NCBI GenBank assembly: GCA_963708025.1
Contig: CAVPSB010000018.1
Location: 32,001-96,000, forward strand
Source: an uncultured Candidatus Rokubacteria bacterium
GTDB taxonomy: Bacteria > Methylomirabilota > Methylomirabilia > Rokubacteriales > DASRDR01
Reading direction: 5' to 3'
Length of the DNA: 64,000 bases
In this document: piece by piece, positions 1 to 64,000 of the stretch
Layout of the letters: every line of letters begins with the position of its first letter
Numbering within the stretch: the first letter of the stretch is position 1
Program-made: the position numbers and the translations under genes
The notes under the pieces: model-generated
What the model was told of the DNA's origin: nothing
The model's input: the letters and a program-made list of their open reading frames with translations, nothing else
Databases searched by the model: none

Positions 1-2
1 CC

Positions 3-212
3 GAGCTCGTCGCGCGCCTCCGGAGGAGCCACGCGGCGGCGCTCGAGCTCCTGGGCACGCTCGACGGCGAGCCGCACATCGACCTGCGCGTCCCGGACGG
101 TGACTTCGGCGAGCTCAACTGGAAGGGCTACGCGCTCATCCTCCGCCTCCACTACAAGGACCACGCGCAGCAGGCCCGGAAGGCGCTGGAGACCCTCGCC
201 GGCCGCCACTGA
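3..212 (+). CDS. C-terminal part of probable DinB-superfamily protein (starts before window)
   Basis: Open frame ...FGELNWKGYALILRLHYKDHAQQARKALE..* with C-terminal HxxxH helix typical of DinB/DUF664. Confidence 0.55.
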   Translation, partial: ELVARLRRSHAAALELLGTLDGEPHIDLRVPDGDFGELNWKGYALILRLHYKDHAQQARKALETLAGRH

Positions 213-436
213 GCCCCACGAGACCGTCCCGATCCCGACACTACGGGCTCAGGCAAACGGGTGCCCGAACATGGCCCCGTCTCGGGCGTCCCGACCCCCT
301 TGCCCCTCGCCGCCGGGTGCGGTATGGTCCCAGTCTATCTGCGTGCAGACCCTGCGGGAACACGTGGGGCGGGCGACGCGATGCCACGAAGGTCGGCTGG
401 GACCGCCTACACCCACTGACGAGGAGGGAGCACACC

Positions 437-1423
437 ATGAAGCGAACCACAGCCCTGCTGGTATGCACTCTTTTGGTGCTGGCTTCAGGGCCGGCCTGGG
501 CCCAGCAGATCATGCTGAGAATGGGTCATGACCAGCCCGTCGGCAGCATGTACGACGAAGGCCACACCATGTTCAAGAAGCTGGTCGAGGAGCGCAGCAG
601 TGGCCGCATCAAGGCATCCGTATTTCCCGCCGCGCAGCTTGGCTCCGAGGTCGCCATGGTCGAAGGCCTGCGCCTGGGCTCGATCGACGTCATCTGCGCC
701 AATGCGCCCAACGCGGCGGCCTTCGTGCCGGAGCTCGGCCTCTTCAGCGTCGCCTACTTGTTCAAGGACATTCCGCACTTCGAGCGGGTGGTGAACGACC
801 CGCAGTTCGCCAAGCGGGTCGACGAGATCATCGCGAGCAAGAGCCTCGGCATCAAGCGCATCGGCTTCTACGCGGCCGGTGTACGTAACATCTACAGCCG
901 CAAAGGGTCGGTCGCCGGCCCGGACGACCTCAAAGGGGTGAAGATCCGGGTGCAGAACAACCCGATCGAGGTCAAGGTGTGGAAGACCTTCGGCGCGATC
1001 CCGACGCCGATGAACTTTGGCGAGGTCTACCAGGCGCTGCAGTCGGGCGTGCTCGACGCCGCCGAGAACGGCCTCGCGGTGATCGAGTCGAACAAGCACT
1101 ACGAAGCGGCCAAGTACATCTCCCAGACCGAGCACCAGCGCAACCTCTCCGCCCTGTACATCAACGAGAAGAAGCTGGCCAGCATGCCCGCCGACCTGCA
1201 GAAGATCGTGCTGGACGCGGCGCTCGAGGCCTCCACCCACGAGCGCAAGAAGGACGCCGAGCTCGTCGCCGCCGCCGCCGACCGTTTGAAGTCCAAGGGC
1301 GCCACCCTCACCACCCCGGACAAGGCGAGGTTCATCGCCTTGATCGCGCCGATCCAGGACGAGGTGGCGAACGAGCTGAAGACCACCGATCTGCTGCAGA
1401 TCGTCCGCAGCCACGCGAAGTAG
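437..1423 (+). CDS. dctP: TRAP transporter substrate-binding protein (DctP family)
   Basis: Signal peptide MKRTT..AWA; motifs FPAAQLG, DLKGVKIRV, PMNFGEVYQALQSGVLDAAEN; RBS GGAGGGAG. Confidence 0.95.
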   Translation: MKRTTALLVCTLLVLASGPAWAQQIMLRMGHDQPVGSMYDEGHTMFKKLVEERSSGRIKASVFPAAQLGSEVAMVEGLRLGSIDVICANAPNAAAFVPELGLFSVAYLFKDIPHFERVVNDPQFAKRVDEIIASKSLGIKRIGFYAAGVRNIYSRKGSVAGPDDLKGVKIRVQNNPIEVKVWKTFGAIPTPMNFGEVYQALQSGVLDAAENGLAVIESNKHYEAAKYISQTEHQRNLSALYINEKKLASMPADLQKIVLDAALEASTHERKKDAELVAAAADRLKSKGATLTTPDKARFIALIAPIQDEVANELKTTDLLQIVRSHAK

Positions 1424-1438
1424 CACCCGGCTCGGCGC

Positions 1439-1963
1439 GTGGAGAGACTCTTCGACCGGCTCGAGCGCTGGCTCGAGCCGGTCCTCGCCGCGCTGCTGAC
1501 GTTCATCACGATCGGGGTCTTCATCCAGGTCGTCCTGCGCTACGTGTTCGCGATGTCATTCCTGTGGGGCGAGGAGCTGTCCCTGTTCGCCTTCATCTGG
1601 TGCATCTTCCTCGGCACGGCCATCTGCTCCTCGCGCCACACCCATTTCAGCTTCGACATGTTCTCCGAGATCCTGCGCGGCCGTGCGGCGGGGGTGCAGC
1701 GGCTGATCGTTGATCTGTGCGTGCTCGCGGTCACCGTCGTGATCGTGGTCACGGGCTGGCAGTTTTCCACGCTCAGCCTGGCGCGCCTGTCCCCGGCGCT
1801 GGGCATCACGCTCTTCGTGCCGACGATCGTCATCCCGGTGAGCGGCGTCCTGATGTCGCTCGTGTGCCTCATGGACATCGTGCGCGATTGCCGTCAGATC
1901 GCGACCGGCGAGCGCCCCGGCGGCGCCTCGGGCGCCCGGCCCCCGATCGACTTCTCGGCATGA
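1439..1963 (+). CDS. dctQ: TRAP transporter small permease
   Basis: 4 TM segments, QVVLRY and WGEEL motifs, between dctP and dctM. Confidence 0.93.
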   Translation: MERLFDRLERWLEPVLAALLTFITIGVFIQVVLRYVFAMSFLWGEELSLFAFIWCIFLGTAICSSRHTHFSFDMFSEILRGRAAGVQRLIVDLCVLAVTVVIVVTGWQFSTLSLARLSPALGITLFVPTIVIPVSGVLMSLVCLMDIVRDCRQIATGERPGGASGARPPIDFSA

Positions 1964-3258
1964 TGCATCCGCTCACTTTGCTGCTCGTGTCGATGTCGCT
2001 GCTGATGATCATCGGCGTCCCGGTCTCGTTCTCCCTGATCCTGTGCTCGCTGCTGGTCATCTGGGTGGCGGACTTGCCGCTGACGGTCGCGGTCCAGCAG
2101 ATGTTCACGGGTGTCAACGCGTTCACGCTGCTCGCGCTGCCGTTCTTCTTCCTCGCCGGCAACGTGATGACCGAGGGCGGCATCTCGGAGCGCCTGGTCA
2201 AGCTGGCGATGGCGCTGGTGGGCCATCTACGCGGTGGACTGGCGCACGTGAACGTCGTGGTCGGCATGTTCCTCTCGGGAATCTCCGGCAGCAGCACCGC
2301 CGACGCGGCCGCCATCGGCTCGATCTTCCACCAGGCGATGACGCGACGCGGATACGACGAGCGCTTTGCCGTGTGCTTGACCGCTTGCACCGCGACCATG
2401 GGCGCGGTCATTCCGCCGTCGATCCTGATGGTGATCTACGGCGCGACCGCCGGCGTCTCGATCGGGGCCTTGCTGATCGGCGGAATCCTGCCGGGAGTCC
2501 TGATGGGCCTCAGCTTGATGGTGCAGTCGCATTTCTTCGCGGTGAAGTACGGCTTTCCACGCGAGCATCCGAAGTTTCTCGGCTTGGCCGCCATCTGGGA
2601 CGGCATCAAGACCGCGGCGTGGCCGCTTGGCGTGCCCGTCATCATCGTCGTCGGCATGGTCGGCGGCGTCTTCACGCCAACCGAATCGGCATCGATCGCC
2701 GCGGTGTATTCCCTGTTCGTGACGCTCGTGGTCTTCCGCAGCCTGCGGCTGGGTCAGCTGAAGAAGCTCTTCGCCGAGACCACGATCCAGTTCTCGCAGG
2801 TGCTGTTCTGCCTCGGCGGAGCGTCGATCTTCGGCTGGCTGCTCGCGTTCTACCAGGTACCGGACATGGTGACCAGCTTCATCATGGGCTTCACGCGCGA
2901 CCCGATCGCCATCATGATCCTGATCGTCGTCGCGAACGTGCTGCTGGGGACGTTCATGGATGCCTTGCCGGCGATCCTCATCTTCGTTCCGATCATCCAC
3001 CCGCTCGCGGTCGCGGTCGGGATCCATCCGGTGCACCTGGGCGTCATCGTGGTGATGACGCAATCCTTCGGTCTGCTCACGCCGCCGCTCGGCATGGTCG
3101 CGATGACCGCCTGCGCGGTGGCGGGCGTGCCGATGGTGAAGATCCAGATGCTGCTCCACCTCATGATGATCCCACTGCTCATCGTCATCGTGCTGTGCGC
3201 GCTCGCCCCCTGGACCGTGCTCCTTCTCCCCCGGCTCCTGGTACCGAACTGGCTGTGA
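1960..3258 (+). CDS. dctM: TRAP transporter large permease
   Basis: LLALPFF, GGLAHVNV, SGSSTADAAA, VIPPSI, FTPTE, TPPLG motifs; ATGA overlap with dctQ. Confidence 0.95.
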   Translation: MMHPLTLLLVSMSLLMIIGVPVSFSLILCSLLVIWVADLPLTVAVQQMFTGVNAFTLLALPFFFLAGNVMTEGGISERLVKLAMALVGHLRGGLAHVNVVVGMFLSGISGSSTADAAAIGSIFHQAMTRRGYDERFAVCLTACTATMGAVIPPSILMVIYGATAGVSIGALLIGGILPGVLMGLSLMVQSHFFAVKYGFPREHPKFLGLAAIWDGIKTAAWPLGVPVIIVVGMVGGVFTPTESASIAAVYSLFVTLVVFRSLRLGQLKKLFAETTIQFSQVLFCLGGASIFGWLLAFYQVPDMVTSFIMGFTRDPIAIMILIVVANVLLGTFMDALPAILIFVPIIHPLAVAVGIHPVHLGVIVVMTQSFGLLTPPLGMVAMTACAVAGVPMVKIQMLLHLMMIPLLIVIVLCALAPWTVLLLPRLLVPNWL

Positions 3259-3303
3259 ACGCCCGCATGGTTCGGGCGGCGGACGGGCAAGGCGCCCGGG
3301 ACG

Positions 3304-3332
3304 TTGACAGCCGCCGCCTAACCCCGTAATTT
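3304..3332 (+). promoter_or_regulatory. Sigma70 promoter of tRNA-Val, left copy
   Basis: TTGACA-17bp-TAATTT, 10 bp upstream of the tRNA 5' end. Confidence 0.85.
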
Positions 3333-3342
3333 ACGTAGGCAC

Positions 3343-3381
3343 GGGCGGATAGCTCAGCGGGGAGAGCGCAGCCCTTACAAG
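3343..3381 (+). pseudogene. 5' half of tRNA-Val(TAC), left attachment site of island A
   Basis: Identical to 28584-28622 (GGGCGGATAGCTCAGC...CCCTTACAAG), then diverges after the anticodon loop. Confidence 0.92.
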
Positions 3382-3400
3382 CCTGGCCGGCGAACCGGAG

Positions 3401-3440
3401 CCCCTCGGTAAGTTCATGGCTTACCGAGGGGTTTTTGTTT
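3401..3440 (+). terminator. Intrinsic terminator after the tRNA half
   Basis: 12-bp perfect stem CCCCTCGGTAAG/CTTACCGAGGGG, 7-nt loop, followed by TTTTTGTTT. Confidence 0.85.
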
Positions 3441-3487
3441 CGCGCGTTGGCTGGTGGGGGCTGGATTTGGGCCGGTTATGGGCCGTG

Positions 3488-3511
3488 ACGGGCATAGTTT
3501 CGGGCATAGTC
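3488..3511 (+). repeat. Putative integrase arm-type site (tandem CGGGCATAGT, 12-bp period)
   Basis: ACGGGCATAGTTTCGGGCATAGTC, identical at 28508-28531. Confidence 0.8.
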
Positions 3512-3608
3512 GGAAGGGCGAAATCACCAGCCGGAGAGGGGAACGGGCCAGAGGAGACGCAGTCGACCCGTGGGTGCTAGAGTATGTCGTAATCCCTCGG
3601 AGCCGTTC

Positions 3609-3815
3609 ATGACGCTGACCATTGAGATCGAGCGGGAAGAGGACGGGCGCTGGATCGGCGAGGTGCCGGAGCTATCCGGTGTCCTCTGCTACGGCGGAAC
3701 CCGGGACGAGGCCATCGCGCGCGTCCAGGCCCTCGCTCTCCGAGTCATCGCCGAACGCTTGGAGCACGGAGAGGCGCCCGCCGAACTGCTGACCGTCTCG
3801 TTCGAAGCGGCGTGA
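3609..3815 (+). CDS. hicB: HicB-family antitoxin
   Basis: IEIEREEDGRWIGEVPELSGVLCYGGTRDEA, typical short HicB. Confidence 0.88.
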   Translation: MTLTIEIEREEDGRWIGEVPELSGVLCYGGTRDEAIARVQALALRVIAERLEHGEAPAELLTVSFEAA

Positions 3816-3960
3816 GCCGCTGGCCCTCGGCCAAGGCGCGGCGGGTCCTGGCCACTCTCCTCCGGATCGGCTGGTCCGTGAAGAGGCAATCGGGCTCCCA
3901 CCGAACCCTGGGGCGCGAAGGCTGGCCCGACTTCGTCTTCGCGTTTCACGACGACGAGAG
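3812..3960 (+). pseudogene. hicA: HicA-family toxin, C-terminally truncated
   Basis: RVLATLLRIGWSVKRQSGSHRTL...FVFAFHDDE; similarity stops before the terminal helix. Confidence 0.8.
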
Positions 3961-4393
3961 ATCCGGACGTTGTTGGGCCACGTCAGCCCGCAGGACGAGG
4001 AGCGAATTGTCGAGGACGAACTCAACGGCTGTCCGCACAGCGCGCTGGCGGCGATCAGGTGCCCGCCGGGGAGCGGCTTGCGGAGCCGCGCCACCGCCAC
4101 CTGGGTCGCGACGGCCGTCATCGCCGCCAGGGCCAGGAGCACCCAGCAGCAGGCTGGACTGGCCCGATCGCGATGGCCCGACGAGCGCCCGGGCCTCCGC
4201 CGCGCTCCAGGGTGAGCGACACATCACTGAGGATCGTCGCCGTCGGGCGCCCGGACACGGCCGGGTACCGAGCGGAAAGTGCTCCACCTCGAACAGCGGC
4301 CGGCAGCCGCTCCCCCGGGGGTCGCGGTCGAGGTTCACGCCACCGGCCGCCTCGTGCACGCGCATGTCGGCTCGTCGCGTGCCCCGGACCGCG

Positions 4394-4744
4394 CTACTTG
4401 AGCCCCAGCTTCGTGATGCGGCTGCGTAACGTCGAGGGCGGGAGTCCGAGGATCGCCGCCGCGCCGCCTTTGCCGGCGATCTGGCCGCCGGTGTGGCGCA
4501 GCACCTCCTGGATGTACTGCCGCTCCATGTCATCGAGCGAGATCAGCTCGGGGGCGGCGGCCTCGCCGGGGGCCGCGGCCGGCCCGCCGGCCTGGCCGGC
4601 GCCCGGTGCGCACTCGGCGGAGAGCTCGATGGTCAGCACCTCGCTCTCGGCGAGGAGGACCGCCCGCTCGATGGTGTGCTCGAGCTTCCGCACGTTGCCG
4701 GGCCAGTCGTATCGGAGCATCTCCTCCATCGAGGCGCCGCCCAC
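4394..4744 (-). pseudogene. C-terminal fragment of sigma54 enhancer-binding (FhlA/NtrC-like) regulator
   Basis: YDWPGNVRKL motif and Fis HTH (GAAAILGLPPSTLRSRITKLG); no GAFTGA/Walker region. Confidence 0.85.
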
Positions 4745-4785
4745 GTGGCCTGGCAGACGGCCGGACGCCCCGGCGAGGCGGCGCC

Positions 4786-5401
4786 GTTAGTCACGACGTT
4801 CCTCGCGCGGGTCCAGGCCGCCTACCCCCCCGCCGACGCGCTTCGGCAGAAGTTCGACTTCTGGTGGACCTACACGCTACGCCTGGCGGGCGGCGAGCGG
4901 GTCGAGCTCGCTGGCCTCGCCGAGGCCGAGCGGGCGCGCCGCGCCGCCGATGCGGCGTACCGCGCCGAGGTCGAGGCCCGGGTCGCGGAGGCCCTCGAGC
5001 GGAGCCTCGCCGGCTTCCGCGCCCAAGTGGCCGAGGCCTGCTAGGCCGTCCTCGCCCACCTCGGGTCCGGTCGGCCGGTGCGGGAGGGCGCCCTCGAGCG
5101 ACTCCGGCGGACGATCCGGCGGTTCCGGGCTCTCAACGTGGTGGAGGACGACGGGCTCGAGCGGCAACTGGCGACGTTCGAGCAGGCGTGCTTGGACGGA
5201 CTCGACGCCGCCGCGGTGAGCCAGGCGCCCGACCTGCGGGCGACGCTGGCCGCGGGGCTCGAGGCCGCGACCGCCGAGCTCCCGCGGAGCGGGCTGACGG
5301 GCCGCGCCCTCCGACGGTTCGATATCGAGGACGAGGTCGGGGACGGGACAGGCGATCCCGGGCGGATCGGGGCCACCACGGATGCGTCCACCGCGGCGTG
5401 A
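4786..5401 (+). pseudogene. Fragment of mobile-element protein (DUF3150-like) with in-frame TAG at 5042-5044
   Basis: AYPPADALRQKFDFWW... continues in frame past TAG into ...RRTIRRFRALNVVEDD; no start. Confidence 0.4.
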
Positions 5402-5445
5402 GCGCGAGGGAGGGGCGGGGACACGCCCGCCTCAGGATGCTCGGG

Positions 5446-5590
5446 TTACGCCGTTCGATCGAGCGTTCGGACAGCCACCAAGTCGTTGTCCGCGACGCGG
5501 CGGACGTCAGTGAGGCGGAGCGTCACGAGCGCCTGGGTCCTCCCGGACGCCGTCACGAACTCCAGTTCGAGACCATCCGGCTCCGAGGGA
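5446..5590 (-). pseudogene. DUF4926-family C-terminal fragment
   Basis: DGLELEFVTASGRTQALVTLRLTDVRRVADNDLVAVR. Confidence 0.6.
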
Positions 5591-5598
5591 GTGACCGA

Positions 5599-6858
5599 TT
5601 GACACCGACGCTCGACGAGACCCTGGTCGCGCTCCACCCGAGCCAGCGCACGGCCGTGACTCACCCGATGCGCCCCCTGCTGCTCGCGTGTGGCCCTGGC
5701 AGCGGCAAGACACGCATCCTGACCCACCGGATCCGGTGGCTGATCGACCACGAAGGGCTGGACTCCACGCGATTCTCGCGCTCACCTTCTCCCGTGCGGC
5801 GGCGGACGAGCTGCGCAGTCGGGTCGGGCAAGCGCTTGGCCCACGCGCCCGGGCGCTCTGGACGGGGACGTTCCACGGGTCACGCCTTCGAGCACACGTA
5901 CCCGGGCGGCACGGTATTCACCGTCGGCCGGAACTATCGCTCCACACCCCAGATCGTGACGACGGCGGCGCGGCTGATCGCGCACAACCGCACCCGCCGG
6001 CCGAAGCCGCTCGCGGCGGTGCGGCCGGCGGGGCCGGTTCCCACGGTCCTCACATGGCCCGACGACCGGGCGGAAGCCGAGGGGCTGGCCGCCGCGTGCA
6101 CCGAGTGGCTGGTCCCCCGATCGCTGTCCTCGCGCGGGTGACCGCGTGCCTGGGGCCGATCGCGCGCGCCTGCGCGGCCCGCGGGCTCACCGTCCGCGTG
6201 CTCATGGATCGGCCCCAGGCCGAGCGCGCCGCCGTGCGCGACCTGCTGGCCGTCTGTCGCGTGCTCGTCAACCCTGCCGACTGGCCGGCCTGGGAGCGGA
6301 TCCTGTGCGGACTCCGCTGCGGGATCGGGACGAGGACCGTGGCGACGCTGCGCGCCCGCGCCGCCAGCGTGGGGCTCGCCGCCGCGCTGACCGAGGCCGC
6401 GCGAACCCGTCCACGGCTGGCCGCGGTCCTCCAGCAGCTCGCGATCTGGCGCACCGCGCCGGCCCCGGTCAGCCAGCTCCTCGAGACGCTGGCGCGGGAG
6501 ATCCACGGCCATCGCCCGGACGAGAGCCCGGAGGCCGCGGAGGCAGCCCGCGATGCCCGGGATCGTCGCGCCGAGGATATGGCCGCGCTGGTCGCCCTCG
6601 CGCGGCGGTGGGAAGCGGCCGGCGGCGAGAGCCTGGGCGAGTTCCTCGACACGGTCGTGCTGAGCGACGAGGACGCCGGGGCCCCGGCCGCGACGCAGGT
6701 GCTCGGCCTCACGCTGCACGCGGCCAAGGGCCTCGAGTTCGACACCGTGGTCATCGTCGGCGTCGAGGAGGGGCTGTTGCCTCACTACCGCCATGCGGTC
6801 CCCGAGGAGCTCGTCGAGGAGCGCCGACTCTGCTACGTCGGAATGACCCGGGCGCGTG
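5599..6858 (+). pseudogene. UvrD/PcrA/Rep SF1 helicase, frameshifted and internally deleted
   Basis: [47 protein letters not shown]; motifs II-III absent (deletion near 5880). Confidence 0.9.
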
Positions 6859-7203
6859 GCGCCTCAAGCAATACCTCGAGAGCCGGGATCCGCTGGCGTA
6901 CGACGAGCTCGAGGTGGGGTTCTTCCCGACGACCGGCCGCTACGACGCGAGGGAAATCGCTCGCGTGGTCGCGGCGGCGGGGGGAGACCCCTGGCCTTTG
7001 TTCTCGGTGGACTCGCGCTCACTCAGAGCGCTCTTCAAGCGGCAGCCCGTCCTCGAGGCCGCCCTGGCCCCGGTGCACACGCCGACCCCGCCATGGTTCG
7101 GGCATCGGAAGGCGAAGACAGGGGGAGCGACGGGGAAGCTCGATCATTCCGCCGCTCGATCAGCTCGCTTGCCTCGTCACCTAGGATGCCGAGGGAGCTG
7201 CGG

Positions 7204-9135
7204 TCAGGCGTTCGGACCGGGCGTGCCGCCGTCCGGGTCGGGGCGGTCCGACTCCTGCTGCGCTACCAGCGCGGCGGTGACCACCAGGGCCATTTCCGCG
7301 ACGGTGGATGCCTCCAGGAGCGCCAGGGTAGGCGCCTCGACGCCGAGGATCTGCCTGACCCGGGAGACCAGTCGCCCGGCCGCCAGCGAATCCCCGCCGA
7401 TCTCCGAGAACCGATCCCGCACGCCCACCCGCTCCAAACCGAGCACGTCCGCCCAGAGTCCCGCCACCAGCACCTCCACGGGCGACTGCGGCTCCAGGTA
7501 TGGCGCCTCCAGTTCCGGACGTTCGCGCGGCGGCGTGGGGAGCGCGCGCCGATCGATCTTGCCGGTTCGAGTCCGCGGCAAGCTGTCAACGATCACGATC
7601 ACGGCCGGGACCATCCAGGCCGGCAAGCGGGCCGCCACGTGGGCGCGAAGCGCGGTCACTGAGGGCCCCGGCCGTGCCGAAGGGCGCACGTACGCCACGA
7701 GCCGCGATCCGCCGCCGCTATCCCACGCGACCACCGCGGCCTCGTGTACCCCGGCGACCTCGCCCAGCGCGAACTCGATCTCCAGAGGCTCGATCCGGTA
7801 TCCCCGAATCTTGATCTGCTCGTCCTGCCGCCCGCGAAGCACCAGGCACCCGTCGGCTTCGATGGCGCCGACATCGCCCGTTCGGTAGATCCGCGCGCCG
7901 CCCCCTCGGAAGTCGGGCTGGAAGGCACCGGCCGTCAGGTCGGGTCTCCGCCAGTAGCCCGGGGAGAGAAACGCGCTCCGGACCGCGATCTCACCCTCCC
8001 GTGCGGACGCCGACACGCACCCCTCGTCGTCCAGCACCAGGAGCTCGGTGCCGGGCACCGCGTACCCCGCCGGCACCATCGCGGACGCCAGGATCGTGGT
8101 GCCGTCGATGAAGTACTGGCTGACGCGGCCCGTCTCCGAGATCGACAGGCCGACACTCAGCACCGCATCCGGCGCCAGGTGCCGCTGGAACCCCTCGACG
8201 TCGCGGCGAAAGATCGGCTCGCTTCCCACCCGCACCAGCCGGAGCGCCGGGAAGCGGGTCGTGCCGTCGAGGGTCCCGATGAATTCTCGAAAGAGGCTCG
8301 CCCCGGCGCTCAGTACGGTGATCCCGTGCTCGGACAGCCACGGCGTCAGGCGCCCGAGTCCCTCCCGGCGCGGGTCGTACGGGAAGAGCGACGCCCCGTT
8401 GAGCACGCTTCCGAAGAGATGCCAGACGGACCCGTTCCCGCTCGGGTGAATGAGCTGGGAGAGGCGGTCCTCGGCACACAGGTGGTGCGTGTTCGTGTAC
8501 TCCCGGATGCCGTGCATCACCATGCGGTGCGTGTACAGGATCCCCTTCGGGGTGCCCGTCGAGCCCGATGTGTAGACCACGTACGCCGGGCGCTCCGGCG
8601 CAATAGCGCCCCTCGGGGAGCCGGGGTCGTCCCCGACGGCGAGCGGAGCGAGGTCGATCGTCGGCATCCCGTCCGCCACCTGGGCGGCGAGGGTCGCGTG
8701 ATCGGTGTCGGTCACGAGAAGCCCGGCGGCGGCGCCGTGCAGCATGTCGGCGATCCGCGCCGGCGGCAGCGACGGATCCAGGACCATGTAGAAGCCGCCC
8801 GCCTTCAGCACCCCCAGCACGGCCCCGGAGAGCGCGGCATCGTTCGCGAGGAGCACCGCGACCGGGACCGCGACGGGGGCTCGATCGCGGACTGCCCGGG
8901 CAACCCGATTCGCCAGCGCGTCCAACTCCCGGTACGTGAGCCGGGACCGGCCGCTGCAGACCGCGACTCGAGGCCCGTGCCGCGCGACCATCGTCTCGAA
9001 GCGATCGACGATCGAGACTTCCGCGTCCGTGTCGGCGAACTCGGTGAACGGGGCGCCGGGGTGGATGCACCGGGCGTGGATCGCCCGCTGCGCCGGCGGG
9101 AGATAGGCCGCGTGAGCGTCACAGCGAACCGGCAT
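7204..9135 (-). CDS. Stand-alone NRPS-like adenylation-thiolation (A-T) didomain protein
   Basis: YTSGSTGTPKG, YRTGD, GRQDEQIKIRGYRIE, GKIDR and PCP motif GGDSL. Confidence 0.9.
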   Translation of the reverse strand: MPVRCDAHAAYLPPAQRAIHARCIHPGAPFTEFADTDAEVSIVDRFETMVARHGPRVAVCSGRSRLTYRELDALANRVARAVRDRAPVAVPVAVLLANDAALSGAVLGVLKAGGFYMVLDPSLPPARIADMLHGAAAGLLVTDTDHATLAAQVADGMPTIDLAPLAVGDDPGSPRGAIAPERPAYVVYTSGSTGTPKGILYTHRMVMHGIREYTNTHHLCAEDRLSQLIHPSGNGSVWHLFGSVLNGASLFPYDPRREGLGRLTPWLSEHGITVLSAGASLFREFIGTLDGTTRFPALRLVRVGSEPIFRRDVEGFQRHLAPDAVLSVGLSISETGRVSQYFIDGTTILASAMVPAGYAVPGTELLVLDDEGCVSASAREGEIAVRSAFLSPGYWRRPDLTAGAFQPDFRGGGARIYRTGDVGAIEADGCLVLRGRQDEQIKIRGYRIEPLEIEFALGEVAGVHEAAVVAWDSGGGSRLVAYVRPSARPGPSVTALRAHVAARLPAWMVPAVIVIVDSLPRTRTGKIDRRALPTPPRERPELEAPYLEPQSPVEVLVAGLWADVLGLERVGVRDRFSEIGGDSLAAGRLVSRVRQILGVEAPTLALLEASTVAEMALVVTAALVAQQESDRPDPDGGTPGPNA

Positions 9136-9429
9136 GTCCGTCACTGGTCCGGGCGGCGGACGAGGTCGCCACCTCGGCCGGCCGCGTTGCCGGTGGTGTC
9201 CGGCGTGAAGGAGCCGCGCCGTGCACGTTTTCTGGCCCCCTTCCCCCGGCCGGTCATCCCGCTCGCTCCGTGCCCACCGTGCCCAGACTGTATCGCACCG
9301 CCGTCTTGCCCGGCAAGGGCGCCGGCATCGCGGGGATGGGGACCGGAACCCGTTGCTGACCGGACACGGGCGCGCTCGACCCTCGGACATCGCCGTCGCC
9401 GTGAAGTGGCTCCATGCCGCGTGCGCGAT

Positions 9430-9630
9430 GCTTTGTGCGATGCCGCCATTGCGGCCTCAACGAGGGCCGTCCGCAGGTGCACGTTGCCTTTGCGGACGCC
9501 CGCGCGCTTGCGCTTACCGGCGCTCTCGTTATTGTCGGGACACACACCCGCCCACGCCGCGGCGTGCGGGGCGCGGCGAAACACGGTCATGTCCGTCCCC
9601 AATTCGGCCACGATCACCGCCGCGACGACC
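9430..9630 (-). mobile_element. IS110-family transposase internal fragment
   Basis: IVAELGTDM...AWAGVCPDNNESAGK...GNVHLRTALVEAA. Confidence 0.85.
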
Positions 9631-9643
9631 CGGCCGGCAGACG

Positions 9644-10099
9644 CTCTACCTGGTCACGCTCGGCTTCGCCGCGGGGTCGATCGCCGTCATGGGCTTCGTC
9701 TGCGAGGCGACGGAGGTGGGCCGGGCCTTCCGGGCGATCCGGGAGGACGAGGTGCTGGCCGAGAGCCTCGGGATCAACACGACCGGGTACAAGCTCCTGG
9801 CGTTCGCGCTCAGCTCGGCGTTCGCCGGGCTGGCCGGCACGCTCTATGCCTACGACGTCCAGCTCGTCAGCCCGTCGGTGGCGTCGGCGGCGATGACCTC
9901 CCTCGTCATCGGCATGGCCGTGTTCGGCGGCCTGGGGACGATCTGGGGGCCGGTCCTGGGCGCACTCCTGCTCTTCTCGGTCAGCGAGGGCCTGCGGTTC
10001 GTCGGCGTGGTCTATAATCTCGTCGCGGTCGGCCTGGTGATCGTGCTCTTCGTGATCTTCCTCCCGCGGGGCCTGGCCGGTCTGAGGCCCGTAGCATGA
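9644..10099 (+). pseudogene. C-terminal fragment of branched-chain amino acid ABC permease (LivM-like)
   Basis: GRAFRAIREDEVLAESLGINTTGYKLLAF, GGLGTIWGPVLGA, FLPRGL; 5' half missing. Confidence 0.88.
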
Positions 10100-10152
10100 G
10101 CGTGACCGAAGCGTTGAGTGCCCCGGAGACGAGGTGTCGCGGCGGGCTGTTC

Positions 10153-10932
10153 TCTCAGCGCGGCCGTGCGGGGATCGCGCAGGCGCAGGATCGACACGGC
10201 CGCCTGGACGAGCAACCAGCGCATCCGGGTATTGCCCGCCTTGGTGATCCGGCCGCGCCGTTGGCTCTCCCCCGAGCTCAGCTCCCTCGGGACGAGGCCG
10301 AGATACGCCTCCACCTCATGTGCCCGGCGAAAGCGCTGCGCGTCATCGATCGTGGCCACGAAGGCCGCCGCCGTGACCGGCCCCACGCTGGGGATGGTCT
10401 GCAAGCGCTGCACGCGCGTATCCGGGCGCGTGACGTGCTCGATCACCGCGTCCGAGTGGGCGAGCTGCTGATCGACGAGCCGCATCACCGCCAGCAAGGG
10501 CGCCACCTCCGAGAGCAGGCGGCCCGGCGGCGACAGCGCCATCACCCGCCGACTGAGAGTCTCCGCACTCCCCGTGGGCACGCGCCAGCCGTGCCGGCGC
10601 AGCAACGCCCGGGTCAGGGCGATGTATCCGGTGCGCGTCCGGACCACGGCATCGCGCACCGCCAAGCGGCCCCGGACATGCCGCTGCGCGTCGGACAGCC
10701 GATGGGCGGGGCGATACGCGCCGAGCAGACAGGCCTCCTGTAGCGCCCGGGCATCCCGCCGATCGGTCTTGACCTTCCGGGTCCGCGTGGCATACATCGG
10801 CGCGAAGTTCGGGTCCGCCACCACGACCTCGTGGCCCAAGGCCTCGAGGCACCGCGCCACCCATTCACTCTCCGTCGAGGCTTCGACGAGGATCCGGGCT
10901 CGCGGCCGGCCGCCCAACACCGCCGCGAACGG
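10153..10932 (-). mobile_element. IS110-family transposase, truncated at both ends
   Basis: LVEAST, KTDRRDA, IPSVGPVTA, YLGLVPRELSSG, ITKAGN; first catalytic Asp region and C-terminus missing. Confidence 0.9.
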
Positions 10933-10970
10933 CTGGGGCCTAAGGCGGCCACGCGCCATTTGGGATCCCA

Positions 10971-11290
10971 TCACCGCGGTGCTCCCTCGATAAATGACGG
11001 ATCCCGGGGCGGCGGCGCATTCAGCGCATGCCACGCAGCCCCCTGGACCGCCTACCACGGTGTGTCCCACCACCGGAGGACCTAACCGACCCAGGGCCTG
11101 AAGACATGGTCCCGGTGCAAGAACGTCGCGCGCCAGCCCTCGGGATCACTGGTGAGAGCCAGGTCGTAGCCGTGGCGGACCATGCCGGTGGTGATCGCGC
11201 CGATGCCCGTCCATGTATTCAGCCAGCGCCGGAGCGCGTGAAGGGCGGGCGGGACTGGCTCCGGTATGCGGACCAGCCTGAAGCCTAACA
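10971..11290 (-). pseudogene. Conserved-looking hypothetical protein with two in-frame TAG codons
   Basis: LRRWLNTWTGIGAITTGMVRHGYDLALT...WRATF..WVG*VLRWWDTPW*AVQGAAWHAL; resembles a small family recalled from Rokubacteria. Confidence 0.5.
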
Positions 11291-11601
11291 GTGGAGAAGG
11301 GTCGGTATTTCCATCCGGTTGGGAATGGCCTCCGCCGTCCATGCCCAGGTCAGCCGGCTGCTCGCGGCCGTCCTCACGGCCGGCGACGGCGCGATCGCGA
11401 CCGAGGGCCAGCTCGACGCGCTGCTGGAGTCCGTGGTGGCGCGCGTCGTGGCGCGCAGCAGCGGGCTGCGCGCAACACGTTCACTGCGGATTCGAGGTGT
11501 CAACCAAGGACCAACCCTTGCTCGTGCTCAAGCCGACCGGTACAGAACGCTCTATCCGGACCGGAAGTCCTGGGAGCTGACCAAGCTTTGAGTCCCGTCC
11601 G

Positions 11602-11631
11602 TTGACACGAGGGTCGACGCCAGTCTATCAT
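11602..11631 (+). promoter_or_regulatory. Sigma70 promoter for the sugar-modification cassette
   Basis: TTGACA-18bp-TATCAT, about 50 bp upstream of ATG 11680. Confidence 0.65.
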
Positions 11632-11679
11632 CCCGTCCGCCCCACCCGCCCGCCGCCGCGGGCGCGGGTCGGAGCCGCG

Positions 11680-12186
11680 ATGACGGTCGCCAAGATCTTC
11701 CCGCTCCACGATCTCGCCCGGAGGCTGGAGGCCTCGCGGCGAGCCGGCCTCAAGATCGTCCAGTGCCACGGGTGCTTCGACCTGATGCACATCGGGCACA
11801 TCCGGCACCTCCAGGCCGCGCGCGCGATGGGTGACCTGCTGGTCGTAACGGTGACGGCCGACGCCCACGTGGCCAAGGGCGAGGGCCGGCCCGCCTTCAC
11901 CGAGGCCCTGCGGGCCGAGGCGCTCGCGGCACTGGTCTGCGTCGACCTCGTGGCCATCAGTCCCTGGCCCACGGCGGTGGAAGCGATTCAGCTGCTCAGG
12001 CCGGACTACTACGTCAAGGGGCAGGCCGGAGAGGAACCCACTCGGCGCAGCGCCCGACTCCAGCAGGAGATCGCGACGGTCCGCGAGCTGGGCGGCGACG
12101 TGCGCTTCACCCACGAGGCCGAATTCTCCTCCACCGCGCTGCTTGACGCGCATTTCCGCGGGCCCGACGACCGGGCCTCGGCGTGA
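11680..12186 (+). CDS. Cytidylyl/adenylyltransferase (RfaE domain II/HldC-like)
   Basis: CHGCFDLMHIGHIRHL (HxGH), GDLLVVTVTAD, PDYYVKG, SST. Confidence 0.9.
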   Translation: MTVAKIFPLHDLARRLEASRRAGLKIVQCHGCFDLMHIGHIRHLQAARAMGDLLVVTVTADAHVAKGEGRPAFTEALRAEALAALVCVDLVAISPWPTAVEAIQLLRPDYYVKGQAGEEPTRRSARLQQEIATVRELGGDVRFTHEAEFSSTALLDAHFRGPDDRASA

Positions 12187-13250
12187 CGGGGCTTCCGGGC
12201 GGTCGCGCGCCGGGCGATCCCGGGGCGCGCCGCTTCCTCGAGGGCTTCCGGGCGCGGCACGCCGCCGGCGTGGTGCGCGACGCGCTGGCCGCGCTCCGGA
12301 CGCTCAAGGTTCTCGTCATCGGCGAGGCGATCATCGACGAGTACCGCTACTGCGTGCCCCTGGGCAAGGCGCCCAAGGAGCCGGCCATCTCCTCGAAGCA
12401 CGTCCGGCTCGAACGTCACGCGGGCGGGGCCCTGGCGTGCGCGAACCACGTGGCCGGGTTCTGCGGCGCGGTCGACCTGGTGACCGGCCTCGGCGCCGCC
12501 GACCCTCAGGAGGCGTTCATCCGCGGCCGGCTCAAACCGAACGTCAGGCCGCGGTTCTTCGTCCGCGAGGGCGCCCCGACCATCACCAAGCGCCGTTACG
12601 TCACGGAGCCGCGGCTTCTCAAGCTGTTCGAGGTCGCCGAGATGGATGACACGCCCCTGCCCGCCGCCCTCGAGAACCAGATGCTCGCGCATCTCGAGGC
12701 GGCGCTGCCCGCGTACGACCTCGTCATCGTCGCCGACTATGGCCACGGCTTCCTCGGTCCGCGCACCGTGGACCTGCTCGCCGCGCGTGCCCGGTACCTG
12801 GCGGTGAACACGCAGGCCAATCCCGGGAACCTCGGCTTCCACGTGATCACGCGGTATCCGCGCGCCGACTACCTGTGCATCGACGAGGGCGAGGCCCGGC
12901 TCGCCACGCGCGACCGCTGGAGCCCGGTGGCGGTGCTGGCCAGCGCGCTGCGGGCGCGCGTCAAGTGCTCCGCGATGTCCGTGACCCTGGCTCACGAGGG
13001 GGTACTGGTGTCGGGTCCGGATGGGACCGCGTGGGAGGTGCCCGCGCTCACGCGCGACGTCGTGGACCGGATGGGGGCGGGGGACGCGTACCTGGCGGTC
13101 TCATCCCCGTGCGCGGCCGCCAGGCTGCCCCTGGAGGTGGTGGCGCTGCTGGGCAGCGCGGCGGGCGCTCTGGCGGTGCGGATCGTCGGCAATCGCTCGG
13201 CCGTCGAGCCTGCCGCCGTCGAGCGCCTCCTCGCCGAGCTGCTGCCCTGA
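12183..13250 (+). CDS. PfkB-family sugar kinase (RfaE domain I/HldA-like)
   Basis: VLVIGEAIIDEY, VIVADYGHG, VVDRMGAGDAY. Confidence 0.88.
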   Translation: MTGLPGGRAPGDPGARRFLEGFRARHAAGVVRDALAALRTLKVLVIGEAIIDEYRYCVPLGKAPKEPAISSKHVRLERHAGGALACANHVAGFCGAVDLVTGLGAADPQEAFIRGRLKPNVRPRFFVREGAPTITKRRYVTEPRLLKLFEVAEMDDTPLPAALENQMLAHLEAALPAYDLVIVADYGHGFLGPRTVDLLAARARYLAVNTQANPGNLGFHVITRYPRADYLCIDEGEARLATRDRWSPVAVLASALRARVKCSAMSVTLAHEGVLVSGPDGTAWEVPALTRDVVDRMGAGDAYLAVSSPCAAARLPLEVVALLGSAAGALAVRIVGNRSAVEPAAVERLLAELLP

Positions 13251-13269
13251 GACCGCGCGAGGAGCATGC

Positions 13270-14226
13270 ATGCCGCACGTGAGCGTCGCGATCTCGACCT
13301 GGAACCGGGCCCACCTCGTGGGCCGGGCCATCCGGAGCGCCCTGGCCCAGACGTTCGAGGATTTCGAGCTGCTCGTCGTCGACGACGGGTTGACCGACGC
13401 CACACCCGAGGTGCTGGCGGGCGTGGACGATGGGCGTCTTCGCCGGGTCCGGCACGAGCGGAACTACGGGGTCAGCCGCACGCGGAACACCGCGCTCGGG
13501 CTGGCTCGGGGCGAGTGGCTGGCCTACCTCGACGACGACAACGAGTGGGCACCGGACTACCTCGAGCGACAGCTCGCCTTCGCGGCGTCGCGGCCCGGGG
13601 CCGGCGTGGCGTACTGTCGCGCGCGCCAGCGCCACGCGCCGTCCGGCTCGGAGGTCGAGCGCGGCGAGCTGAGGCAGGGTCGGGTGTTCTGCGACCTGGT
13701 AGAGGGATGGAACCCGTTCGTGTCGAGCGCGCTGATCCGCCGGGCGGTTCTGCTCGAGGCCGGCGGGTTCGACGAGCGGCTGCGCGCCTCGGAGGACCAC
13801 GACCTCTGGATGCGCCTGGCGCAGCGCACGGAATTCGCCGGTGCGAGCGACGCGCTCCTGATCCGCCACGTGCGCCATGGCCCCCAGCTTACCTACAACC
13901 CCGAGTTCCATGCTCGGGACACCGCCATCCTCGCCGGGAAGTGGCGGGACGCCATCACGGTGGCGTGCGGGCGCCGGGCCTATCGGCGCTGGCAGCTGTG
14001 GCTGGTGCTGTGGGCGGAGCGGTGCCGCGTGGAGCGCGCGGCGGAGCGCGGCGGGGGGGAGCGCGTCGCCGCCGCGCGCTCGGCCGGACGGCTGCTCCGG
14101 CTCTTCCCCGAGTCGGCGCCGCACGTGGCCGAGGCGCTTGGCGTGGCGATCCTCGGCTCGCGGAGCCGGCTCAGCTGGTATCGCTACCGCGCGCGCAAGG
14201 CCCTGGGCCTGTCCGCGACTCGCTGA
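13270..14226 (+). CDS. Glycosyltransferase family 2
   Basis: VSVAISTWNR, VVDDG, RNTAL, YLDDD, GGFDE..SEDHDLW. Confidence 0.92.
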   Translation: MPHVSVAISTWNRAHLVGRAIRSALAQTFEDFELLVVDDGLTDATPEVLAGVDDGRLRRVRHERNYGVSRTRNTALGLARGEWLAYLDDDNEWAPDYLERQLAFAASRPGAGVAYCRARQRHAPSGSEVERGELRQGRVFCDLVEGWNPFVSSALIRRAVLLEAGGFDERLRASEDHDLWMRLAQRTEFAGASDALLIRHVRHGPQLTYNPEFHARDTAILAGKWRDAITVACGRRAYRRWQLWLVLWAERCRVERAAERGGGERVAAARSAGRLLRLFPESAPHVAEALGVAILGSRSRLSWYRYRARKALGLSATR

Positions 14227-14245
14227 GCGGTCCCCGCGCCCGGAC

Positions 14246-14305
14246 ATGACCACCGAGGTCCGCGTCGCGCTGATCGGCTACGGCCTGGCCGGCGCGGTCT
14301 TCCCA
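14246..14305 (+). pseudogene. N-terminal stub of Gfo/Idh/MocA oxidoreductase
   Basis: MTTEVRVALIGYGLAGAVF, then unrelated sequence. Confidence 0.7.
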
Positions 14306-14399
14306 CGCACCCACGATCGCGGCCACGGCGGCGCGCGTCGTCGATCGAGTTTCAGGCGCCGGGTGGGGTAGCGTGGGACCTGAGGAGTCGAACGAGGCG

Positions 14400-14501
14400 G
14401 TGAGCGGTCGGGACGTCATCACGTGGCTGGTCGGCTTCATGGTGGTCGGCGTGATCGTCTGGTCGGTCACCGCGTGGGTCTCCGGCCGCCAGCGCCCGTG
14501 A
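14400..14501 (+). CDS. Small single-TM peptide (33 aa)
   Basis: MSGRDVITWLVGFMVVGVIVWSVTAWVSGRQRP; purine-rich RBS-like sequence upstream. Confidence 0.4.
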   Translation: MSGRDVITWLVGFMVVGVIVWSVTAWVSGRQRP

Positions 14502-15170
14502 CGCTGGAGGGTCAGCTCAAGGCCGCAGCCGAGGCGGGGGCAGCGGGTCATGGCGCCACCGGCCGCTGGCCGACCCGCCAGCCTTGATCGCGCGGGTGGT
14601 CAAGCTGGACCACGCCGTCTGGTGGCCGCGTCGCGAAGCCGCCAGAGACTACGACGCCTTGCCCTTCGAGGCGGGAGAGACGCACCATAGCCCGCGCGAT
14701 GCGGCACCACCACCAACGCAGCAGCCGCGCAGCTAACTGCCCGGGTTTTCGACGCTTCCGGTTGGCATAGCGGTTGCTCGTCTCGTAGTGGGGCCCGGCG
14801 ACCAGCACGACTGGTTCCCTGAGGGCGCCGTGGACCTTCGTTGCGCAGGAGGTAGGAGGTCGGGATGAGCAGGGTTTCGCCGAACGAGTCATCCTCTCAA
14901 TGGTCACCATCCTGGGAGTCTCGCTGGTCGGGAGCGGGTGGGCCCCAAGTGATCATGTTCAGATCGGACGATCGACACTGGTGGGCCACATTCATCCGCT
15001 GGCTTGCGACCGGATTCGCCTGAGTGGGTCATGGGTTCGAGCCGCCACGCCCGGCGGCCGTCGCCCGCCGTCGCAAACCATCACCTTTGCGCCAGCACAG
15101 GGGGTCTGGCCGGAGGGGGCGTTTGGCGGGGAGTTGAGGGCCTGCCTGCCGCGAGGATTTGCGACGGCCC

Positions 15171-15445
15171 CTACCGAACGGCCAGGGCCCGACTCACGGC
15201 ACTGGGATGGACGTGGAGCGCCCGGGCGACCGCCCGGAGCGAGAGCCCCCCGCTGAGCAGCTGACGCGCGGCATCTGCCGCCACATGGTAGCGGCGCGGA
15301 CGGCCGAGCCTCCGGCGCTGTGCTCGTGCTCGTCGGATCCCAGCCACCACCCGCTCACGGATCAGATCCCGCTCGAACTCCGCGATAGCCGCCAGCACGT
15401 GGAAGAGCAGGCGGCCGGCCGGGGTCGTCGTGTCGATGGTCATGG
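15171..15445 (-). pseudogene. Serine recombinase (resolvase/invertase) C-terminal fragment
   Basis: IDTTTPAGRLLFHVLAAIAEFERDLIRERVVAG..GRP plus HTH; catalytic Ser region missing. Confidence 0.9.
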
Positions 15446-15460
15446 TCCCTTGCCTCCGAG

Positions 15461-15587
15461 AAGGCGTCGTCAGGGAATAAGTGACCGGTTCCAAGGGCCA
15501 AGCGGATAGACTGCGAGTGCCGATTCTCGGCCTCCCCGGACACGCTGGACTCAGATGATTCGTTCACTTATTTCCTGACACCGCCTT
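15461..15587. repeat. 24-bp imperfect inverted repeat pair enclosing 79 bp
   Basis: AAGGCGTCGTCAGGGAATAAGTGA (15461-15484) vs reverse complement of 15564-15587, 21/24. Confidence 0.7.
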
Positions 15588-15881
15588 AGGTCCCGTCACT
15601 CTGGCCAGCGGTACCACAGGACGTGCGCGCCTCGCCTGCGGGTTCACCGTGAGCTCCTCCGGACCATGGCCCGACGCTACCGCCGGAAGGCTGAACGCAA
15701 GTTGGCGGTCGAGCGGCCGGGTCTCTCCTAGCCTCGTCCACATTTCGGCCCTCCTGCTCGAGTCCGGCCCGCCAAAGTAGGCCGGCCGCCTCCCCGGCCT
15801 CGTCGGCCAACATTTCCCCTCGTAACACTACCGCGTTCGCCGTTCTCGCCGTGCCACTCTACGCGCACACGGAGGGGAACA

Positions 15882-16064
15882 ATGATGCAGACAAAGACAT
15901 GGACCCAGCTCTACACCGTGCGCGAGATTGCCCAGGCGACGCGGCTCAGCGAGCGCGCGATCCGTATCGCCATCGCGGACGGCCGCCTCCGGGTTCTGCG
16001 GCCTGGGGGGCTGCGCCGCGTGCGGGTCAGCGAGCAGGAGCTCCAGCGGTTCATCAAGGCGTAG
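15882..16064 (+). CDS. Excisionase-like HTH_17 DNA-binding protein
   Basis: LYTVREIAQATRLSERAIRIAIADGRL...RVRVSEQELQRF; RBS GGAGGGG. Confidence 0.88.
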   Translation: MMQTKTWTQLYTVREIAQATRLSERAIRIAIADGRLRVLRPGGLRRVRVSEQELQRFIKA

Positions 16065-16066
16065 CC

Positions 16067-16162
16067 ATGAGGGGTCGCATGATCTGGCGCGTGCTCGCGG
16101 CCCTCGGCCTGCTCCTGCTGGCGGCGCTCGGCGGCGTAGGGCGCGTGCGGGGCAGGGCGTGA
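16067..16162 (+). CDS. Small hydrophobic peptide (31 aa)
   Basis: MRGRMIWRVLAALGLLLLAALGG..., 2 bp after xis stop. Confidence 0.4.
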   Translation: MRGRMIWRVLAALGLLLLAALGGVGRVRGRA

Positions 16163-16198
16163 GCCCCGATCCCTCGCCCGGCACGGTCCGACGCGATC

Positions 16199-16435
16199 CT
16201 AGGGGCCGGAACGGCGCGCTGGCCGGAGTCTGGAGGAGCGCCGCGTGGCGGAGACGACGATGTGAGCGGTCCGCGTCGAGTCGCCGGCCTGATCCCAGGC
16301 CACGGTCACGAACTGGCCGACCTCGAGGCCCATCAGCAGCCCCAGGGCATCGAGTTGGTAGGTGATCCTCGCGACCCGGATGGTTTGCGCCGCGACGTCG
16401 ATCGCCTCGAGGGTGCCGATGGTCAAGCCGTGCAT
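16199..16435 (-). CDS. Small hypothetical protein, beta-rich/OB-fold-like
   Basis: GTLEAIDVAAQTIRV...GLEVGQFVTVAW pattern. Confidence 0.45.
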   Translation of the reverse strand: MHGLTIGTLEAIDVAAQTIRVARITYQLDALGLLMGLEVGQFVTVAWDQAGDSTRTAHIVVSATRRSSRLRPARRSGP

Positions 16436-16558
16436 GATGGGAGCCTCACGGCCCGCCCGTGAGGAAGAAAGCCCAGCGCCAGGCCGAGGGGGATCAGCCC
16501 CCCGATGATCGCGGCGGCTTCGTGGAGAGTCTGCCATCCCATCCCGTTGACGAGTGGG

Positions 16559-16780
16559 TCAGGCGGCGGCGGCTTCGGGGTTGCCTCGTGTGTCGGTTCG
16601 CTGGAGCTCTTGGAGGGCCAGCTTCAGCTCCAGTTGGGCTCGTTCGATGTCACCGCCCGCTTCCCGGGCACACGACCGAGCCGCGCCGGCCAGGTAAATG
16701 ACGCGATTCAGACTGCCCTCGGCGTTGCGAAGCGCCTCGATCGCGCGAACGATGCGAGCGGCCGTGGCCGTCGTGTTCAT
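16559..16780 (-). CDS. Small helical hypothetical protein
   Basis: ATG with RBS GGGGAGGG; 73 aa amphipathic helices. Confidence 0.5.
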   Translation of the reverse strand: MNTTATAARIVRAIEALRNAEGSLNRVIYLAGAARSCAREAGGDIERAQLELKLALQELQRTDTRGNPEAAAA

Positions 16781-17252
16781 GAGGCCCTCCCCTGTGTGGC
16801 TCCAGTGAGCGACGAGACGACCCGAGCCGGAAGAGAGCCGCGTGGGAGGCGCTCGGGTTCCAAGGGAGAATCGGGCTCCCCCGGAGATCGCCCCCCACGC
16901 GGACCCGGCCTTGTGGAACGCAAGCGGCATGCCCAGCCGCCCCGTTGCTCGGAACGTTGTTGGAGTGGGCCGCCGGGCCAGGGCTTTTCCGGGCCGGCGA
17001 GGGCGGTGCCCGCCGGGATCCCCTGTGCACGTCGTTGCTGACAGTGACCAATCCGGCGGTCAGGGACTTGAAAGGCGGCGGTCGTTCCGACACCCCGGTG
17101 GGCGGCTCACCTCCGGCGCGGTTGGGGAGCCGTAAGCGGCCCGTAGGCGGGCTTTCCAGGCTGGAGGTGCGCCGGCTCGCTCTGACGGCCATTCAGTTGG
17201 GCCAGCGCGGCCGGGCGGCGCTCCGGGGGCGGGCCAATGGGGCGGCCGGGCG

Positions 17253-18822
17253 GTGAGAGCGCGGACGGCCCCCCGGGCCGAGACGCGAGAGAGCGTCGCC
17301 CGATTCTTTGATGCGCTCTTCGCTAGCGCTCGCGGGCTGATAGAGCTGCGCGCCTTCCCGAGCAAGTCGCGGCTGTTCGCCCCACTCGACGCACCGGAAC
17401 GCCTTCTCGACTTCCTCGCTGAGCGCGTGCCCGGCGAGGACGTGTACTTCGGGGTCGCGGCGCGGAAGGATGCGACCAGCGGGGCACTGGAGAACTGCAC
17501 CACGCTCGGCGCGATCTTCACCGACATCGACTTCAAGATGACCCCCGAGGCCGAGGCCCGGCGCCGGCTGGCCGAGTTCCCGCTCGCCCCAACGCTCATC
17601 GTCCGGTCCGGGCACGGCCTGCATGCCTACTACTGCCTCCGCGAACCGCTCGACCTCACAGCCGACGCGGCTCGCGCCCGCGCGATCCTGGTCGGCCTGG
17701 CGGCGGCCCTCGGAGGCGATCGGAGCGCGGCCGAGCCCGCCAGGATTCTCCGCGTGCCCGGCACCGTGAACCGAAAGGCGGAGCCGGTTCCCGTGGCGCT
17801 CGAGTTGTGCGAGCCGACGCGGCGCTACAACCCGTCGGAGCTGGAGGAGTGGCTTCCTGCGCTCGAGACAGCACGCGGGAACGGGTTTCATGCCGAGCCC
17901 GCCGTCGGCGTAGGAGAGCGGCACCTCTACCTGTATCGACTCGCCCGATCGCTGAAGTACAAGGGCCTGGGTCTGGCGGTTGTCCTGGCGGCGACCCGGG
18001 CCGAGAACGCGGAGCACTGCGCGCCGCCCTTGCCGGATGGCGAAGTCGAGCGACAGGTACAGAGCGCGTTCGCCCAGGCGGACCGCCCCGGGTTCGAGCC
18101 GCGGGACATCCGTGTGGAGACGGACAGAACCCCGGCGGGGCCGGCGGCCGCCGGGCCGGAGTGGCCGGTGCTGGCGCCAGAGGCGCTCCACGGACCGGCC
18201 GGGCGCATCGTGGAGGCCATCGCGCCGCGCTCCGAGGCTGACCCGGTCGCGATTCTTCTGCACACCCTCGTCGGGGCCGGGAGTCTCCTGGGGCGCGGAC
18301 AGCGCCAGCCTTGCGTTGCTCGCCGACGAGCCGCGCGGCGTCGTCACCACGGCCCGCGACCTCGGACGGATGACCCGCGATCCCGAGGCCGCCGCCGCCT
18401 GGCGGGATGTCTACGCCGACCTCTCCCGGGAGCGCGACGGGCTGGTGGGCGCCCTCCTCGGCCGCGCCGAGGCCCAGACCCTCCGGCTGTCCGTGCTCTA
18501 TGCCGTGCTCGATCAGTCCCCGGCGATCCGGCTCCCTCATCTGCAAGCCGCCCTGGCCGTGTGGGCCTACGCGGAGGCCAGCGTGCTCTACCTCTTCGGC
18601 GGCCGGCTTGGACACCCCATCGCCGACGCGATCCTCGACGCCCTCCGGCGAGCCGGCCGGCTCACCCGCACCGAGATCCGCGACCTCTTCGGTCGGCACA
18701 AGGACGCCGCGCAGCTCGAGGAGGCCCTCAGCATGCTTGAGCGCGCCGGCCTCGCGCGACCGGACAAGCGACTGACCGGAGGCCGGCCGGAAGAGTCCTG
18801 GGAGGCAGTACGGACTACGTAG
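17253..18822 (+). pseudogene. AEP/RepB-type primase-PriCT-1-DUF3987 helicase fusion with internal deletion and frameshift
   Basis: DVYFGV, FTDIDF, RSGHGLHAYY, RILRVPGTVN; GERH..PPLPDGEV; EADPVAIL; C-terminal HLQAALAVWAY and wHTH in another frame after about 18300. Confidence 0.82.
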
Positions 18823-18888
18823 CCCGGGCCGCGGAGGCCGCCAGGCGCTGGCGTGAGGCCCAAGGGCTCCCGCCGGCGGGCTCCGCCC

Positions 18889-18915
18889 TTCCGTCGCTTT
18901 CGTCTCTTCCGTCGC
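18889..18915 (+). repeat. Triple 9-bp tandem repeat, candidate iteron/origin
   Basis: TTCCGTCGC TTTCGTCTC TTCCGTCGC just downstream of the primase-helicase. Confidence 0.45.
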
Positions 18916-18934
18916 CTACACAAAGCAGCGGAAT

Positions 18935-19363
18935 AAGAACGACGAAGGCCGCGTCGTCTACCTGACCCCGGAGCTCCGGACCCTCCTCGAGGCCCAGCTC
19001 GAGCGGATCCGTGCGGTCGAGCGGCGGACCGGCCGCATCATCCCCTTCCTGTTTCCCTACCTCAGCGGACCGCGGCGCCTCGGCCAGCGCCGACGTGACT
19101 ACCGGAAGGCCTGGGAGGCGGCGTGCACGTCCGCGGGCGTCGCTGGTCGGGTCCGCCACGACTTCCGCCGGACCGCAGTCCGCAACCTGGTCAACGCTGG
19201 TGTGCCAGAGCGGGTGGCCATGACGATCACCGGGCACAAGAGCCGAGCCGTGTTCGACCGCTACCACATCGTGAGCCCGGGCGACCTCCAGGAGGCCATG
19301 CGAAAGCTCGCGGGCACGTTTCCGGGCACGTTGGCCCCCGCGATTGGCCCCCGCGAAGGTTGA
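18935..19363 (+). pseudogene. Tyrosine integrase C-terminal fragment, paralog of 27725-28570
   Basis: KNDEGRVVYLTPEL...RHDFRRTAVRNLVNAGVPERVAMTITGHKSRAVFDRY (no start, absent from ORF track). Confidence 0.92.
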
Positions 19364-19476
19364 CCGTCTCGTTCGAAGCGGCGTGAGCCGCTGGCCCTCG
19401 ACCAAGGCGCGCCGCGTCCTGGCCGCTCTGCTCCGGATCGGCTGGTCCGTGAGGAGGCAATCGGACTCCCACCGAA
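19361..19476 (+). repeat. Second partial hicB-hicA copy (116 bp, homologous to 3790-3905)
   Basis: TGACCGTCTCGTTCGAAGCGGCGTGAGCCGCTGGCCCTCG...CTCCCACCGAA, few substitutions. Confidence 0.9.
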
Positions 19477-19570
19477 GCACACCCGGGAAGGGTGACGTCA
19501 CGGGAACCCGTTTGATACGGGGAGGGAGCCTGGCGGGCCTCGCCGAGGCCGCCGCCGGGACGGCCCGCCG

Positions 19571-19936
19571 CTACTCGATGGGCAAAGCACGACGCCGGAT
19601 GTGCCGCCGATCGACGACGACGATCGACCCCTCGAGGTCCAGCGCCGGAGTCTGCGTCAACACGCGATCGAGCAGGCCGAGCATCTCGGCATCCGAAAAC
19701 GCGCCCCCGCGGAACAAGATGATGCCAGGGCGGCTGGCCCCGTGGAGCGCCAGAAGCCGAGGGTAGTCGAGATCTGCAGTGATGATGACTCGCTCTTCAC
19801 GCCGCGCCACGTCGAGAAGCTGGGTGTCGGCGGCTCGAGCCAGACCGATCTCGTCGGCGTGGACCGCGTCATGACCGGTGGCCCGCAGATGCCTGACGGT
19901 CAGGGGCGTGACCGGCATGTTGACCAGGAACTTCAA
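19571..19936 (-). CDS. DUF5615 PIN-like toxin (VapC45-like)
   Basis: MKFLVNMPV, GHDAVH, D.QLLDVARREERVIITADLDY, RRALP. Confidence 0.88.
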   Translation of the reverse strand: MKFLVNMPVTPLTVRHLRATGHDAVHADEIGLARAADTQLLDVARREERVIITADLDYPRLLALHGASRPGIILFRGGAFSDAEMLGLLDRVLTQTPALDLEGSIVVVDRRHIRRRALPIE

Positions 19937-20157
19937 CCGGTCAGCTCGATAATCTCGTCTTCCGCCAGGCTCGCGGCATATCGCAGAGCCTCGTCAATGT
20001 CGGCCGCTTCGAGATACGGATAGGCGCGAAGGATCTCCTCGCGGCTCTGGCCGCTGGCCAGCAACCCGAGCAGACGTGAGACGGGGAAGCGCAGATCCCG
20101 GATGCAGGGCTTCCCGGTGCAGACATCAGGGCGCGCCGTGATCCGCGTGAACGTCAT
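19933..20157 (-). CDS. DUF433 antitoxin
   Basis: RITARPDVCTGKPCIRDLRFPV...EILRAYPYLEAADIDEALRYA; overlaps the toxin start. Confidence 0.92.
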   Translation of the reverse strand: MTFTRITARPDVCTGKPCIRDLRFPVSRLLGLLASGQSREEILRAYPYLEAADIDEALRYAASLAEDEIIELTG

Positions 20158-20308
20158 GTTCCCTCGGGCTCCTAGTGTACCTTGAAACGCGGCCATGCGT
20201 TCACAAGGCTTGGCTTCTCGGCGCGCGTCGTCCAGGCGCACGAGCCCGAGCTCCTCGGAAGCGATGCTCGTCTGGCCGGGTCGAATCGATGAATCACGAG
20301 AACGGAAC

Positions 20309-21037
20309 GTAGGAAATGCTAGCGACGTTTTTCTCGCCCTCTCCCTGGCCCCGCATCCCCTCGCTCTCGCCTTGGCCCCCGCAGCCCGACTGGAGCGCCG
20401 CGCCGGCCCGCGCGGCAAGGGCGTTCGGAGGTCGGAGCGGTGGCGCGGAAGCCGCCCGGCGGGGTCGGCAGGCGGACAGGGGAGGGGCCGGGCGGGGGGG
20501 CCGGCGGATCGGGGGGCGCGCGGGTCAGGCGGCGGGGACGGCGTGGCCCGGCGGCGGCTGGGCGGCGAGCCCCAGCGCCGCCAGCAGCCGCCCCACCGCG
20601 TGGGGCTCCGTCACCGCCCCGAGGACCCGGCGCGGGCCCCCGCACCGCTCACACACCAGCACCTGGATGGCGAACACTCGGCGGAGGAGCCGAGCCCAGG
20701 TCCACCGCCCCGGTGACCGCGCGCCTGCGTCCGCGCCAGGGTCGTCAGGGGTGGGCCGCACCACGATCGCGGATCGCCATTGGGCACGCGGGGCGAGGAG
20801 TCCATGGTAGGCGAGCAATGGCCGGCGCGGCGGGGGCACGAGGGCGGCCAAACGCTCCAACCACTCCAGCGGGTCCAGGAGCAGCGCCGTCGCCCCATCG
20901 CTCCACGGACGTCTGAACTCGTAGAGCAACTGCCCGTCCGAGCTCTCCGTCAGGCACTCGAGTGCCAGGGGCGGGCGCAGGATGGAGCGGCACACCGTCT
21001 CCAGTTGATCCCGGCGGCGCGCCGGCACGGCCAGCCC
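20309..21037 (-). mobile_element. IS91-family (HUH/Y2) element remnant, copy 1: transposase C-terminus plus oriIS end
   Basis: RRPWSDG, LDPLEWLERLAALVPPP, YHGLLAP, WARLLRRVF, CERCGG; end ...GCATTTCCTAC next to GTTC. Confidence 0.85.
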
Positions 21038-21356
21038 CTCCGTTGGGGTCGGCGGCCACCCAGGTTGCCCGCACCTGCACCTCGGGGCGGAAGCTGCGCT
21101 CCCACAGGAGGATCCCGGCGGAGCTGAATTTCCGGGTCAGCACGACGCCGTTCACGTAGGTGTCGCCGACGGAATAGACGTTCTCGAAGCGGTCGATGTT
21201 CATCATCCTGCCGCCGAAATTCGGGGCGGTCGCTTCCCAGACGACCTCCACCGCGGGCGTCGAGGTTTGCGCCAGCGCGCCTGGCGTTACGGCAACGAGA
21301 AGCAGCAGGGAGCACAGAACGCCGCGGAGAGCGGTGGTTGCGGAACGAGGTTTCAT
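21038..21356 (-). pseudogene. N-terminal fragment of secreted beta-propeller-like protein
   Basis: Signal peptide ..GALAQ; NVYSVG..LTRKFSSAGILLWER; fused to the IS91 remnant. Confidence 0.6.
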
Positions 21357-21486
21357 GGAGTCACCTTTCTTCCCCCGCCCATTTTGGGGGTTATGAGGCG
21401 TGGCACCTGAGACTAATCGTCGCGCAACGCGATGATTGGGCGTTTGATCCCTGTCAACCTGTCGACGGATATCTGCGGTACAAGTC

Positions 21487-22621
21487 CTAAAGGATTTTCT
21501 CGCCGAACCTGCGCAAGGCGTTCTCGGACAAGGTGAGGCCAAGCCCAGGCTGTTCCTTGAGCCTGAGCATCCCATTCCTGATTGCGGGCGGATCCTCGAA
21601 CAGCTCCGCCTGCAGCGGGTCGCGCTCGGGGTCGGTGAACGACTCGACGATGAGTCCGGCCGGGCTCGCGGCGACGATGTGCGCGTGGATGAAGCAGTCG
21701 TGGTGCGGGGCCACGTGCACGTGGTTGAGCTCGCACAGCGCGGCGAGCTTGCGGCCCTCGGTGAAGCCGCCCATCATGGTGCAGTCGAACTGCAGGATCT
21801 GGATCGCCTCTTCCTCGAGAAGCGCGCGGCAGGCGTAGCTCGTGAGCTCGCTCTCGCCCGCCGAAAGCGGGATGCGCGTCTTCTGCGCGAGGAGCTTGAG
21901 CTCCCTGCGGTCGTCGGCCCAGCGCACCGGCTCTTCGAGCCAGCGCGGGCGCGAGCGGCTCGAGCAGGCGCGCGCCTTCGATGGCGGTGGCGAGGTCCCA
22001 GCCCCGGTTCACGTCGATCATCAGGTCCTTGTCCGCGCCGATGACCTCGCGCACCAGGGCAAGACGCTCCATGTCCTCGGCGAGCGGGGCGCCGCCGGCC
22101 TTGGCCTTGAATCCGGTGTGTCCCTGCGACTTGAGCATCTGCATCTCGTCGCGCAGCTCCGACAGCGTCTTGCCGTCGCGGTAGTAGGCGCAGGTGACGT
22201 AGCACGGGACTTCGCTGCGGTAGCCGCCGAAAAGGCGATAGAGCGGCAGCTTCGCCACCTTTCCGACGAGGTCCCAGCAGGCGATGTCCACGGCGGCGGA
22301 AATGCGGATGATGGCTTCGCGCGACCAGTCTTTCTCGCTCGCACGTCGCTGCCACGTAAGCGCGAACAGCTTCTGGTAGATCTGCTCGGGGGCGAGCGGA
22401 TCCATGCCGACGACGAGCTCGGCGATGCCGCTGCGGAAGGCGGCGATCGCCGCCTCGATCGGCGTATAGCTCGTGGCGATGCCGATGCCCTCGAGCCCTT
22501 CGTCGGTCTGCATGCGCACGAGGATTTCGTTGGCGCGCGGGACGATGAAATGGCTGACCCAGTGCGGGCGATCCTCCCGCGGCGCGCGCAGGATGTACAC
22601 CTGTAGGCCGGCGATCTTCAC
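21487..22621 (-). CDS. Mandelate racemase/muconate lactonizing enzyme family (one frameshift near 21945)
   Basis: SAVDIACWDL, FKAK, IDVN, (W)LEEP, SAGESE, PHH, PGLG across two frames. Confidence 0.88.
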
Positions 22622-22631
22622 GCGTTCTCCT

Positions 22632-23515
22632 TTAGAGTAGTCGCTGTTGCCGACGGCTGTACGCCATGCGGCCCGCCACGTACGTGGCCTTCACCGCGCG
22701 GTCGTCGCCCATCGTCATCTGGATGAACAGCGCCTCCTCGATGTCGCTGCAGGAGCGCATCCGGTACTCGATGACCGGGGTCGACTTGAGGTCGAGCACG
22801 ACCAGATCCGCTTCCATGCCGGGCGCGATGCTGCCGATCCGGTCCTCGAGGTAAAGGGACTGCGCGCCGCCGCGCGTCGCGCGGTAGAACGCATGCCCGG
22901 CGGAGAGAGGATTGCCGTTCAGCTGCGCGGCCTTGTAGGCCCCGTTGAGCGTCTGCAGCATCGAGAACGAGGTGCCTGCGCCCAGGTCGGTGCCGAGGCC
23001 CACGCGCACCGGACGCTCGGGCTTCTTCGCGTTCTTGAGGTTGAACAGACCGCTGCCAAGGAACGCGTTCGACGTGGGGCAGTGCGCGAGCGCGGTGCCG
23101 GTCTCGTGGCAGCGCGCGAGCTCGGCCTCGGTGAGCCAGATGCCATGGCCGAAGATCGCGCGGGGGCCGAGCTGCTGGTAGTGGTCGTACGTGTCGAGAT
23201 AGCCCTTGCGCTGCGGGTACAGCTGCTTCACCCAGGCGACCTCGCCTCGGTTCTCGGAGACATGCGACTGCAGGTAGGTGCCGGGGTGCTCGCGCCACAG
23301 CGCGCCGGCGAGCTCCATCTGCTCGGGCGTGCTGGTGGGCGCGAAGCGCGGCGTCACGCTATAGAGCGCGCGGCCCCTGCCGTGCCATTTGCGGATCAGC
23401 GCCTTCGCTTCGTCGTAGCCCTTCCTCGCCGTGTCGGTGAGCGCGGCCGGGGCGTTGCGGTCCATCAGGACCTTGCCGGCGACCGTGCGCATGCCGAGCG
23501 CCTCGGCTTCCGAAC
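22632..23515 (-). pseudogene. guaD: Guanine deaminase, 5' part removed at the IS91 junction
   Basis: GKVLMDRNAP, TPRFAPT, QSHVSEN, HCPTSNAFLGSG, GTDLGAG, GDDR; N-terminal HxH missing. Confidence 0.9.
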
Positions 23516-23715
23516 GTAGGAAATGCTAGCGACGTTTTTCTCGCCCTCTCCCTGGCCCCGCATCCCCTCGCTCTCGCCTTGGCCCCCGCAGCCCGACTGT
23601 AGCGCCGCGCCGGCCCGCGCGGCAAGGGCGTCGGGAGGTCGGAGAGGTGGCGCGGAAGCCGCCCCGCGGGGTCGGCAGGCAGACGGGGGAGGGGCCGCGC
23701 GGGGGGGCCGGCGGA
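23516..23715 (-). mobile_element. IS91-family oriIS end, copy 2 (non-coding, 200 bp)
   Basis: Near-identical to the first about 200 bp of 20309 copy; abuts GAAC at 23512-23515. Confidence 0.85.
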
Positions 23716-23776
23716 GCGACGATAGTGCGATCGTCGGCGCCGGCCCCGGAGCCGGACGCCAGCGAGGGAGACGGCG

Positions 23777-24837
23777 ATGGAGCAGACGCTCGACAAGCAG
23801 CGGACACAGGAGTTCGCCCGGAAGCTCTTCGGGCTCTACACGAGCGGCATCCTCACCCTGATGGTGGACATCGGCCACAAGACGGGTCTCTTCGAGGCGG
23901 TGGCGTGCGGCCGGGGGACCAGCCGGGAGATCGCCGAGCGTGCGGGGCTCGAGGAGCGCTACGTGCGCGAGTGGCTCGGGGCGATGGCGACGGGCGGCAT
24001 CGTCGAGTACGCGGCGGCGTCGCGGACGTTCACGCTGCCGCCCGAGCACGCCGTCTGCCTGACCGGCACCTCGAGCCGTAACCTCGCCGCCGGCAGCCAG
24101 GGCCTCCTGATGCTCGCCAAGCGTCTGCCCCGGGTCGTCGAGTGCTTTCGCCGGGGCGGCGGCGTCCCCTACTCCGAGTTCCGGCCGGACTTCACCGAGG
24201 CGATGGACGCCTCCTGGCGTCTCCTCTACGACGGGCTCCTGATCAAGGGCTTCCTGCCGGCCGCCAAGGAGCTGCCCGAGCGGCTACAGGCCGGCATCCG
24301 GGCTCTGGACCTCGGCTGCGGGACCGGGCACGCGATCAACCTCATGGCCCGCGAGTATCCCCGCTCCACCTTCGTCGGCTATGACCTCGGCGAGGATGCG
24401 ATCACCCGCGCCCGGGCCGAGGCCCAATCGCTGGGACTCGGGAACGCTCGCTTCGAGGTCCGGGACGTGGGGCGGTTGCCCGCCGAGCCGAAGTTCGATC
24501 TGATCACGTCCTTCGACGCCATCCACGACCAGCGCGATCCGGCGGCGGTTCTCCGCTGTGCGGCGGACGCCCTCGCCCCCGACGGGGTTTACCTCATGGT
24601 CGAGCCGAAGGCCTCGAGCAACCTCGAGGAGAACATCGGTAACCCCTTCGCCCCCTACCTCTACGGGATGAGCGTGCTCCACTGCATGACGTGTCCCTCG
24701 CCGAGGGCGGGGCGGGGCTCGGGACGGCGTGGGGCGCAGAGACGGCGCGCCGGATGCTGGAGGAGGCCGGCTTCACGTCCATCGCCGTGGTGGACGCGCC
24801 CGGTCCCCAGAACAGCATCTACATCTGTCGCCGCTGA
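23777..24837 (+). CDS. Class I SAM methyltransferase with N-terminal winged helix (Rv2258c-like; frameshift near 24690)
   Basis: ERYVREWL, LDLGCGTG, FDAIHD, HCMT(V)SLAEGGAGLGTAWG. Confidence 0.88.
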
Positions 24838-24838
24838 G

Positions 24839-26495
24839 CTAGCCCGGGGCCGCGCGCTTGCGCGCCTCCTCCTGGTGGCGGAGCTCGACCCGGCGGATCT
24901 TGCCGCTGATGGTCTTCGGCAGCTCGCGCACGAACTCGATCTCGCGCGGGTACTTGTAGGGCGCCGTCACCCGCTTGACGTGCTCTTGCAGTTCCTCGGC
25001 GAGCCGGGGCGATGGGTCGTGGCCCGGGGCCAGGATCACGAAGGCCTTCACGACGCTGCCGCGCATGGGGTCGGGGCTGGCCACCACGGCGGCCTCGGCC
25101 ACGGCCGGATGCTCGACCAGGGCCGACTCCACCTCGAAGGGTCCGATGCGGTAGCCGGCGCTGATGATCACGTCGTCGGCCCGCCCGACGAACCAGAAGT
25201 AGCCGTCGGCGTCGCACCGGGCCCGGTCGCCGGTGACGTACCAGTCGCCGCGGAAGCAGCCGGCCGTGGCCTCCGGGTTCCGCCAGTACTCGCGAAAGAG
25301 CCCCACCGGACGCTCGGGCTTCGACGCGCACGGCGATGTCGCCCTCGGCATCGGGCGCCGCCGCGCGGCCCTCGTGGTCGATCACCGCGACGTCGAAGCC
25401 CGGCATCGGCTTGCCCATCGAGCCCGGCTTGACGGGCAGGCAGCGATAGTTGCCGACGAGCAGCACGGTCTCGGTCTGACCGTAGCCGTCGTAGATCGTC
25501 AGCCCGGTGCCCTTCTTCCACGCCTCGATGACCTCAGGGTTGAGCGGCTCGCCGGCGCCGACGCAGTGGCGGAGCTTCGGCAGCCGGAAGTGGCGGAGGT
25601 CCTCCAGCACCATCATGCGATAGGCGGTGGGAGGCGCGCAGAAGGTGGTCACCCCGTGCCGCTCGAGGAGGGTGAGGCAGCGCTTGGCGTCGAACTTTCC
25701 CCGATCGTCCACGATCAGGAGGGCGGCGCCCATGCGCCAGGGGCCGAAGAGGTTGCTGTAGGCCGCCTTGGCCCAGCCGGTGTCGGAGAGGTTCCAGTGC
25801 AGATCGCTGGCCGAGAGGTCGAGCCAGTACTTTCCCGTGAGCCGGTGGGCGAGGCCGTAGGACGCTTGCGTGTGGAGCACCATCTTGGGCCCGGCCGTCG
25901 TGCCCGAGGTGAAGTAGACCATCAGGGGGTCGTCGCTCCGCGTCTTCTCGAGCACGATCTGGGAGGGGGCCGCCCCCATGGTCGCGTCGAAGCTCTCCCA
26001 GCCCGCGCGGGTGCCGCCCACGAGCAGGAGGCGCTCGAGCGTCGGGCACTGGGCGCGGGCTCGCTCGACGGTCTCGGCGCTCTCGGGGGTGGTGATCGCC
26101 AGCTTCACGCTGGCGCTCTTCACACGGTAGGCGATGTCCTTCACCGTGAGCAGCGTGGTCCCGGGCATGGGGACGGCCCCGAGCTTGATGAGCCCGAGCA
26201 GGATGACGTGCCACTCGGGCAGGCGCGGCATGATGACGAGCACGCCGTCGCCCTTCTTGATGCCGAGCGCGCGGAGGACGTTGGCGCAGCGGTTCGACGC
26301 GTCGCGGAAGTAGCCGAAGCTGAGCCGGCGCTCCTCGCCGTCCTGGCCCACCCAGAGCATGGCCAGCTGGCCGGGATCCTCGCCGGCCCAGCGATCCACC
26401 ACGTCCTGGGCGAAGTTGAAGCGCTCCGAAACTTCCAGGCGGCAGACGCGTCGCTCGTGCTCGTAGTCGGTCATGTTCGGCGGCGGGTTTGCCAT
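24839..26495 (-). CDS. Medium-chain acyl-CoA synthetase (ACSM-like; frameshift near 25322)
   Basis: [45 protein letters not shown]. Confidence 0.9.
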
Positions 26496-26610
26496 CACCG
26501 TCCTCCTGCGGGCCGCGGCCCGCTTTCGACGACCGCCCATCCGATCCGGCGGGGCTCACCGCGGCCCGCCCTGCGCGCCGATGGTCCGCTGTACGGGGTT
26601 CGGGAGCTGA

Positions 26611-26928
26611 TCACTCGAGAAGCACGTCGGCACGACCCAGGATGGAAGGGGGAATGGAGAGACCGATGGCGCGTGCGCTTCTCAGGTTCACGACCAGCTC
26701 GAAGCGTGTCGGCTGCTCGATGGGCAGGTCCGCGGGCTTGGCGCCCTTGAGAATCTTGTCGACGAAGGAGGCCGTCCGATAGAACTGGTCCTGGAGGTTC
26801 GACCCGTACGACATGAGCCCGCCCGCTTCGACCGCTTCCCTGAACCCGTATATCGCCGGCAGTCGCTGCTTCGTCGCGAACTCCAGGATCTTCGCCCGGT
26901 TGCGGCCGGTGACGAGAACGACGAGAAC
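26611..26928 (-). pseudogene. C-terminal fragment of ABC substrate-binding protein (ABC_sub_bind type)
   Basis: RLPAIY..GGLMSYG..VDKILKGAKPADLPIEQPTRFELVVNL; cut at the IS91 junction. Confidence 0.9.
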
Positions 26929-27377
26929 GTAGGAAATGCTAGGAACCTAGGAAATGCTAGCGACGTTTTTCTCGCCCTCTTCCTGGCCCCGCATCCCCTC
27001 GCTCTCGCCTTGGCCCCCGCAGCGCGACTGTAGCGCCGCGCCGGCCCGCGCGGCAAGGGCGTCGGGAGGTCGGAGCGGTGGCGCGGAAGCCGCCCCGCGG
27101 GGTCGGCAGGCAGGCGGGGGAGGGGCCGGGCGGGGGGGCCGGCGGATCGGGGGGCGCGCGGGTCAGGCGGCGGGGACGGCGTGGCCCGGCGGCGGCTGGG
27201 CGGCGAGCCCCAGCGCCGCCAGCAGCCGCCCCACCGCGTGGGGCTCCGTCACCGCCCCGAGGACCCGGCGCGGGCCCCCGCACCGCTCACACACCAGCAC
27301 CTGGATGGCGAACACTCGGCGGAGGAGCCGAGCCCAGGTCCACCGCCCCGGTGACCGCGCGCCTGCGTCCGCGCCAG
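26929..27377 (-). mobile_element. IS91-family remnant, copy 3 (duplicated terminal 18 bp)
   Basis: Near-identical to 20309-20738; GAACGTAGGAAATGCTAG-GAACCTAGGAAATGCTAG. Confidence 0.85.
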
Positions 27378-27590
27378 CCGAGCCCTTCCCGCCGCGGATC
27401 TTGATCGGCGGCACCACCAGCAGGAACTCGTAGACGCCCGCCGCCGCCAGCCCCTCCAGCCGGAAGTTCTCGATGATGAAGATCCCGTGGTCGGCGATCA
27501 GCAGCATGTGGACCGGGAAGACCTGGAATACCGGCGTGAAGACGACGGGCGGCCGCTTCTCGAAGGTCAGGGTGTCGGGGGCTAGCCAAC
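27378..27590 (-). pseudogene. Cyclase/kynurenine formamidase family C-terminal fragment
   Basis: FPVHMLLIADHGIFIIENFRLEGLA..YEFLLVVPPIKIRGGKGS. Confidence 0.8.
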
Positions 27591-27724
27591 ACAATGCCCC
27601 TTCTCAGCCATGGGCCCCCGGGCGGGGGCCGGCCGGCTGGGACGACATCGCGGTGGGCGTGACGGCCCCGCTGGTGGCACTCGCCCTGGGCGGCCTGCGT
27701 CGACAGGCTCCGGTGGGTCCGCGG

Positions 27725-28570
27725 CACTACCGCGTGAAGCACCTCGAGCGGTTCTTTGCCGGACGGCGCGTCGCGAGTCTCGGCCAGGCTGAGGTGGATG
27801 CCTACATCCTGGCGCGACACCGGCGGGGCGCGGCCGCCGGGACGATTCGCCGCGAGCTCGGCACGTTGGTCAAGATGCTGAGGCTGGCGTACACGGCCGG
27901 GAAGCTGGTCAGGCTGCCGGTGCTCGAGAAGCCCAAAGAGGGGGCCCCGCGCGAAGGGTTCTTCGAGCGCGAGCAGTACGAGGCGGTGCGGCAGCACCTC
28001 CCGGCCGATCTCCAGCTGGCGACGGCCATCGCCTACACCTACGGCTGGCGGACGCAGAGCGAGGTCCTCATCCTCGAGCGCCGTCAGCTGGATCTGGAGG
28101 CGGGCACGCTCCGGCTGGACCCGGGACAGACGAAAAACGACGACGGTCGCCTCGTCTATCTCACCCCCGAGTTGAAGACGCTCCTGGGCGCGCAACTCGA
28201 GCGGATCCGAGTGGTGGAGCGGCGAGCCGGGCGCATCATCCCGTATCTGTTTCCCTATCTGGGTGGCGCGCACCGCCTCGGTCAGCGTCGGCGGGACTAT
28301 CGGAAGGCGTGGGTCACGGCGTGCGAGAAGGCCGGGGTGGTGGGGCGCGTCCGCCACGACTTCCGGCGGACCGCCGTCCGCAACATGGTGAACCGCGGGG
28401 TGGCCGAGCGGGTCGCCATGACGATCACGGGCCACAAGACGCGCAGCGTGTTCGATCGCTACCACATCGTGAGCCCGCGCGAGCTCGAGGACGCGGCCCG
28501 GCGGCTCACGGGCATAGTTTCGGGCATAGTCCGGGCGGCGGACGTTGACAGCCGCCGCCTGACCCCGTAA
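27725..28570 (+). pseudogene. int: Tyrosine integrase of island A, N-terminal arm-binding region missing
   Basis: Catalytic set GWRT, TKND, HDFRR, GH, DRY; upstream part of ORF 27473-28570 is unrelated (antisense cyclase). Confidence 0.92.
28508..28531 (+). repeat. Putative arm-type site inside the integrase 3' end
   Basis: Identical to 3488-3511. Confidence 0.8.
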
Positions 28571-28573
28571 TTT
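28545..28573 (+). promoter_or_regulatory. Sigma70 promoter of intact tRNA-Val, overlapping the integrase C-terminus
   Basis: TTGACA-17bp-TAATTT; TAA 28568-28570 is the integrase stop. Confidence 0.85.
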
Positions 28574-28583
28574 ACTTAGGCAC

Positions 28584-28659
28584 GGGCGGATAGCTCAGCG
28601 GGGAGAGCGCAGCCCTTACAAGGCTGAGGTCGCAGGTTCGAGCCCTGCTCCGCCTACCA
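28584..28659 (+). tRNA. tRNA-Val(TAC)
   Basis: 76-nt cloverleaf: GGGCGGA/TCCGCCT, D arm GCTC/GAGC, CAGCC-CTTACAA-GGCTG, GCAGG-TTCGAGC-CCTGC, encoded CCA. Confidence 0.97.
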
Positions 28660-28896
28660 GCGAATCTCCTGCTCTTGCGCGGCTACGGCGCTCACACCAT
28701 GCGCCCACACCTATCGCTCGAGAGCAGGAGTTCGCAGCCCCGAGCCATCGAGCCCCCACCATGTGGTCTGCCCCCGTCTCCCCTTGCGGCCCTTCACGTC
28801 TTCGCAGCGAAGATGCCGCGTCCGGCCCTGGACGGTTAGACCCAGCGTGAAGCCACCGCGACACTGGTGCCGATGAGGTTTCCAACCGGACGGGCC

Positions 28897-29025
28897 GCGC
28901 GCGTCCAGGAGTTACTGACCGCGAAGTGTTCGGCGCTGGAGGCGCTGGCGAAGCGCCTTATGGAGAAGGAGGTCGTGAGCCGCGAGGCGCTGGGCTCACT
29001 GCTGAGCGGAACCCACCCCCGATAG
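28897..29025 (+). pseudogene. FtsH-like C-terminal tail fragment
   Basis: ARVQELLTAK..ALEALAKRLMEKEVVSREALGSLL*. Confidence 0.6.
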
Positions 29026-29176
29026 CCGTCGTCTGCTCCTCCTGAGGCCCCCTGAGGGTCCTGCCCCGCCCTCCGCCTCAGGAGAATGGTGCAGACGGAT
29101 CATTGCGAGGTCCGTCCACTGCGCGAAGATAGGCGTAAGACGAGCCCGCAACTGGCCGGAAGGCGAGGGGGACGCG

Positions 29177-29411
29177 ATGGGGGCCGAGACAGCGACTAGC
29201 TAGGCCAGCCGAAAGGTGTCCGTTCCTGGTGCCCGTGATGGCCGACGGGCTCTGGCTGCGCCCCACGAGCGCATATTGCCGGCGGCCGAATGGCCGCGTG
29301 CGGGTGCCCGCGGTGTTGACGGTCGACTGCATCTGCACGACGCGGGCGCATCTGGTTTGTGCCGGGTACCTCGAGACGTCGGACCAGGCCGCGGCGGCGA
29401 GCGCCGCCTGA
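29177..29411 (+). CDS. Small Cys/His-rich protein (start needs a 1-base correction in a G run)
   Basis: RCPFL...AYCRRPNGRVRVP...DCICTTRAHLVCAGY; RBS GAGGGGG before ATG 29177. Confidence 0.45.
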
Positions 29412-29575
29412 CCCGCAGTGGGACGTCCCGGCGCCAGTGGGCATCGGCTCCTGATGCCCCGGCGTTGACAGTGCCCGCGCGTGCAAGCTCACGCGAGTGC
29501 CGGCATGAGCGGCGCGCATAGCCGGCCCGACTTCCGCATGGGTTCAAGACAGTCGAGCACCTCATTGGGTCAGGC

Positions 29576-32103
29576 TCATCCGTCTGAACGCTCTTCCTCA
29601 CGCGCCCGGGACTTCTCGCTGTCGCCGCGTGAGCCAAGCGTCACGACGAGGCCGAGCGGCAGGAGCGCGAGCAGCGCACCGGCCACGGCCAGCGTCCAAT
29701 CTCCGAAGTGCAGCGGCTCGAGGTGAAGGACGCCCGCGAGCGGCGGCGTCTGCACGAGGACGATCGCGGACGCGACGGTGGCGGCCGACACTAACCAGGC
29801 GGCGGCCGTGCGGAGCCGGCTCAGCGCCGCCGTCAGGAAGCCACTGGCCAGCGCGAGCGTCACCAGCGCCGCCGCCCGTCCGTGCTCCACACCACCGGGC
29901 TCGCTCGCGCTCCGCACGTATGCCAGGATCACCGCCACGGCGATGATCCCGCCGGTCATCGCGATCAGAAGCCAGTCGCCCCCCCGAAACAGGATCGCCC
30001 GCTGCGGCGCCGCCGCTCGCTGGAGCGGGCCAGCGGGCAATTCCTGGAACACGAGCAATGCCGAGGGATGGATGATCAGCTCGACCCAGACGATGTGCAC
30101 CGGCAGGTAGAGCAGCGGGTAGCCGAGCAGAGGAATCGCGAGCGCGGAGACGACGAAGGGCGCATGAATCATCAGGAGATACTGGAAGCTCGTTCTGAGG
30201 TTCGCGAAGAGCTGGCGGCCCTCGCTGATGGCCCGGACGATCGTGCGGAAGTTGTCGTCGAGCAGCACGATCGCCGCCACCTCGCGGGCGCTCCGCGTGC
30301 CACGCTCGCCCATCGCGATGCCGACGTCGGCCGCCTGGAGCGCCGGCACGTCGTTCACCCCGTCGCCGGTCACCGCCACGATCTCGCCGGCCTCTTGGAG
30401 GCCTCGAACGAGCGTCAGCTTCTGGGACGGCGTGGCCCGGGCGATCACGTCGACGCGCTTGAGCTGCTCCAGCTCGCCGCGGGCCGCAAGGTGCTCCATC
30501 TCGTCGCCGGTCACGACGCGCGGCACCGCCCCGCCGAGCCCGATCTCTCGGGCCACCGCGCGCGCCGTCAGCGGATGGTCGCCCGTCACCATGACGACAC
30601 GAATCCCGGCCGCGTGGCATGTGCGGACGGCTTCGGCCACGCCCTCGCGGACCGGATCCTCGAAGGCCAGCAGGCCGGCCAGCCGAAACCCCGCCGTCGG
30701 CTCCTCTCCCGGGCCGGCTCCGGTCTCCACGGGCCGCCAGGCACAGGCGATGACCTTGTGCCCCTCCTCGGCGAGGGCGGCCACCCGATCCAGCACGCGA
30801 GAGCGCTCGGTCTCGACGGCATCGCACATGCCGACGATCGTCTCCGCCGCGCCCTTGGTCACGGCGATGACCGCGCCATCCCCTCGCGAACGATCGCCGT
30901 CTCACGCTTCCGGCTCTCGGTGAACGGGAAGACGGCCAGACGCTCGACGCCCTCCCGGCAGATCTCGATCCGTCCGGCTTCGGCGATGACGGCGAGGTCG
31001 AGCGGATCGCCACTCTCGGCGCGGGAGGCGAGCGCCGCCAGCCGAAGCAGGGCCGCGTCGTCGACGCCGCCCGCGGATCGGAGATGCGTCAGGCGGAGCC
31101 GGCCTTCGGTGATCGTGCCGGTCTTGTCCGAGCAGATGGTCGTGACGCGCCCGATGTTCTCCACGGACACCGCTCGTCGCACCAGCGCCTGGCGTCTCGC
31201 GAGCCGGTAGACGCCCACGCCGAGGAAGAAGGTGAAGACGACGGGGAACTCCTCCGGCATCGCCGCGACGGCGAGCGTCACGGCGCTCACCAGCGCATCG
31301 AGCCAGCCGTAACCCTGGCGGAGGCGGACCCCGGCCAGGATCAGACAGATGACCGCGGCAATGGCGAGAAGCAGCCCGACGAGGTTCTTGATGGCCTCTG
31401 GAGCGGCGTGAGCGCCCGCCGGCCTCGGACGGCCGACTGGACGATCTCACCGTAGAGAGTCTCGGCGCCCGGTGAAGACGACGCGCAGCAGGGCCTCGCC
31501 CGTCAGCAGGCGCGTTCCCGCGAACCCCCAGTGCAGCGTCTCGACCAACGGTTCGTCCCCCGGGCCGACAGGCTCCTGCAGGGGGCGCTTCGGGACGGGG
31601 TATGCCTCGCCGGTCAACGTCGACTCGTCGGCCTGAAGCTCGGATCCGGCGACGACGAGGCCGTCGGCCGGAAAGGGCTGGCCCGACGCGACGACCGCCA
31701 GGTCCCCCGGCACCAACTCCAGCGCGCTCAATTCGACGCGGCTACCGTCACGCACGACCATTGCCCTCGCGGCGAGGCGGGTCCTGAGTCCCTCGGCGGA
31801 GGCCTGACTTCGCCAGTGGAGGAAGGCGTCCATCCCGACGAGTGGTAGGAGAGCGACGAGCAGGGTCAGGGCTTCTGCGAAGTCCCCGATCCCAGCATAG
31901 AGCAGACTCGTCGCACCCAGGAACCAGAGCATCGGATCCTTCGCGGTGTCACGAGCGAGCTCCCGCCAGCGGGCAGGCGGCGCTTCGACGATCGCGTTGG
32001 CGCCGTACCGCTCCCGTCGCTCGCTCGCCTCAGTCGCGGTGAGCCCGCGCTGCGATCCGAGCAGATCGCGTAGCCGCTCGAGCGGGACCGCGCGTCGAGT
32101 CAC
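29576..32103 (-). CDS. Cation-transporting P-type ATPase (several frameshifts)
   Basis: [37 protein letters not shown] spread over several frames. Confidence 0.9.
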
Positions 32104-32527
32104 CGCGTTCCCTCCAGGCCCGCGACTGGATCGCGGGTGATGACCATCGCCTCGTCAGCCCGGATCACGAAGCGCCTATGCGTACCGGCCTCGGCGCCGA
32201 TCACCGGCTCTCGGGCGACCGCGTCCGGTTCCGCTCGGTGTCGAGGGCGAGGCAGCACCACTCCATCTGCTGCCATGTCGACGCGCGCCTCAAGCGAGTG
32301 CTCGCCGGTATTGCCGGACCGCTCGACCCCTGGTGCCACCACATGGACGGCGGACGTGGCACCGGTGAGCCCAAAGGGCCCGAGCTTACCCTCAGTGGCC
32401 AGTAGCCCGACGGTGTCGCCGCTTCGGGAGAACCTCGGCCAGCGGGGGCGAGATGACAGGCCGCGGAAGACAACCAGCACCGTCTCATCATCGGGTTGAG
32501 GCAGGCAGAGATGACGCTCGACGTCCG

Positions 32528-35213
<2,686 letters not shown>

Positions 35214-35636
35214 GGCGGTCGTCTCCCGCTCCACGCCCAATTCCCCCTCAGTCGTGTCGTCGGCTGGCGGCGGAAAAAAACCCTCCTGTGCTCGCGCGCA
35301 AGAGGTCTCGATCCGGGCCCGTCTACATGCCCCGTCGGCGCGCCGGGTCGCCCATGACCGGCGACCGGGTTGGCGGCGTCGCCAAGCTACGCGATCTACT
35401 CCCCTCGAGTGTAGTCGATCCGTGTCCGTGCAAGCCGAGCGCCAACCCGACGACTCCGGGAGGCCCGGGAAGTGCGCGGATCTCAGCCTGATTGCACGCC
35501 TCAGCGCGCGGTGCCGGCCTGGGCTGAGGCGTCGATGCCCCAGTGGTGGCGGCAGGCGCCTCCCGGCGGGCTCGCGGACCCGCGCGACATCAGGCGCGCA
35601 CCAACGGAGTCATGTCAGCAGGCCGTCTCGTCCGCC

Positions 35637-36219
35637 TCATGCCGTCGAGGTGAACGGGGCCTCCAGCCGGGCGAGCACTGCGGCCTCCACCCCCGAGACC
35701 CGTTCACCGAACCCGAGCACACCGCCGCTGGTCTTGGCCACCGCTCGCGCGCGGTCGAGCAAGGCTCGCTTGAGCCGCGCGCGCCCTTCGGAATCGAGTT
35801 GCTCGCACATCCCCTGGACCAGATGAGTCCACGCCGTCAGCAGCTGCGGCGGCGGCTGGCGATCCAACCAGGCCTCGATCATGGCGTGCTCGATCGACCC
35901 GGAGACGAATCCGGCGGCTCCCACCCGCTCCAGCACGGCGCGGCGCTCCGGAGGGTCGAGCACCCCGTCGGCCCAGGCCACCTCCACGAGCGGAACCAGG
36001 GACAGGGCGGCCACCGTCTCGGCGCGAATGCCCAGCTCCATCAGCTTGTCGATGACAGCGCGGCTGGTGACCCCCGAGGCCTTCGCGAGAGCGTCCCGCG
36101 CCGTGTTCGACCGCCTTGAGCCTTCGCAACTGCTCGACCATCGATTGATCCTCGGGGCGGAAGAACTCGTCCTCGAGACTCTGGCCCCGATCGCGCAGCG
36201 GCTCCGGTGCGTGCGACAT
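35637..36219 (-). CDS. Conserved hypothetical protein, TerB-like fold (frameshift near 36105)
   Basis: RGQSLEDEFF.., LVPLVEVAWADGVLDPPER, VAKTSGGVLGFG.RVS..E. Confidence 0.65.
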
Positions 36220-36329
36220 GACGCCCCTCCTTGTTGTGGGATCGTGTGACCCTGCCAACCGCCTCGGGGTCTTCGGACACCGGCGGCGCCACGGGCATGC
36301 GGGATATTGAGGTCACCCGCACAGCCCGC

Positions 36330-36420
36330 TTCCTCGTCCGCGAACTGCTCCGGCGGCTGCGTCTGGGGGAGCCCGACCGGCGGATCGCCCGTGATCCGAG
36401 CATGAGCCGGCACACGGACG
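36330..36420 (+). mobile_element. IS21-family IstA N-terminal HTH remnant
   Basis: VRELLRRLRLGEPDRRIARDPSMSRHT. Confidence 0.6.
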
Positions 36421-36423
36421 GCT

Positions 36424-37785
36424 TCAGCGCGGCTCTCCCGGAGCGCACGGCAGCTCCACGATGACCGCGAGCCCGCGACCGCCGGGACCATCCGCGAAGC
36501 GGACTGTCGCGTCGTGGAGGTCCGCGATGCGCTTGACGATCGAGAGCCCGAGCCCGATGCCCGACTCGCGGCTCCCGGGAAGCCGATGGAAGCGCTGTCC
36601 GAGCCCTGCCCGGTCCGCCGGCGGGACGCCGGGTCCCTGGTCGCTCACCACGAGACGCCCGATCGCGCCGTCCCGGACAACCTCGACCCGCGCGCTCCCA
36701 CCCGCAGCGCCGTAGCGCACGGCGTTGTCGACGAGGTTCCGGACGAGGATCGCCAGCAGCGCCGGAGCCCCGGGGACGACGACCGACGGCCCCTCCACCA
36801 GCTCGAGCTCGATGCCCTTCGCCACCGCCAGCGGCGCGACGTCGGTGAGGACTTGCTTCACCACGTGTCGGAGGTCGCACACCTCGCCGCGCCCGACGGA
36901 CTCGCCGGGGTCGAGCCGCGCGAGCGTGAGGAGCTGCTCGACCGCGCGCGCCGCGCGATCACAGCCCGCCACGATGCTGTCGAGCGCGGCGCGGCGCTCG
37001 CTCTCCCTCGTTGCCGCGCGGGCGACCTCGGCGTGCGCGCGGACGGCGGCGATCGGCGTCCTGAGCTCGTGGGCCGCGTCCGCCGTGAACCGGCGCTCGC
37101 TCTCGATGGACACGCGCACCCGCTCGAGGAGGCGATTCAGGTTGGTCACCAGCGGCGCGACCTCGGCGGGTGGGCTCGTCACCTCGAGCGGCGCCAGGTT
37201 GTTCGGGTCGCGCTGCATGACCTGCGCGCCGAGGCTCGCCAGGGGTCGGGTCCCCCAGCGGATGCCGAGCCACACGAGCAGGCCCAGCAGCGGGAGCGCG
37301 ACGACCATCGGCTTGAGGAGGTTCATGCCGATCGTGGCGGCGAGGCGCTCGCGTGCGGTGCGCTCTTCCCCCACCTGGATCAGGAACCGTTGCTTGTGCC
37401 CCCAGGTGCTGAAGACGCGCCAGCGCCGGCCCCCGACATCGGCGTCGCTGAACCCGTCGAGCCGCTCGGACAGCCGCTCGTTCGGCGCGTCGGCGGAATG
37501 CAGGCGGAGCACCCGTCCCCGCTCCCAGATCTGGAACACGACCCGCTGCCCGTAGCGGTGGACCTTCGGAGCGTGCTCCATCTCGATCTCTTCCAGCTCG
37601 TGGCTCGCCTGCGCCACGAGCAGGGCCGCGGCCTGCACGAGGTGGGCGTCGAGCAGCTCGTCGAGCTCGCGCCGCGCGTCGAGGTAACTCACGACCGCGG
37701 TGGCCAGCCAGATCGCCGCCACCGCCGCGAGCACCCCCGCAAGCAGCCGGCCCTTCATGGAGGCCGGCCTCGGCGCCTCAGTCAT
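36424..37785 (-). CDS. Sensor histidine kinase, QseC/PmrB-like
   Basis: ELLDAHL, 2 TM, FTADAAHELRTP, NLVDNAVRY, DQGPG, GIGLGL. Confidence 0.93.
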   Translation of the reverse strand: MTEAPRPASMKGRLLAGVLAAVAAIWLATAVVSYLDARRELDELLDAHLVQAAALLVAQASHELEEIEMEHAPKVHRYGQRVVFQIWERGRVLRLHSADAPNERLSERLDGFSDADVGGRRWRVFSTWGHKQRFLIQVGEERTARERLAATIGMNLLKPMVVALPLLGLLVWLGIRWGTRPLASLGAQVMQRDPNNLAPLEVTSPPAEVAPLVTNLNRLLERVRVSIESERRFTADAAHELRTPIAAVRAHAEVARAATRESERRAALDSIVAGCDRAARAVEQLLTLARLDPGESVGRGEVCDLRHVVKQVLTDVAPLAVAKGIELELVEGPSVVVPGAPALLAILVRNLVDNAVRYGAAGGSARVEVVRDGAIGRLVVSDQGPGVPPADRAGLGQRFHRLPGSRESGIGLGLSIVKRIADLHDATVRFADGPGGRGLAVIVELPCAPGEPR

Positions 37786-38446
37786 CGTCCTCGCGGGGCA
37801 TCAGGTAGCCGACGCCGCGGATGGTGCGGATCAGCGCCGGCGCGAGCTTGCGCCGCAGGTGGTGGACGTGCACCTCCACCGCGTTGCTCTCGATCTCCCG
37901 CCCCCACGGGTAGAGTCGCTCCTCGAGCTGCTCGCGGGACAGGACGCGCCCCGCGTTCAGCATGAGCGCGTGCAGCAGCGAGAACTCGCGCGCGGAGAGC
38001 TCGACGGGCCTGCCGCGGAACACCACGCGATGCGCGGCGGGGTCGAGCTCGAGCTCCCCGCGGCGCAGCGCCGGTGCCGCCTCGCCGCTCGCGCGCCGGA
38101 TCAACGCCCGGAGCCGCGCCGCCAGCTCGGCGAGGTCCACGGGCTTGACGACGTAATCGTCGGCGCCGGCGTCGAGCCCGGTGACGCGATCGTCCACGGC
38201 GTCGCGGGCCGTGAGGATCAGCACGGGCACCTTGCTGCGGCGCGCGCGAAGGCGACGCAGCACCGTGAGGCCGCCCAGCCCCGGCAGCCCGAGGTCGAGC
38301 ACCACGGCCGCGATCGGCTCGGCCTCGAGCAGGTCGAGCGCGTCGGGGCCGTCCCGGACCCAGTCCACCGCGAAGCCCGCCTGAGCGAGTCCGGCGCGGA
38401 TGCCGTCACCGAGCAACGCATCGTCCTCGACCAGGAGCACCCGCAT
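37778..38446 (-). CDS. OmpR-family response regulator, QseB/PmrA-like
   Basis: LLVEDD, LDLGLP, LTARD, GADDY.VKP, SNAVEVHVHHLRRKL, TIRGVGY. Confidence 0.95.
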   Translation of the reverse strand: MRVLLVEDDALLGDGIRAGLAQAGFAVDWVRDGPDALDLLEAEPIAAVVLDLGLPGLGGLTVLRRLRARRSKVPVLILTARDAVDDRVTGLDAGADDYVVKPVDLAELAARLRALIRRASGEAAPALRRGELELDPAAHRVVFRGRPVELSAREFSLLHALMLNAGRVLSREQLEERLYPWGREIESNAVEVHVHHLRRKLAPALIRTIRGVGYLMPREDDD

Positions 38447-38452
38447 CGCCGC

Positions 38453-39160
38453 TCAGTCGTCCTCCGAGTGCGCGGCGCGGGTTGCGCTCTCCTGGGCGAC
38501 CTTCGCGCCGCCTCGCCCGACGCCGGGAAGCGAGACGACGTCGAGCCAGAGCGCAAGGACCAGCGCGGCGAGCCCTGCGCCGACGAGCCATCGCGACCGC
38601 GGAATGCCGTCGCTCGCCGCACCGCGCTTTCTCCCCGTGATCATCGCTCCGACCAGATTCTCCCGGTGCAGCACGCTGCTCAGGACCACGCCGGCGACGT
38701 GCACGCCAACCGTGGCGAGCAGCGTCCACGCGAGCGCGGCGTGCGCGTCTTCGAGCCACTTGCCGCCAATGTCGTTGGACGTGGCGGAGCCGGTGACCCC
38801 GACGAGGACGCCGAGACTCAGCATCAGCCAGATCGCCCAGCTGCCGGCTGGAGTGTGACCCAGGTGGCGCGCGGCCGACGATTCCAGTGTGGCGAGCGAC
38901 GCGAGGTAACGCAAGACCGCGCGCGGCCCGAAGGCGAACGCGCCGAACCGCGCGTAGCGAGTCCCCACCACCCCCCACACGAGCCGGAACGCGATCAGGA
39001 CCAGCATCGTGGCGCCGAACGTCACGTGCAGATCGCGGTGGCGCTCCGAATCGGCGGTGACGAACGCCCCGGCGAACGAGAGCACGAGCAGCCAGTGGAA
39101 GAGCCGGGTCGGAACGTCCCAGACCAGGATCGTTCGCGGACGGCCGCCGGCGGCCCTCAT
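38453..39160 (-). CDS. Cytochrome b/b6-domain membrane protein
   Basis: VWDVPTRLFHW, FRLVWGVVGTRYARF, GHTPAG, HVAGV, ENLVGAMITG. Confidence 0.92.
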   Translation of the reverse strand: MRAAGGRPRTILVWDVPTRLFHWLLVLSFAGAFVTADSERHRDLHVTFGATMLVLIAFRLVWGVVGTRYARFGAFAFGPRAVLRYLASLATLESSAARHLGHTPAGSWAIWLMLSLGVLVGVTGSATSNDIGGKWLEDAHAALAWTLLATVGVHVAGVVLSSVLHRENLVGAMITGRKRGAASDGIPRSRWLVGAGLAALVLALWLDVVSLPGVGRGGAKVAQESATRAAHSEDD

Positions 39161-39627
39161 CTCGGCAGCCTCACGCCGTGCTCATCGTAGTCGCCGCTCT
39201 CCGCGGCGCGATGGCACGCCGCGCAGTTCGCGGGGCTCTTGACGCCGGCGTGCGCCCACACGGCGGCGGGAACCTCGCGGTGCTCGCGGCGAAACCACGC
39301 CGTGTCGGTGATGCGGGTCGTCGCCGCGACCCCCCGATCCCGTCCGGCGTACTGCTCCAGGAACGACTTCACCTGGGCGGCGGTGTTCGGGTCGAGCGAG
39401 GCGTCGGTGCCGAAGTGCTTGTCGAGACTTCCCATGATCGCCTGCCACGAGCGGGCCGGCAGGAGCTGCGGCGGATACGCCAGGTGGCACGCGCCGCACT
39501 CGGTCTTCCAGGTGGCGTTGGTGGTCACCGCAAGGCGCCCGTCGGCGCGGGCCGATGTCGTGGGCTGGATGACGAGCACCGCCAGGATCGACGCGCACGC
39601 CGCGACGAGAACCGGTACGTTCTTCAT
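39157..39627 (-). CDS. Diheme cytochrome c (DHC family)
   Basis: ECGACHLAYPP.LLP, HFGTDASL, WF.REH, NCAACH; signal peptide. Confidence 0.93.
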   Translation of the reverse strand: MKNVPVLVAACASILAVLVIQPTTSARADGRLAVTTNATWKTECGACHLAYPPQLLPARSWQAIMGSLDKHFGTDASLDPNTAAQVKSFLEQYAGRDRGVAATTRITDTAWFRREHREVPAAVWAHAGVKSPANCAACHRAAESGDYDEHGVRLPR

Positions 39628-39634
39628 GAGGGCC

Positions 39635-40054
39635 TCACTTCCCAAGCGACAGGAGCCATGCGAGCACGTCACCCTTCTCGAGCGCCGTGCAGCTCCGTCC
39701 GAGGACGTCGTTGCAGTTGCGCTTGAACCACTTGTCGACACTCGCGGGATCGGTGAACCGCTCGGGGTTCGCCACCGGTGCCAGGGGGGCGAGCGTCTTG
39801 CCGGTCTTCGCGTGTCGCCCCACCTGGCGAGGATCCGCCGTGTGACAGGTCGCGCAGCTCCAGTCGCTGCCGTGCACGGCCTTGAAGAACTGCTGCCCGC
39901 GCTGGCCGGAGAAACCGGAAAACGCCGGGCTGGCCTGCCGAGCTTCCGCCTCGAGGGCTCGCTGGATGTCGAGCGGCGACGCGGCTGACGCGAGCGCGCT
40001 CCCGCCGAGGATCCAGCCCGTGACGATCATGCTTCCGAGTGTCGCTGTCCGCAT
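39635..40054 (-). CDS. Sphaeroides heme protein-like cytochrome c (DUF1924)
   Basis: SCATCH, GRHAKTGK, KWFKRNCNDVLGRSC..EKGD. Confidence 0.9.
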   Translation of the reverse strand: MRTATLGSMIVTGWILGGSALASAASPLDIQRALEAEARQASPAFSGFSGQRGQQFFKAVHGSDWSCATCHTADPRQVGRHAKTGKTLAPLAPVANPERFTDPASVDKWFKRNCNDVLGRSCTALEKGDVLAWLLSLGK

Positions 40055-40089
40055 GGTGACCTCCCAGTCGATGTGTGCCATCGAGAGGA

Positions 40090-40122
40090 AGGCTAGGGCC
40101 GCCGCCTTAACGGCCGCTTAAG
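40090..40122 (-). promoter_or_regulatory. PmrA/QseB-type box plus -10 element for the shp-dhc-cytb operon
   Basis: Minus strand CTTAAG-N5-GTTAAG, then TAGCCT 10 bp downstream. Confidence 0.7.
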
Positions 40123-40299
40123 CGGATCACCGCTCGCTCCCGGACAGTACTCTCTCGATTTCGGTGAGGCCGTCCGGTCGGAAGGGAACACTGTGTCAAC
40201 CAGTGGCCGACGTCTACCGGGTTTGCAGGGTGAGGGCTGGCAGCGTGGCGTGGCAGCGAACTGGTAACTGGCCGACTCCTGAAGGTGTGTCTACCCCCG

Positions 40300-40341
40300 T
40301 TACAAGGCTGGGGTCGCAGGTTCGAGCCCTGCTCCGCCTAC
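40300..40341 (+). pseudogene. 3' half of tRNA-Val(TAC), right attachment site of island B
   Basis: TTACAAGGCTGGGGTCGCAGGTTCGAGCCCTGCTCCGCCTAC, one mismatch to the intact gene, no CCA. Confidence 0.92.
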
Positions 40342-40479
40342 GGCCCGTTTCCACGACTTCCCGGCCATTTCGGGGGAGTCGTCCGTCGGCCGCCAAAGGA
40401 CAGAAGAGGCCACGAACGGACAGCGCCGTGGCAATGGCCGTGGTGATCGGGAGATGCGGTCGTTGACCGAAGGCCGAGG

Positions 40480-40896
40480 CTACGCCGGCGGCCGCCGCGC
40501 CAGCGCCGCCCGGACGGCCTGCACCACCGCCTCGAGCGACTGCGGCTTCGGCAGGCGGCCGACGATGTTGAGCCCGTGGTCGGACACGGGTTCCTCGTCG
40601 AGGAAGCCCGAGATGATGAGCACGGGGGTCTGCGAGAGGGCTGGAGTAAGGCGGACTCGCTGCAACACCCCATCACCGCCGAGCCCAGGCATCCGGAGGT
40701 CCAGGATCATCAGGTCCGGGAGCACGGACCGCATCAGATCGAAGGCCTCCCCGCCCTCGCGGGCGGCCACCGTCCGAAAGCCCGTCCGCCGCAACGCGGC
40801 CGCCCACACCTCGACGACGACCGGATCATCATCCGCGATCAGGATCCAGGGCGGCAGCAGCCTCACGGGGGCCGGCCCGGCGCTCTCCGCCAGCAT
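40480..40896 (-). CDS. Single-domain response regulator (receiver)
   Basis: ILIADDD, LMILDLRMP, IISG, KP; start uncertain (40974 possible). Confidence 0.85.
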   Translation of the reverse strand: MLAESAGPAPVRLLPPWILIADDDPVVVEVWAAALRRTGFRTVAAREGGEAFDLMRSVLPDLMILDLRMPGLGGDGVLQRVRLTPALSQTPVLIISGFLDEEPVSDHGLNIVGRLPKPQSLEAVVQAVRAALARRPPA

Positions 40897-41384
40897 GGGT
40901 CGCGCCAGCCCGGCGAGGGGAGAGCGGCCGCCAGGCTCGCGATCGACGGGGGCGGCGGCGCTGGCGGCCATCATGGGAACGTGGGGTCAGGGTAGCGGGT
41001 TTCCCCGCGGCCGACAAGCGGGGGCTTTCCACCAGACGATCATCAACGGCAGGCAGCGGGTGTGACTGGCGCGCGTGATCTACCAGGGGGCGCCGCCGGG
41101 CGAAGGTCTGCCGCAGGAAGGACCTACTCTCTGCCTTTCCCCTTCCATTTCGCGTGACCCGGAGGGCCCCCCTTCTCGGCATGCTTCAGGTGCCCCGGCG
41201 GAGCTTGTAGTACTGGCCCGGGGACGGCGACGATCGCGCGAGGCAGCTTGACGAAGGGGATGGGCGTCCACGGGCCTCACCATGGGAGTGGGCTTTTCGC
41301 GCGCCCGCCCGTCCGTTCCCGTGGGAACGGGGAGGGTTGGACTGCTTCGAGGACGAGCTACGCGGGACGGGGTGGAGGCCGGCG

Positions 41385-41765
41385 CTACGCCGGCCTCCGC
41401 ACCAGCGCCGCCCGGACGGCGTCCAGCATCGCGGTCAGCGCCTGCGGCTTCTGCAGGCGGCCCACGATGTTGAGCCCTTGGCCGGACGCGTGCACTTCAT
41501 CCGAAAAGCCCGAGCTGATCAGCACCGGGATCCGGGAGAGGTCCGACTTCTGGCGGATCTGCTGCAGCACCTCGTTGCCGCTGAGACCGGGCATGCGGAG
41601 GTCGAGGATCATCAGGTCGGGGAGGACCTTCGGTATCAGTCGGAGCGCCTCGCGGCCATCACGGGCCTGGACGGTTTTGTACCCCGCCTGGTTGAGCGCT
41701 TCGGCCCAGACCTCACGGATGACGGGATCGTCGTCGGCGACGAGGATCCACTTCATGGCATCCAC
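41385..41765 (-). CDS. Single-domain response regulator, paralog of 40480-40896
   Basis: ILVADDD, LMILDLRMP, GLNIVGRLQKPQ. Confidence 0.88.
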   Translation of the reverse strand: MDAMKWILVADDDPVIREVWAEALNQAGYKTVQARDGREALRLIPKVLPDLMILDLRMPGLSGNEVLQQIRQKSDLSRIPVLISSGFSDEVHASGQGLNIVGRLQKPQALTAMLDAVRAALVRRPA

Positions 41766-41836
41766 GGTACGAGCGGCAGCCGGTGGCAGTCAAGAAAATG
41801 CCCCGGCCCGGCCCGCGCCGGCCCGTGAATAGCTTC

Positions 41837-42490
41837 TCAAGTGGGAAAGGAGGACCGAGCGGCCGGCCCGACCCCGTCGGCGATGACGCCGAGGGCGGTC
41901 TCGACCGCCCGGAGCGCCAGGGCGAAATCTAGGCTGGGCTGGTCGAGCCTGCTCGACGCGACCATCGCCGGCAGGAGCGGCACGTGAACGAAGCCGGCCC
42001 GCGTGGCGGCCCCCCGGCGCTCGATCTCGTGGAGCGTCGCGTACAGGGTCTGGTTACAGAGGTAGGTCCCGGCGGTGTCGGACATGTAGGCCGGGATGCC
42101 CTCGGCCGTGAGCGCGGCCAGGATGCCGGGCAGCGGCAGCGTGGTGAAGTAGGCAGCCGGGCCGCCCGGGACGCACGGCTCACCGTCGGCGCGATAGCCG
42201 GCGTTGTCCGGAATCCGGTAGGCCATCACGTTCAGGGCGACGCGCTCGAGGGCCACCCGGGCGCGTCCCTCGGCGAGTCCGAGGTGGAGGACGGCCGCCG
42301 GCGCCAGGTCGGCCAGCAGCGCCCGCGCCCCGGCCGCCGCCTCGACGTGGTGGACCGGCAGCACCGCGCTCTCCACCCGGCAGCCGCCGACGCGCCGGCC
42401 GGCGACGGCCTTGGCGAGGTCGGCGGAGGGATTGACGGCGTGGCTGCCGAACGGCTCGAAGCCGGTGACGAGGATGACGGGGTCTGACAC
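41837..42490 (-). CDS. pcp: Pyroglutamyl-peptidase I
   Basis: ILVTGFEPFG..NPS, LERVALN, AGTYLCN, GFVHVP. Confidence 0.93.
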   Translation of the reverse strand: MSDPVILVTGFEPFGSHAVNPSADLAKAVAGRRVGGCRVESAVLPVHHVEAAAGARALLADLAPAAVLHLGLAEGRARVALERVALNVMAYRIPDNAGYRADGEPCVPGGPAAYFTTLPLPGILAALTAEGIPAYMSDTAGTYLCNQTLYATLHEIERRGAATRAGFVHVPLLPAMVASSRLDQPSLDFALALRAVETALGVIADGVGPAARSSFPT

Positions 42491-42598
42491 GACGTGCCCT
42501 CCTGGCCGCGCGCGGGCCGTGCGGTCACTATACGTCCGGACGGCCCCCAATGACCATCGTTTGCCCGCCCTTTCGCGAGGGCGTACAGTAACTTCGCC

Positions 42599-45500
42599 AT
42601 GACCTGCGCCGGCTGCGCGTTCGAGGCGCCGCCCGACTTCGCCTTCTGCCCGCGCTGCGGCGCCCGGCTCGGCGCCGCGCCGGCGGCGTCCAGGGCCGCG
42701 GCGCCGGAGGTGGGCGCCCGAGCCTCGCCGCCCGGCCCGGCGGAGGGCGACACGGACCGCCGCTCGGTCAGCGTCCTCTTCGCCGACCTCTCCGGCTTCA
42801 CCGCCCTCGGGGAGTCGCTCGATCCCGAAGACATCCGGACCTTCCAGGACGACCTGTTCCGCGAGATGCGCGCCGCGATCGAGCGGTACGAGGGCTTCGT
42901 CGAGAAGTTCGTCGGCGACGCCGTGATGGCGGTGTTCGGTGCGCCGACCGCCCACGAGGACGATCCCGAGCGCGCGCTCCGGGCGGCGCTCGCGATGCAC
43001 GAGCGGATGGCCGCCCTGGACGGCGTCTGGGCGCGGCGCCTCGGCCGCGCCCTCGCGCTCCACGTGGGCGTCAACACCGGCCCCGTCGTCGCCGGCACCC
43101 TGGGCGCGGGCGACGGCGCCTACGCGGTGACCGGGGACACCGTGAACACGGCGGCCCGGCTCCAGCAAGCCGCCGCGCCGGGCCAGACGCTGGCCAGCCG
43201 CGCCACCTACCTGCTCACGCAGCACGCGTTCGCCTTCGAGCCTGCGGGCGAGCTGCGGCTCCGGGGGAAGGCCGAGCCGCTGACCGCGTTTCGCGTGCTG
43301 GGCGCGCTGGAGACACCGCGGTCCCCGCGCGGGCTCGAGGCGCACGGCCTCGCCGTCCCGCTCGTCGGGCGCGACGCGGAGCTCGGCCGCCTGCAGGCGG
43401 CGTTCGACGGGGTCGCCGGGGGACGCGCCGAGGTCGTCAGCCTCGTCGGCGAGGCGGGGATGGGCAAGTCCCGGCTCGTCAACGAGTTCTTCGCGCGGCT
43501 GGAGGCGAGCGGCCGCCTCCGGAGCGCCACGGTGCGCCGGGCCGCCTGCTCCGCGCTGGGCGAGCGAACGTACGGCGTGCTCGCCGCCTTCTTCCGGGAG
43601 GGGTACGGCATCACGGCGACCGATTCGCTGGAGGCGGCCCGCCGGAAGCTGGCGGCCGGGCTCGAGGCCCTGGGCGCCGGCGCCGAGGAGCGCGACCGCC
43701 TGTCGGCGGTCGTCGGGTACGTGCTCGGGCTTCCGTCCGACGAGGCCACGCCGCAGCTGGACCCCGAGCAGCTCAAGCGCCAGATCTTCTACGCGACGCG
43801 CGGGCTACTCGAGCGGACGATGACACGGGGTCCGCTCGTCCTGCTCGTGGAGGACCTGCACTGGGCCGACGCGGCCTCCGTCGAGCTGCTCGGCGTGATG
43901 GCCGACCGGCTCGCCGACCGGCCGCTGCTGCTCCTGGTCACCTGCCGGCCGAGCTTCGATGCGTTGACGCTCCGCACCGGCCGGGCGAGCCACACGACGC
44001 TGCGCCTCGCTCCGCTCTCCGCCGACGACGGCACCGCGCTCCTCGACACGCTCTTCGGCCCGTCGGCGCGCGCGCTGCCCGCGACCCTGCGCGAGCAGGT
44101 CGTCGGGCGTGCGGGCGGCAACCCGTTCTATCTGGAGGAGTTGATTCGGGAGCTGATCGACGGGGGTGTGCTCGTCCGGACGGACGAGGGCTGGGCGTGC
44201 GCCGGCGAGGCCGCCGCCGTCGAGGTGCCGGTGACGGTCCAGGGGCTGATCCTCTCCCGACTCGACCGCCTTCCGGGTACGGCCCGGCGGCTCGCCCAGG
44301 AGGCCGCCGTCCTCGGTCCCGCGTTCGACGCGCGGCTGCTCGGCCTCGTCGCCGGTGACCCGTCGGGGTGCGAGGCCGGCCTCCAGGTCCTCGAGCGCGC
44401 CGGGCTGATCGCGCCGCCGGCCGCGTCCGGGCGCTACGCGTTCGGTCACGCGATGGTCCAGGAGGCGATCTACCAGAACCTGCTCCTGCGGCGCCGCCTG
44501 GAGCTTCACGGCCGGGCAGCGCGGGCGCTCGAGGGCTTGGGCGCCGGCGGGGAGCGCCCGGCGCGGCTCGAGGACCTCGAAGCCCTCGGGCACCACTTCA
44601 GCTTGAGCGCCGACAAGCTTCCCGGCGCCCGCTACCTCACGAAGGCCGGGGACTGGGCCCGGGCGGTCTACGCCAACGAGGACGCGATCCGCCACTACGA
44701 GCGGGCGCTTCGGACGCTGGCGGAGTGCGAGGGCGACGAGACTGAGCGACTCCTCGTGGAGGAGCGGCTCGCGGACCTGCTCGGCCTCACCGGCCGGCGC
44801 CCCGCGGCGATCGAGCGCTTCACGACGGTCCGCCGGCTGGCGGAAGCGGCCGGCGACCGGGCCACCCAGGCCCGGAGTCACCGCAAGGCGGCGGGGCTCC
44901 ACTGGGACGCCGGCGAGCGCGACGCGGCGCTCGGCTGTCTGCGGGCGGGGCTGGGCCTCCTCGACGGGATCGAGCACATCGAGCGCGCCCACCTCTACCA
45001 GGAGATGGGCCGGCTGGCCTTCCGGAGCGGCGACAGCGCCGCCGCGCTGGAATGGGCCGAGCGGGCGCTCGCCGAGGGCGAGCGGCTCGGCGCCGACTCG
45101 GACGAGGCGCGGACGGAGACCGCGGCCGCCATCGCGCACGCCCACAACACCCGCGGCGTGGCGCTCGCCCGGCTGGGCCGCCTCGACGAGGCCGTCGGGC
45201 AGATCGAGCGGGGCGTCGAGGTCGCCCGCCGCCACGACCTGCTCCAGGTCGCGTGCCGCGGCTACGCCAACCTGGGGGTCGTCTACAGCAGTCTCGATCC
45301 CGGCCGGGCGATCGAGACCTGCCAGAGCGGGCTCGAGATCGCGCGGAAGATCGGCGACCTCGGCTTCCAGTCCCGCCTCTACGCGAACCTGGCCGTCGCG
45401 TACTGCGCCTTGACGAACCGCTGCGACGACGACGGCGTCGCCGCCGCCCAGGCGGCGATCGAGCTGGACCGGCAGCTCGGCCAGCTCGACCACCTGGCGG

Positions 45501-45763
45501 TGCCGTTGATCGTCCTCGGCCAGATCTACCAGTGTCACGGTGAGCCCGAGCGCGCGCGGCGGTACTATATGGAAGCGCTCGGCCTCGCCGAGGAAGTCCG
45601 GGAGCCCCAGCTCCTCTTCCCGTGCTACGACGGGCTGGCCACGCTGTACCTGGATCGGGGGGACCACGCCCGCGCCGAGGAGTACATGCGAAAGGCCCAG
45701 GAGGTGTGCGAGCGAGCCGGGGTGGAGCCGGACGCGCTCATGGTTCTACCGTTTCTCTGCTAG
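42599..45763 (+). CDS. Zinc ribbon-adenylate/guanylate cyclase-AAA ATPase-TPR protein
   Basis: CxxC..CPRCG, VLFADLSGFT, KFVGDAVMA, GDTVNTAARL, GEAGMGKS, EDLHWAD, GGNPFY, TPR-like tail. Confidence 0.92.
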   Translation: MTCAGCAFEAPPDFAFCPRCGARLGAAPAASRAAAPEVGARASPPGPAEGDTDRRSVSVLFADLSGFTALGESLDPEDIRTFQDDLFREMRAAIERYEGFVEKFVGDAVMAVFGAPTAHEDDPERALRAALAMHERMAALDGVWARRLGRALALHVGVNTGPVVAGTLGAGDGAYAVTGDTVNTAARLQQAAAPGQTLASRATYLLTQHAFAFEPAGELRLRGKAEPLTAFRVLGALETPRSPRGLEAHGLAVPLVGRDAELGRLQAAFDGVAGGRAEVVSLVGEAGMGKSRLVNEFFARLEASGRLRSATVRRAACSALGERTYGVLAAFFREGYGITATDSLEAARRKLAAGLEALGAGAEERDRLSAVVGYVLGLPSDEATPQLDPEQLKRQIFYATRGLLERTMTRGPLVLLVEDLHWADAASVELLGVMADRLADRPLLLLVTCRPSFDALTLRTGRASHTTLRLAPLSADDGTALLDTLFGPSARALPATLREQVVGRAGGNPFYLEELIRELIDGGVLVRTDEGWACAGEAAAVEVPVTVQGLILSRLDRLPGTARRLAQEAAVLGPAFDARLLGLVAGDPSGCEAGLQVLERAGLIAPPAASGRYAFGHAMVQEAIYQNLLLRRRLELHGRAARALEGLGAGGERPARLEDLEALGHHFSLSADKLPGARYLTKAGDWARAVYANEDAIRHYERALRTLAECEGDETERLLVEERLADLLGLTGRRPAAIERFTTVRRLAEAAGDRATQARSHRKAAGLHWDAGERDAALGCLRAGLGLLDGIEHIERAHLYQEMGRLAFRSGDSAAALEWAERALAEGERLGADSDEARTETAAAIAHAHNTRGVALARLGRLDEAVGQIERGVEVARRHDLLQVACRGYANLGVVYSSLDPGRAIETCQSGLEIARKIGDLGFQSRLYANLAVAYCALTNRCDDDGVAAAQAAIELDRQLGQLDHLAVPLIVLGQIYQCHGEPERARRYYMEALGLAEEVREPQLLFPCYDGLATLYLDRGDHARAEEYMRKAQEVCERAGVEPDALMVLPFLC

Positions 45764-45780
45764 GGAGGTCTGGAGGAGAG

Positions 45781-46443
45781 ATGTCAGGGAATCACGCGAC
45801 CGAACTGCCGCCGTCCCTCCAACCGGGGGAGCCGGCGCCGAACTTCACCCTGGGCGCGATCCACAAGGAGGGCACCGTCTCGCTCGCCGACTACCGGGGG
45901 CGGAGCCCGCTCCTGCTGGCGCTCTTCCGCGGGCTCTACTGCCCTTTCTGCCGGCGCGGCATCGCCAAGCTCGGCATGACGACGGAGAAGCTCGAGCGAC
46001 TCGGCGTCGAGACGCTCGCCGTCGTGGCCACCGAGGTCGAGCGGGCCCGCCTGTACTTCCGGTACCGGCCGACCCGGCTGCCCCTCGCCGCGGACCCCGG
46101 TCTCACGCTGTTCCGGGCGTTCCGGGTGCCCAAGCCGGAAGCGACGCCCGAGCTGCTCAAGGGTGTCCAGACCATGCTGGTGAACCCGACCGGCGAGCTG
46201 CCCCAGCCCATGAACCTCCACGACGTGGCCAATGCCCTCGACGCGAAGGACGGCTTCGAGTGGACCCCGGCCGACAACGAGGAGTCGGAGCGGCAGTTCC
46301 CCCAGCTCGTGGGCCAGTTCCTCCTCGACCGGACGGGGACCATCCGGTGGGTGAACATCGAGGCCACCGAGGGCCTGGCCGGGCTGGGGAAGTTCCCGAC
46401 CGAGGAGGAGTTCCTCGCCGCGGCCGCGACCGTGACCGGCTAG
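45781..46443 (+). CDS. Redoxin/AhpC-TSA family protein
   Basis: GEPAPNFTL, SLADYRG, FRGLYCPFC; RBS GGAGGAG. Confidence 0.85.
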   Translation: MSGNHATELPPSLQPGEPAPNFTLGAIHKEGTVSLADYRGRSPLLLALFRGLYCPFCRRGIAKLGMTTEKLERLGVETLAVVATEVERARLYFRYRPTRLPLAADPGLTLFRAFRVPKPEATPELLKGVQTMLVNPTGELPQPMNLHDVANALDAKDGFEWTPADNEESERQFPQLVGQFLLDRTGTIRWVNIEATEGLAGLGKFPTEEEFLAAAATVTG

Positions 46444-46501
46444 CCCCCCATCCGAAATTCCTGATGCCACGAAGCCGCGACGATCGGGGCTCCTATCCGC
46501 T

Positions 46502-46529
46502 CCCTCTCCCTCCCTCGGGAGGGAGAGGG
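46502..46529. repeat. Perfect 13-bp G/C hairpin (REP-like)
   Basis: CCCTCTCCCTCCC-TC-GGGAGGGAGAGGG. Confidence 0.7.
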
Positions 46530-46563
46530 TAAGAGGGGTTCGGGGTCGTCTCATTCCTTCGCA

Positions 46564-47430
46564 TTGGGGCTAGCGACGACCTTGGGCGGGAGCATCCTCT
46601 CGATCCAGTCGTCGGTGGCCTACGGGTACGTCGGCAACCGTGCGGCGGTGTTTCTCCTCCAGCGCCTGGGCTTCGAGGTCTGGCCCCTCGACACCGTGAG
46701 CTTCAGCAACCATCCCGGCCACCCGACCGTGCGGGGCCGCGTCGTCCCGGCCGCCGAGATCCGGTCGCTCCTCGGCGGGATCGCCGAGCTCGGCGTCCTC
46801 GCCCGCTGCGACGCGGTGCTCTCCGGCTACCTGGGCGACCCCGACACGGCGGACGTCGTCCTGGAGGCGGCCACCCGCGTCAAGGCCGAGCACGCCGGCG
46901 CCCTCTACTGCTGCGACCCCGTGATGGGCGACGCGGAGAAGGGGCTGTACGTGGCCAAGGAGCTGCCCGCGCGCTTCCGCGACCGGCTCCTCCCGGCCGC
47001 CGACATCGTGACCCCCAACACCATCGAGCTCGAGCACCTTACCGGTCTCCGCGTGACGACGGAAGCGGAAGCGCTCGCCGCGGCCGACGCCGCGCGCCGC
47101 CGCGGTCCCAGCATCGTGGTCGTGACCGGGCTCCGCCAGGCGTCCGGCGCGAGCCTGGCCACGCTCGCCGTGGCCGACGACGGCGTCTGGGTCGCTCGCG
47201 CCCCGCGGCGGGACCGCCATGCCCACGGCGCCGGCGACGCCTTCACCGCGGTGTTCCTCGGCGCCTACCTGCGCCACCGCCAGGTGCCCCGGGCCCTCGC
47301 ATTCGCGGTGGGCGCCCTGGAGGCGATCTTCGCGACGCCCGGGCCGCCGGGCTCCGCCGACCTGCCGATCGTGGCGGCCGGCGACCGGGTCGCGGCCGCC
47401 GCCGAGGTGCCGGTCGAGCGCCTGCGGTAG
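46564..47430 (+). CDS. pdxY: Pyridoxal kinase
   Basis: ILSIQSSVAYGYVGN, FSNHPG, LSGYLG, CDPVMGD, TPN, GAGD. Confidence 0.92.
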   Translation: MGLATTLGGSILSIQSSVAYGYVGNRAAVFLLQRLGFEVWPLDTVSFSNHPGHPTVRGRVVPAAEIRSLLGGIAELGVLARCDAVLSGYLGDPDTADVVLEAATRVKAEHAGALYCCDPVMGDAEKGLYVAKELPARFRDRLLPAADIVTPNTIELEHLTGLRVTTEAEALAAADAARRRGPSIVVVTGLRQASGASLATLAVADDGVWVARAPRRDRHAHGAGDAFTAVFLGAYLRHRQVPRALAFAVGALEAIFATPGPPGSADLPIVAAGDRVAAAAEVPVERLR

Positions 47431-47494
47431 GGTCGGTATATCCTAGGAGGGCCACACCGGACCGGCTGACGCCCGGAGGACAAAGGGGGGCTCC

Positions 47495-48616
47495 ATGGAC
47501 TGGCGCAGGATCGAGCGGTTGGTGGAGACATATCACGCGGGCGCGATCGGCCGGCGGGAGTTTGGCCGGCAGGCGCTCCGGCTCGGCGTCGGCGCCTCGG
47601 CGCTCCCGGCCCTGCTGACGAGCGTGTTCGGCCGGCGGGCCGACGCCCAGCCCCTCCGGGGGTCGGGCGAGGTCGTCGTCTGCACGTGGGGCGGGAGCTA
47701 CGCGGAGGCCCAGAAGAAGGCCTTCTTCGAGCCGTTCGAGAAGGAGAGCGGCATCCGCGTGCGGGTCGTCGGCGTGCCGGATCTCGCCAAGCTCCACGCG
47801 ATGGTCTCGAACAAGGCGGTCGAGTGGGACCTGGTTGACGGCGAGGGCCAGATGATGCTCCGGCTGGCGGCCCAGGACATGCTCGAGCGCGCGGACTACT
47901 CGATCATCCCGCGGGCCGACCTGATCCCCGAGCTGGCGACCGACTGGGGGATCGGGTCCGTCGCCTACTCCTACGTGGTGGGCTGGAGCAAGAAGACCTA
48001 CGGGGCGAAGGAGCCGACCGGCTGGAAGGACTTCTTCGACGCGGCGGCGTTCCCGGGGCGGCGGGCCATGTACGCCCAGCCGCTGCCGGCGCTCGAGCTG
48101 GCGCTGCTCGCGGCCGGGAACCCCATCGACAAGCTCTACCCGCTCGACGTGGACCGGGCCTTCAAGCTCCTCGAGCAGCACAAGCCGCTGGTCAACGTCT
48201 GGTACAAGAGCATCACCCAGATCCCGACCCTCATGCGGGGCGAGGAGGTCGACCTCATCGAGGCCACCAGCACCCGGATGATCGAGCTCGGGCGGAGCGG
48301 GGCGCCGGTGGGCTGGACCTGGAACCAGGGCGCCTGGATGCAGTCGTTCTGGATCACCCCCAAGGGCGCGCCCAACCGCGAGAACGCGATGAAGCTGATG
48401 GCCTTCTACACGCGACCCGAGCCTGAGGCCCAGTTCGTCCAGGCGTTCCCGTTGGGCATGCCGAGCCGGAAGGCCTACGCGCTGATGCCGAAGGAGACGC
48501 TGGCCATGCTTCCCACGTCCCCCGGGAACATCGAGCGCCAGTTCCGGGTCAACGCCGCCTGGTGGGCGAAAAACGTGGAGGAGATCACCAAGCGCTGGCT
48601 CGCGTTCGTGGGCTAG
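47495..48616 (+). CDS. PotD-like ABC substrate-binding protein
   Basis: RREF Tat-like leader, TWGGSY, WKDFFD..FPGRR, LYPLDVDRAF. Confidence 0.9.
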   Translation: MDWRRIERLVETYHAGAIGRREFGRQALRLGVGASALPALLTSVFGRRADAQPLRGSGEVVVCTWGGSYAEAQKKAFFEPFEKESGIRVRVVGVPDLAKLHAMVSNKAVEWDLVDGEGQMMLRLAAQDMLERADYSIIPRADLIPELATDWGIGSVAYSYVVGWSKKTYGAKEPTGWKDFFDAAAFPGRRAMYAQPLPALELALLAAGNPIDKLYPLDVDRAFKLLEQHKPLVNVWYKSITQIPTLMRGEEVDLIEATSTRMIELGRSGAPVGWTWNQGAWMQSFWITPKGAPNRENAMKLMAFYTRPEPEAQFVQAFPLGMPSRKAYALMPKETLAMLPTSPGNIERQFRVNAAWWAKNVEEITKRWLAFVG

Positions 48617-48641
48617 TGACGCGCTCCGGCGCATCGCGGGG

Positions 48642-48733
48642 CCTCCGGCTCCCCCCTCCCCTCCGGCCAAAGGCCGAAGGCCGTCCAACGGTGGGGAGGA
48701 GGAGGTGTGAGGGGGTAGGCGGGAGGTCCCGAA
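48642..48733 (+). repeat. G/C-rich palindromic intergenic repeat, long form
   Basis: CCTCCGGCTCCCCCCTCCC...CAAAGGCCGAAGGCCGTCC...GGGAGGTCCCGAA. Confidence 0.8.
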
Positions 48734-49582
48734 ATGAGCCGGACCGCGGCCCTGCGCGGCCTCCTGCCGCTCCTGCCCCTCCTCCTGTTCCTCCTCGTCC
48801 TCCTCGTCGTCCCCGTCGGCCGGATGCTCGGGGCCGGCCTGGCCGCGGAGGGCGGCCCGGCGGCCTTCCGGGAGCTGGTGACCGTCCCCCTCTATCGCGA
48901 CGTCCTGCTCCGAACCCTCCGCATCAGCGTCACGGTCACCCTGGCCTGCCTGCTCCTCGGCTACCCGGTGGCCTACACCCTCGCCACCGCCCCCCGGTGG
49001 CTGGCGGCGCCGCTCCTGGTGCTGGTCGTCGTCCCGTTCTGGATCAGCGTCCTGGCCCGGAGCTTCACCTGGCTCGTGCTGCTGCAGCGGAACGGCGTGG
49101 TCAACCAGCTCCTGCAGGCCGCCGGGCTCGCCCGCGCGCCGCTGCCGCTCGTCTACAACGAGCTCGGCGTCCACGTGGGGATGATCCACATCCTGCTGCC
49201 GTACATGATCCTGTCGCTCTACGGCGTCATGCGCGGGATCGATCCCTCCCTCCTCAGGGCCGCCGCCAACCTGGGCGCGACCGAGTGGCAGGCGTTCCGC
49301 CGCGTGTACCTCCCGCTGAGCCTGCCCGGGGTGGCGGCCGGCAGCGTGCTGCTCTTCGTCCTCGGCCTCGGCTTCTTCATCACGCCGGCGCTCCTCGGGG
49401 GCGGCAAGGTGACGATGGTCGCGGTGCTCATCGAGGCGAACGTCCGCGAGGCCCTGAACTGGCCGCTCGTGGCCGCGCTCTCGCTCGGGCTCCTGGCGGC
49501 GACGGTCCTCGTGCTCCTTCCGTCGTCCCGGGTCCTCCGCTTCGAGCGGCTGTTCGGGGCCGGGGCGGCCGAGCGCGCGTGA
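48734..49582 (+). CDS. PotB-like ABC permease
   Basis: LGYPVAY, PFWISVLAR, LPYMILSL, AAANLGA, FFITPALLGG. Confidence 0.92.
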   Translation: MSRTAALRGLLPLLPLLLFLLVLLVVPVGRMLGAGLAAEGGPAAFRELVTVPLYRDVLLRTLRISVTVTLACLLLGYPVAYTLATAPRWLAAPLLVLVVVPFWISVLARSFTWLVLLQRNGVVNQLLQAAGLARAPLPLVYNELGVHVGMIHILLPYMILSLYGVMRGIDPSLLRAAANLGATEWQAFRRVYLPLSLPGVAAGSVLLFVLGLGFFITPALLGGGKVTMVAVLIEANVREALNWPLVAALSLGLLAATVLVLLPSSRVLRFERLFGAGAAERA

Positions 49583-49589
49583 GGCGGCG

Positions 49590-51524
49590 ATGAGGGCCGC
49601 GATGGGGGCGATCACGATCGTCGTGGTCCTCTTCCTCGCCCTGCCCGTCCTCGCGCTCCTGCCCATGTCGCTCAGCGGGACCCGCTGGCTCGCGCTGCCC
49701 CCGCGCGACCTGTCGCTCCGCTGGTACGTGGGCTTCTTCACCGACCGGGACTGGATGGAGGCGACGCTCGTGAGCCTGAGGGTGGCCGGGGCGGCCACCG
49801 CGCTCGCCGTCACGCTTGGGACCCTGGCCGGCGTCGGGCTCGCCCGGGGCCGGTTCGCTGGCCGGGGGCTGGTCCGCAGCCTGGCGCTCTCGCCGCTCGT
49901 CGTGCCCGTGATGGTGCTGGCCGTCTCGCTCTACTACGTCTTCGGGCGCATGGGCCTGGTCGGGACGCTGACCGGCCTGGTCCTGGCCCACGCGCTCCTC
50001 GGCGTCCCGTACGTCGTCCTGAACGTCGAGGCGGTGATGCGGACCTTCGACGTGCGGCTCGAGCGGGCGGCCCGGATGCTGGGCGCCGGCGCCTGGCAGA
50101 CCTTCTGGAAGGTGACGCTGCCGCTCATCCGGGCCGGGGTGCTGGCGGGGGCGCTGTTCGCCTTCATCGCCTCGCTGGACGAGGTGGTGGTCGCGATGTT
50201 CCTGAGCGGGACGCGTGCGATCACGCTGCCGAAGCTCATGTGGGACAGCATCACCCAGGACGAGCTGAACCCGGTGGTGACCGCGGTCGCCTCGCTCCAG
50301 ATCGGCGTCGTCGTCCTCGCCTTCGCGGCGAGCGAGCTCGTCCGCCTGCGGAGTGCCCGGCTGGCCCTCGCCGGCCCATCGGGCGCGATGGATGCCGCGG
50401 GCGCGGCGGGCGCCACGGCCGGGCCGGCGCCCGCGGGCGGAGCGCCGCGCCCGGCGCCCCTGCGGCTCGTCGGGCTGAGCAAGCGCTTCGGCGAGGTGGT
50501 CGCGCTGGAGGCGGCCACGCTCGACGTCCAGTCCGGCGAGTTCCTGACGCTGCTCGGTCCCAGTGGCTCCGGCAAGACGACCCTGCTCAACCTGGTGGCG
50601 GGATTCGAGCCGCCGACCACCGGCGAGATTTTCCTGGGCGACCGGCCGATCACCCGGGAGCCGCCCAACCGGCGCGGCATCGGGATGGTGTTCCAGGACT
50701 TCGCCCTCTTTCCGCACCTGACCGTCTTCGAGAACGTGGCGTTCCCGCTGCGCCTCCGGCGGCAGCCGGAGGCCGAGATCCGGTCACGGGTCGGTGCGCT
50801 CCTCGAGATGGTGCGCCTGGAGGGGTACGGGGACCGGTCCCCGCGCCAGCTCTCCGGCGGGCAGCAGCAGCGCGTCGCCCTGGCCCGGGCGCTGGCCTTC
50901 CGCCCGCCGCTCCTCCTCATGGACGAGCCGTTCGGCGCGCTCGACCGGAACCTGCGCGAGCGCATGCAGGTCGAGCTCCGGCAGCTCCACCGGCGGCTTG
51001 GCATCACGGTCCTGTTCGTGACCCACGATCAGGAGGAGGCGATGGCGCTCTCCGACCGGATCGTGGTGATCGACCGCGGCCGCATCCAGCAGGTGGGCCG
51101 GCCGGCCGAGCTCTACGAGGTGCCGGCCAATCCGTTCGTCGCCGGCTTCCTCGGGGAGTCCAACCTCCTCCGCTGCGCGGTCCTCGGCGTCGACGGAGGG
51201 CTCTGGCGGGTGCGGAGCGCCGGCGGCACGGACTTCCTCGTGGCGCGGCCGGGCTCGGGGCCGGGAGAGCCCGGCGCCGCCCGGCACCTCGTCCTTCGCC
51301 CGGAAGCGCTGGGACTCCAGGCCGGTGAGCCGGCGGGCGCCCCCGCCGTCCGGGGCGTGGTGGAGGAGGCGATCTACCTGGGGACCATGGTCAAGTACCT
51401 AGTGCGGATCAACCCGGGCGAGGTCCTCGTCGTGCGTGCCCCGAAGGCGCCGGGAGCCGCCCTGCTGGCCCCGGGCACGAACGTGCGGGTGGAGTGGCAA
51501 CCTCAGGACCTTCTCTTGCTGTGA
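49590..51524 (+). CDS. Fused PotC-like permease and PotA-like ATPase
   Basis: ERAARMLGA, SLDEVVV, TLPK, then GPSGSGKT, LSGGQQQR, MDEP, VTHDQ and TOBE tail in one frame. Confidence 0.88.
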   Translation: MRAAMGAITIVVVLFLALPVLALLPMSLSGTRWLALPPRDLSLRWYVGFFTDRDWMEATLVSLRVAGAATALAVTLGTLAGVGLARGRFAGRGLVRSLALSPLVVPVMVLAVSLYYVFGRMGLVGTLTGLVLAHALLGVPYVVLNVEAVMRTFDVRLERAARMLGAGAWQTFWKVTLPLIRAGVLAGALFAFIASLDEVVVAMFLSGTRAITLPKLMWDSITQDELNPVVTAVASLQIGVVVLAFAASELVRLRSARLALAGPSGAMDAAGAAGATAGPAPAGGAPRPAPLRLVGLSKRFGEVVALEAATLDVQSGEFLTLLGPSGSGKTTLLNLVAGFEPPTTGEIFLGDRPITREPPNRRGIGMVFQDFALFPHLTVFENVAFPLRLRRQPEAEIRSRVGALLEMVRLEGYGDRSPRQLSGGQQQRVALARALAFRPPLLLMDEPFGALDRNLRERMQVELRQLHRRLGITVLFVTHDQEEAMALSDRIVVIDRGRIQQVGRPAELYEVPANPFVAGFLGESNLLRCAVLGVDGGLWRVRSAGGTDFLVARPGSGPGEPGAARHLVLRPEALGLQAGEPAGAPAVRGVVEEAIYLGTMVKYLVRINPGEVLVVRAPKAPGAALLAPGTNVRVEWQPQDLLLL

Positions 51525-51589
51525 GGTGGCCGGTCGCCGCTTGCCCGGGTTTCCCGCTTCGTCTATAAGATCTACGAGGACGTCGCCAT

Positions 51590-51944
51590 CGGCGGGGGCA
51601 CCGACTCCCTCTGCATCACGATGAGCAGCAAGAACGTCAAGGAGGCCTGGGAGCTGCTCAAGTTCCTGAGCGACGAGCAGTCGGGGGTGACCGTCTGGAA
51701 GATCCACGGAAAGTTCCCGGCCAACGTCCGGGCCATGCAGCGGCCGGAGCTGCGAAGCGATCCGATCGTCATGGCCTTCGAGCCGATGATCCAGGTGGCC
51801 CGGGTGCCGTTCAAGAGCGTCAAGTACGTCGAGATCACAAACGCGCTGGGGACCATGCAACAGGAGGTCCTGACCGGCGCCAAGCCGACGGCGGCCGTCG
51901 TCAAGGCCGCCGCGGACCGGATCGACAGCATCCTGCGGGATTGA
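51590..51944 (+). pseudogene. C-terminal fragment of sugar-type ABC substrate-binding protein
   Basis: GGGTDSLCIT.SSKNVKEAWELLKFL...QEVLTGAKP..VKAAADRID.IL; no signal peptide. Confidence 0.65.
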
Positions 51945-51973
51945 GCGGGCCGGCGGCGGCGCCCCTGCCCGGA

Positions 51974-52025
51974 CCTCCGGCTCCCCCTCCCCCGGTGGGT
52001 GGGGGAGGGGCCGGAGGGGTCCGAA
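51974..52025 (+). repeat. G/C-rich palindromic repeat, short form
   Basis: CCTCCGGCTCCCCCTCCCCCGGTGGGTGGGGGAGGGGCCGGAGG..CCGAA. Confidence 0.8.
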
Positions 52026-52153
52026 CGAACGGAGGACCCGGGGGCATGGCGAGTGGCGCGGCGCGCCTCCCGGCCGGCGGCACCAGGGTGGGCGCGGCGA
52101 GTGGGGTTCAGAGGCTCTTGGAAAGGGCTACCGACTTCGAGTAGGCTTGCGAC

Positions 52154-52750
52154 GTGCGACTCTTCGTCATCGCCCGGCACGGCCAGTCGGTCCTGAACGT
52201 CGAGAAGCGGGTCAACGGCGACCCGAGCCGCCCGGTTGCCCTGACGGCCCAGGGGGAGAAGGAGGCCAGGCTCCTCGGTCTCCAGGTCGCCAACCTCGCC
52301 TTCGACGTCTGCATGCACACGCGCTTCGGCCGGACCCGCCGGACCGCCGAGATCGCGCTCGGCCCCCGCGCCGGGACCATCCCGTACGTGGAGGAGCCAC
52401 TCTTCGACGACGTGAAGATCGGCGACTTCGACGGCGCGCTGACGTCGGACTACCGGAAGTGGAAGGCAGGCAAGACCCGGCGGGACCGCTTCCCCAACGG
52501 GGAGACCCTGGTCGAGGCGGCCGAGCGCTACGCCGCCGGCTACCAGCGGCTGGTCGAGAGCCCGTACAAGACGGTGCTGCTGGTCTGCCACGACATCCCG
52601 CTGCGCTACGTCCTGAACGCGGCCACGGGCTCCCACTGGCTGGACGGGCCCATCCACGACGTCCCCAATGCCACCGCCTTCATCTTCGACGAGACGGCGC
52701 TCCGCCGCGCCGCCCCCCGGATCCGGGAGCTGGCCGCCGTCGAGAAGTGA
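52154..52750 (+). CDS. Histidine phosphatase (PGAM family)
   Basis: ARHGQS..N, RT..TA, PNGET, LVCH, PNA. Confidence 0.9.
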   Translation: MRLFVIARHGQSVLNVEKRVNGDPSRPVALTAQGEKEARLLGLQVANLAFDVCMHTRFGRTRRTAEIALGPRAGTIPYVEEPLFDDVKIGDFDGALTSDYRKWKAGKTRRDRFPNGETLVEAAERYAAGYQRLVESPYKTVLLVCHDIPLRYVLNAATGSHWLDGPIHDVPNATAFIFDETALRRAAPRIRELAAVEK

Positions 52751-52791
52751 CCGCGGCGCCCCGCCCGGAGCGGCGCTTCACACGCTCCGGA

Positions 52792-54171
52792 TCAGGCGGG
52801 ATCGGGTGGCCCGGCGCCGACACCGACGATCGCTTCCACCCACCGCGCCGCGGCGAGGAGCCGGGCCTCGGCGAACGGCGCCCCGATGAGCTGGATCCCC
52901 AGCGGGAGCCCGCCGGCGTCGCGCCCGGTCGGTAGCGCGATCTGGGGCGCCCCGATCCCCGACCACGGAGCGTTGAAGCTGGCGTCGCCCGTCGTGGCCC
53001 GGTCGGGGGCGGGCCCGGGCGCGGGGGGCATCACCAGCGCGTCGAAGCGGCCGAGCAGTGGCGACAGCTCCCGCCGGGCCTGGCGGCGCAGCCGCTGGGC
53101 CCGGAGGTAGAGCGGGGCGGGGAGGCAGAGCCCCGCTTCGATCGCGGCGCGGATCCGCGGCCGGTACTCCGCGGCGTGCTCGCGGTGGAGGTCGGCGTGG
53201 TATGCCGCGGCCTCCGCGCGGACGACGACCATGGTCGCCGCCACGAGCGCCGGCAGGATCGGCGGGAGCGCGACCGGCTCCACGACCGCGCCGCGCTCGG
53301 CCAGGCGGCGGGCCACCGACTCCAGGTGCTCGCGCGTCGCTGGCTCCGCCCGGTCGAGGAACGGCTCCCGGATCAGGCCGAGTCGCGGCGGCGGGGGGGC
53401 GTCGGCGCCGAGGACCGCGGCCAGGTCGGGCGCGGGCCGGGCCGCCGACCCCGGGTCCTCCGGGTCGTGGGCGGCGAGGACGGTCAGGGCGAGCGCCGCG
53501 TCGGCGACCGTGCGGCTGAAGATGCCCACGTGGTCGAGCGACCAGGCGGCGGGCACGACGCCGCGCCGGCTGATGCGGCCGTAGGTCGGCTTCAGCCCCA
53601 CGACGCCGCAGAAGGCGGCCGGCCGGAGCGTCGAGCCGACGGTCTGGGAGCCGAGGGCGAGGGGGACCATGCGGCAGGCGACCGCCGCCGCCGACCCCGA
53701 CGAGGATCCCCCTGGCGTTCGCGTCCGGTCCCACGGATTCGTGGTCGGGGCGGGGTCCATGAAGGCGAACTCGGTCGTCTGGAGCTTGCCGAGGATCACC
53801 GCCCCCGCCGCCCGCAGTCGGGCGACCGCGACCGCGTCCTCGCGCGGCACCACGTCGGCGAAGCCCCGGGCCCCGGCCGTCGTCCTGAGCCCGGCCACGT
53901 GGAAGATGTCCTTCAGGCCCACCGGGACGCCGTGGAGCGCCCCGCGCAGGCGCCCCTGGGCGGCCTCGGCGTCGAGCCGCGCCGCCGCGTCGAGCGCGCC
54001 CGCCCGATCGACCAGGACCCAGGCCTGGATCGCCGGATCCAGTGCGTCGATCCGCCGGAGACACGCCTCCACGAGCGCGCGGCTCGAGAGCCGGCCGGCG
54101 CGGATGCGCGCCGCGGCCTCGGCGACGGAGAGGACGTGGAGCGGCGTGTCGGTCGCGGTCGTGTCGGCCAT
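52792..54171 (-). CDS. Amidase signature family protein
   Basis: GVPVGLKD, TPGGSSSGS, GSQTVGSTLRPA, GLKPT, LPLGIQL. Confidence 0.93.
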   Translation of the reverse strand: MADTTATDTPLHVLSVAEAAARIRAGRLSSRALVEACLRRIDALDPAIQAWVLVDRAGALDAAARLDAEAAQGRLRGALHGVPVGLKDIFHVAGLRTTAGARGFADVVPREDAVAVARLRAAGAVILGKLQTTEFAFMDPAPTTNPWDRTRTPGGSSSGSAAAVACRMVPLALGSQTVGSTLRPAAFCGVVGLKPTYGRISRRGVVPAAWSLDHVGIFSRTVADAALALTVLAAHDPEDPGSAARPAPDLAAVLGADAPPPPRLGLIREPFLDRAEPATREHLESVARRLAERGAVVEPVALPPILPALVAATMVVVRAEAAAYHADLHREHAAEYRPRIRAAIEAGLCLPAPLYLRAQRLRRQARRELSPLLGRFDALVMPPAPGPAPDRATTGDASFNAPWSGIGAPQIALPTGRDAGGLPLGIQLIGAPFAEARLLAAARWVEAIVGVGAGPPDPA

Positions 54172-54248
54172 CGCGTCGCCTTTCTCTACCCCCCGGCGCC
54201 AGCGAAGTCAAGCGGGGCGATGTATCATCGGTCAGCAAGGAGGGCCCG

Positions 54249-55876
54249 ATGGCCTACGAGGGACCCCGATCGTACCGGCCGGTGATCATGGGACGGCGCG
54301 GCGCCGTCGCGTCGAACCACCCGCTCGCCACCCAGGCCGGGCTGCTCGCGCTGCAGGCCGGCGGGAACGCGGTGGACGCCGCCGTCGCCGTCGCGGCGAC
54401 GCTGTCCGTCGTCGAGCCCATGATGTCCGGCCTCGGCGGTGACGGCTTCTACCACGTCTTCATGCGCCGGACCGGGGAGGCCGTCGTCGTCAACGGCACC
54501 GGGCCGGCGCCGCGGGCGGCGACCCCGGAGCGCTACCGGGCCGGCATGCCCCCGAGCGGCCCGCTCAGCGTCTCGGTCCCCGGCTCGGTCGGGGCCTGGG
54601 GCGTCGATCCACAGCCGGTTCGGCCGCCGGCCCTGGGCGGCGCTCTTCGAGGCGGCGATCGCCTACGCCCGGGACGGCTTCGGCGTCACCCGCGCCTTCC
54701 GGCACTTCGCCGGCGAGCAGCAGGCGGTGCTCGCCCGCGACCGGCGGAGCGCCGACGCTCTTCCTCCGCGACGGGGCGCCGCCCCGGCTGGGGACGCCGG
54801 TCGTCCAGGACGACCTCGCGCGCACCCTGGCCACGCTGGCCGCGGAGGGCGCCGAGAGCTTCTACCGGGGCGGCCTCGCCAAGGCCGTGGCCGCCGGCTG
54901 TGGCGAGGCGGGCACGCTGGTGACGGCCGACGACCTGGCGGCGTTCGAGCCGGAGGTCCAGGCGCCGATCGAGGTCACCTACCGCGGCTACACCGTCCGC
55001 GAGGCGCCGCCCAACTCGATGGGCTGGGTGCTCCTCCAGGAGCTGAACCTCGTCGAGCCGTTCGACCTGGCCGCCATGGGTCCGCTCTCCGCCGACTGCG
55101 TCCACACGCTGGTCGAGGCCAAGAAGCTGGCCTTCGCCGACCGCGAGCGGTACGCCGGCGACCCGCGCGTCGTGGCGACGCCGCTCGAGGAGCTCCTCTC
55201 CAAGGCCTACGCGAGGCGTCGCGCGGCTGGGATCGATCCGAAGCGCGCGGCGCCCACGGCGCCGGCGCCGCCCGGCGGCTCCGGCGGGCGCGACACGACC
55301 TACTTCTGCGTGGTCGACGGCGAGGGCAACGCGGTGTCGGGAATCCAGAGCATCAACAGCGCCTTCGGCTCGGGCGTGGTGGCCGGCGAGACCGGGATCC
55401 TCCTCAACAACCGCATGACCCCGTGGCACCTCGAGCCCGGCCATCCGAACCGCCTGGCGCCGGGCAAGCGGGTCCGCCACACGATGAACCCGCCGATGGT
55501 GTTCAAGGACGGCGAGCTGTGGGCCGTGCTCGGGACCCCGGGCGGCGACTACCAGGTCCAGGTCAACCTGCAGCTCTTGACCGCGCTCATCGACTTCGGC
55601 TTCGACCCGCAGCAGGCGGCGGAAGCGCCGCGATGGTCGAGCACCCAGCCCGGCCAGGAGGCGAACTATCCCCACGACTGCCCGGACGCGCTCAACCTGG
55701 AGGGCCGCTTCCCGCCCGACGTCCGGGACGAGCTGGCCGCCCGCGGCCACCCGGTGGTGACGCTGGGCGACCTCGAGGGTCCCTGCTCGGTCGAGATCAT
55801 CCGGCGCGATCCGGCCACCGGTGTGCTGATGGCCGGCTCCGACCCGCGGCGGGACGGCTGGGCGCTGGCGTATTGA
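54249..55876 (+). CDS. ggt: Gamma-glutamyltransferase (frameshifts near 54605 and 54760)
   Basis: GGNAVDAAVA, GLGGDGF, SVPG, PPNS, DTT, LLNNR, HTMNP, GTPGG, SDPRRDG. Confidence 0.92.
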
Positions 55877-55896
55877 AAGTGTCTGAACGAATCAGC

Positions 55897-55977
55897 CCTC
55901 CGGCTCCCCCCTCCCCCCGCCAAAGGCCGAAGGCCGTCCGACGGGTGGGGGAGGGGGGGTAGGCGGGAGGTCCCGAA
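55897..55977 (+). repeat. G/C-rich palindromic repeat, long form
   Basis: Same architecture and AAAGGCCGAAGGCC insert as 48642-48733. Confidence 0.8.
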
Positions 55978-55980
55978 CTG

Positions 55981-56967
55981 ATGTGCCGGCGGCGCGCCCG
56001 CGCCAGCGTCGGGGCGCTGGTCGTGGCCCTCCTGGTCTCGGGCTGCGCGTCCGGTCCGCGTCCCTGGGAGCCGTGGCAGACCACGCTGGGGCAGGGGAAC
56101 CCGCTCGCCGGGCGGATCTGGGACGTCGGCGCCGGCCGCTTCATCGACGCGGACCGCCTGCCGACGCGGCTCGCGACCGCCCGGTTCGTGCTCCTGGGCG
56201 AGAAGCACGACAACGCCGATCACCATCACCTCCAGGCCTGGCTCCTGCGCGAGCTCATCGCCCGCGGCCGGCGGCCGGCCGTCGGCTTCGAGATGTTCGA
56301 GACGACGGACGCGCCCGCGATCGCGCGGCATCTGGCCGCGGTCCCCCGCGACGCCGCCGGGCTCGGGGACGCCGTGGACTGGCGGCGCTCGGGGTGGCCG
56401 CCGTGGGAGCTCTACCGGCCGATCGCCGCCGCCGCGCTCGAGGCGGGGTTGCCGATCGTCGCCACCAACCTGCCCCGGACCGTCGCCCGGACCCTCAGCC
56501 GACAGGGGGTCGCGGGCGTGGACCCGGCGCTGGCCGCGCGGCTGGGGCTGGATCGCCCGCTCCCGCCGGAGCGTCAGGCGCCGATGGCCACCGAGATCCG
56601 GGACGCGCATTGCGGCCAGATCCCGGAGGGGATGGTCGGGGGGATGGTCGCGGCCCAGCGCGCCCGGGACGCCCAGATGGCCCGGAGCCTGGCCGAGGCG
56701 GCCACGGCCGACGGCGGACTGCTGATCGCCGGCGCCGGCCACGTCCGCACCGACCGTGGCGTGCCGGTCGACCTGGCCGCGCTCGCGCCGGGTGCCCGCG
56801 TGCTGAGCGTCGCCTTCGTCGAGGTGCGCGACGACCGGCGCGACCCGGGGACCTACGCCGAGCGCTTCGGGGCCGCCACGCTGCCCTTCGACTTCGTCTG
56901 GTTCACCCCCCGCGTGGAAGACCGGGACCCGTGCGAGCGGTTCCGGACGGCGCCGGTGCGCTCGTGA
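55981..56967 (+). CDS. ChaN-family lipoprotein
   Basis: Lipobox VSGC, LLGEKHDN..HH.LQ, GFEMF, HCG, AQRARDA.MA, AGAGH. Confidence 0.88.
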   Translation: MCRRRARASVGALVVALLVSGCASGPRPWEPWQTTLGQGNPLAGRIWDVGAGRFIDADRLPTRLATARFVLLGEKHDNADHHHLQAWLLRELIARGRRPAVGFEMFETTDAPAIARHLAAVPRDAAGLGDAVDWRRSGWPPWELYRPIAAAALEAGLPIVATNLPRTVARTLSRQGVAGVDPALAARLGLDRPLPPERQAPMATEIRDAHCGQIPEGMVGGMVAAQRARDAQMARSLAEAATADGGLLIAGAGHVRTDRGVPVDLAALAPGARVLSVAFVEVRDDRRDPGTYAERFGAATLPFDFVWFTPRVEDRDPCERFRTAPVRS

Positions 56968-57635
56968 CGGATCGCCTGGACGCCCTCGAGGTCGAGACCG
57001 GCCCCGCGCCCCGGGCGGCCGTGATCTGGCTGCACGGGCTGGGCGCCGACGGCCACGACTTCGTCCCGGTGGTCCCCGAGCTCGAGCTGCCCGCGACCCT
57101 CCCCGTCCGCTTCGTCTTCCCGCACGCGCCGATGCGGGCCGTCACGATCAACCGGGGCGCGGTCATGCGCGCCTGGTACGACATCGTCGAGGTCGGCGGC
57201 GCGTGGCGCGAGGACCCCGAGGGGGTCCGCGACGCCGGGCGGCGGGTCGAGGCGCTGATCGCGCGCGAGGTGGCGCGGGGGATCCCGGCGGCGCGCCTGG
57301 TCCTCGCCGGGTTCTCGCAAGGGGGCGCCATCGCGCTCCACACGGGGCTGCGCCACCCCGAGCCCCTGGCCGGGATCCTGGCGCTCTCGTGCGCCCTGCC
57401 CCTGGCTGACGCGCTCCCCGCCGAGGCCAGCCCGGCGAGCCGCGGCGTCCCCATCTTCATGGCGCACGGGACGCACGACCCGCTGATCCCGCTGGCCCGG
57501 GCCGTTCGCTCCCGGGACCGGCTGGTCGAGCTGGGCTACGCCGTGACGTGGCGCGAGTACGCCATGCCGCACTCGGTCTGCGCCGAGGAGATCCGCGACA
57601 TCGCGGCCTGGCTCCGGAGGGTGCTCGGGGACTGA
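56964..57635 (+). CDS. Carboxylesterase/phospholipase (alpha/beta hydrolase)
   Basis: IWLHGLGADGHDF, FPHAP, MRAWYD, GFSQGG, HGTHD, MPHSV. Confidence 0.92.
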   Translation: MTDRLDALEVETGPAPRAAVIWLHGLGADGHDFVPVVPELELPATLPVRFVFPHAPMRAVTINRGAVMRAWYDIVEVGGAWREDPEGVRDAGRRVEALIAREVARGIPAARLVLAGFSQGGAIALHTGLRHPEPLAGILALSCALPLADALPAEASPASRGVPIFMAHGTHDPLIPLARAVRSRDRLVELGYAVTWREYAMPHSVCAEEIRDIAAWLRRVLGD

Positions 57636-57654
57636 GAGCGTGTGAGGCAATGGC

Positions 57655-57738
57655 CCTCCGACTCCCCCCTCCCCCCGGTGGGTGGGGGAGGGGGGTTCGG
57701 GGGGTGGGCGGGAGGTCTCGAAAAGCGGAGGTCCCGAA
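57655..57738 (+). repeat. G/C-rich palindromic repeat
   Basis: CCTCCGACTCCCCCCTCCCCCCGGTGGGTGGGGGAGGGGGG... with duplicated GGAGGTC(T/C)CGAA end. Confidence 0.8.
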
Positions 57739-57866
57739 AATAGGAAGGCCGACGCGGTCGGATCACACCGGGCTCTCGGGAGGGGTGAGGGCTCCGGTAG
57801 CCGCCGCGCCGGCCTTCTGGATTCAGCGTGCCGCCCCTGGCGCACAGCGTCCATCGGGGCAGCGCC

Positions 57867-58706
57867 CTAGGGACCTTCCCCCTGGGGTCCGCCGCCCTTG
57901 TTGACCCGCATCAGGTAGCGGTACGGGTCGCTGGTCACGACGGCTCCGCCCGAGACGAGGAGCACGGCCCCGGAGACCCAGGCGGCGGCGTCGGACGCGA
58001 AGTAGACGGCGGCCGCCGCCACGTCGGACGGCTGGCCGACGCGGCGCAGCGGGTAGAACGCCGATCGGGCGCGGCGGTCGGCCTCGGTGGCGAGCCAGGG
58101 CGCGGTCAGCGGCGTCTCGACGACGGCGGGGGCGATCGCGTTGACGCGGATCCCGTACTGGCCCAGCTCCACCGCCATCGTCTGGGTGACGTTGTTGAGC
58201 GCCGCCTTGCAGGCGCCGTAGATCCCCTCGCCGCCCGGCGCGGCGTAGAGGCTGTCGATCGAGCTGAGGAAGATGATGGCGCCGCCCCGGCCCTGCTCGC
58301 GCATCGCGCGCGCCGCCGCCTGGGCGCCGAAGACCTGGGCCTTGAGGTTGAGGGCGACCATCTGGTCCCACCCCGACTCGGTGACGTCGATCCACTCGGC
58401 CCCCCAGCCACCCGCGTCGGGGGTCGGCCCGCCCGCGTTGTTGACCCAGACGTCGAGGCGCCCGAAGCTCCCGACGGCCCGAGCGGCCAGCGCCGCCAGC
58501 TGCCGGGCGTCGGTGACGTCGGTCGGCTGGACGACGGCCCGGCGTCCCTTCGCCTCGACCTCGCGCGCGACCTCGGCCAGGTCGCCGACGCTCCGGGCCG
58601 CCAGGACGACGTCGGCGCCCTGCTCGGCGAACGCCAGCGCGATGGCCCGGCCGAGACCCCGGCTGGCGCCCGTGACCACGCACGACTTCCCCGCCAGTGA
58701 GAACAT
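57867..58706 (-). CDS. Short-chain dehydrogenase/reductase
   Basis: TGASRGLG, NNAG, YGACK, IRVNAIAP. Confidence 0.93.
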   Translation of the reverse strand: MFSLAGKSCVVTGASRGLGRAIALAFAEQGADVVLAARSVGDLAEVAREVEAKGRRAVVQPTDVTDARQLAALAARAVGSFGRLDVWVNNAGGPTPDAGGWGAEWIDVTESGWDQMVALNLKAQVFGAQAAARAMREQGRGGAIIFLSSIDSLYAAPGGEGIYGACKAALNNVTQTMAVELGQYGIRVNAIAPAVVETPLTAPWLATEADRRARSAFYPLRRVGQPSDVAAAAVYFASDAAAWVSGAVLLVSGGAVVTSDPYRYLMRVNKGGGPQGEGP

Positions 58707-58798
58707 GACCTAAGCTCCTCTCCCCGCTTTCGCGGATGGGCGAGCAGTATACGACGCGCGGCGCCGCCCGGAGAAGGCCACCGGGAGGCCATCGCGCC

Positions 58799-58828
58799 TT
58801 GACAAGCTTCGGGGGGCCAGCCTACTGT
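58799..58828 (+). promoter_or_regulatory. Candidate sigma70 promoter
   Basis: TTGACA-18bp-TACTGT in a divergent intergenic region. Confidence 0.5.
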
Positions 58829-58939
58829 GAGCGCCGTTCCGGTGCGCGAGCGCGACCCGTCGGAATGACCCCCTGCCGGGCGTCGCCTGCCTGACCGTCC
58901 GCGTCCCACCGGTGGCGTCGTCACGAGCGGAGGGTGGCC

Positions 58940-59008
58940 ATGAGCGGCTTCGTCGAGACCTACCGCGGGGTCGTGTTCTGTCTGAAGCAACCGAGGGGAG
59001 AGGCATGA
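58940..59008 (+). pseudogene. N-terminal stub of acyl-CoA thioesterase-like gene
   Basis: RBS GGAGGG, MSGFVETYRGVVF, then runs into the next gene's RBS. Confidence 0.5.
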
Positions 59009-59785
59009 GCGAGCAAGTCGAGCTCCGCAGGGACGGCGCGATCGCCACCATCCTCCTCAACCGCCCGGAGAAGCTCAACGCGCTGAGCATCGCGATGTAC
59101 GGGCGGCTCCAGGCGCTGATGGAGGAGTGCCATCGCGACGCCGACCTCCGCTGCGTCGTGATCCGCGGCGCCGGCGGGCGGGCCTTCGCGGTCGGCGCGG
59201 ACATCGGCGAGTTCGAGGCGACGCGCAGCTCGGCCGAGAAGGCGCGGGCCTACGCGAAGACCACTCACCCGGCGCTGACGGCCATCCGGAGCTGCCGGCA
59301 CCCGGTGGTGGCGCTGATCGAGGGACTGTGCGTGGGCGGGGGGTTCGGCATCGCCACCCTGTGCGACCTCCGCATCTGCGGCGAGTCGAGCCGGTTCGGC
59401 GTCCCCATCAAGCGACTGGGGCTCGTCGAGGGCTACGACGAGCTGGAGCCGATCGTCCAGGCCCTCGGCGGCCAGCGCGACGCTGGAGATCCTGCTCACC
59501 GGCGACCTCCTCGACGCGCGGACGGCCCAGCGGATCGGCTTCGTGAACCGCGTCGTCCCCGACGACCAGGTGGAGGCGGAGGCCTACGCGGTGGCGCGCA
59601 AGATCGCGGAGGGCGCGCCCCTGGCCGCCCGCTGGCACAAGCGGTTCGTCTACGACCTGGTGGCGGGGACGCGGCTGACGGACGAGGAGAAGGACGTCTC
59701 TTACCACTGCTTCGACACCGAGGACTTCCAGATCGGCTACAAGGCCTTTCTGGCCAAGACGACGCCCCAGTTCCTCGGCCGCTGA
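59005..59785 (+). CDS. Enoyl-CoA hydratase/isomerase (frameshift near 59472)
   Basis: LNRPEKLNAL, AFAVGADI, PVVALIEG..VGGG, CDLRI, (G)FVNRVVP, DFQIG..AF..K.P.F. Confidence 0.9.
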
Positions 59786-59801
59786 GAGGGTGTGATTCGG
59801 C

Positions 59802-60134
59802 ATGGCACTGGGCGGGGCCGCCCTCATCGTCGTCGGGGCCCTGGTCCGCCGGACCGGGTCGCACGGGCTGGCCGGAGCCGGGCTGGTCCTGGACCCCGGG
59901 CGCGCCCGCGAAGACGTCAAGCCGTGGTCGGAGATGCAGGGCGGCGTCATCCGGGACACGCTGGACGCGGCCGGGATCGACCTCGGCCGGGGTGCGGCCC
60001 GGCCCCCGGCCGGGGCCGGGGCCGCGCTGCCGTTCGACGAGAAGCTCCGCCGGCTCCACCGGCTCCGCCAGGAAGGGCTCATCTCCGAGGAGGAGTACCA
60101 GCGCGAGCGCAAGGAGGTCCTCGACCAGAACTGA
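59802..60134 (+). CDS. SHOCT-domain membrane protein, probably 5'-truncated
   Basis: GLAGAGLVLDP.RAREDVKPW; KLRRLHRLRQEGLISEEEYQRERKEVL. Confidence 0.7.
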   Translation: MALGGAALIVVGALVRRTGSHGLAGAGLVLDPGRAREDVKPWSEMQGGVIRDTLDAAGIDLGRGAARPPAGAGAALPFDEKLRRLHRLRQEGLISEEEYQRERKEVLDQN

Positions 60135-60158
60135 AGGGGAAGACCTGGGCGATCCTGC

Positions 60159-61649
60159 TCAGGAACTGGAACCCCCGCCGCGAGGGCTGCCTCGGCCGCA
60201 GGCGGCCAGGAAGTAGGGCGCCGCCGCCTTCGCGAGCTCGACATCACGCTGGGCGGCCGCGAGCACCTCGGCGCCGACCGCCGCCACCCGGTCGAGCACG
60301 GCGTCCTCGTCGAAGGCGAGGATCCGCCCGTCCCGCAGGACCCAGCGCCCCTCGACCATGACGGCGGCAACGGCCGCCGCGGTCGCGTGCTGGACGAGCT
60401 GCGGCACGCTGGGGGTCACGCCCGCGAGCGCCGGGCCACGGGGGCGGAGCAAGACGAGGTCGGCGCGGTGCCCCGGGGCGAGGTCGCCCAGCCGCCCGGC
60501 CAGGCCGATGACGCGCGCGCCGCCGCGCGTCGCCATGTCCAGGATCCGGGCGGGCCGCGGCCAGGCTGCGGGGTCCGGCGTGTCGGGACGCGGGAGCATG
60601 AGCGCGAGCCGCATCACCTCGAAGAGGTCGTGCGGGCCGCCGGTGTTGGACGAGTCGGTGCCGAGGGCGAGCGGCAGCCCCAGCGCGTCCGCCGCCCCGA
60701 GCGGCATCCGCCCGCTGCCGAGCATCAGGTTGCTCGCCGGGTTGTGCACGACCGTGACGCCGCGCCGCGCGAGGAGCTCCTGCTCCGACGGCAAGAGCCA
60801 GACCCCGTGCGCCACCGAGAGGCGCTCGCTCAGGAGCCCCTGGCGATCCATCTCCGCGACCGTGCCGCCAGGCCACCGCGCTTGCCCGTAGGCGGCCTGA
60901 GCGCGCGTCTCCAAGAGGTGCGTGTGGACGCCGAGACCGAGCTCGTCCGGGAGCCGCCGCCACACGGCCCACAGCTCCGCCGAGCAGCGCTGGAACGCGT
61001 TCGGCCCGAGCATTACCGTGATCCGGCCCGTGCGGCCCGGCCAGCGGGCGATCAGCTCCCGGTACATCCGCTCCGCGCCGGTCGGGTTCGAGCGGGGTGC
61101 GTCGTCCAGGCGGCGTCGGATCTCCGCGGGGAGCACGGCGTCCAGCAGCTCGTGGTCGAACACATCGTGCATGAAGGGGGCGAAGCCCACCCGCATGCCG
61201 GAACCGTCGTGCGCGCTCAGCGCCGCGTCGGCCCACCGGACGTGCGGGAAGTGGTCGAGGCAGGCGGTGATGCCGTTCCGGATCATCTCGGCGGCGCCGA
61301 GGAGGATCGCGAGCCGGACTGCCTCGTCCCCGAACGCGCGGCCGTACGCGACCGTGTAGAGCGCCCACGGCTCGAGCGGCAGGCTGTTCTCGGTCCCTTT
61401 GAGGAGCGTGCTGTAGGAGTGGTAGTGCGCGTTGACCAGGCCGGGCATGAGGATCATCCCGCCGGCGTCGAAGGCCTCGGGCGCGCGCTGCCGGAGCGCG
61501 CGGTCCGCATCGGTGCCGATGGCCACGGCGGTGATCGCGCCGTCCTCGACCAGCACGCCGCCCGGCTCGAGCCGATCGCCAGCGTCGGCGCGGCACAGGC
61601 GCGCGTTCCCGATGTAAAGGCCCGGTGCCACGGACGTCATCCTCATCAC
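60159..61649 (-). CDS. Amidohydrolase family deaminase (MtaD/AtzA-like)
   Basis: PGLVNAHYH, HTHLLE, AHGVW, HNPASN..LGSG, LGTD, ADLVL. Confidence 0.9.
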   Translation of the reverse strand: MMRMTSVAPGLYIGNARLCRADAGDRLEPGGVLVEDGAITAVAIGTDADRALRQRAPEAFDAGGMILMPGLVNAHYHSYSTLLKGTENSLPLEPWALYTVAYGRAFGDEAVRLAILLGAAEMIRNGITACLDHFPHVRWADAALSAHDGSGMRVGFAPFMHDVFDHELLDAVLPAEIRRRLDDAPRSNPTGAERMYRELIARWPGRTGRITVMLGPNAFQRCSAELWAVWRRLPDELGLGVHTHLLETRAQAAYGQARWPGGTVAEMDRQGLLSERLSVAHGVWLLPSEQELLARRGVTVVHNPASNLMLGSGRMPLGAADALGLPLALGTDSSNTGGPHDLFEVMRLALMLPRPDTPDPAAWPRPARILDMATRGGARVIGLAGRLGDLAPGHRADLVLLRPRGPALAGVTPSVPQLVQHATAAAVAAVMVEGRWVLRDGRILAFDEDAVLDRVAAVGAEVLAAAQRDVELAKAAAPYFLAACGRGSPRGGGSSS

Positions 61650-61655
61650 CCGACG

Positions 61656-62561
61656 TCAGGGACCTCCGGCTCCCCCCTCCCCCCGGTGGGTGGGGGAGGG
61701 GGGTTGGGGGGGTAGGAGGGAGGTCCCGAAGATCAGCGAGGGGTGCCAGTGACGCTTCCCGGCCTGCGCCTGGCGCTGGTCCCAGCCGGCCAGGATCTCG
61801 ACCGCCAGGTTCGCGGTCCGGATCGCGTGCTCGACGCCGCCGTAGACGAAGCGGTCGGTGATCCGGTTGGCGATCGCGGTGCAGACCGCCCCCGCCCGCA
61901 GCCCGTAGAGGCTCGACAGGGTGAAGATCGTCGCCGTCTCCATCTCGAAGTTCAGCACGCCGGCGCGCCGGAGGTCGTCGACCTTGTCGCGGAAGAAGGA
62001 CTGCTCGTAGCCCCGGAACCCGGGCCGGCCCTGGCCGCAGTACCACGAGCCGGTGGAGCACGCGACCCCGACGTGGTAGCGGAGGCCGAGTCGCTCGGCC
62101 GCCTCGACCAGCGCGGCCGTCACCGCATAGTGCGCCGCCGCCGGGTACGAGGGATCGACGTAGAACTGGCTCGTCCCGTCCTGCCGCATCGCCGCCGTCG
62201 AGATGATGATGTCGCCGCACTCGATCTCGGCCTGGAGCGCCCCGGTCGTCCCCACGCGGATGAACGTGTCCGCGCCCAGGGCGGCCAGCTCCTCGAAGGC
62301 GCTCGACGTCGAGCCGCCGCCGGCGCCGGTCGAGCAGCAGGTGACGCCGACCCCGCCGAGCCGCCCCGAGAACGTCCGATGCTCGCGATAGTTGGCAATG
62401 GGCCGCGACTCGGTCCACTCCGCGGCGATCCGATCGACCCGCTCGGGGTCGCCCGGCAGCAGGACGTAGCGCTCCACGTCGCCGCGCCGGCACCGGATGT
62501 GGTACTGGAGGCCCTCGTCCATCTCGGGTCGGGTCGCCGCCGACTGCCAGTTCGATGTCAT
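61656..62561 (-). CDS. udp: Uridine/nucleoside phosphorylase
   Basis: QYHI, LLPGDPERV, STGAGGGS, IRVGTTG, GTS..Y, NFEMETA. Confidence 0.88.
   Translation of the reverse strand: MTSNWQSAATRPEMDEGLQYHIRCRRGDVERYVLLPGDPERVDRIAAEWTESRPIANYREHRTFSGRLGGVGVTCCSTGAGGGSTSSAFEELAALGADTFIRVGTTGALQAEIECGDIIISTAAMRQDGTSQFYVDPSYPAAAHYAVTAALVEAAERLGLRYHVGVACSTGSWYCGQGRPGFRGYEQSFFRDKVDDLRRAGVLNFEMETATIFTLSSLYGLRAGAVCTAIANRITDRFVYGGVEHAIRTANLAVEILAGWDQRQAQAGKRHWHPSLIFGTSLLPPQPPSPTHRGEGGAGGP
61659..61730 (+). repeat. G/C-rich palindromic repeat with terminal IR GGGACCTCC/GGAGGTCCC
   Basis: Most complete copy; lies within the 3' end of the nucleoside phosphorylase ORF. Confidence 0.8.
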
Positions 62562-63337
62562 GGTCGCTCCTCGTAGGGGCCGATCGAGATCGGGCCCAGC
62601 TGCGTCCGGAACGTCAGGACCGGGACCACCTGGGACACTGCTTCCTCGGCGCAGAACGCGATGTCGGCCACCGAGTCCACGCGCCGCAGCACCTCGGCGG
62701 TGGCCGACTGCTCGAAGGCCTCGCGGATGCCGAGAAAGGCGGCCCGCGCAGAGCGGGCGATCCGGCCGGACTCCATCACGACAGGCTCGCGCCCGAGCGC
62801 CTTCGCCACGTCCTCGCCGTAGGTCAGGAGCGCCGCGGCGCAACACACGTCGTCGAGGGCGGGGATCCGGCAGGCCTCCCGGCCGGCGCAGACGAGGCTC
62901 AGGCTCCGCTCGAGCCGGGCGGCCAGCCGGACGGCCGCGTCCATGACTGCACCGGCGTTGCGCATGCAGCCCACCAGGACGTGCTCGACCCCCGTCTCCT
63001 GGAGAAGCTCGGCCGCGCGGGTGCCGTTGGCGGTGCAGAGGATCACCCGCTGACCCGCGACGTCGAGGTCCACGAGGCGCGCGGGCGACGGCCCGAGGTC
63101 GGCCTCCGCCAGCTTCATCCCCTGCGGGTCCTCGCCGCACACCAGGGCCGGCCCGAACCGGTCGCGAAGCCCGGCGATCCGGTCCCGGTCGGCGTGGCGG
63201 GCGAGCAGGATCTCCGGGCAGCCGCGCTCGAGCAGGGTCACGATCGTCGTGCTGGCCCGGATCACGTCGATCAGCACGGCCACCGGGGACGGTCGCCGCG
63301 TGGCCTCCGACGGCAGGAAGCAGACCTCGAACCGCAC
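62558..63337 (-). CDS. comB: 2-phosphosulfolactate phosphatase family
   Basis: VLIDVIRASTT, GE..G, PSP, T.NGT, MRNA, VCAG, DD.CA, D..FC. Confidence 0.88.
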   Translation of the reverse strand: MRFEVCFLPSEATRRPSPVAVLIDVIRASTTIVTLLERGCPEILLARHADRDRIAGLRDRFGPALVCGEDPQGMKLAEADLGPSPARLVDLDVAGQRVILCTANGTRAAELLQETGVEHVLVGCMRNAGAVMDAAVRLAARLERSLSLVCAGREACRIPALDDVCCAAALLTYGEDVAKALGREPVVMESGRIARSARAAFLGIREAFEQSATAEVLRRVDSVADIAFCAEEAVSQVVPVLTFRTQLGPISIGPYEERP

Positions 63338-63365
63338 GCGCGCGGCCTCTCCCTTCCGAGCGAAT

Positions 63366-63701
63366 CTAACGGCTGGCGGTTGAGCGGCCGCCACCCCGCT
63401 GACCGCGGCGAGGCGATCGGCGGCGGCTGCGATCAGCGGCGAGCCGCTCCAACCGCGTCTTTGACAGCAGCTTCAGGCCGAATCTCGTATCGGCGAGGTA
63501 GTCCGGCAACAGGTCCGGCCGTTGGACGTAGATTTCATCCTGAATCTCGAAGATGCTCCAGAGCGCTTGGCCGATCCGGTGCACGTTGCGTCGCGGTCGA
63601 AGGTTCGCATCCCGGATCTTCCCCGCGGTCCGGTCGAGAATCTTGGCAGCCCGATGCAGATCGCGATTGATCTCCTCCAAAGGCGGTGACAGCTTCCTCA
63701 T
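63366..63701 (-). CDS. Hypothetical helical protein
   Basis: 111 aa, IGQALWSIFEIQDEIYVQRPDLLP; lower GC than neighbours. Confidence 0.55.
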   Translation of the reverse strand: MRKLSPPLEEINRDLHRAAKILDRTAGKIRDANLRPRRNVHRIGQALWSIFEIQDEIYVQRPDLLPDYLADTRFGLKLLSKTRLERLAADRSRRRSPRRGQRGGGRSTASR

Positions 63702-63775
63702 CGCGACCTAGAGCACGCTTGGCGCGCACACATCGCATCCTCCGATTCTTCACGCGGTGGGACCGCTGCGGGGTG

Positions 63776-64000
63776 TCACCCGGCGGGGCGCCAGGGCGTG
63801 GCGTTGGCGGACGGGACGTCGCCCGGGTCGGCGCCGTGTGCGTGCATCGCGCGCTGGATGGCCTTCGGATCGACGTCGCGGACCCGGACGCCGGCCGACA
63901 GCGCGAGCACCGCGGCCAGACCGACCGCCTGCCCCTGCACCATGCAGGGCGGGATCTCGCGGGAGAGCTTCTGGGCCGACGGGTCGGCGGAGTAGTGACG
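63776..64000 (-). CDS. C-terminus of FAD-dependent oxidoreductase (starts beyond window)
   Basis: RHYSADPSAQKLSREIPPCMVQGQAVGLAA...RDVD...Q..M...GADPGD. Confidence 0.85.
   Translation of the reverse strand, partial: RHYSADPSAQKLSREIPPCMVQGQAVGLAAVLALSAGVRVRDVDPKAIQRAMHAHGADPGDVPSANATPWRPAG

Follow-up and report, generated by a model that had tools for sequence, protein, structure and literature searches.

Our analysis of a 64,000-nucleotide stretch of DNA from an uncultured Candidatus Rokubacteria soil bacterium (the window, lying on contig C18) suggests that two genomic islands of opposite polarity, a reversed island A and the remnant of a classical island in region B, probably meet on a single tRNA-Val gene (Table 1). 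Since island A carries a 5' half of this gene next to its integrase and region B is accessory DNA bounded by a 3' half, the working tRNA-Val is most simply explained as a hybrid of the halves of two elements. ARAGORN called it as the single tRNA of the window, the same lone tRNA was recovered with Rfam (69.6 bits), and tRNA-Val(tac) is present only once among the 50 tRNAs called in the 8.17-Mb genome, in which the sole other tRNA-Val has the anticodon gac. The initial annotation had described three copies of tRNA-Val that all break at the motif TTACAAG, and we could confirm both the coordinates and the identities given for them, namely 81/83 between copy 1 (3299-3381) and 28540-28622 (self-BLAST E of 2e-34) and 41/42 between the displaced 3' half and the intact gene (self-BLAST E of 3e-13), while further copies of either repeat were found nowhere in the whole genome. 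TTACAAG, located at 3375-3381, 28616-28622 and 40300-40306, corresponds to tRNA positions 33-39 and forms the common edge of all three copies, in agreement with the crossover in the anticodon loop that had been postulated. The tRNA-fragment repeats bounding island A and region B have the same orientation as the intact gene.

Table 1. Features of the tRNA-Val locus, with positions counted from the first nucleotide of the window.
Feature	Position	Strand	Evidence and remarks
Left flank, TRAP transporter genes dctP, dctQ, dctM	317-3258	+	Pfam DctP, DctQ, DctM, E 3e-70 to 8e-105
Probable relic of integrase tail/arm-site region, upstream of copy 1	3265-3298	+	Gapped alignment to 28512-28539
Promoter-like region, copy 1	3299-3342	+	TTGACA 3304-3309, 17 nt, TAATTT 3327-3332, by reading; two mismatches to copy 2
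Displaced tRNA-Val 5' half, positions 1-39	3343-3381	+	Identical to 28584-28622; ends in core TTACAAG
Island A, reversed polarity, probably a decayed mosaic (25.2 kb)	3382-28539		Bounded by 5' half repeats; integrase at right end
Putative terminator hairpin (CCCCTCGGTAAG, loop, CTTACCGAGGGG) and T-run	3397-3444	+	Starts 16 nt after crossover; T-run at 3436-3444
Arm-type tandem repeat (2 x GGGCATAGT), left end of island A	3488-3511	+	24/24 identical to 28508-28531; flanks unlike
hicB-hicA-like toxin-antitoxin pair, just inside left end	3609-3960	+	Pfam, below curated cut-offs: HicB_lk E 0.006, HicA_toxin E 3e-5
int1, C-terminal relic of second integrase of the int2 family	18929-19363	+	74% identical to int2 residues 219-356; PF00589 E 6e-9
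Tandem repeat of int1 (2 x GGGCACGTT)	19312-19332		Repeat comparison
Relic copy of hicB 3' end and hicA 5' end, abutting int1 tail	19346-19476	+	91% identical to 3773-3905
Repeat D1	26942-27377		Other copies 20304-20739, 23512-23718; 97.7% over 436 nt
int2, tyrosine integrase reduced to its core-binding and catalytic parts	27725-28570	+	PF00589 E 1.4e-11; listed ORF 27473-28570
Arm-type tandem repeat (2 x GGGCATAGT) within int2 tail	28508-28531	+	Matches left-end repeat
Promoter-like TTGACA, 17 nt, TAATTT, copy 2	28545-28573	+	By reading; overlaps int2 ORF end
Intact tRNA-Val(TAC)	28584-28659	+	ARAGORN, Rfam; core TTACAAG at 28616-28622
Region B, accessory DNA without integrase (11.6 kb)	28660-40299		Pfam
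Displaced tRNA-Val 3' half, positions 33-74	40300-40341	+	41/42 to 28617-28658; no encoded CCA
Right flank, two receiver-domain genes	40480-41765	-	Pfam Response_reg

We propose that the 7-nt anticodon loop (TTACAAG) was the crossover point of all tyrosine-integrase islands on either side of the gene and that the anticodon stem served as the flanking inverted repeat. Read in the direction of the tRNA, the attachment site of island A would lead from the integrase 3' end with its two arm-type repeats through the promoter-like sequence and tRNA positions 1-39 to the crossover, and from there through a terminator hairpin and two more arm-type repeats into the cargo. Integration would strand the front half in use at the far end of island A, directly followed by the island's own terminator, and the working tRNA-Val would be rebuilt from the promoter and front half brought by the island; island B would have supplied the back half, with the earlier back half being displaced by 11.6 kb. 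We infer the order of these events; the repeats stand at the island ends, the integrase adjoins the tRNA, and the layout recurs in relatives.

The integrase at the right end of island A, int2, shows homology to full-length relatives only from residue 85 onward, and an N-terminal arm-binding domain was detected in no frame. R109, K137, R214, H237 and Y246 are invariant and H211 is nearly invariant in an alignment of 12 family members, and int2 possesses all six of these residues, which we take to be the catalytic ones. Its reading frame extends into the promoter-like region and stops 14 nt short of tRNA-Val. Because int2 lacks the N-terminal domain, mobility of island A is not to be assumed, and the island is probably a mosaic with two integrase relics that is immobile and fixed in place. 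The first 20 kb of the island gave only scattered, multi-copy matches in five relatives. The hicB-hicA-like pair keeps its HicA-like reading only to about residue 49, the reading of the relic copy that abuts int1 diverges after 'SHR', repeat D1 sits 348 nt upstream of the start of family homology in int2 (27725), and a D1-related copy at 20525-21028 on the minus strand carries a Y2_Tnp fragment (E of 3.5e-8). A nested model of the interior, in which the int1 segment targeted hicBA, was rejected since the hicA copy following int1 is the truncated one, and a simple tandem model fits poorly because the arm repeats at the left end match int2 and not int1.

With regard to the promoter that the initial annotation had assigned to island A, a TTGACA and a TAATTT spaced by 17 nt can be read in both copies, but a consensus promoter scan over both regions called none. 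By eye, G177, G075 and a further locus of the same contig (C18:458 kb) have similar hexamer pairs in the corresponding position, and G084 has a weaker one. The RNA of 3343-3445, comprising the stranded 5' half and the hairpin that follows it, folds with -50.1 kcal/mol and none of 200 shuffled sequences folds as well; a simple terminator scan did not call the hairpin at 3397-3444. In G084, G012:C30 and G177 this hairpin is also found behind the displaced 5' half, and a search of 886 kb of fetched loci returned its motif only five times, on four occasions 17-21 nt past a displaced 5' half. Likewise, a tandem repeat common to the left end and the integrase tail is present in the island studied here (24-mer), in G012:C30 (21-mer) and in G084 (12-mer), the left-end repeat being positioned at +106/107 from the crossover and its partner in the integrase tail at -72 to -76 relative to the tRNA. 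We regard these elements as a putative promoter, a putative terminator and, in the case of the GGGCAYNNTT tandem repeats, putative binding sites for the arm-binding domain.

The hybrid reading calls for a correction with regard to the outer 5' copy. A gapped alignment extends the similarity between copies 1 and 2 upstream to 3265 (aligned to 28512), past the limits reported earlier, and int2 residues 352-365 give a weak tblastn match (E of 1.3) to 3267-3326, whereas in four of five relatives the 5' half repeat ends within 6 nt upstream of the tRNA. Because the outer copy resembles the island-borne one not only in the tRNA half but also across the promoter and into the integrase tail region, it is probably the relic of an earlier island and not the native gene of the host. 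No additional 5' half or hairpin was found upstream of dctPQM (C18:27001-35400). Differences from relatives in the variable loop and T-loop, considered as a marker of the native half, do not tell which half is native.

The reversed layout of island A, with promoter-like region and 5' half beside the integrase, recurs among relatives of int2, as the survey of integrase homologs suggested by the initial annotation demonstrated. In the 30 best int2-homolog loci taken within the same order, the own locus included, a tRNA gene adjoins the integrase 3' end in 20 cases (14 co-oriented and 6 convergent) and none does so in 10. Five of 10 co-oriented relatives with longer flanks possess a displaced 5' half (G084 Val, G012:C30 Asp, G020 Asp, G177 Met and G075 Val-cac), which lies 7-35 kb upstream of the integrase and ends at tRNA position 39-42; in the other five no displaced half was found within the 4-20 kb examined. 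These relatives also bear on the alternative of a single 37-kb element (3382-40299) that would have entered the anticodon loop, duplicated 7 bp and brought its own complete replacement tRNA-Val, as might be suspected from the outer halves, which sum to one tRNA, and from the occurrence of TTACAAG at both edges of the block. In the relatives, however, the right boundary of the island is the integrase-promoter-tRNA junction and the far end has a 5' half only, with no 3' half in approximately 20 kb fetched downstream in G084, G177 and G075. Moreover, the arm-type repeat at 3488 pairs with that at 28508 and with nothing near 40300, and copy 1 itself resembles the island-borne copy upstream to 3265, which together make a single element highly improbable.

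Convergent members of the family are of the classical type, with 3' halves starting at position 30-37, as seen in G001:C60, at a tRNA-Asp on C18 and, in a wide survey, in 5 of 43 convergent loci. Polarity is not clustered on the integrase tree, from which 4 of the 30 loci with matches covering 200 or fewer int2 residues were left out: 9 changes were counted compared to a mean of 8.9 after shuffling, on a tree with little resolution (13 of 23 inner branches being open). One well-supported sister pair (100/100) combines opposite polarities, L051 being co-oriented and L058 convergent. Because the anticodon arm is symmetric, we tentatively propose, with slightly less than even confidence, that the int2 family works both ways, close relatives switching between capture of the 3' half and of the promoter plus 5' half, and that in the reversed form the attachment site follows a set plan of which a terminator is part. 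If this is true, the stranded promoter would be shut off by the terminator, and wherever both forms are stacked on one target, an essential single-copy tRNA gene could, together with its promoter, derive from mobile elements down to the last base; such islands would then represent a route for the turnover of tRNA genes and promoters.

On the other side of the intact gene, region B contains genes for P-type ATPases, split into several ORFs, and for a sensor kinase, a response regulator, a cytochrome b561, a dihaem cytochrome c and a DUF1924 protein. The assumption that this side is an island carrying the 3' half stands as far as accessory DNA bounded by a 3' half is concerned, but neither a PF00589 match nor a significant tblastn match to int2 indicated an integrase or its relic in region B. 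Island B is consequently deduced from its scar. The preferred reading of region B is a leftover of a classical island, which brought the 3' half and would have entered by site-specific integration. The alternative that only island A is site-specific, region B being ordinary variable DNA and the 3' half at 40300 having been left by an older unrelated event, for instance as the scar of a small island later filled by rearrangement, would mean that the back half of the tRNA is not derived from region B. Such a history would account for the missing integrase, the poor mimic of the anticodon stem left of the core (40295-40299), the rearrangement of the right flank relative to relatives, and the lack of CCA in the displaced half compared to its presence in the intact gene; since CCA is encoded in 38 of the 50 tRNAs of the genome, however, this last difference says little. 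It is nevertheless unlikely, given that the 3' half begins exactly at the same 7-nt core with 41/42 identical nucleotides, that region B as a block is absent from five relatives (fragments only, in three of them), and that islands of the classical 3' half type breaking at the same point are present in the int2 family and at this very tRNA, which has 3' half scars in G010 and G018. Near the B-like genes of G008:C103 neither a tRNA nor an integrase was found.

The initial annotation also predicted that relatives would show an empty site between dctM and the receiver genes with one tRNA-Val, which was not seen in six relatives; as the nearest genomes compared belong to another genus, this absence is not refuting. 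The dctPQM region is 89-90% identical to five genomes of that other genus and 85% to a sixth (G012), and in all six the match stops at the dctM stop codon with no tRNA following, dctPQM being located elsewhere than tRNA-Val. Five relatives have an upstream flank of tRNA-Val that is syntenic with C18:3000-28250, a segment immediately to the left of the window. Matches to the right flank are scattered, without synteny to the downstream flank of tRNA-Val in relatives, and a search of five relatives with the right flank, region B and island A yielded no syntenic block.

The source genome is a metagenome-type assembly of 49 contigs with an estimated contamination of 8%, and a mis-joining of the contig via the tRNA repeats might be considered also because the G012 contig breaks exactly within the anticodon loop and no public run contains the stretch. 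At most 0.19 of the sampled words of 27900-29400 were present in any run, and the contigs of four runs matched 20500-40499 with short pieces and conserved-domain noise only, none bridging 28540-28660 or 40300; neither a circle junction nor an empty-site junction turned up in these public contigs. However, the longest exact shared runs, 46 nt between copies 1 and 2 and 30 nt between copies 2 and 3, are in our judgement short for a mis-join at common assembly word sizes, the GC content is even over the junctions, and the same architecture is found on independent contigs of other genomes, so that we consider a chimera very unlikely.

Taken together, the locus clearly exemplifies that an essential tRNA gene can receive a new promoter and front half from a mobile island, and that two island polarities can meet on a single gene. 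The conserved attachment-site layout and the closely related integrases of opposite polarity could be used for testing how target polarity is set, and reversed loci would be delimited wrongly by island finders built around a 3' fragment. Reversed-orientation tRNA-gene islands were reportedly described by Zhao and Williams in 2002. The reversed polarity of tRNA islands is thus rare but already documented and its principle is not new; what distinguishes island A from such islands is that a 3' half scar occupies the opposite side of its tRNA, and a non-exhaustive literature search returned no report of opposite-polarity islands flanking one tRNA on both sides. Table 1 of the Islander publication lists 159 islands with a 5' fragment and 3760 with a 3' fragment (159/3919), and an anticodon-centred site is given there for 2083 islands (PMC4383910). 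Island A resembles this 5'-fragment class, as the publication outlines it, in that the rebuilt tRNA gene has the island on its upstream side, the 5' fragment is at the far end of the island and a tyrosine integrase is located by the attachment site. The 5' half of a tRNA gene likewise serves as attB for the pTN3-like integrases of Thermococcales (PMC8371274), which belong to archaeal plasmids and viruses and are likened here by description only. In the classical anticodon-loop islands and prophages of the sublocation classes of Williams (2002), as summarised in PMC8371274 and PMC4383910, the 7-nt anticodon loop is the overlap and the stem forms the inverted core sites, as at the locus described here. 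Region B and the convergent members of the int2 family fit this classical class, although region B would have lost its integrase, whereas island A is of opposite polarity and needs to supply a promoter.

The window spans C18:32001-96000 of our genome. Its only tRNA is a tRNA-Val(tac) gene (ARAGORN; Rfam tRNA 69.6 bits), which is also the only Val(tac) among the 50 tRNAs called in the whole 8.17-Mb genome. A BLAST search of this gene and its upstream 44 nt against the same genome returned exactly two additional pieces, and all three copies share TTACAAG, which spans the final six bases of the anticodon loop and G39. A self-BLAST of the window gives E values of 2e-34 and 3e-13 for the two tRNA repeats, and the coordinates and counts of the three copies in the initial annotation are right. 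Since the longest exact runs common to the tRNA copies are 46 and 30 nt and the GC content remains uniform through the junctions, it is unlikely that the contig was mis-joined through these repeats. The assembly comprises 49 contigs with 8% estimated contamination; none of the public sequencing runs contains the stretch, and contigs from four runs, compared with 20500-40499, bridge no junction there.

Features of the tRNA-Val locus (window positions) and displaced 5' halves in co-oriented relatives (genome:contig)
Feature	Location	Remarks
dctPQM	317-3258	abuts the displaced 5' piece
Displaced 5' piece	3299-3381	upstream region and tRNA positions 1-39; 81/83 identical (BLAST)
Island A	3382-28539	
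int1, relic of a second family integrase	18929-19363	C-terminal 138 residues only
int2, tyrosine-recombinase domain ORF pointing at the tRNA	27473-28570	PF00589, E 1.4e-11
Intact tRNA-Val(tac)	28584-28659	
Region B	28660-40299	P-type ATPase genes, sensor kinase and response regulator, cytochrome b561, dihaem cytochrome c, DUF1924
Displaced 3' piece	40300-40341	tRNA positions 33-74; 41/42 identical (BLAST)
Val-tac relative	G084:C296	displaced 5' half at 35.2 kb
Asp relative	G012:C30	displaced 5' half at 33.9 kb
Asp relative	G020:C78	displaced 5' half at 9.2 kb; 48/48 identical
Met relative	G177:C163	displaced 5' half at 9.2 kb; 40/40 identical
Val-cac relative	G075:C37	displaced 5' half at 6.9 kb; integrase relic precedes the stranded copy, i.e. 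a tandem array

Island A lies upstream of the tRNA. The int2 ORF ends 14 nt ahead of tRNA position 1, within a hexamer pair (TTGACA, 17 nt, TAATTT), and the tail of int2 includes an exact 24-mer of two GGGCATAGT units (28508-28531), a second copy of which is found 107 nt within the left end of the island (3488-3511). Because the copies lie at both island ends in dissimilar flanks, these repeats are as expected for arm-type binding sites on both attachment-site arms. Sixteen nt past the left crossover, a strong hairpin precedes a T-run (3343-3445 folds at -50.1 kcal/mol, equalled by 0 of 200 shuffles) and would terminate transcription from the stranded promoter-like region, although simple promoter and terminator scans called neither the hexamers nor the hairpin.

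Of 183 genomes from the order, 91 contain homologs of int2, a tally that counts three unpublished genomes, none of them used individually. Among the best 30 loci, including our own, a tRNA lay about 10-110 nt from the integrase 3' end in 20 and was absent there in 10. The tRNA-adjacent loci comprised 6 convergent (classical) and 14 co-oriented cases, in which the integrase is followed by a tRNA pointing in the same direction, the latter at Val-tac (four), Asp (four), Val-cac (two), Met (two), Arg-tct and Ser-tga. When longer flanks were taken for 10 co-oriented relatives, a displaced 5' half ending at tRNA position 39-42 was detected upstream of the integrase in five, and none in the remaining five within the 4-20 kb of upstream sequence present. 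The layout described by the initial annotation, a co-oriented tRNA with a 5' half at the far end, hence recurs among integrase homologs. Across the 886 kb of locus sequence examined, there are just five instances of the hairpin motif CCCCTCGG[TC]AAG, of which four lie 17-21 nt past a displaced 5' half (our own, G084, G012:C30 and G177) and the fifth on G162:C193. G012:C30 and G084 likewise have a tandem repeat at the left end (+106/107) that recurs in the integrase tail (-72 to -76): in G012:C30, as a 21-mer of the motif of our island despite the tRNA being Asp, and in G084, as a 12-mer of the GGGCACCAT type. The hairpin, repeats and layout common to island A and these relatives place it in a family whose reversed-polarity attachment site is fixed. 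The site runs from the integrase tail and its arm repeats through the promoter-like region, tRNA 5' half and core to the predicted terminator, further arm repeats and then cargo. On G162:C193 (L068, 7302-11204), an integrase is followed by tRNA-Val(cac), a second family integrase faces the tRNA 3' side 1.6 kb off, and at about 7302 there is a hairpin like those at island left ends.

The similarity of the outer 5' half to the island-borne copy at the intact gene passes the tRNA and promoter-like region and reaches 3265, extending into the counterpart of the int2 tail and arm region, whereas the repeat ends at most 6 nt upstream of the tRNA in four of the five relatives and extends as far as -47 in the tandem case G075 alone. 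Matches to the intact tRNA-Val of five relatives start 0-6 nt upstream of the tRNA, and the upstream region was matched only in G012:C22, there after an integrase relic. It is therefore somewhat more likely that the outer copy is the right-hand end of an earlier island belonging to this family than that it is where the host gene originally started. The adjacent dctPQM shares 89-90% identity with five genomes of another genus and 85% with a sixth, in which it lies far from tRNA-Val; since syntenic neighbors are mostly 67-80% identical, a recent acquisition by horizontal transfer is suggested.

Island A is decayed. Homology of int2 starts only at residue 85, and the N-terminal part shared by full-length relatives, which we read as an arm-binding domain, is absent from every other reading frame. 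One copy of a three-copy repeat (26942-27377) lies shortly upstream of the int2 homology, and another contains a Y2-transposase fragment. The int1 relic has a tandem repeat of its own (2 x GGGCACGTT) and is fused to the relic of a hicB-hicA pair, an intact-looking version of which is present at the left end of the island. The integrase, repeat and hicB-hicA relic evidence as a whole is explained neither by nesting nor by a simple tandem history. The first 20 kb gave only scattered, multi-copy matches in five relatives. A UvrD-like helicase gene split across two overlapping ORFs (4606-7184), whose DNA is multi-copy in G020 and G012 and twice lies a few kb from family integrases (G020:C91, G012:C20), may represent conserved island cargo, and a DUF433 and DUF5615 (PIN-like) gene pair (19571-20418, minus strand) is likely a toxin-antitoxin module.

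The second island postulated downstream of the tRNA was borne out in part: the 3' half at the right edge of region B begins precisely at the shared core, and neither an integrase domain nor a significant integrase relic was found in the region. Two paralogous P-type ATPase genes (29576-35240, minus strand) are each in about three ORFs as assembled. Three of five relatives contain fragments of B only; its best counterpart (G008:C103), in which 2.5 kb of the P-type ATPase region aligned at 82%, has neither tRNA nor integrase nearby. Scars of 3' halves at tRNA-Val also occur in G010 and G018. Region B is probably the remnant of a classical island that has lost its integrase end, expected beside the tRNA in the int2 family. 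Because the tRNA-Val upstream flank in G010, G011, G008, G018 and G013 is syntenic with the sequence just left of the window (C18:3000-28250), the locus lies where tRNA-Val was ancestrally located. Downstream of tRNA-Val, these five genomes match other contigs of our genome, matches to the right flank of the window are scattered among them, and an empty site could not be reconstructed from the relatives compared, the nearest of which belong to another genus. The right flank (48642-61730) also holds a G-rich, C-rich palindromic repeat family (about 40-95 nt) at 48.6, 52.0, 55.9, 57.7 and 61.7 kb.

Both polarities exist within the int2 integrase family. Convergent G001:C60 has 3' halves starting at positions 34 and 37, and a tRNA-Asp on our own contig (C18:100178) is likewise classical, its 3' half beginning at position 31 and lying 16.5 kb downstream. 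A wider survey of 80 integrase loci from several phyla, with record titles including Rokubacteria/Methylomirabilota, Binatia, Acidobacteriota, Desulfobacterales and other Deltaproteobacteria, and Nitrospirota, among others, yielded 12 co-oriented, 43 convergent, 21 tRNA-less and 4 cut-off loci; 3' halves starting at position 30-33 were found within 10 kb in five of the convergent ones. A tree of 26 integrases was mostly unresolved and displayed no clustering by polarity, with one well-supported sister pair (100/100) of opposite polarity. Two-sided tRNA occupation recurs among the co-oriented survey loci: at L122, an integrase and tRNA-Arg(cct) are followed 1.9 kb downstream by a 3' half covering positions 33-79, and in G020:C78 a 3'-end fragment of 20 nt lies 1.2 kb downstream. 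Our genome contains two further co-oriented pairs of the int2 family at Arg-cct (C44:6698-7645) and Lys-ttt (C15:381021-381458), the latter with 5' fragments 6.5 and 9.6 kb upstream. An orphan junction outside the window (C18:457737-458140) consists of an integrase relic, a GGGCACGTT tandem repeat of the int1 type, TTGACA, 17 nt, a box resembling -10 and the front half of a CGT-anticodon tRNA broken past the anticodon loop, with no intact partner tRNA nearby.

In summary, the finding is real and instructive, and what it adds is the conserved attachment-site design together with frequent polarity switching inside one integrase family. Use of the 5' half of a tRNA gene is described for pTN3-like archaeal integrases (PMC8371274), and Table 1 of Islander counts 3760 islands with a 3' fragment versus 159 with a 5' fragment (PMC4383910). 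The polarity of island A places it in this documented minority class of 5' fragment islands.

Follow-up and report, generated by a model that had tools for sequence, protein, structure and literature searches.

In the window analysed here (the whole stretch of DNA, 64,000 nt long), the sequence around the 3′ end of an integrase gene is probably the attR junction of a decayed, immobile island of ~25 kb, which sits 'reversed' in the anticodon loop of a tRNA-Val(UAC) gene and belongs to a large tyrosine-integrase family whose attachment site starts in the 3′ end of int. The anatomy of this junction, its recurrence among relatives and its geometry were read directly from the sequences.

The int ORF (27473..28570, + strand) ends in ...TGIVSGIVRAADVDSRRLTP and a stop codon placed 13 nt upstream of tRNA-Val(TAC), on the same strand. 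Inside its last codons (..TGIVSGIV..) lies a tandem repeat, ACGGGCATAGTTTCGGGCATAGTC (28508..28531, +), here termed the P arm, and a third, degenerate repeat unit, GGGCGGCGGAC (28533-28543, +), abuts the −35 hexamer of a sigma-70-type promoter-like site (28545..28573, +). This site is made up of TTGACA (28545-28550), a 17-nt spacer (28551-28567) and the −10 hexamer TAATTT (28568-28573), the first three bases of which are the int stop codon TAA (28568-28570). The −10 ends 10 nt 5′ of the tRNA gene (28584..28659, +), which was called by ARAGORN, scores 69.6 bits with the Rfam tRNA model and is the sole intact copy of tRNA-Val(TAC) found in the genome. An earlier sequence-only reading had reported the perfect TTGACA, the 17-bp spacer and the stop codon opening TAATTT, all of which were confirmed. 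It had also equated the 24-bp tandem in the int tail with positions 3488-3511, and the two are indeed identical base for base, the start first given being at most one base off.

The other end of the island, attL, shares with attR a direct repeat of 87 nt (3299-3385 and 28540-28626, 97% identity) that ends in the anticodon loop. On the + strand it presents an int-tail-like remnant, CGGGCGGCGGAC (3273-3284), 15 nt past the stop of a DctM-like ORF (1717..3258); then a displaced promoter-like site (3304..3332; TTGACA 3304-3309, N17, TAATTT 3327-3332), 97% identical to the one in the int tail; and then, on the chromosome side of the junction, a displaced 5′ half of tRNA-Val(TAC) (3343..3381) ending in the anticodon loop (..CCCTTACAAG), which was found as a 98% match of tRNA-Val query positions 1-43 to contig C18:35343-35385. 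The direct repeat flanking the island is thus drawn from the 5′ part of the tRNA (3343-3381 and 28584-28622); the intact gene is at the end that carries int, reads in the same direction as int and has a 5′ half (28584-28622) derived from the island. Identity between attL and attR stops at ..CCCTTACAAG, within the anticodon loop, and Val, Lys, Asp and Arg 5′ halves end at this point too. Crossover most probably took place at the anticodon stem-loop, with the loop at 28615-28621 as the likely core.

Just past the core, the island carries an intrinsic terminator (3401..3440, +) with a perfect 12-bp G+C-rich stem (CCCCTCGGTAAG/CTTACCGAGGGG), a 7-nt loop and a UUUUUGUUU tail. Folding of 3382-3450 gave −40.1 kcal/mol (z −5.4), a stability equalled in 0/200 shuffles, and the same hairpin is present at this place in other loci of the P′ type, where the T-run comes 61-63 nt before the repeat in 18/18 measured. 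A terminator of this kind would stop transcripts from the displaced promoter. It is followed by a conserved block (3447..3487, +; ttggctgg.gggggctgg.ttt.gggcc..., with GGGC about every 11 bp) that is shared by Val, Lys and Asp islands and may consist of degenerate arm sites or of sites for an accessory factor. Next comes the second copy of the tandem repeat, ACGGGCATAGTTTCGGGCATAGTC at 3488..3511 (+), which is non-coding here (locus L049) and is termed the P′ arm. A terminator pattern scan of 3000-4200 listed no terminators, the hairpin at 3401-3440 included, and a sigma-70 scan of 27400-29000 listed no promoters, the 28545-28573 site included, because its TAATTT matches TATAAT at 3/6 positions only and falls below the threshold of 4/6 per hexamer. 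As neither site was listed, our promoter and terminator calls rest on folding and on looser motif counts of our own, with controls.

Comparison supports a role for the two 24-bp sites as P and P′ arm sites of a lambda-type attP. The P repeat starts 110 nt and ends 87 bp before the anticodon (28617-28619), while the first GGGCA of P′ (3490) is 109 bp past the loop motif (the attL equivalent of the anticodon being 3376-3378), so that the 87 bp to the end of P and the 109 bp to the start of P′ bear out the distances of about 85 and 105 bp proposed earlier. The unit GGGCATAGT occurs 18 times in the 8.17-Mb genome, and as a tandem with a 12-bp period only at 3488-3511 and 28508-28531. Against the related loci L012 and L014 the P repeat is 100% identical at the nucleotide level, compared with 50-80% for most of the rest of the 420 aligned nt of int. 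A second matched pair was found in the same genome, in a tRNA-Arg(CCT) island whose full-length int lies 17 nt upstream of the tRNA and bears CGTCAAGGTG twice in its tail; the sole other tandem copy of CGTCAAGGTG is on another contig, ~115 nt past a tRNA-Arg 5′ half. A third pair (G012:C30) stands 33.7 kb apart on one contig, around a full-length int. At the sequence level, arm-type repeats therefore lie on both sides of the core, at fixed spacing, in the Val island, the Arg island and G012.

This design recurs in integrase relatives from Rokubacteria and from other phyla. The pattern GGGCAYRNTTYCGGGCAYRN gave 50 matches in 61 related genomes and 0 with the reversed pattern as a control, counts of loci that overstate independence since the loci are kin (L012, L014 and L070 are near-duplicates, as are L076 and L077). 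Forty of these 50 sites were examined and fell into two main contexts. The first runs int tail, repeat, ~25 nt, TTGACx-N17-(−10), ~9 nt and tRNA, the tRNA starting at +68 to +74 from the repeat in 10 loci and at +95 in one. The second runs tRNA 5′ half, terminator, conserved block and repeat; the terminator-plus-block module stands at 20 or more P′ sites, and the distance from core to repeat is 107-109 nt in 17/18 loci measured. Where int and tRNA are on the same strand, the repeat-anticodon distance is 105-113 nt in 13/19 loci and 130-135 nt in 5/19; where they converge, it is 107-108 nt in 3/21 and 128-138 nt in 13/21. Because the distances cluster in both tRNA orientations, the repeat is placed relative to the core, whatever fills the gap. 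The repeat is in frame here and in many relatives (encoding GIVSGIV, GTIPGTV or GMFSGMT), and in some (L006, L020 and others) int stops before or within the repeat array, which implies that translation of the repeat is dispensable. The proposal that the C-terminus of int doubles as an arm site thus gains from dozens of related loci with the same tandem design at fixed core distances and from the second pair in the Arg island; its coding side fares less well, as the overlap of arm repeats and promoter with int looks incidental.

Two other origins of the repeats were weighed against this evidence. The nucleotide repeat could merely reflect a C-terminal peptide repeat (G-x-x-S/P-G-x-x) that the protein needs, with the copy at 3488-3511 a scrap of another int. 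Its in-frame recurrence would fit, as would the abundance of int scraps in this genome, where fragments make up 6/9 matches. What makes this explanation very improbable is that the sequence upstream of 3488 is not int-like and is instead the conserved terminator-plus-block module, that stops precede or interrupt the array in several loci, and that spacing from the core is fixed on both sides. Somewhat less improbable, but still a poor prospect, is that the repeat-plus-promoter block is ancestral host DNA from upstream of tRNA-Val, copied by the island, the int frame having been extended into captured DNA and the repeats being host promoter-upstream elements. The block is present upstream of tRNA-Val(TAC) in many int-less relatives, and attL too has its 97% promoter copy. 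However, the repeats also occur on the island side of attL, ~108 nt past the core, in non-coding DNA and with the conserved island terminator in between; they occur in int tails before Met, Lys, Arg, Asp and Thr tRNAs, and in convergent loci with no promoter behind them. Furthermore, the repeat sequence tracks the island and not the tRNA: GGGCATAGT is found with Val here and with Asp in L012 and L014, and CGTCAAGGTG is paired with itself in the Arg island.

Is the promoter-like site in the int tail a promoter of the tRNA gene? Its −35 matches the sigma-70 consensus at 6/6 positions, the spacer is 17 nt, and the −10 matches at 3/6 (A2 and T6 present); transcription would be expected to start near 28580, giving a 3-4-nt leader. 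The looser pattern TTGACN-N16-18-TAnnnT has 428 matches in the genome, counting both strands, and ends 5-25 nt 5′ of 9/50 predicted tRNAs, compared with ~0.03 expected, and the 28545-28573 site is among the nine. Promoters of int-free tRNAs in this genome end 9-13 nt before the tRNA, as does this one. The earlier suggestion of a host tRNA promoter is thereby supported as to position, TTGACA-N17-TAATTT lying exactly where the tRNA promoters of the genome lie; its host origin is what changes, since the site is supplied by the island, an earlier promoter copy having been displaced to attL at 3304-3332. Some of the tRNA promoters that serve as the 'host' yardstick may themselves derive from such islands.

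Across the family, TTGAC[ACT]-type sites were present in the int tail at 10/28 same-strand loci and at 0/48 convergent loci. Under looser criteria, 16/28 same-strand loci had no promoter-like site in the int tail, among them L012, L014 and L070, which have the identical GGGCATAGT repeat before tRNA-Asp. The tail promoter is therefore common rather than universal, and some tRNAs may be transcribed by read-through from int. The expected conservation of the motif in homologous integrases accordingly held in part: paired repeats recur and the TTGAC-type sites keep to the same-strand class, but more than half of that class has no clear promoter.

When 17 upstream regions of tRNA-Val were aligned, both repeat units and GTTGAC proved conserved, together with a spacer motif and part of the −10, while the sequence between them diverges. 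For the conserved motif CGTAAGT in the promoter spacer, three roles were considered, namely a −10, a core site and a leftover of stop-codon context, none of which fits all loci. Among 27 tRNA-Val(TAC) loci in relatives, the paired repeat was found at 8 (against 4/1487 control windows), a promoter-like site at 16 and an int catalytic motif at 2. In other genomes, int-less remnants of repeat plus promoter stand upstream of tRNA-Val; L041, L045 and L046 retain repeat, promoter and tRNA without int. These counts agree with the claim that the 3′ end of int outlives the rest of the gene, and they suggest, by comparison of loci, that it is selectively retained. Fragment counts bear less on the matter. 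Among the matches listed, ~23 cover only the C-terminal part of int and ~7 only the N-terminal part, an excess that is no clean test of tail retention because the catalytic end is easier to detect. At the loci where strand was compared, 5 int fragments were same-strand, 1 was followed by a tRNA 5′ half only and 2 were convergent, and ORFs of at least 300 aa numbered 9 and 9, figures too small to carry weight.

RNA data were screened in 24 runs, with at most 0.27 of the sampled words recovered, and contigs were obtained from three RNA-library runs and one presumed RNA run. These contigs are short, come from relatives 90-99% alike and, being assembled, carry no information on start, end or strand. 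One RNA-library contig (X16, record 2) is continuous over 28467-28659 with 6 differences, and may represent either read-through RNA from a relative or DNA present in the library. Another contig joins the tRNA 5′ half (to 28621) to a terminator-like island end. Neither contig, bridging or joining, is evidence of transcription.

The main alternative for tRNA expression is that the tRNA is released by RNase P from a transcript reading through int or starting further upstream, TTGACA-N17-TAATTT being unused as a promoter. The weak −10 and the empty promoter scan fit such a scheme, as do the same-strand loci that lack a recognisable tail promoter, several loci in which int stops only 5-20 nt before the tRNA, and the unbroken RNA-library contig. 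At this locus, however, int is truncated and has an IS91-like fragment in front of it, so that no int promoter is evident. The int-less loci described above retain the repeat, TTGAC-N17-(−10) and the tRNA, the site in the window conforms in position and form to the int-free tRNA promoters of the genome, and TTGAC-type sites are confined to the same-strand class. We consider read-through unlikely here, though it is the strongest of the three alternatives.

The integrase itself bears on whether the arm sites are still bound. The ORF at 27473..28570 is N-terminally truncated, with homology to relatives starting near 27640, and it matches PF00589 (E 1.4e-11). In an alignment of 11 sequences with this int as the first row, R118, K146, H220, R223, H246 and Y255 (the set R-K-H-R-H-Y) were invariant. 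The N-terminal domain of ~60-70 aa found in full-length relatives is missing, and an IS91-like repeat copy (26942-27241) lies upstream. Without that domain, the site at 28508-28573 is now a fossil, with no Int control from this copy. Full-length relatives have a common, conserved N-terminal domain of ~55 aa, modelled as beta-beta-beta-alpha (pLDDT 81). A Pfam search with this domain matched no arm-binding family (best DUF6538, E 0.074), Foldseek with the model gave no match at E≤0.001, and a profile search of PDB sequences found nothing relevant. VIA-align matched the model to arm-binding domains at low scores, those of 3jtz (Z 3.7, rmsd 1.8 Å over 49 residues, 24% identity) and lambda Int (Z 3.6) being tied with those of unrelated folds, and no row reached Z≥5. 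The nearest phage proteins in sequence are the annotated tyrosine integrases of Pseudomonas phage D3, vB_Pae_BR153a and Ralstonia phage RSA1, with ~28% identity over 95-98% of 361 aa. Unlike these phages, the islands seen here have metabolic cargo; Pfam searches of them identified neither phage nor conjugation genes.

Promoter activity, Int binding and selective retention are what we infer from these sequences, and the following scheme would accommodate them. In the circular form, the order would be int catalytic domain, tandem P repeats in the last ~20 codons, sigma-70 promoter, tRNA 5′ half, anticodon-loop core, intrinsic terminator, conserved block and the same tandem repeats again (P′). 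A full-length Int would occupy both repeat pairs with its N-terminal domain and bridge the repeats to the core. Crossover in the anticodon loop would then produce a gene with an island-made 5′ half and an island-made promoter, leaving the old host promoter and 5′ half stranded at attL and cut off by the island terminator. The int frame would run on through the arm sites to a stop in the A+T-rich promoter hexamers, here the TAA of the −10 and in relatives often a TGA in TTGAC. If the cell's only tRNA-Val(UAC) gene depends on the island promoter, the int tail would be kept while the rest of int decays, as we propose.

A broader and more tentative picture, which we regard as possible but on balance doubtful, is of one integrase family in Rokubacteria and neighbouring phyla, working on a fixed attP scaffold with arm repeats ~108 or ~130 bp either side of an anticodon-loop core and facing the tRNA either way. 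Reversed integrations would overwrite the promoter and 5′ half, and leftover int tails would go on to serve essential tRNA genes as permanent promoters, a ratchet of promoter replacement. With arm sites immediately 5′ of the −35, a functional Int or excision factor could couple the state of the island to tRNA transcription, and transcription of tRNA strength across the core could in turn gate excision.

The candidate attP resembles those of lambda-type heterobivalent integrases in having direct repeats on both arms ~100 bp from the core, and the protein resembles those integrases in its R-K-H-R-H-Y set. Full-length members have a small, separate N-terminal domain, which scores no better against arm-binding folds than against unrelated ones. 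Unlike in a lambda-type attP, the P-arm sites lie in the last codons of int itself, the core is a tRNA anticodon stem-loop, and both pairs of candidate arm sites are tandem, direct and at nearly equal distances (~108 bp). The attP of Mx8 lies within int. Reversed tRNA islands are already documented; our literature search found no description of a tRNA promoter or of arm sites in the 3′ coding end of an integrase gene, and the overlap of int tail, arm sites and promoter is thus one for which we found no printed description.

The term 'reversed target orientation' has been used for integrative elements whose recombination involves the 5′ portion of a tRNA gene (Zhao & Williams 2002, J Bacteriol 184:859, as cited in an extract of PMC6563490). 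As in those elements, the upstream region must here come from the island. As far as the citing paper's description extends, the differences are that the replacement promoter is in, or abuts, the int coding tail together with arm-type repeats, that an island terminator stands behind the displaced half, and that, on a fixed scaffold, a single integrase family employs either orientation. Bacterial recombinant tRNA genes are said to retain their original promoter with very few exceptions (extract of PMC8371274, in the framework of Williams 2002 NAR). The same extract describes the pTN3-like integrases of Thermococcales (Cossu 2017; Krupovic & Bamford 2008), which target the tRNA 5′ half and where, as here, the rebuilt tRNA relies on an element-borne promoter. 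Those integrases are archaeal, 'suicidal' and split on integration, and expression of the tRNA is attributed to the integrase promoter; in the window int is unsplit and a dedicated promoter-like site stands at its 3′ end.

A precedent for regulation of a promoter by Int and Xis may be sought, by analogy, in KplE1 of E. coli (IntS/TorI), where attL overlaps the intS promoter (Panis et al. 2010, PMC2951348, in extract). There, a sigma-70 promoter shares its sequence with arm-type and RDF sites, which puts transcription under the control of recombination proteins. The KplE1 promoter drives int and the tRNA retains its own, whereas the island promoter here would drive the tRNA; and the KplE1 arm sites lie over the −10, whereas those in the window are upstream of the −35 (about −72 to −37). 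In the classification given in that extract, the layout at 28508-28659 is the rare 'SIT' shape, SIT and OD shapes together accounting for <8% of 1273 integrase-tRNA pairs. State-dependent promoter switching is described for ICEKp1 (extract of PMC13023037), in which tRNA and int transcription are likewise coupled via an att junction and a terminator-like structure limits read-through. The polarity is opposite: in ICEKp1 the host tRNA-Asn promoter drives int, and here the island promoter would drive the tRNA.

The compact, conserved layout described here places arm sites, replacement promoter and tRNA 5′ half between the int catalytic domain and the core. The usual account of insertion into tRNA genes is that the element restores the 3′ end of the gene and the host promoter stays in charge; the islands of this family appear to have adopted the opposite solution, with a terminator that would shut off the host promoter left stranded. 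Should the promoter prove active, the signals from which essential tRNA genes are transcribed would be rewritten by mobile islands, and fragments of int would be selected for a reason other than recombination, which would explain many of the 'integrase C-terminal pseudogenes' found beside tRNAs. Programs that locate islands by a tRNA 3′ fragment would then miss or misplace such islands. A fixed scaffold used in both orientations also offers a concrete model for how an integrase may change its target polarity.

Between the P′ arm and the int ORF, the island body (3512..27472) is a decayed mosaic. Its cargo includes a HicA-like gene, a sigma-54 activator fragment, an NRPS-like AMP-binding/PCP gene, an IS110 transposase, sugar-nucleotide and glycosyltransferase genes and several truncated metabolic genes, and it holds three copies of the IS91/Y2_Tnp-like 300-nt repeat. 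It also contains a second integrase C-terminal fragment (18857..19363, +; locus L003; 74% protein identity) with a tandem repeat of its own, GGGCACGTTTCCGGGCACGTT (19312-19332), which is fused to a copy of the hicA-like region and has no tRNA part after it. Further along the window, a displaced 3′ half of tRNA-Val (40297..40341, +; 96% to 28613-28657, starting from the anticodon loop; query positions 30-74 at contig C18:72297-72341) marks a second island (28660-40296), in the usual orientation and with the same core.

The window (71.8% G+C; G000:C18:32001-96000 of an 8.17 Mb, 49-contig assembly) carries the integrase ORF, int, at 27473..28570 (+), ending ...DRYHIVSPRELEDAARRLTGIVSGIVRAADVDSRRLTP before the stop (Pfam Phage_integrase, E 1.4e-11). 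It is followed on the same strand by tRNA-Val(TAC) at 28584-28659 (Rfam tRNA, 69.6 bits), the only intact tRNA-Val(TAC) gene found in the genome. The stretch from the catalytic tyrosine to the tRNA contains the tandem repeat ACGGGCATAGTTTCGGGCATAGTC (28508-28531), TTGACA (28545-28550) and, after a 17-nt spacer, TAATTT (28568-28573), whose first three bases are the int stop. The sequence-only reading had proposed that this tail is both an arm site and the tRNA promoter. What it observed is real and far beyond chance: hexamers, spacer and stop codon are all present as it described them, and the 24-mer is repeated identically at 3488-3511. GGGCATAGT occurs 18 times in the genome, in tandem only at these two places.

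Alignment identified 3299-3385 as a 97% copy of 28540-28626. It takes in the promoter-like site plus 39 nt from the tRNA start and ends within the anticodon loop (..CCCTTACAAG). This left copy lies 15 nt downstream of a DctM-like ORF ending at 3258 and is directly followed by a hairpin and U-run (3401-3440); the terminator scan did not list this hairpin, and the fold of 3382-3450 has -40.1 kcal/mol (z -5.4, 0/200 shuffles as stable). The copy therefore reflects displacement by a 25-kb insert (3382-28622): the earlier promoter and tRNA 5' half were moved to the left end and replacements were supplied at the right, the "reversed" orientation of such islands. Like the int tail, the attL copy has CGGGCGGCGGAC upstream of TTGACA, here with 18 nt inserted between the two, which makes the displaced "host" copy look like the relic of an earlier island.

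The insert is badly decayed. Its contents are a HicA-like gene, fragments of a sigma-54 activator, permease, enolase-family gene and amidohydrolase, an IS110 transposase, an IS91/Y2_Tnp-like 300-nt repeat in three copies, and a second integrase C-terminal fragment (18857-19363). The main int lacks the N-terminal ~60-70 residues that full-length relatives have, and an IS91-like copy lies directly upstream of it; because int is without this domain and the island is degraded, the window system is a fossil. All three IS91-like copies (at least 300 nt, 76-97% identity) adjoin truncated genes, at 20304-20603, 23511-23810 and, next to int, 26942-27241. The second integrase fragment (18857-19476 region) has its own tandem repeat, GGGCACGTT, also present in an int fragment at C18:458028; a 94% copy of the hicA-like region at 3790-3905 directly abuts this fragment, a junction suggestive of recombination between stacked islands.

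The full-length relatives share the N-terminus MGxIYxRGxxWWIKYYxNGKxxRES...A..LL..REG, modelled from 27 sequences as three strands followed by a helix (pLDDT 81). Pfam and PDB sequence profiles gave no match for this domain, nor did Foldseek give a significant match for the model. VIA-align matches, none reaching Z 5, included the arm-type binding domain of HPI integrase (3jtz; Z 3.7, rmsd 1.8 A, 49 residues, 24% identity), lambda Int (Z 3.6) and AP2 domains (Z 3.0-4.2), all tied with unrelated folds; the predicted fold is compatible with an arm-binding domain.

The same layout occurs elsewhere in the source genome, where a protein search with the integrase gave nine matches, six of them C-terminal fragments. 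In the full-length paralog L002 (G000:C44, 459 aa), an HTH_3 (Xre-type) domain precedes the conserved N-terminal domain as an N-terminal fusion. This int ends 17 nt short of a same-strand tRNA-Arg(CCT), and its last codons contain CGTCAAGGTG twice. The genome has only one other copy of this tandem, on another contig, ~115 nt beyond a 5' half of tRNA-Arg whose end falls in the anticodon loop. An int fragment before tRNA-Lys(TTT) has ACGGGCATAC twice, then TTGACG-N17-CAGAAT, which stops 9 nt short of the tRNA. Among the other matches, one fragment lies ahead of tRNA-Sec, a second is trailed by TTGACA and apparently a tRNA-Thr 5' half only, and one match is convergent with tRNA-Asp. Decayed tandem repeats and, in part, a TAAGT motif are also found upstream of C48:4735 (tRNA-Arg TCT), C48:23614 (tRNA-Leu TAG) and C25:26010 (tRNA-Met), where the integrase search gave no match. 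Further tRNA promoters of this genome may descend from integrase tails.

Named relatives of the source genome are MAGs of Candidatus Rokubacteria/Methylomirabilota. Integrase matches at E<=1e-20 were found in 35 of 61 related genomes. Among 35 classified loci (excluding L024, whose genome is unpublished), a tRNA directly after the int stop was same-strand in 14, convergent in 11 and absent in 10; the figures for 80 further loci from named MAGs (Rokubacteria, Nitrospira, Binatia, Acidobacteriota, Desulfobacterota and others) were 14, 37 and 29. Tandem repeats of 9-12 bp, mostly GGGCAC/TNNT variants, lie in or adjoin the final codons of int in same-strand and convergent loci alike. Between the window int and two related loci (L012/L014), identity is ~60% in protein terms and, in nucleotides, 100% over the repeat. 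The pattern GGGCAYRNTTYCGGGCAYRN had 50 matches in the 61 genomes, compared with 0 for the reversed pattern. The genome-wide tallies (integrase matches, GGGCAYRNTTYCGGGCAYRN, tRNA-Val) include the unpublished G055 and G038; locus-level claims rest on neither.

Reading 40 of the 50 sites (30 + 10) revealed two recurring contexts. Type P has the order int tail, repeat, ~25 nt, TTGACx-N17-(-10), ~9 nt, tRNA; relative to the repeat, the tRNA start lies at +68 to +74 in 10 loci (Val, Met, Arg-TCT, Lys) and at +95 in one. Type P' has the order tRNA 5' half, ~12 nt, terminator hairpin, conserved block (cttggctggcgggggctggttt.gggcc...), repeat; of 19 loci entered, one had no T-run pattern; of the 18 that were measured, 17 had a loop-to-repeat distance of 107-109 nt and one a distance of 100 nt. 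In G012:C30, a P' site at 8988 is followed 33.7 kb on, on the same strand, by a full-length int, P repeat and tRNA-Asp; the cargo between is metabolic, and Pfam found no phage or conjugation genes in it. Rows of P'-type modules on one strand also occur, four within 26 kb at G010:C8:3897543-3923479 (L057, L183-L185) and three within ~100 kb on G016:C17 (L053, L068, L186), most being made up of the 5' half of tRNA-Asp, a terminator, the conserved block and the repeat. No integrase match at E<=1e-20 came from either genome, and the rows look like stacked island remnants.

Measured from repeat start to anticodon, same-strand distances were 105-113 nt in 13/19 loci, 130-135 nt in 5/19 and 86 nt in one. 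Convergent distances were 107-108 nt in 3/21 and 128-138 nt in 13/21; the remaining five were 86, 119 and 145-177 nt, the four longest belonging to long-arm tRNAs (one tRNA-Leu, three tRNA-Sec). The gap holds the promoter and 5' half in the same-strand class, and the 3' half and trailer in the convergent class. Distances are constrained in both, and the repeat is thus positioned with respect to the anticodon loop regardless of what occupies the gap, in keeping with a P arm beside a symmetric core. This accounts for the ability of a single family to use tRNA genes in either orientation. The two distance classes (~108 and ~130) are about 21-22 bp apart, or two helical turns.

The promoter scan listed nothing at the window's TTGACA/TAATTT site, because TAATTT matches TATAAT at only 3/6 positions. 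TTGACN-N16-18-TAnnnT occurs 428 times in the genome and ends 5-25 nt upstream of 9/50 predicted tRNAs, against ~0.03 expected. Int-free tRNA genes (Gly, Leu, Gln, Ala, Met, Pro) have a TTGACx-N16-18-TAxxxT that stops 9-13 nt upstream of the mature 5' end; for tRNA-Val in the window this interval is 10 nt. TTGAC-initial sites were found in the int tails of 10/28 same-strand versus 0/48 convergent loci, and under looser rules in 12/28 versus 8/48, all counts being inflated by kin. The expectation that homologues would conserve the motif held for the tandem repeats and in part for the promoter: 16/28 same-strand tails, including those of tRNA-Asp islands with the GGGCATAGT repeat, have no recognisable promoter-like site. 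A tail promoter would so be frequent, not universal, and in some loci read-through from int possibly supplies the tRNA. The arm-site and promoter readings of the tail are both well supported, by recurrence, co-variation and geometry across the sequences compared. The int stop often falls inside a hexamer, with TAA in the -10 (L001, L036, L037, L076, L077) or TGA in TTGAC (L005), as expected if a G+C-rich reading frame meets an A+T-rich promoter. In promoter spacers, a CG(T/C)AAGT motif recurs ~23 nt upstream of the tRNA in islands with different tRNA targets (L002, L005, L012, L036, L037, others), and it is also present where no -35/-10 pair is recognisable; its window counterpart is at 28564-28570 (CCGTAAT).

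The suggestion that the int 3' end outlasts the rest of the gene is supported by 27 tRNA-Val(TAC) loci read in relatives, a set that excludes two unpublished genomes. A promoter-like site ends 5-12 nt before the tRNA in 16/27 and a paired repeat lies at -115 to -40 in 8/27 (versus 4/1487 control windows); the int catalytic motif is kept in only 2/27. In an alignment of 17 of these upstream regions, both repeat units are conserved, as are GTTGAC, part of the -10 and, in the spacer, the motif cG.AA.Tccct, with divergent stretches between. Three loci (L041, L045, L046) have repeat, promoter-like site and tRNA without int.

According to PMC8371274, recombinant tRNA genes of bacteria retain their original promoter with very few exceptions, and archaeal pTN3-like integrases target the tRNA 5' half; Zhao & Williams 2002 is cited for reversed target orientation (PMC6563490). 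PMC2951348 counts 1273 integrase-tRNA pairs, with SIT and OD shapes together below 8%; the window has the SIT shape. It also describes arm-type and RDF sites overlapping a promoter that Int and TorI repress. In PMC13023037 a tRNA promoter drives int, opposite to the window's putative direction. The nearest phage integrases (D3, RSA1) are ~28% identical. A reversed tRNA island with lambda-like arms is thus a known kind; the literature searches gave no description of arm sites and a tRNA promoter inside an integrase 3' end. What appears new is the packed module of int tail, putative arm sites, promoter and terminator, its apparent use in both orientations, and the probable persistence of int tails as tRNA upstream regions.

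A displaced tRNA-Val 3' half at 40297-40341, 96% identical to 28613-28657 and beginning at the anticodon loop, marks a second island (28660-40296) in the usual orientation at the same core; therefore both halves of the present tRNA-Val gene may be island-derived. No integrase is among its genes, which include P-type ATPase pseudogene pieces, a two-component system, cytochrome b561 and DUF1924. Some 40-60 nt before 40297 there is a TGGCAGCG repeat, in tandem with a 12-bp period. The window also contains a palindromic repeat family rich in G/C homopolymers (CCCCCTCCCC...GGGGGAGGGG, ending GGCGGGAGGTCCCGAA), with apparently intergenic copies at 48653-48733, 51971-52019, 55906-55977, 57652-57722 and 61660-61730.
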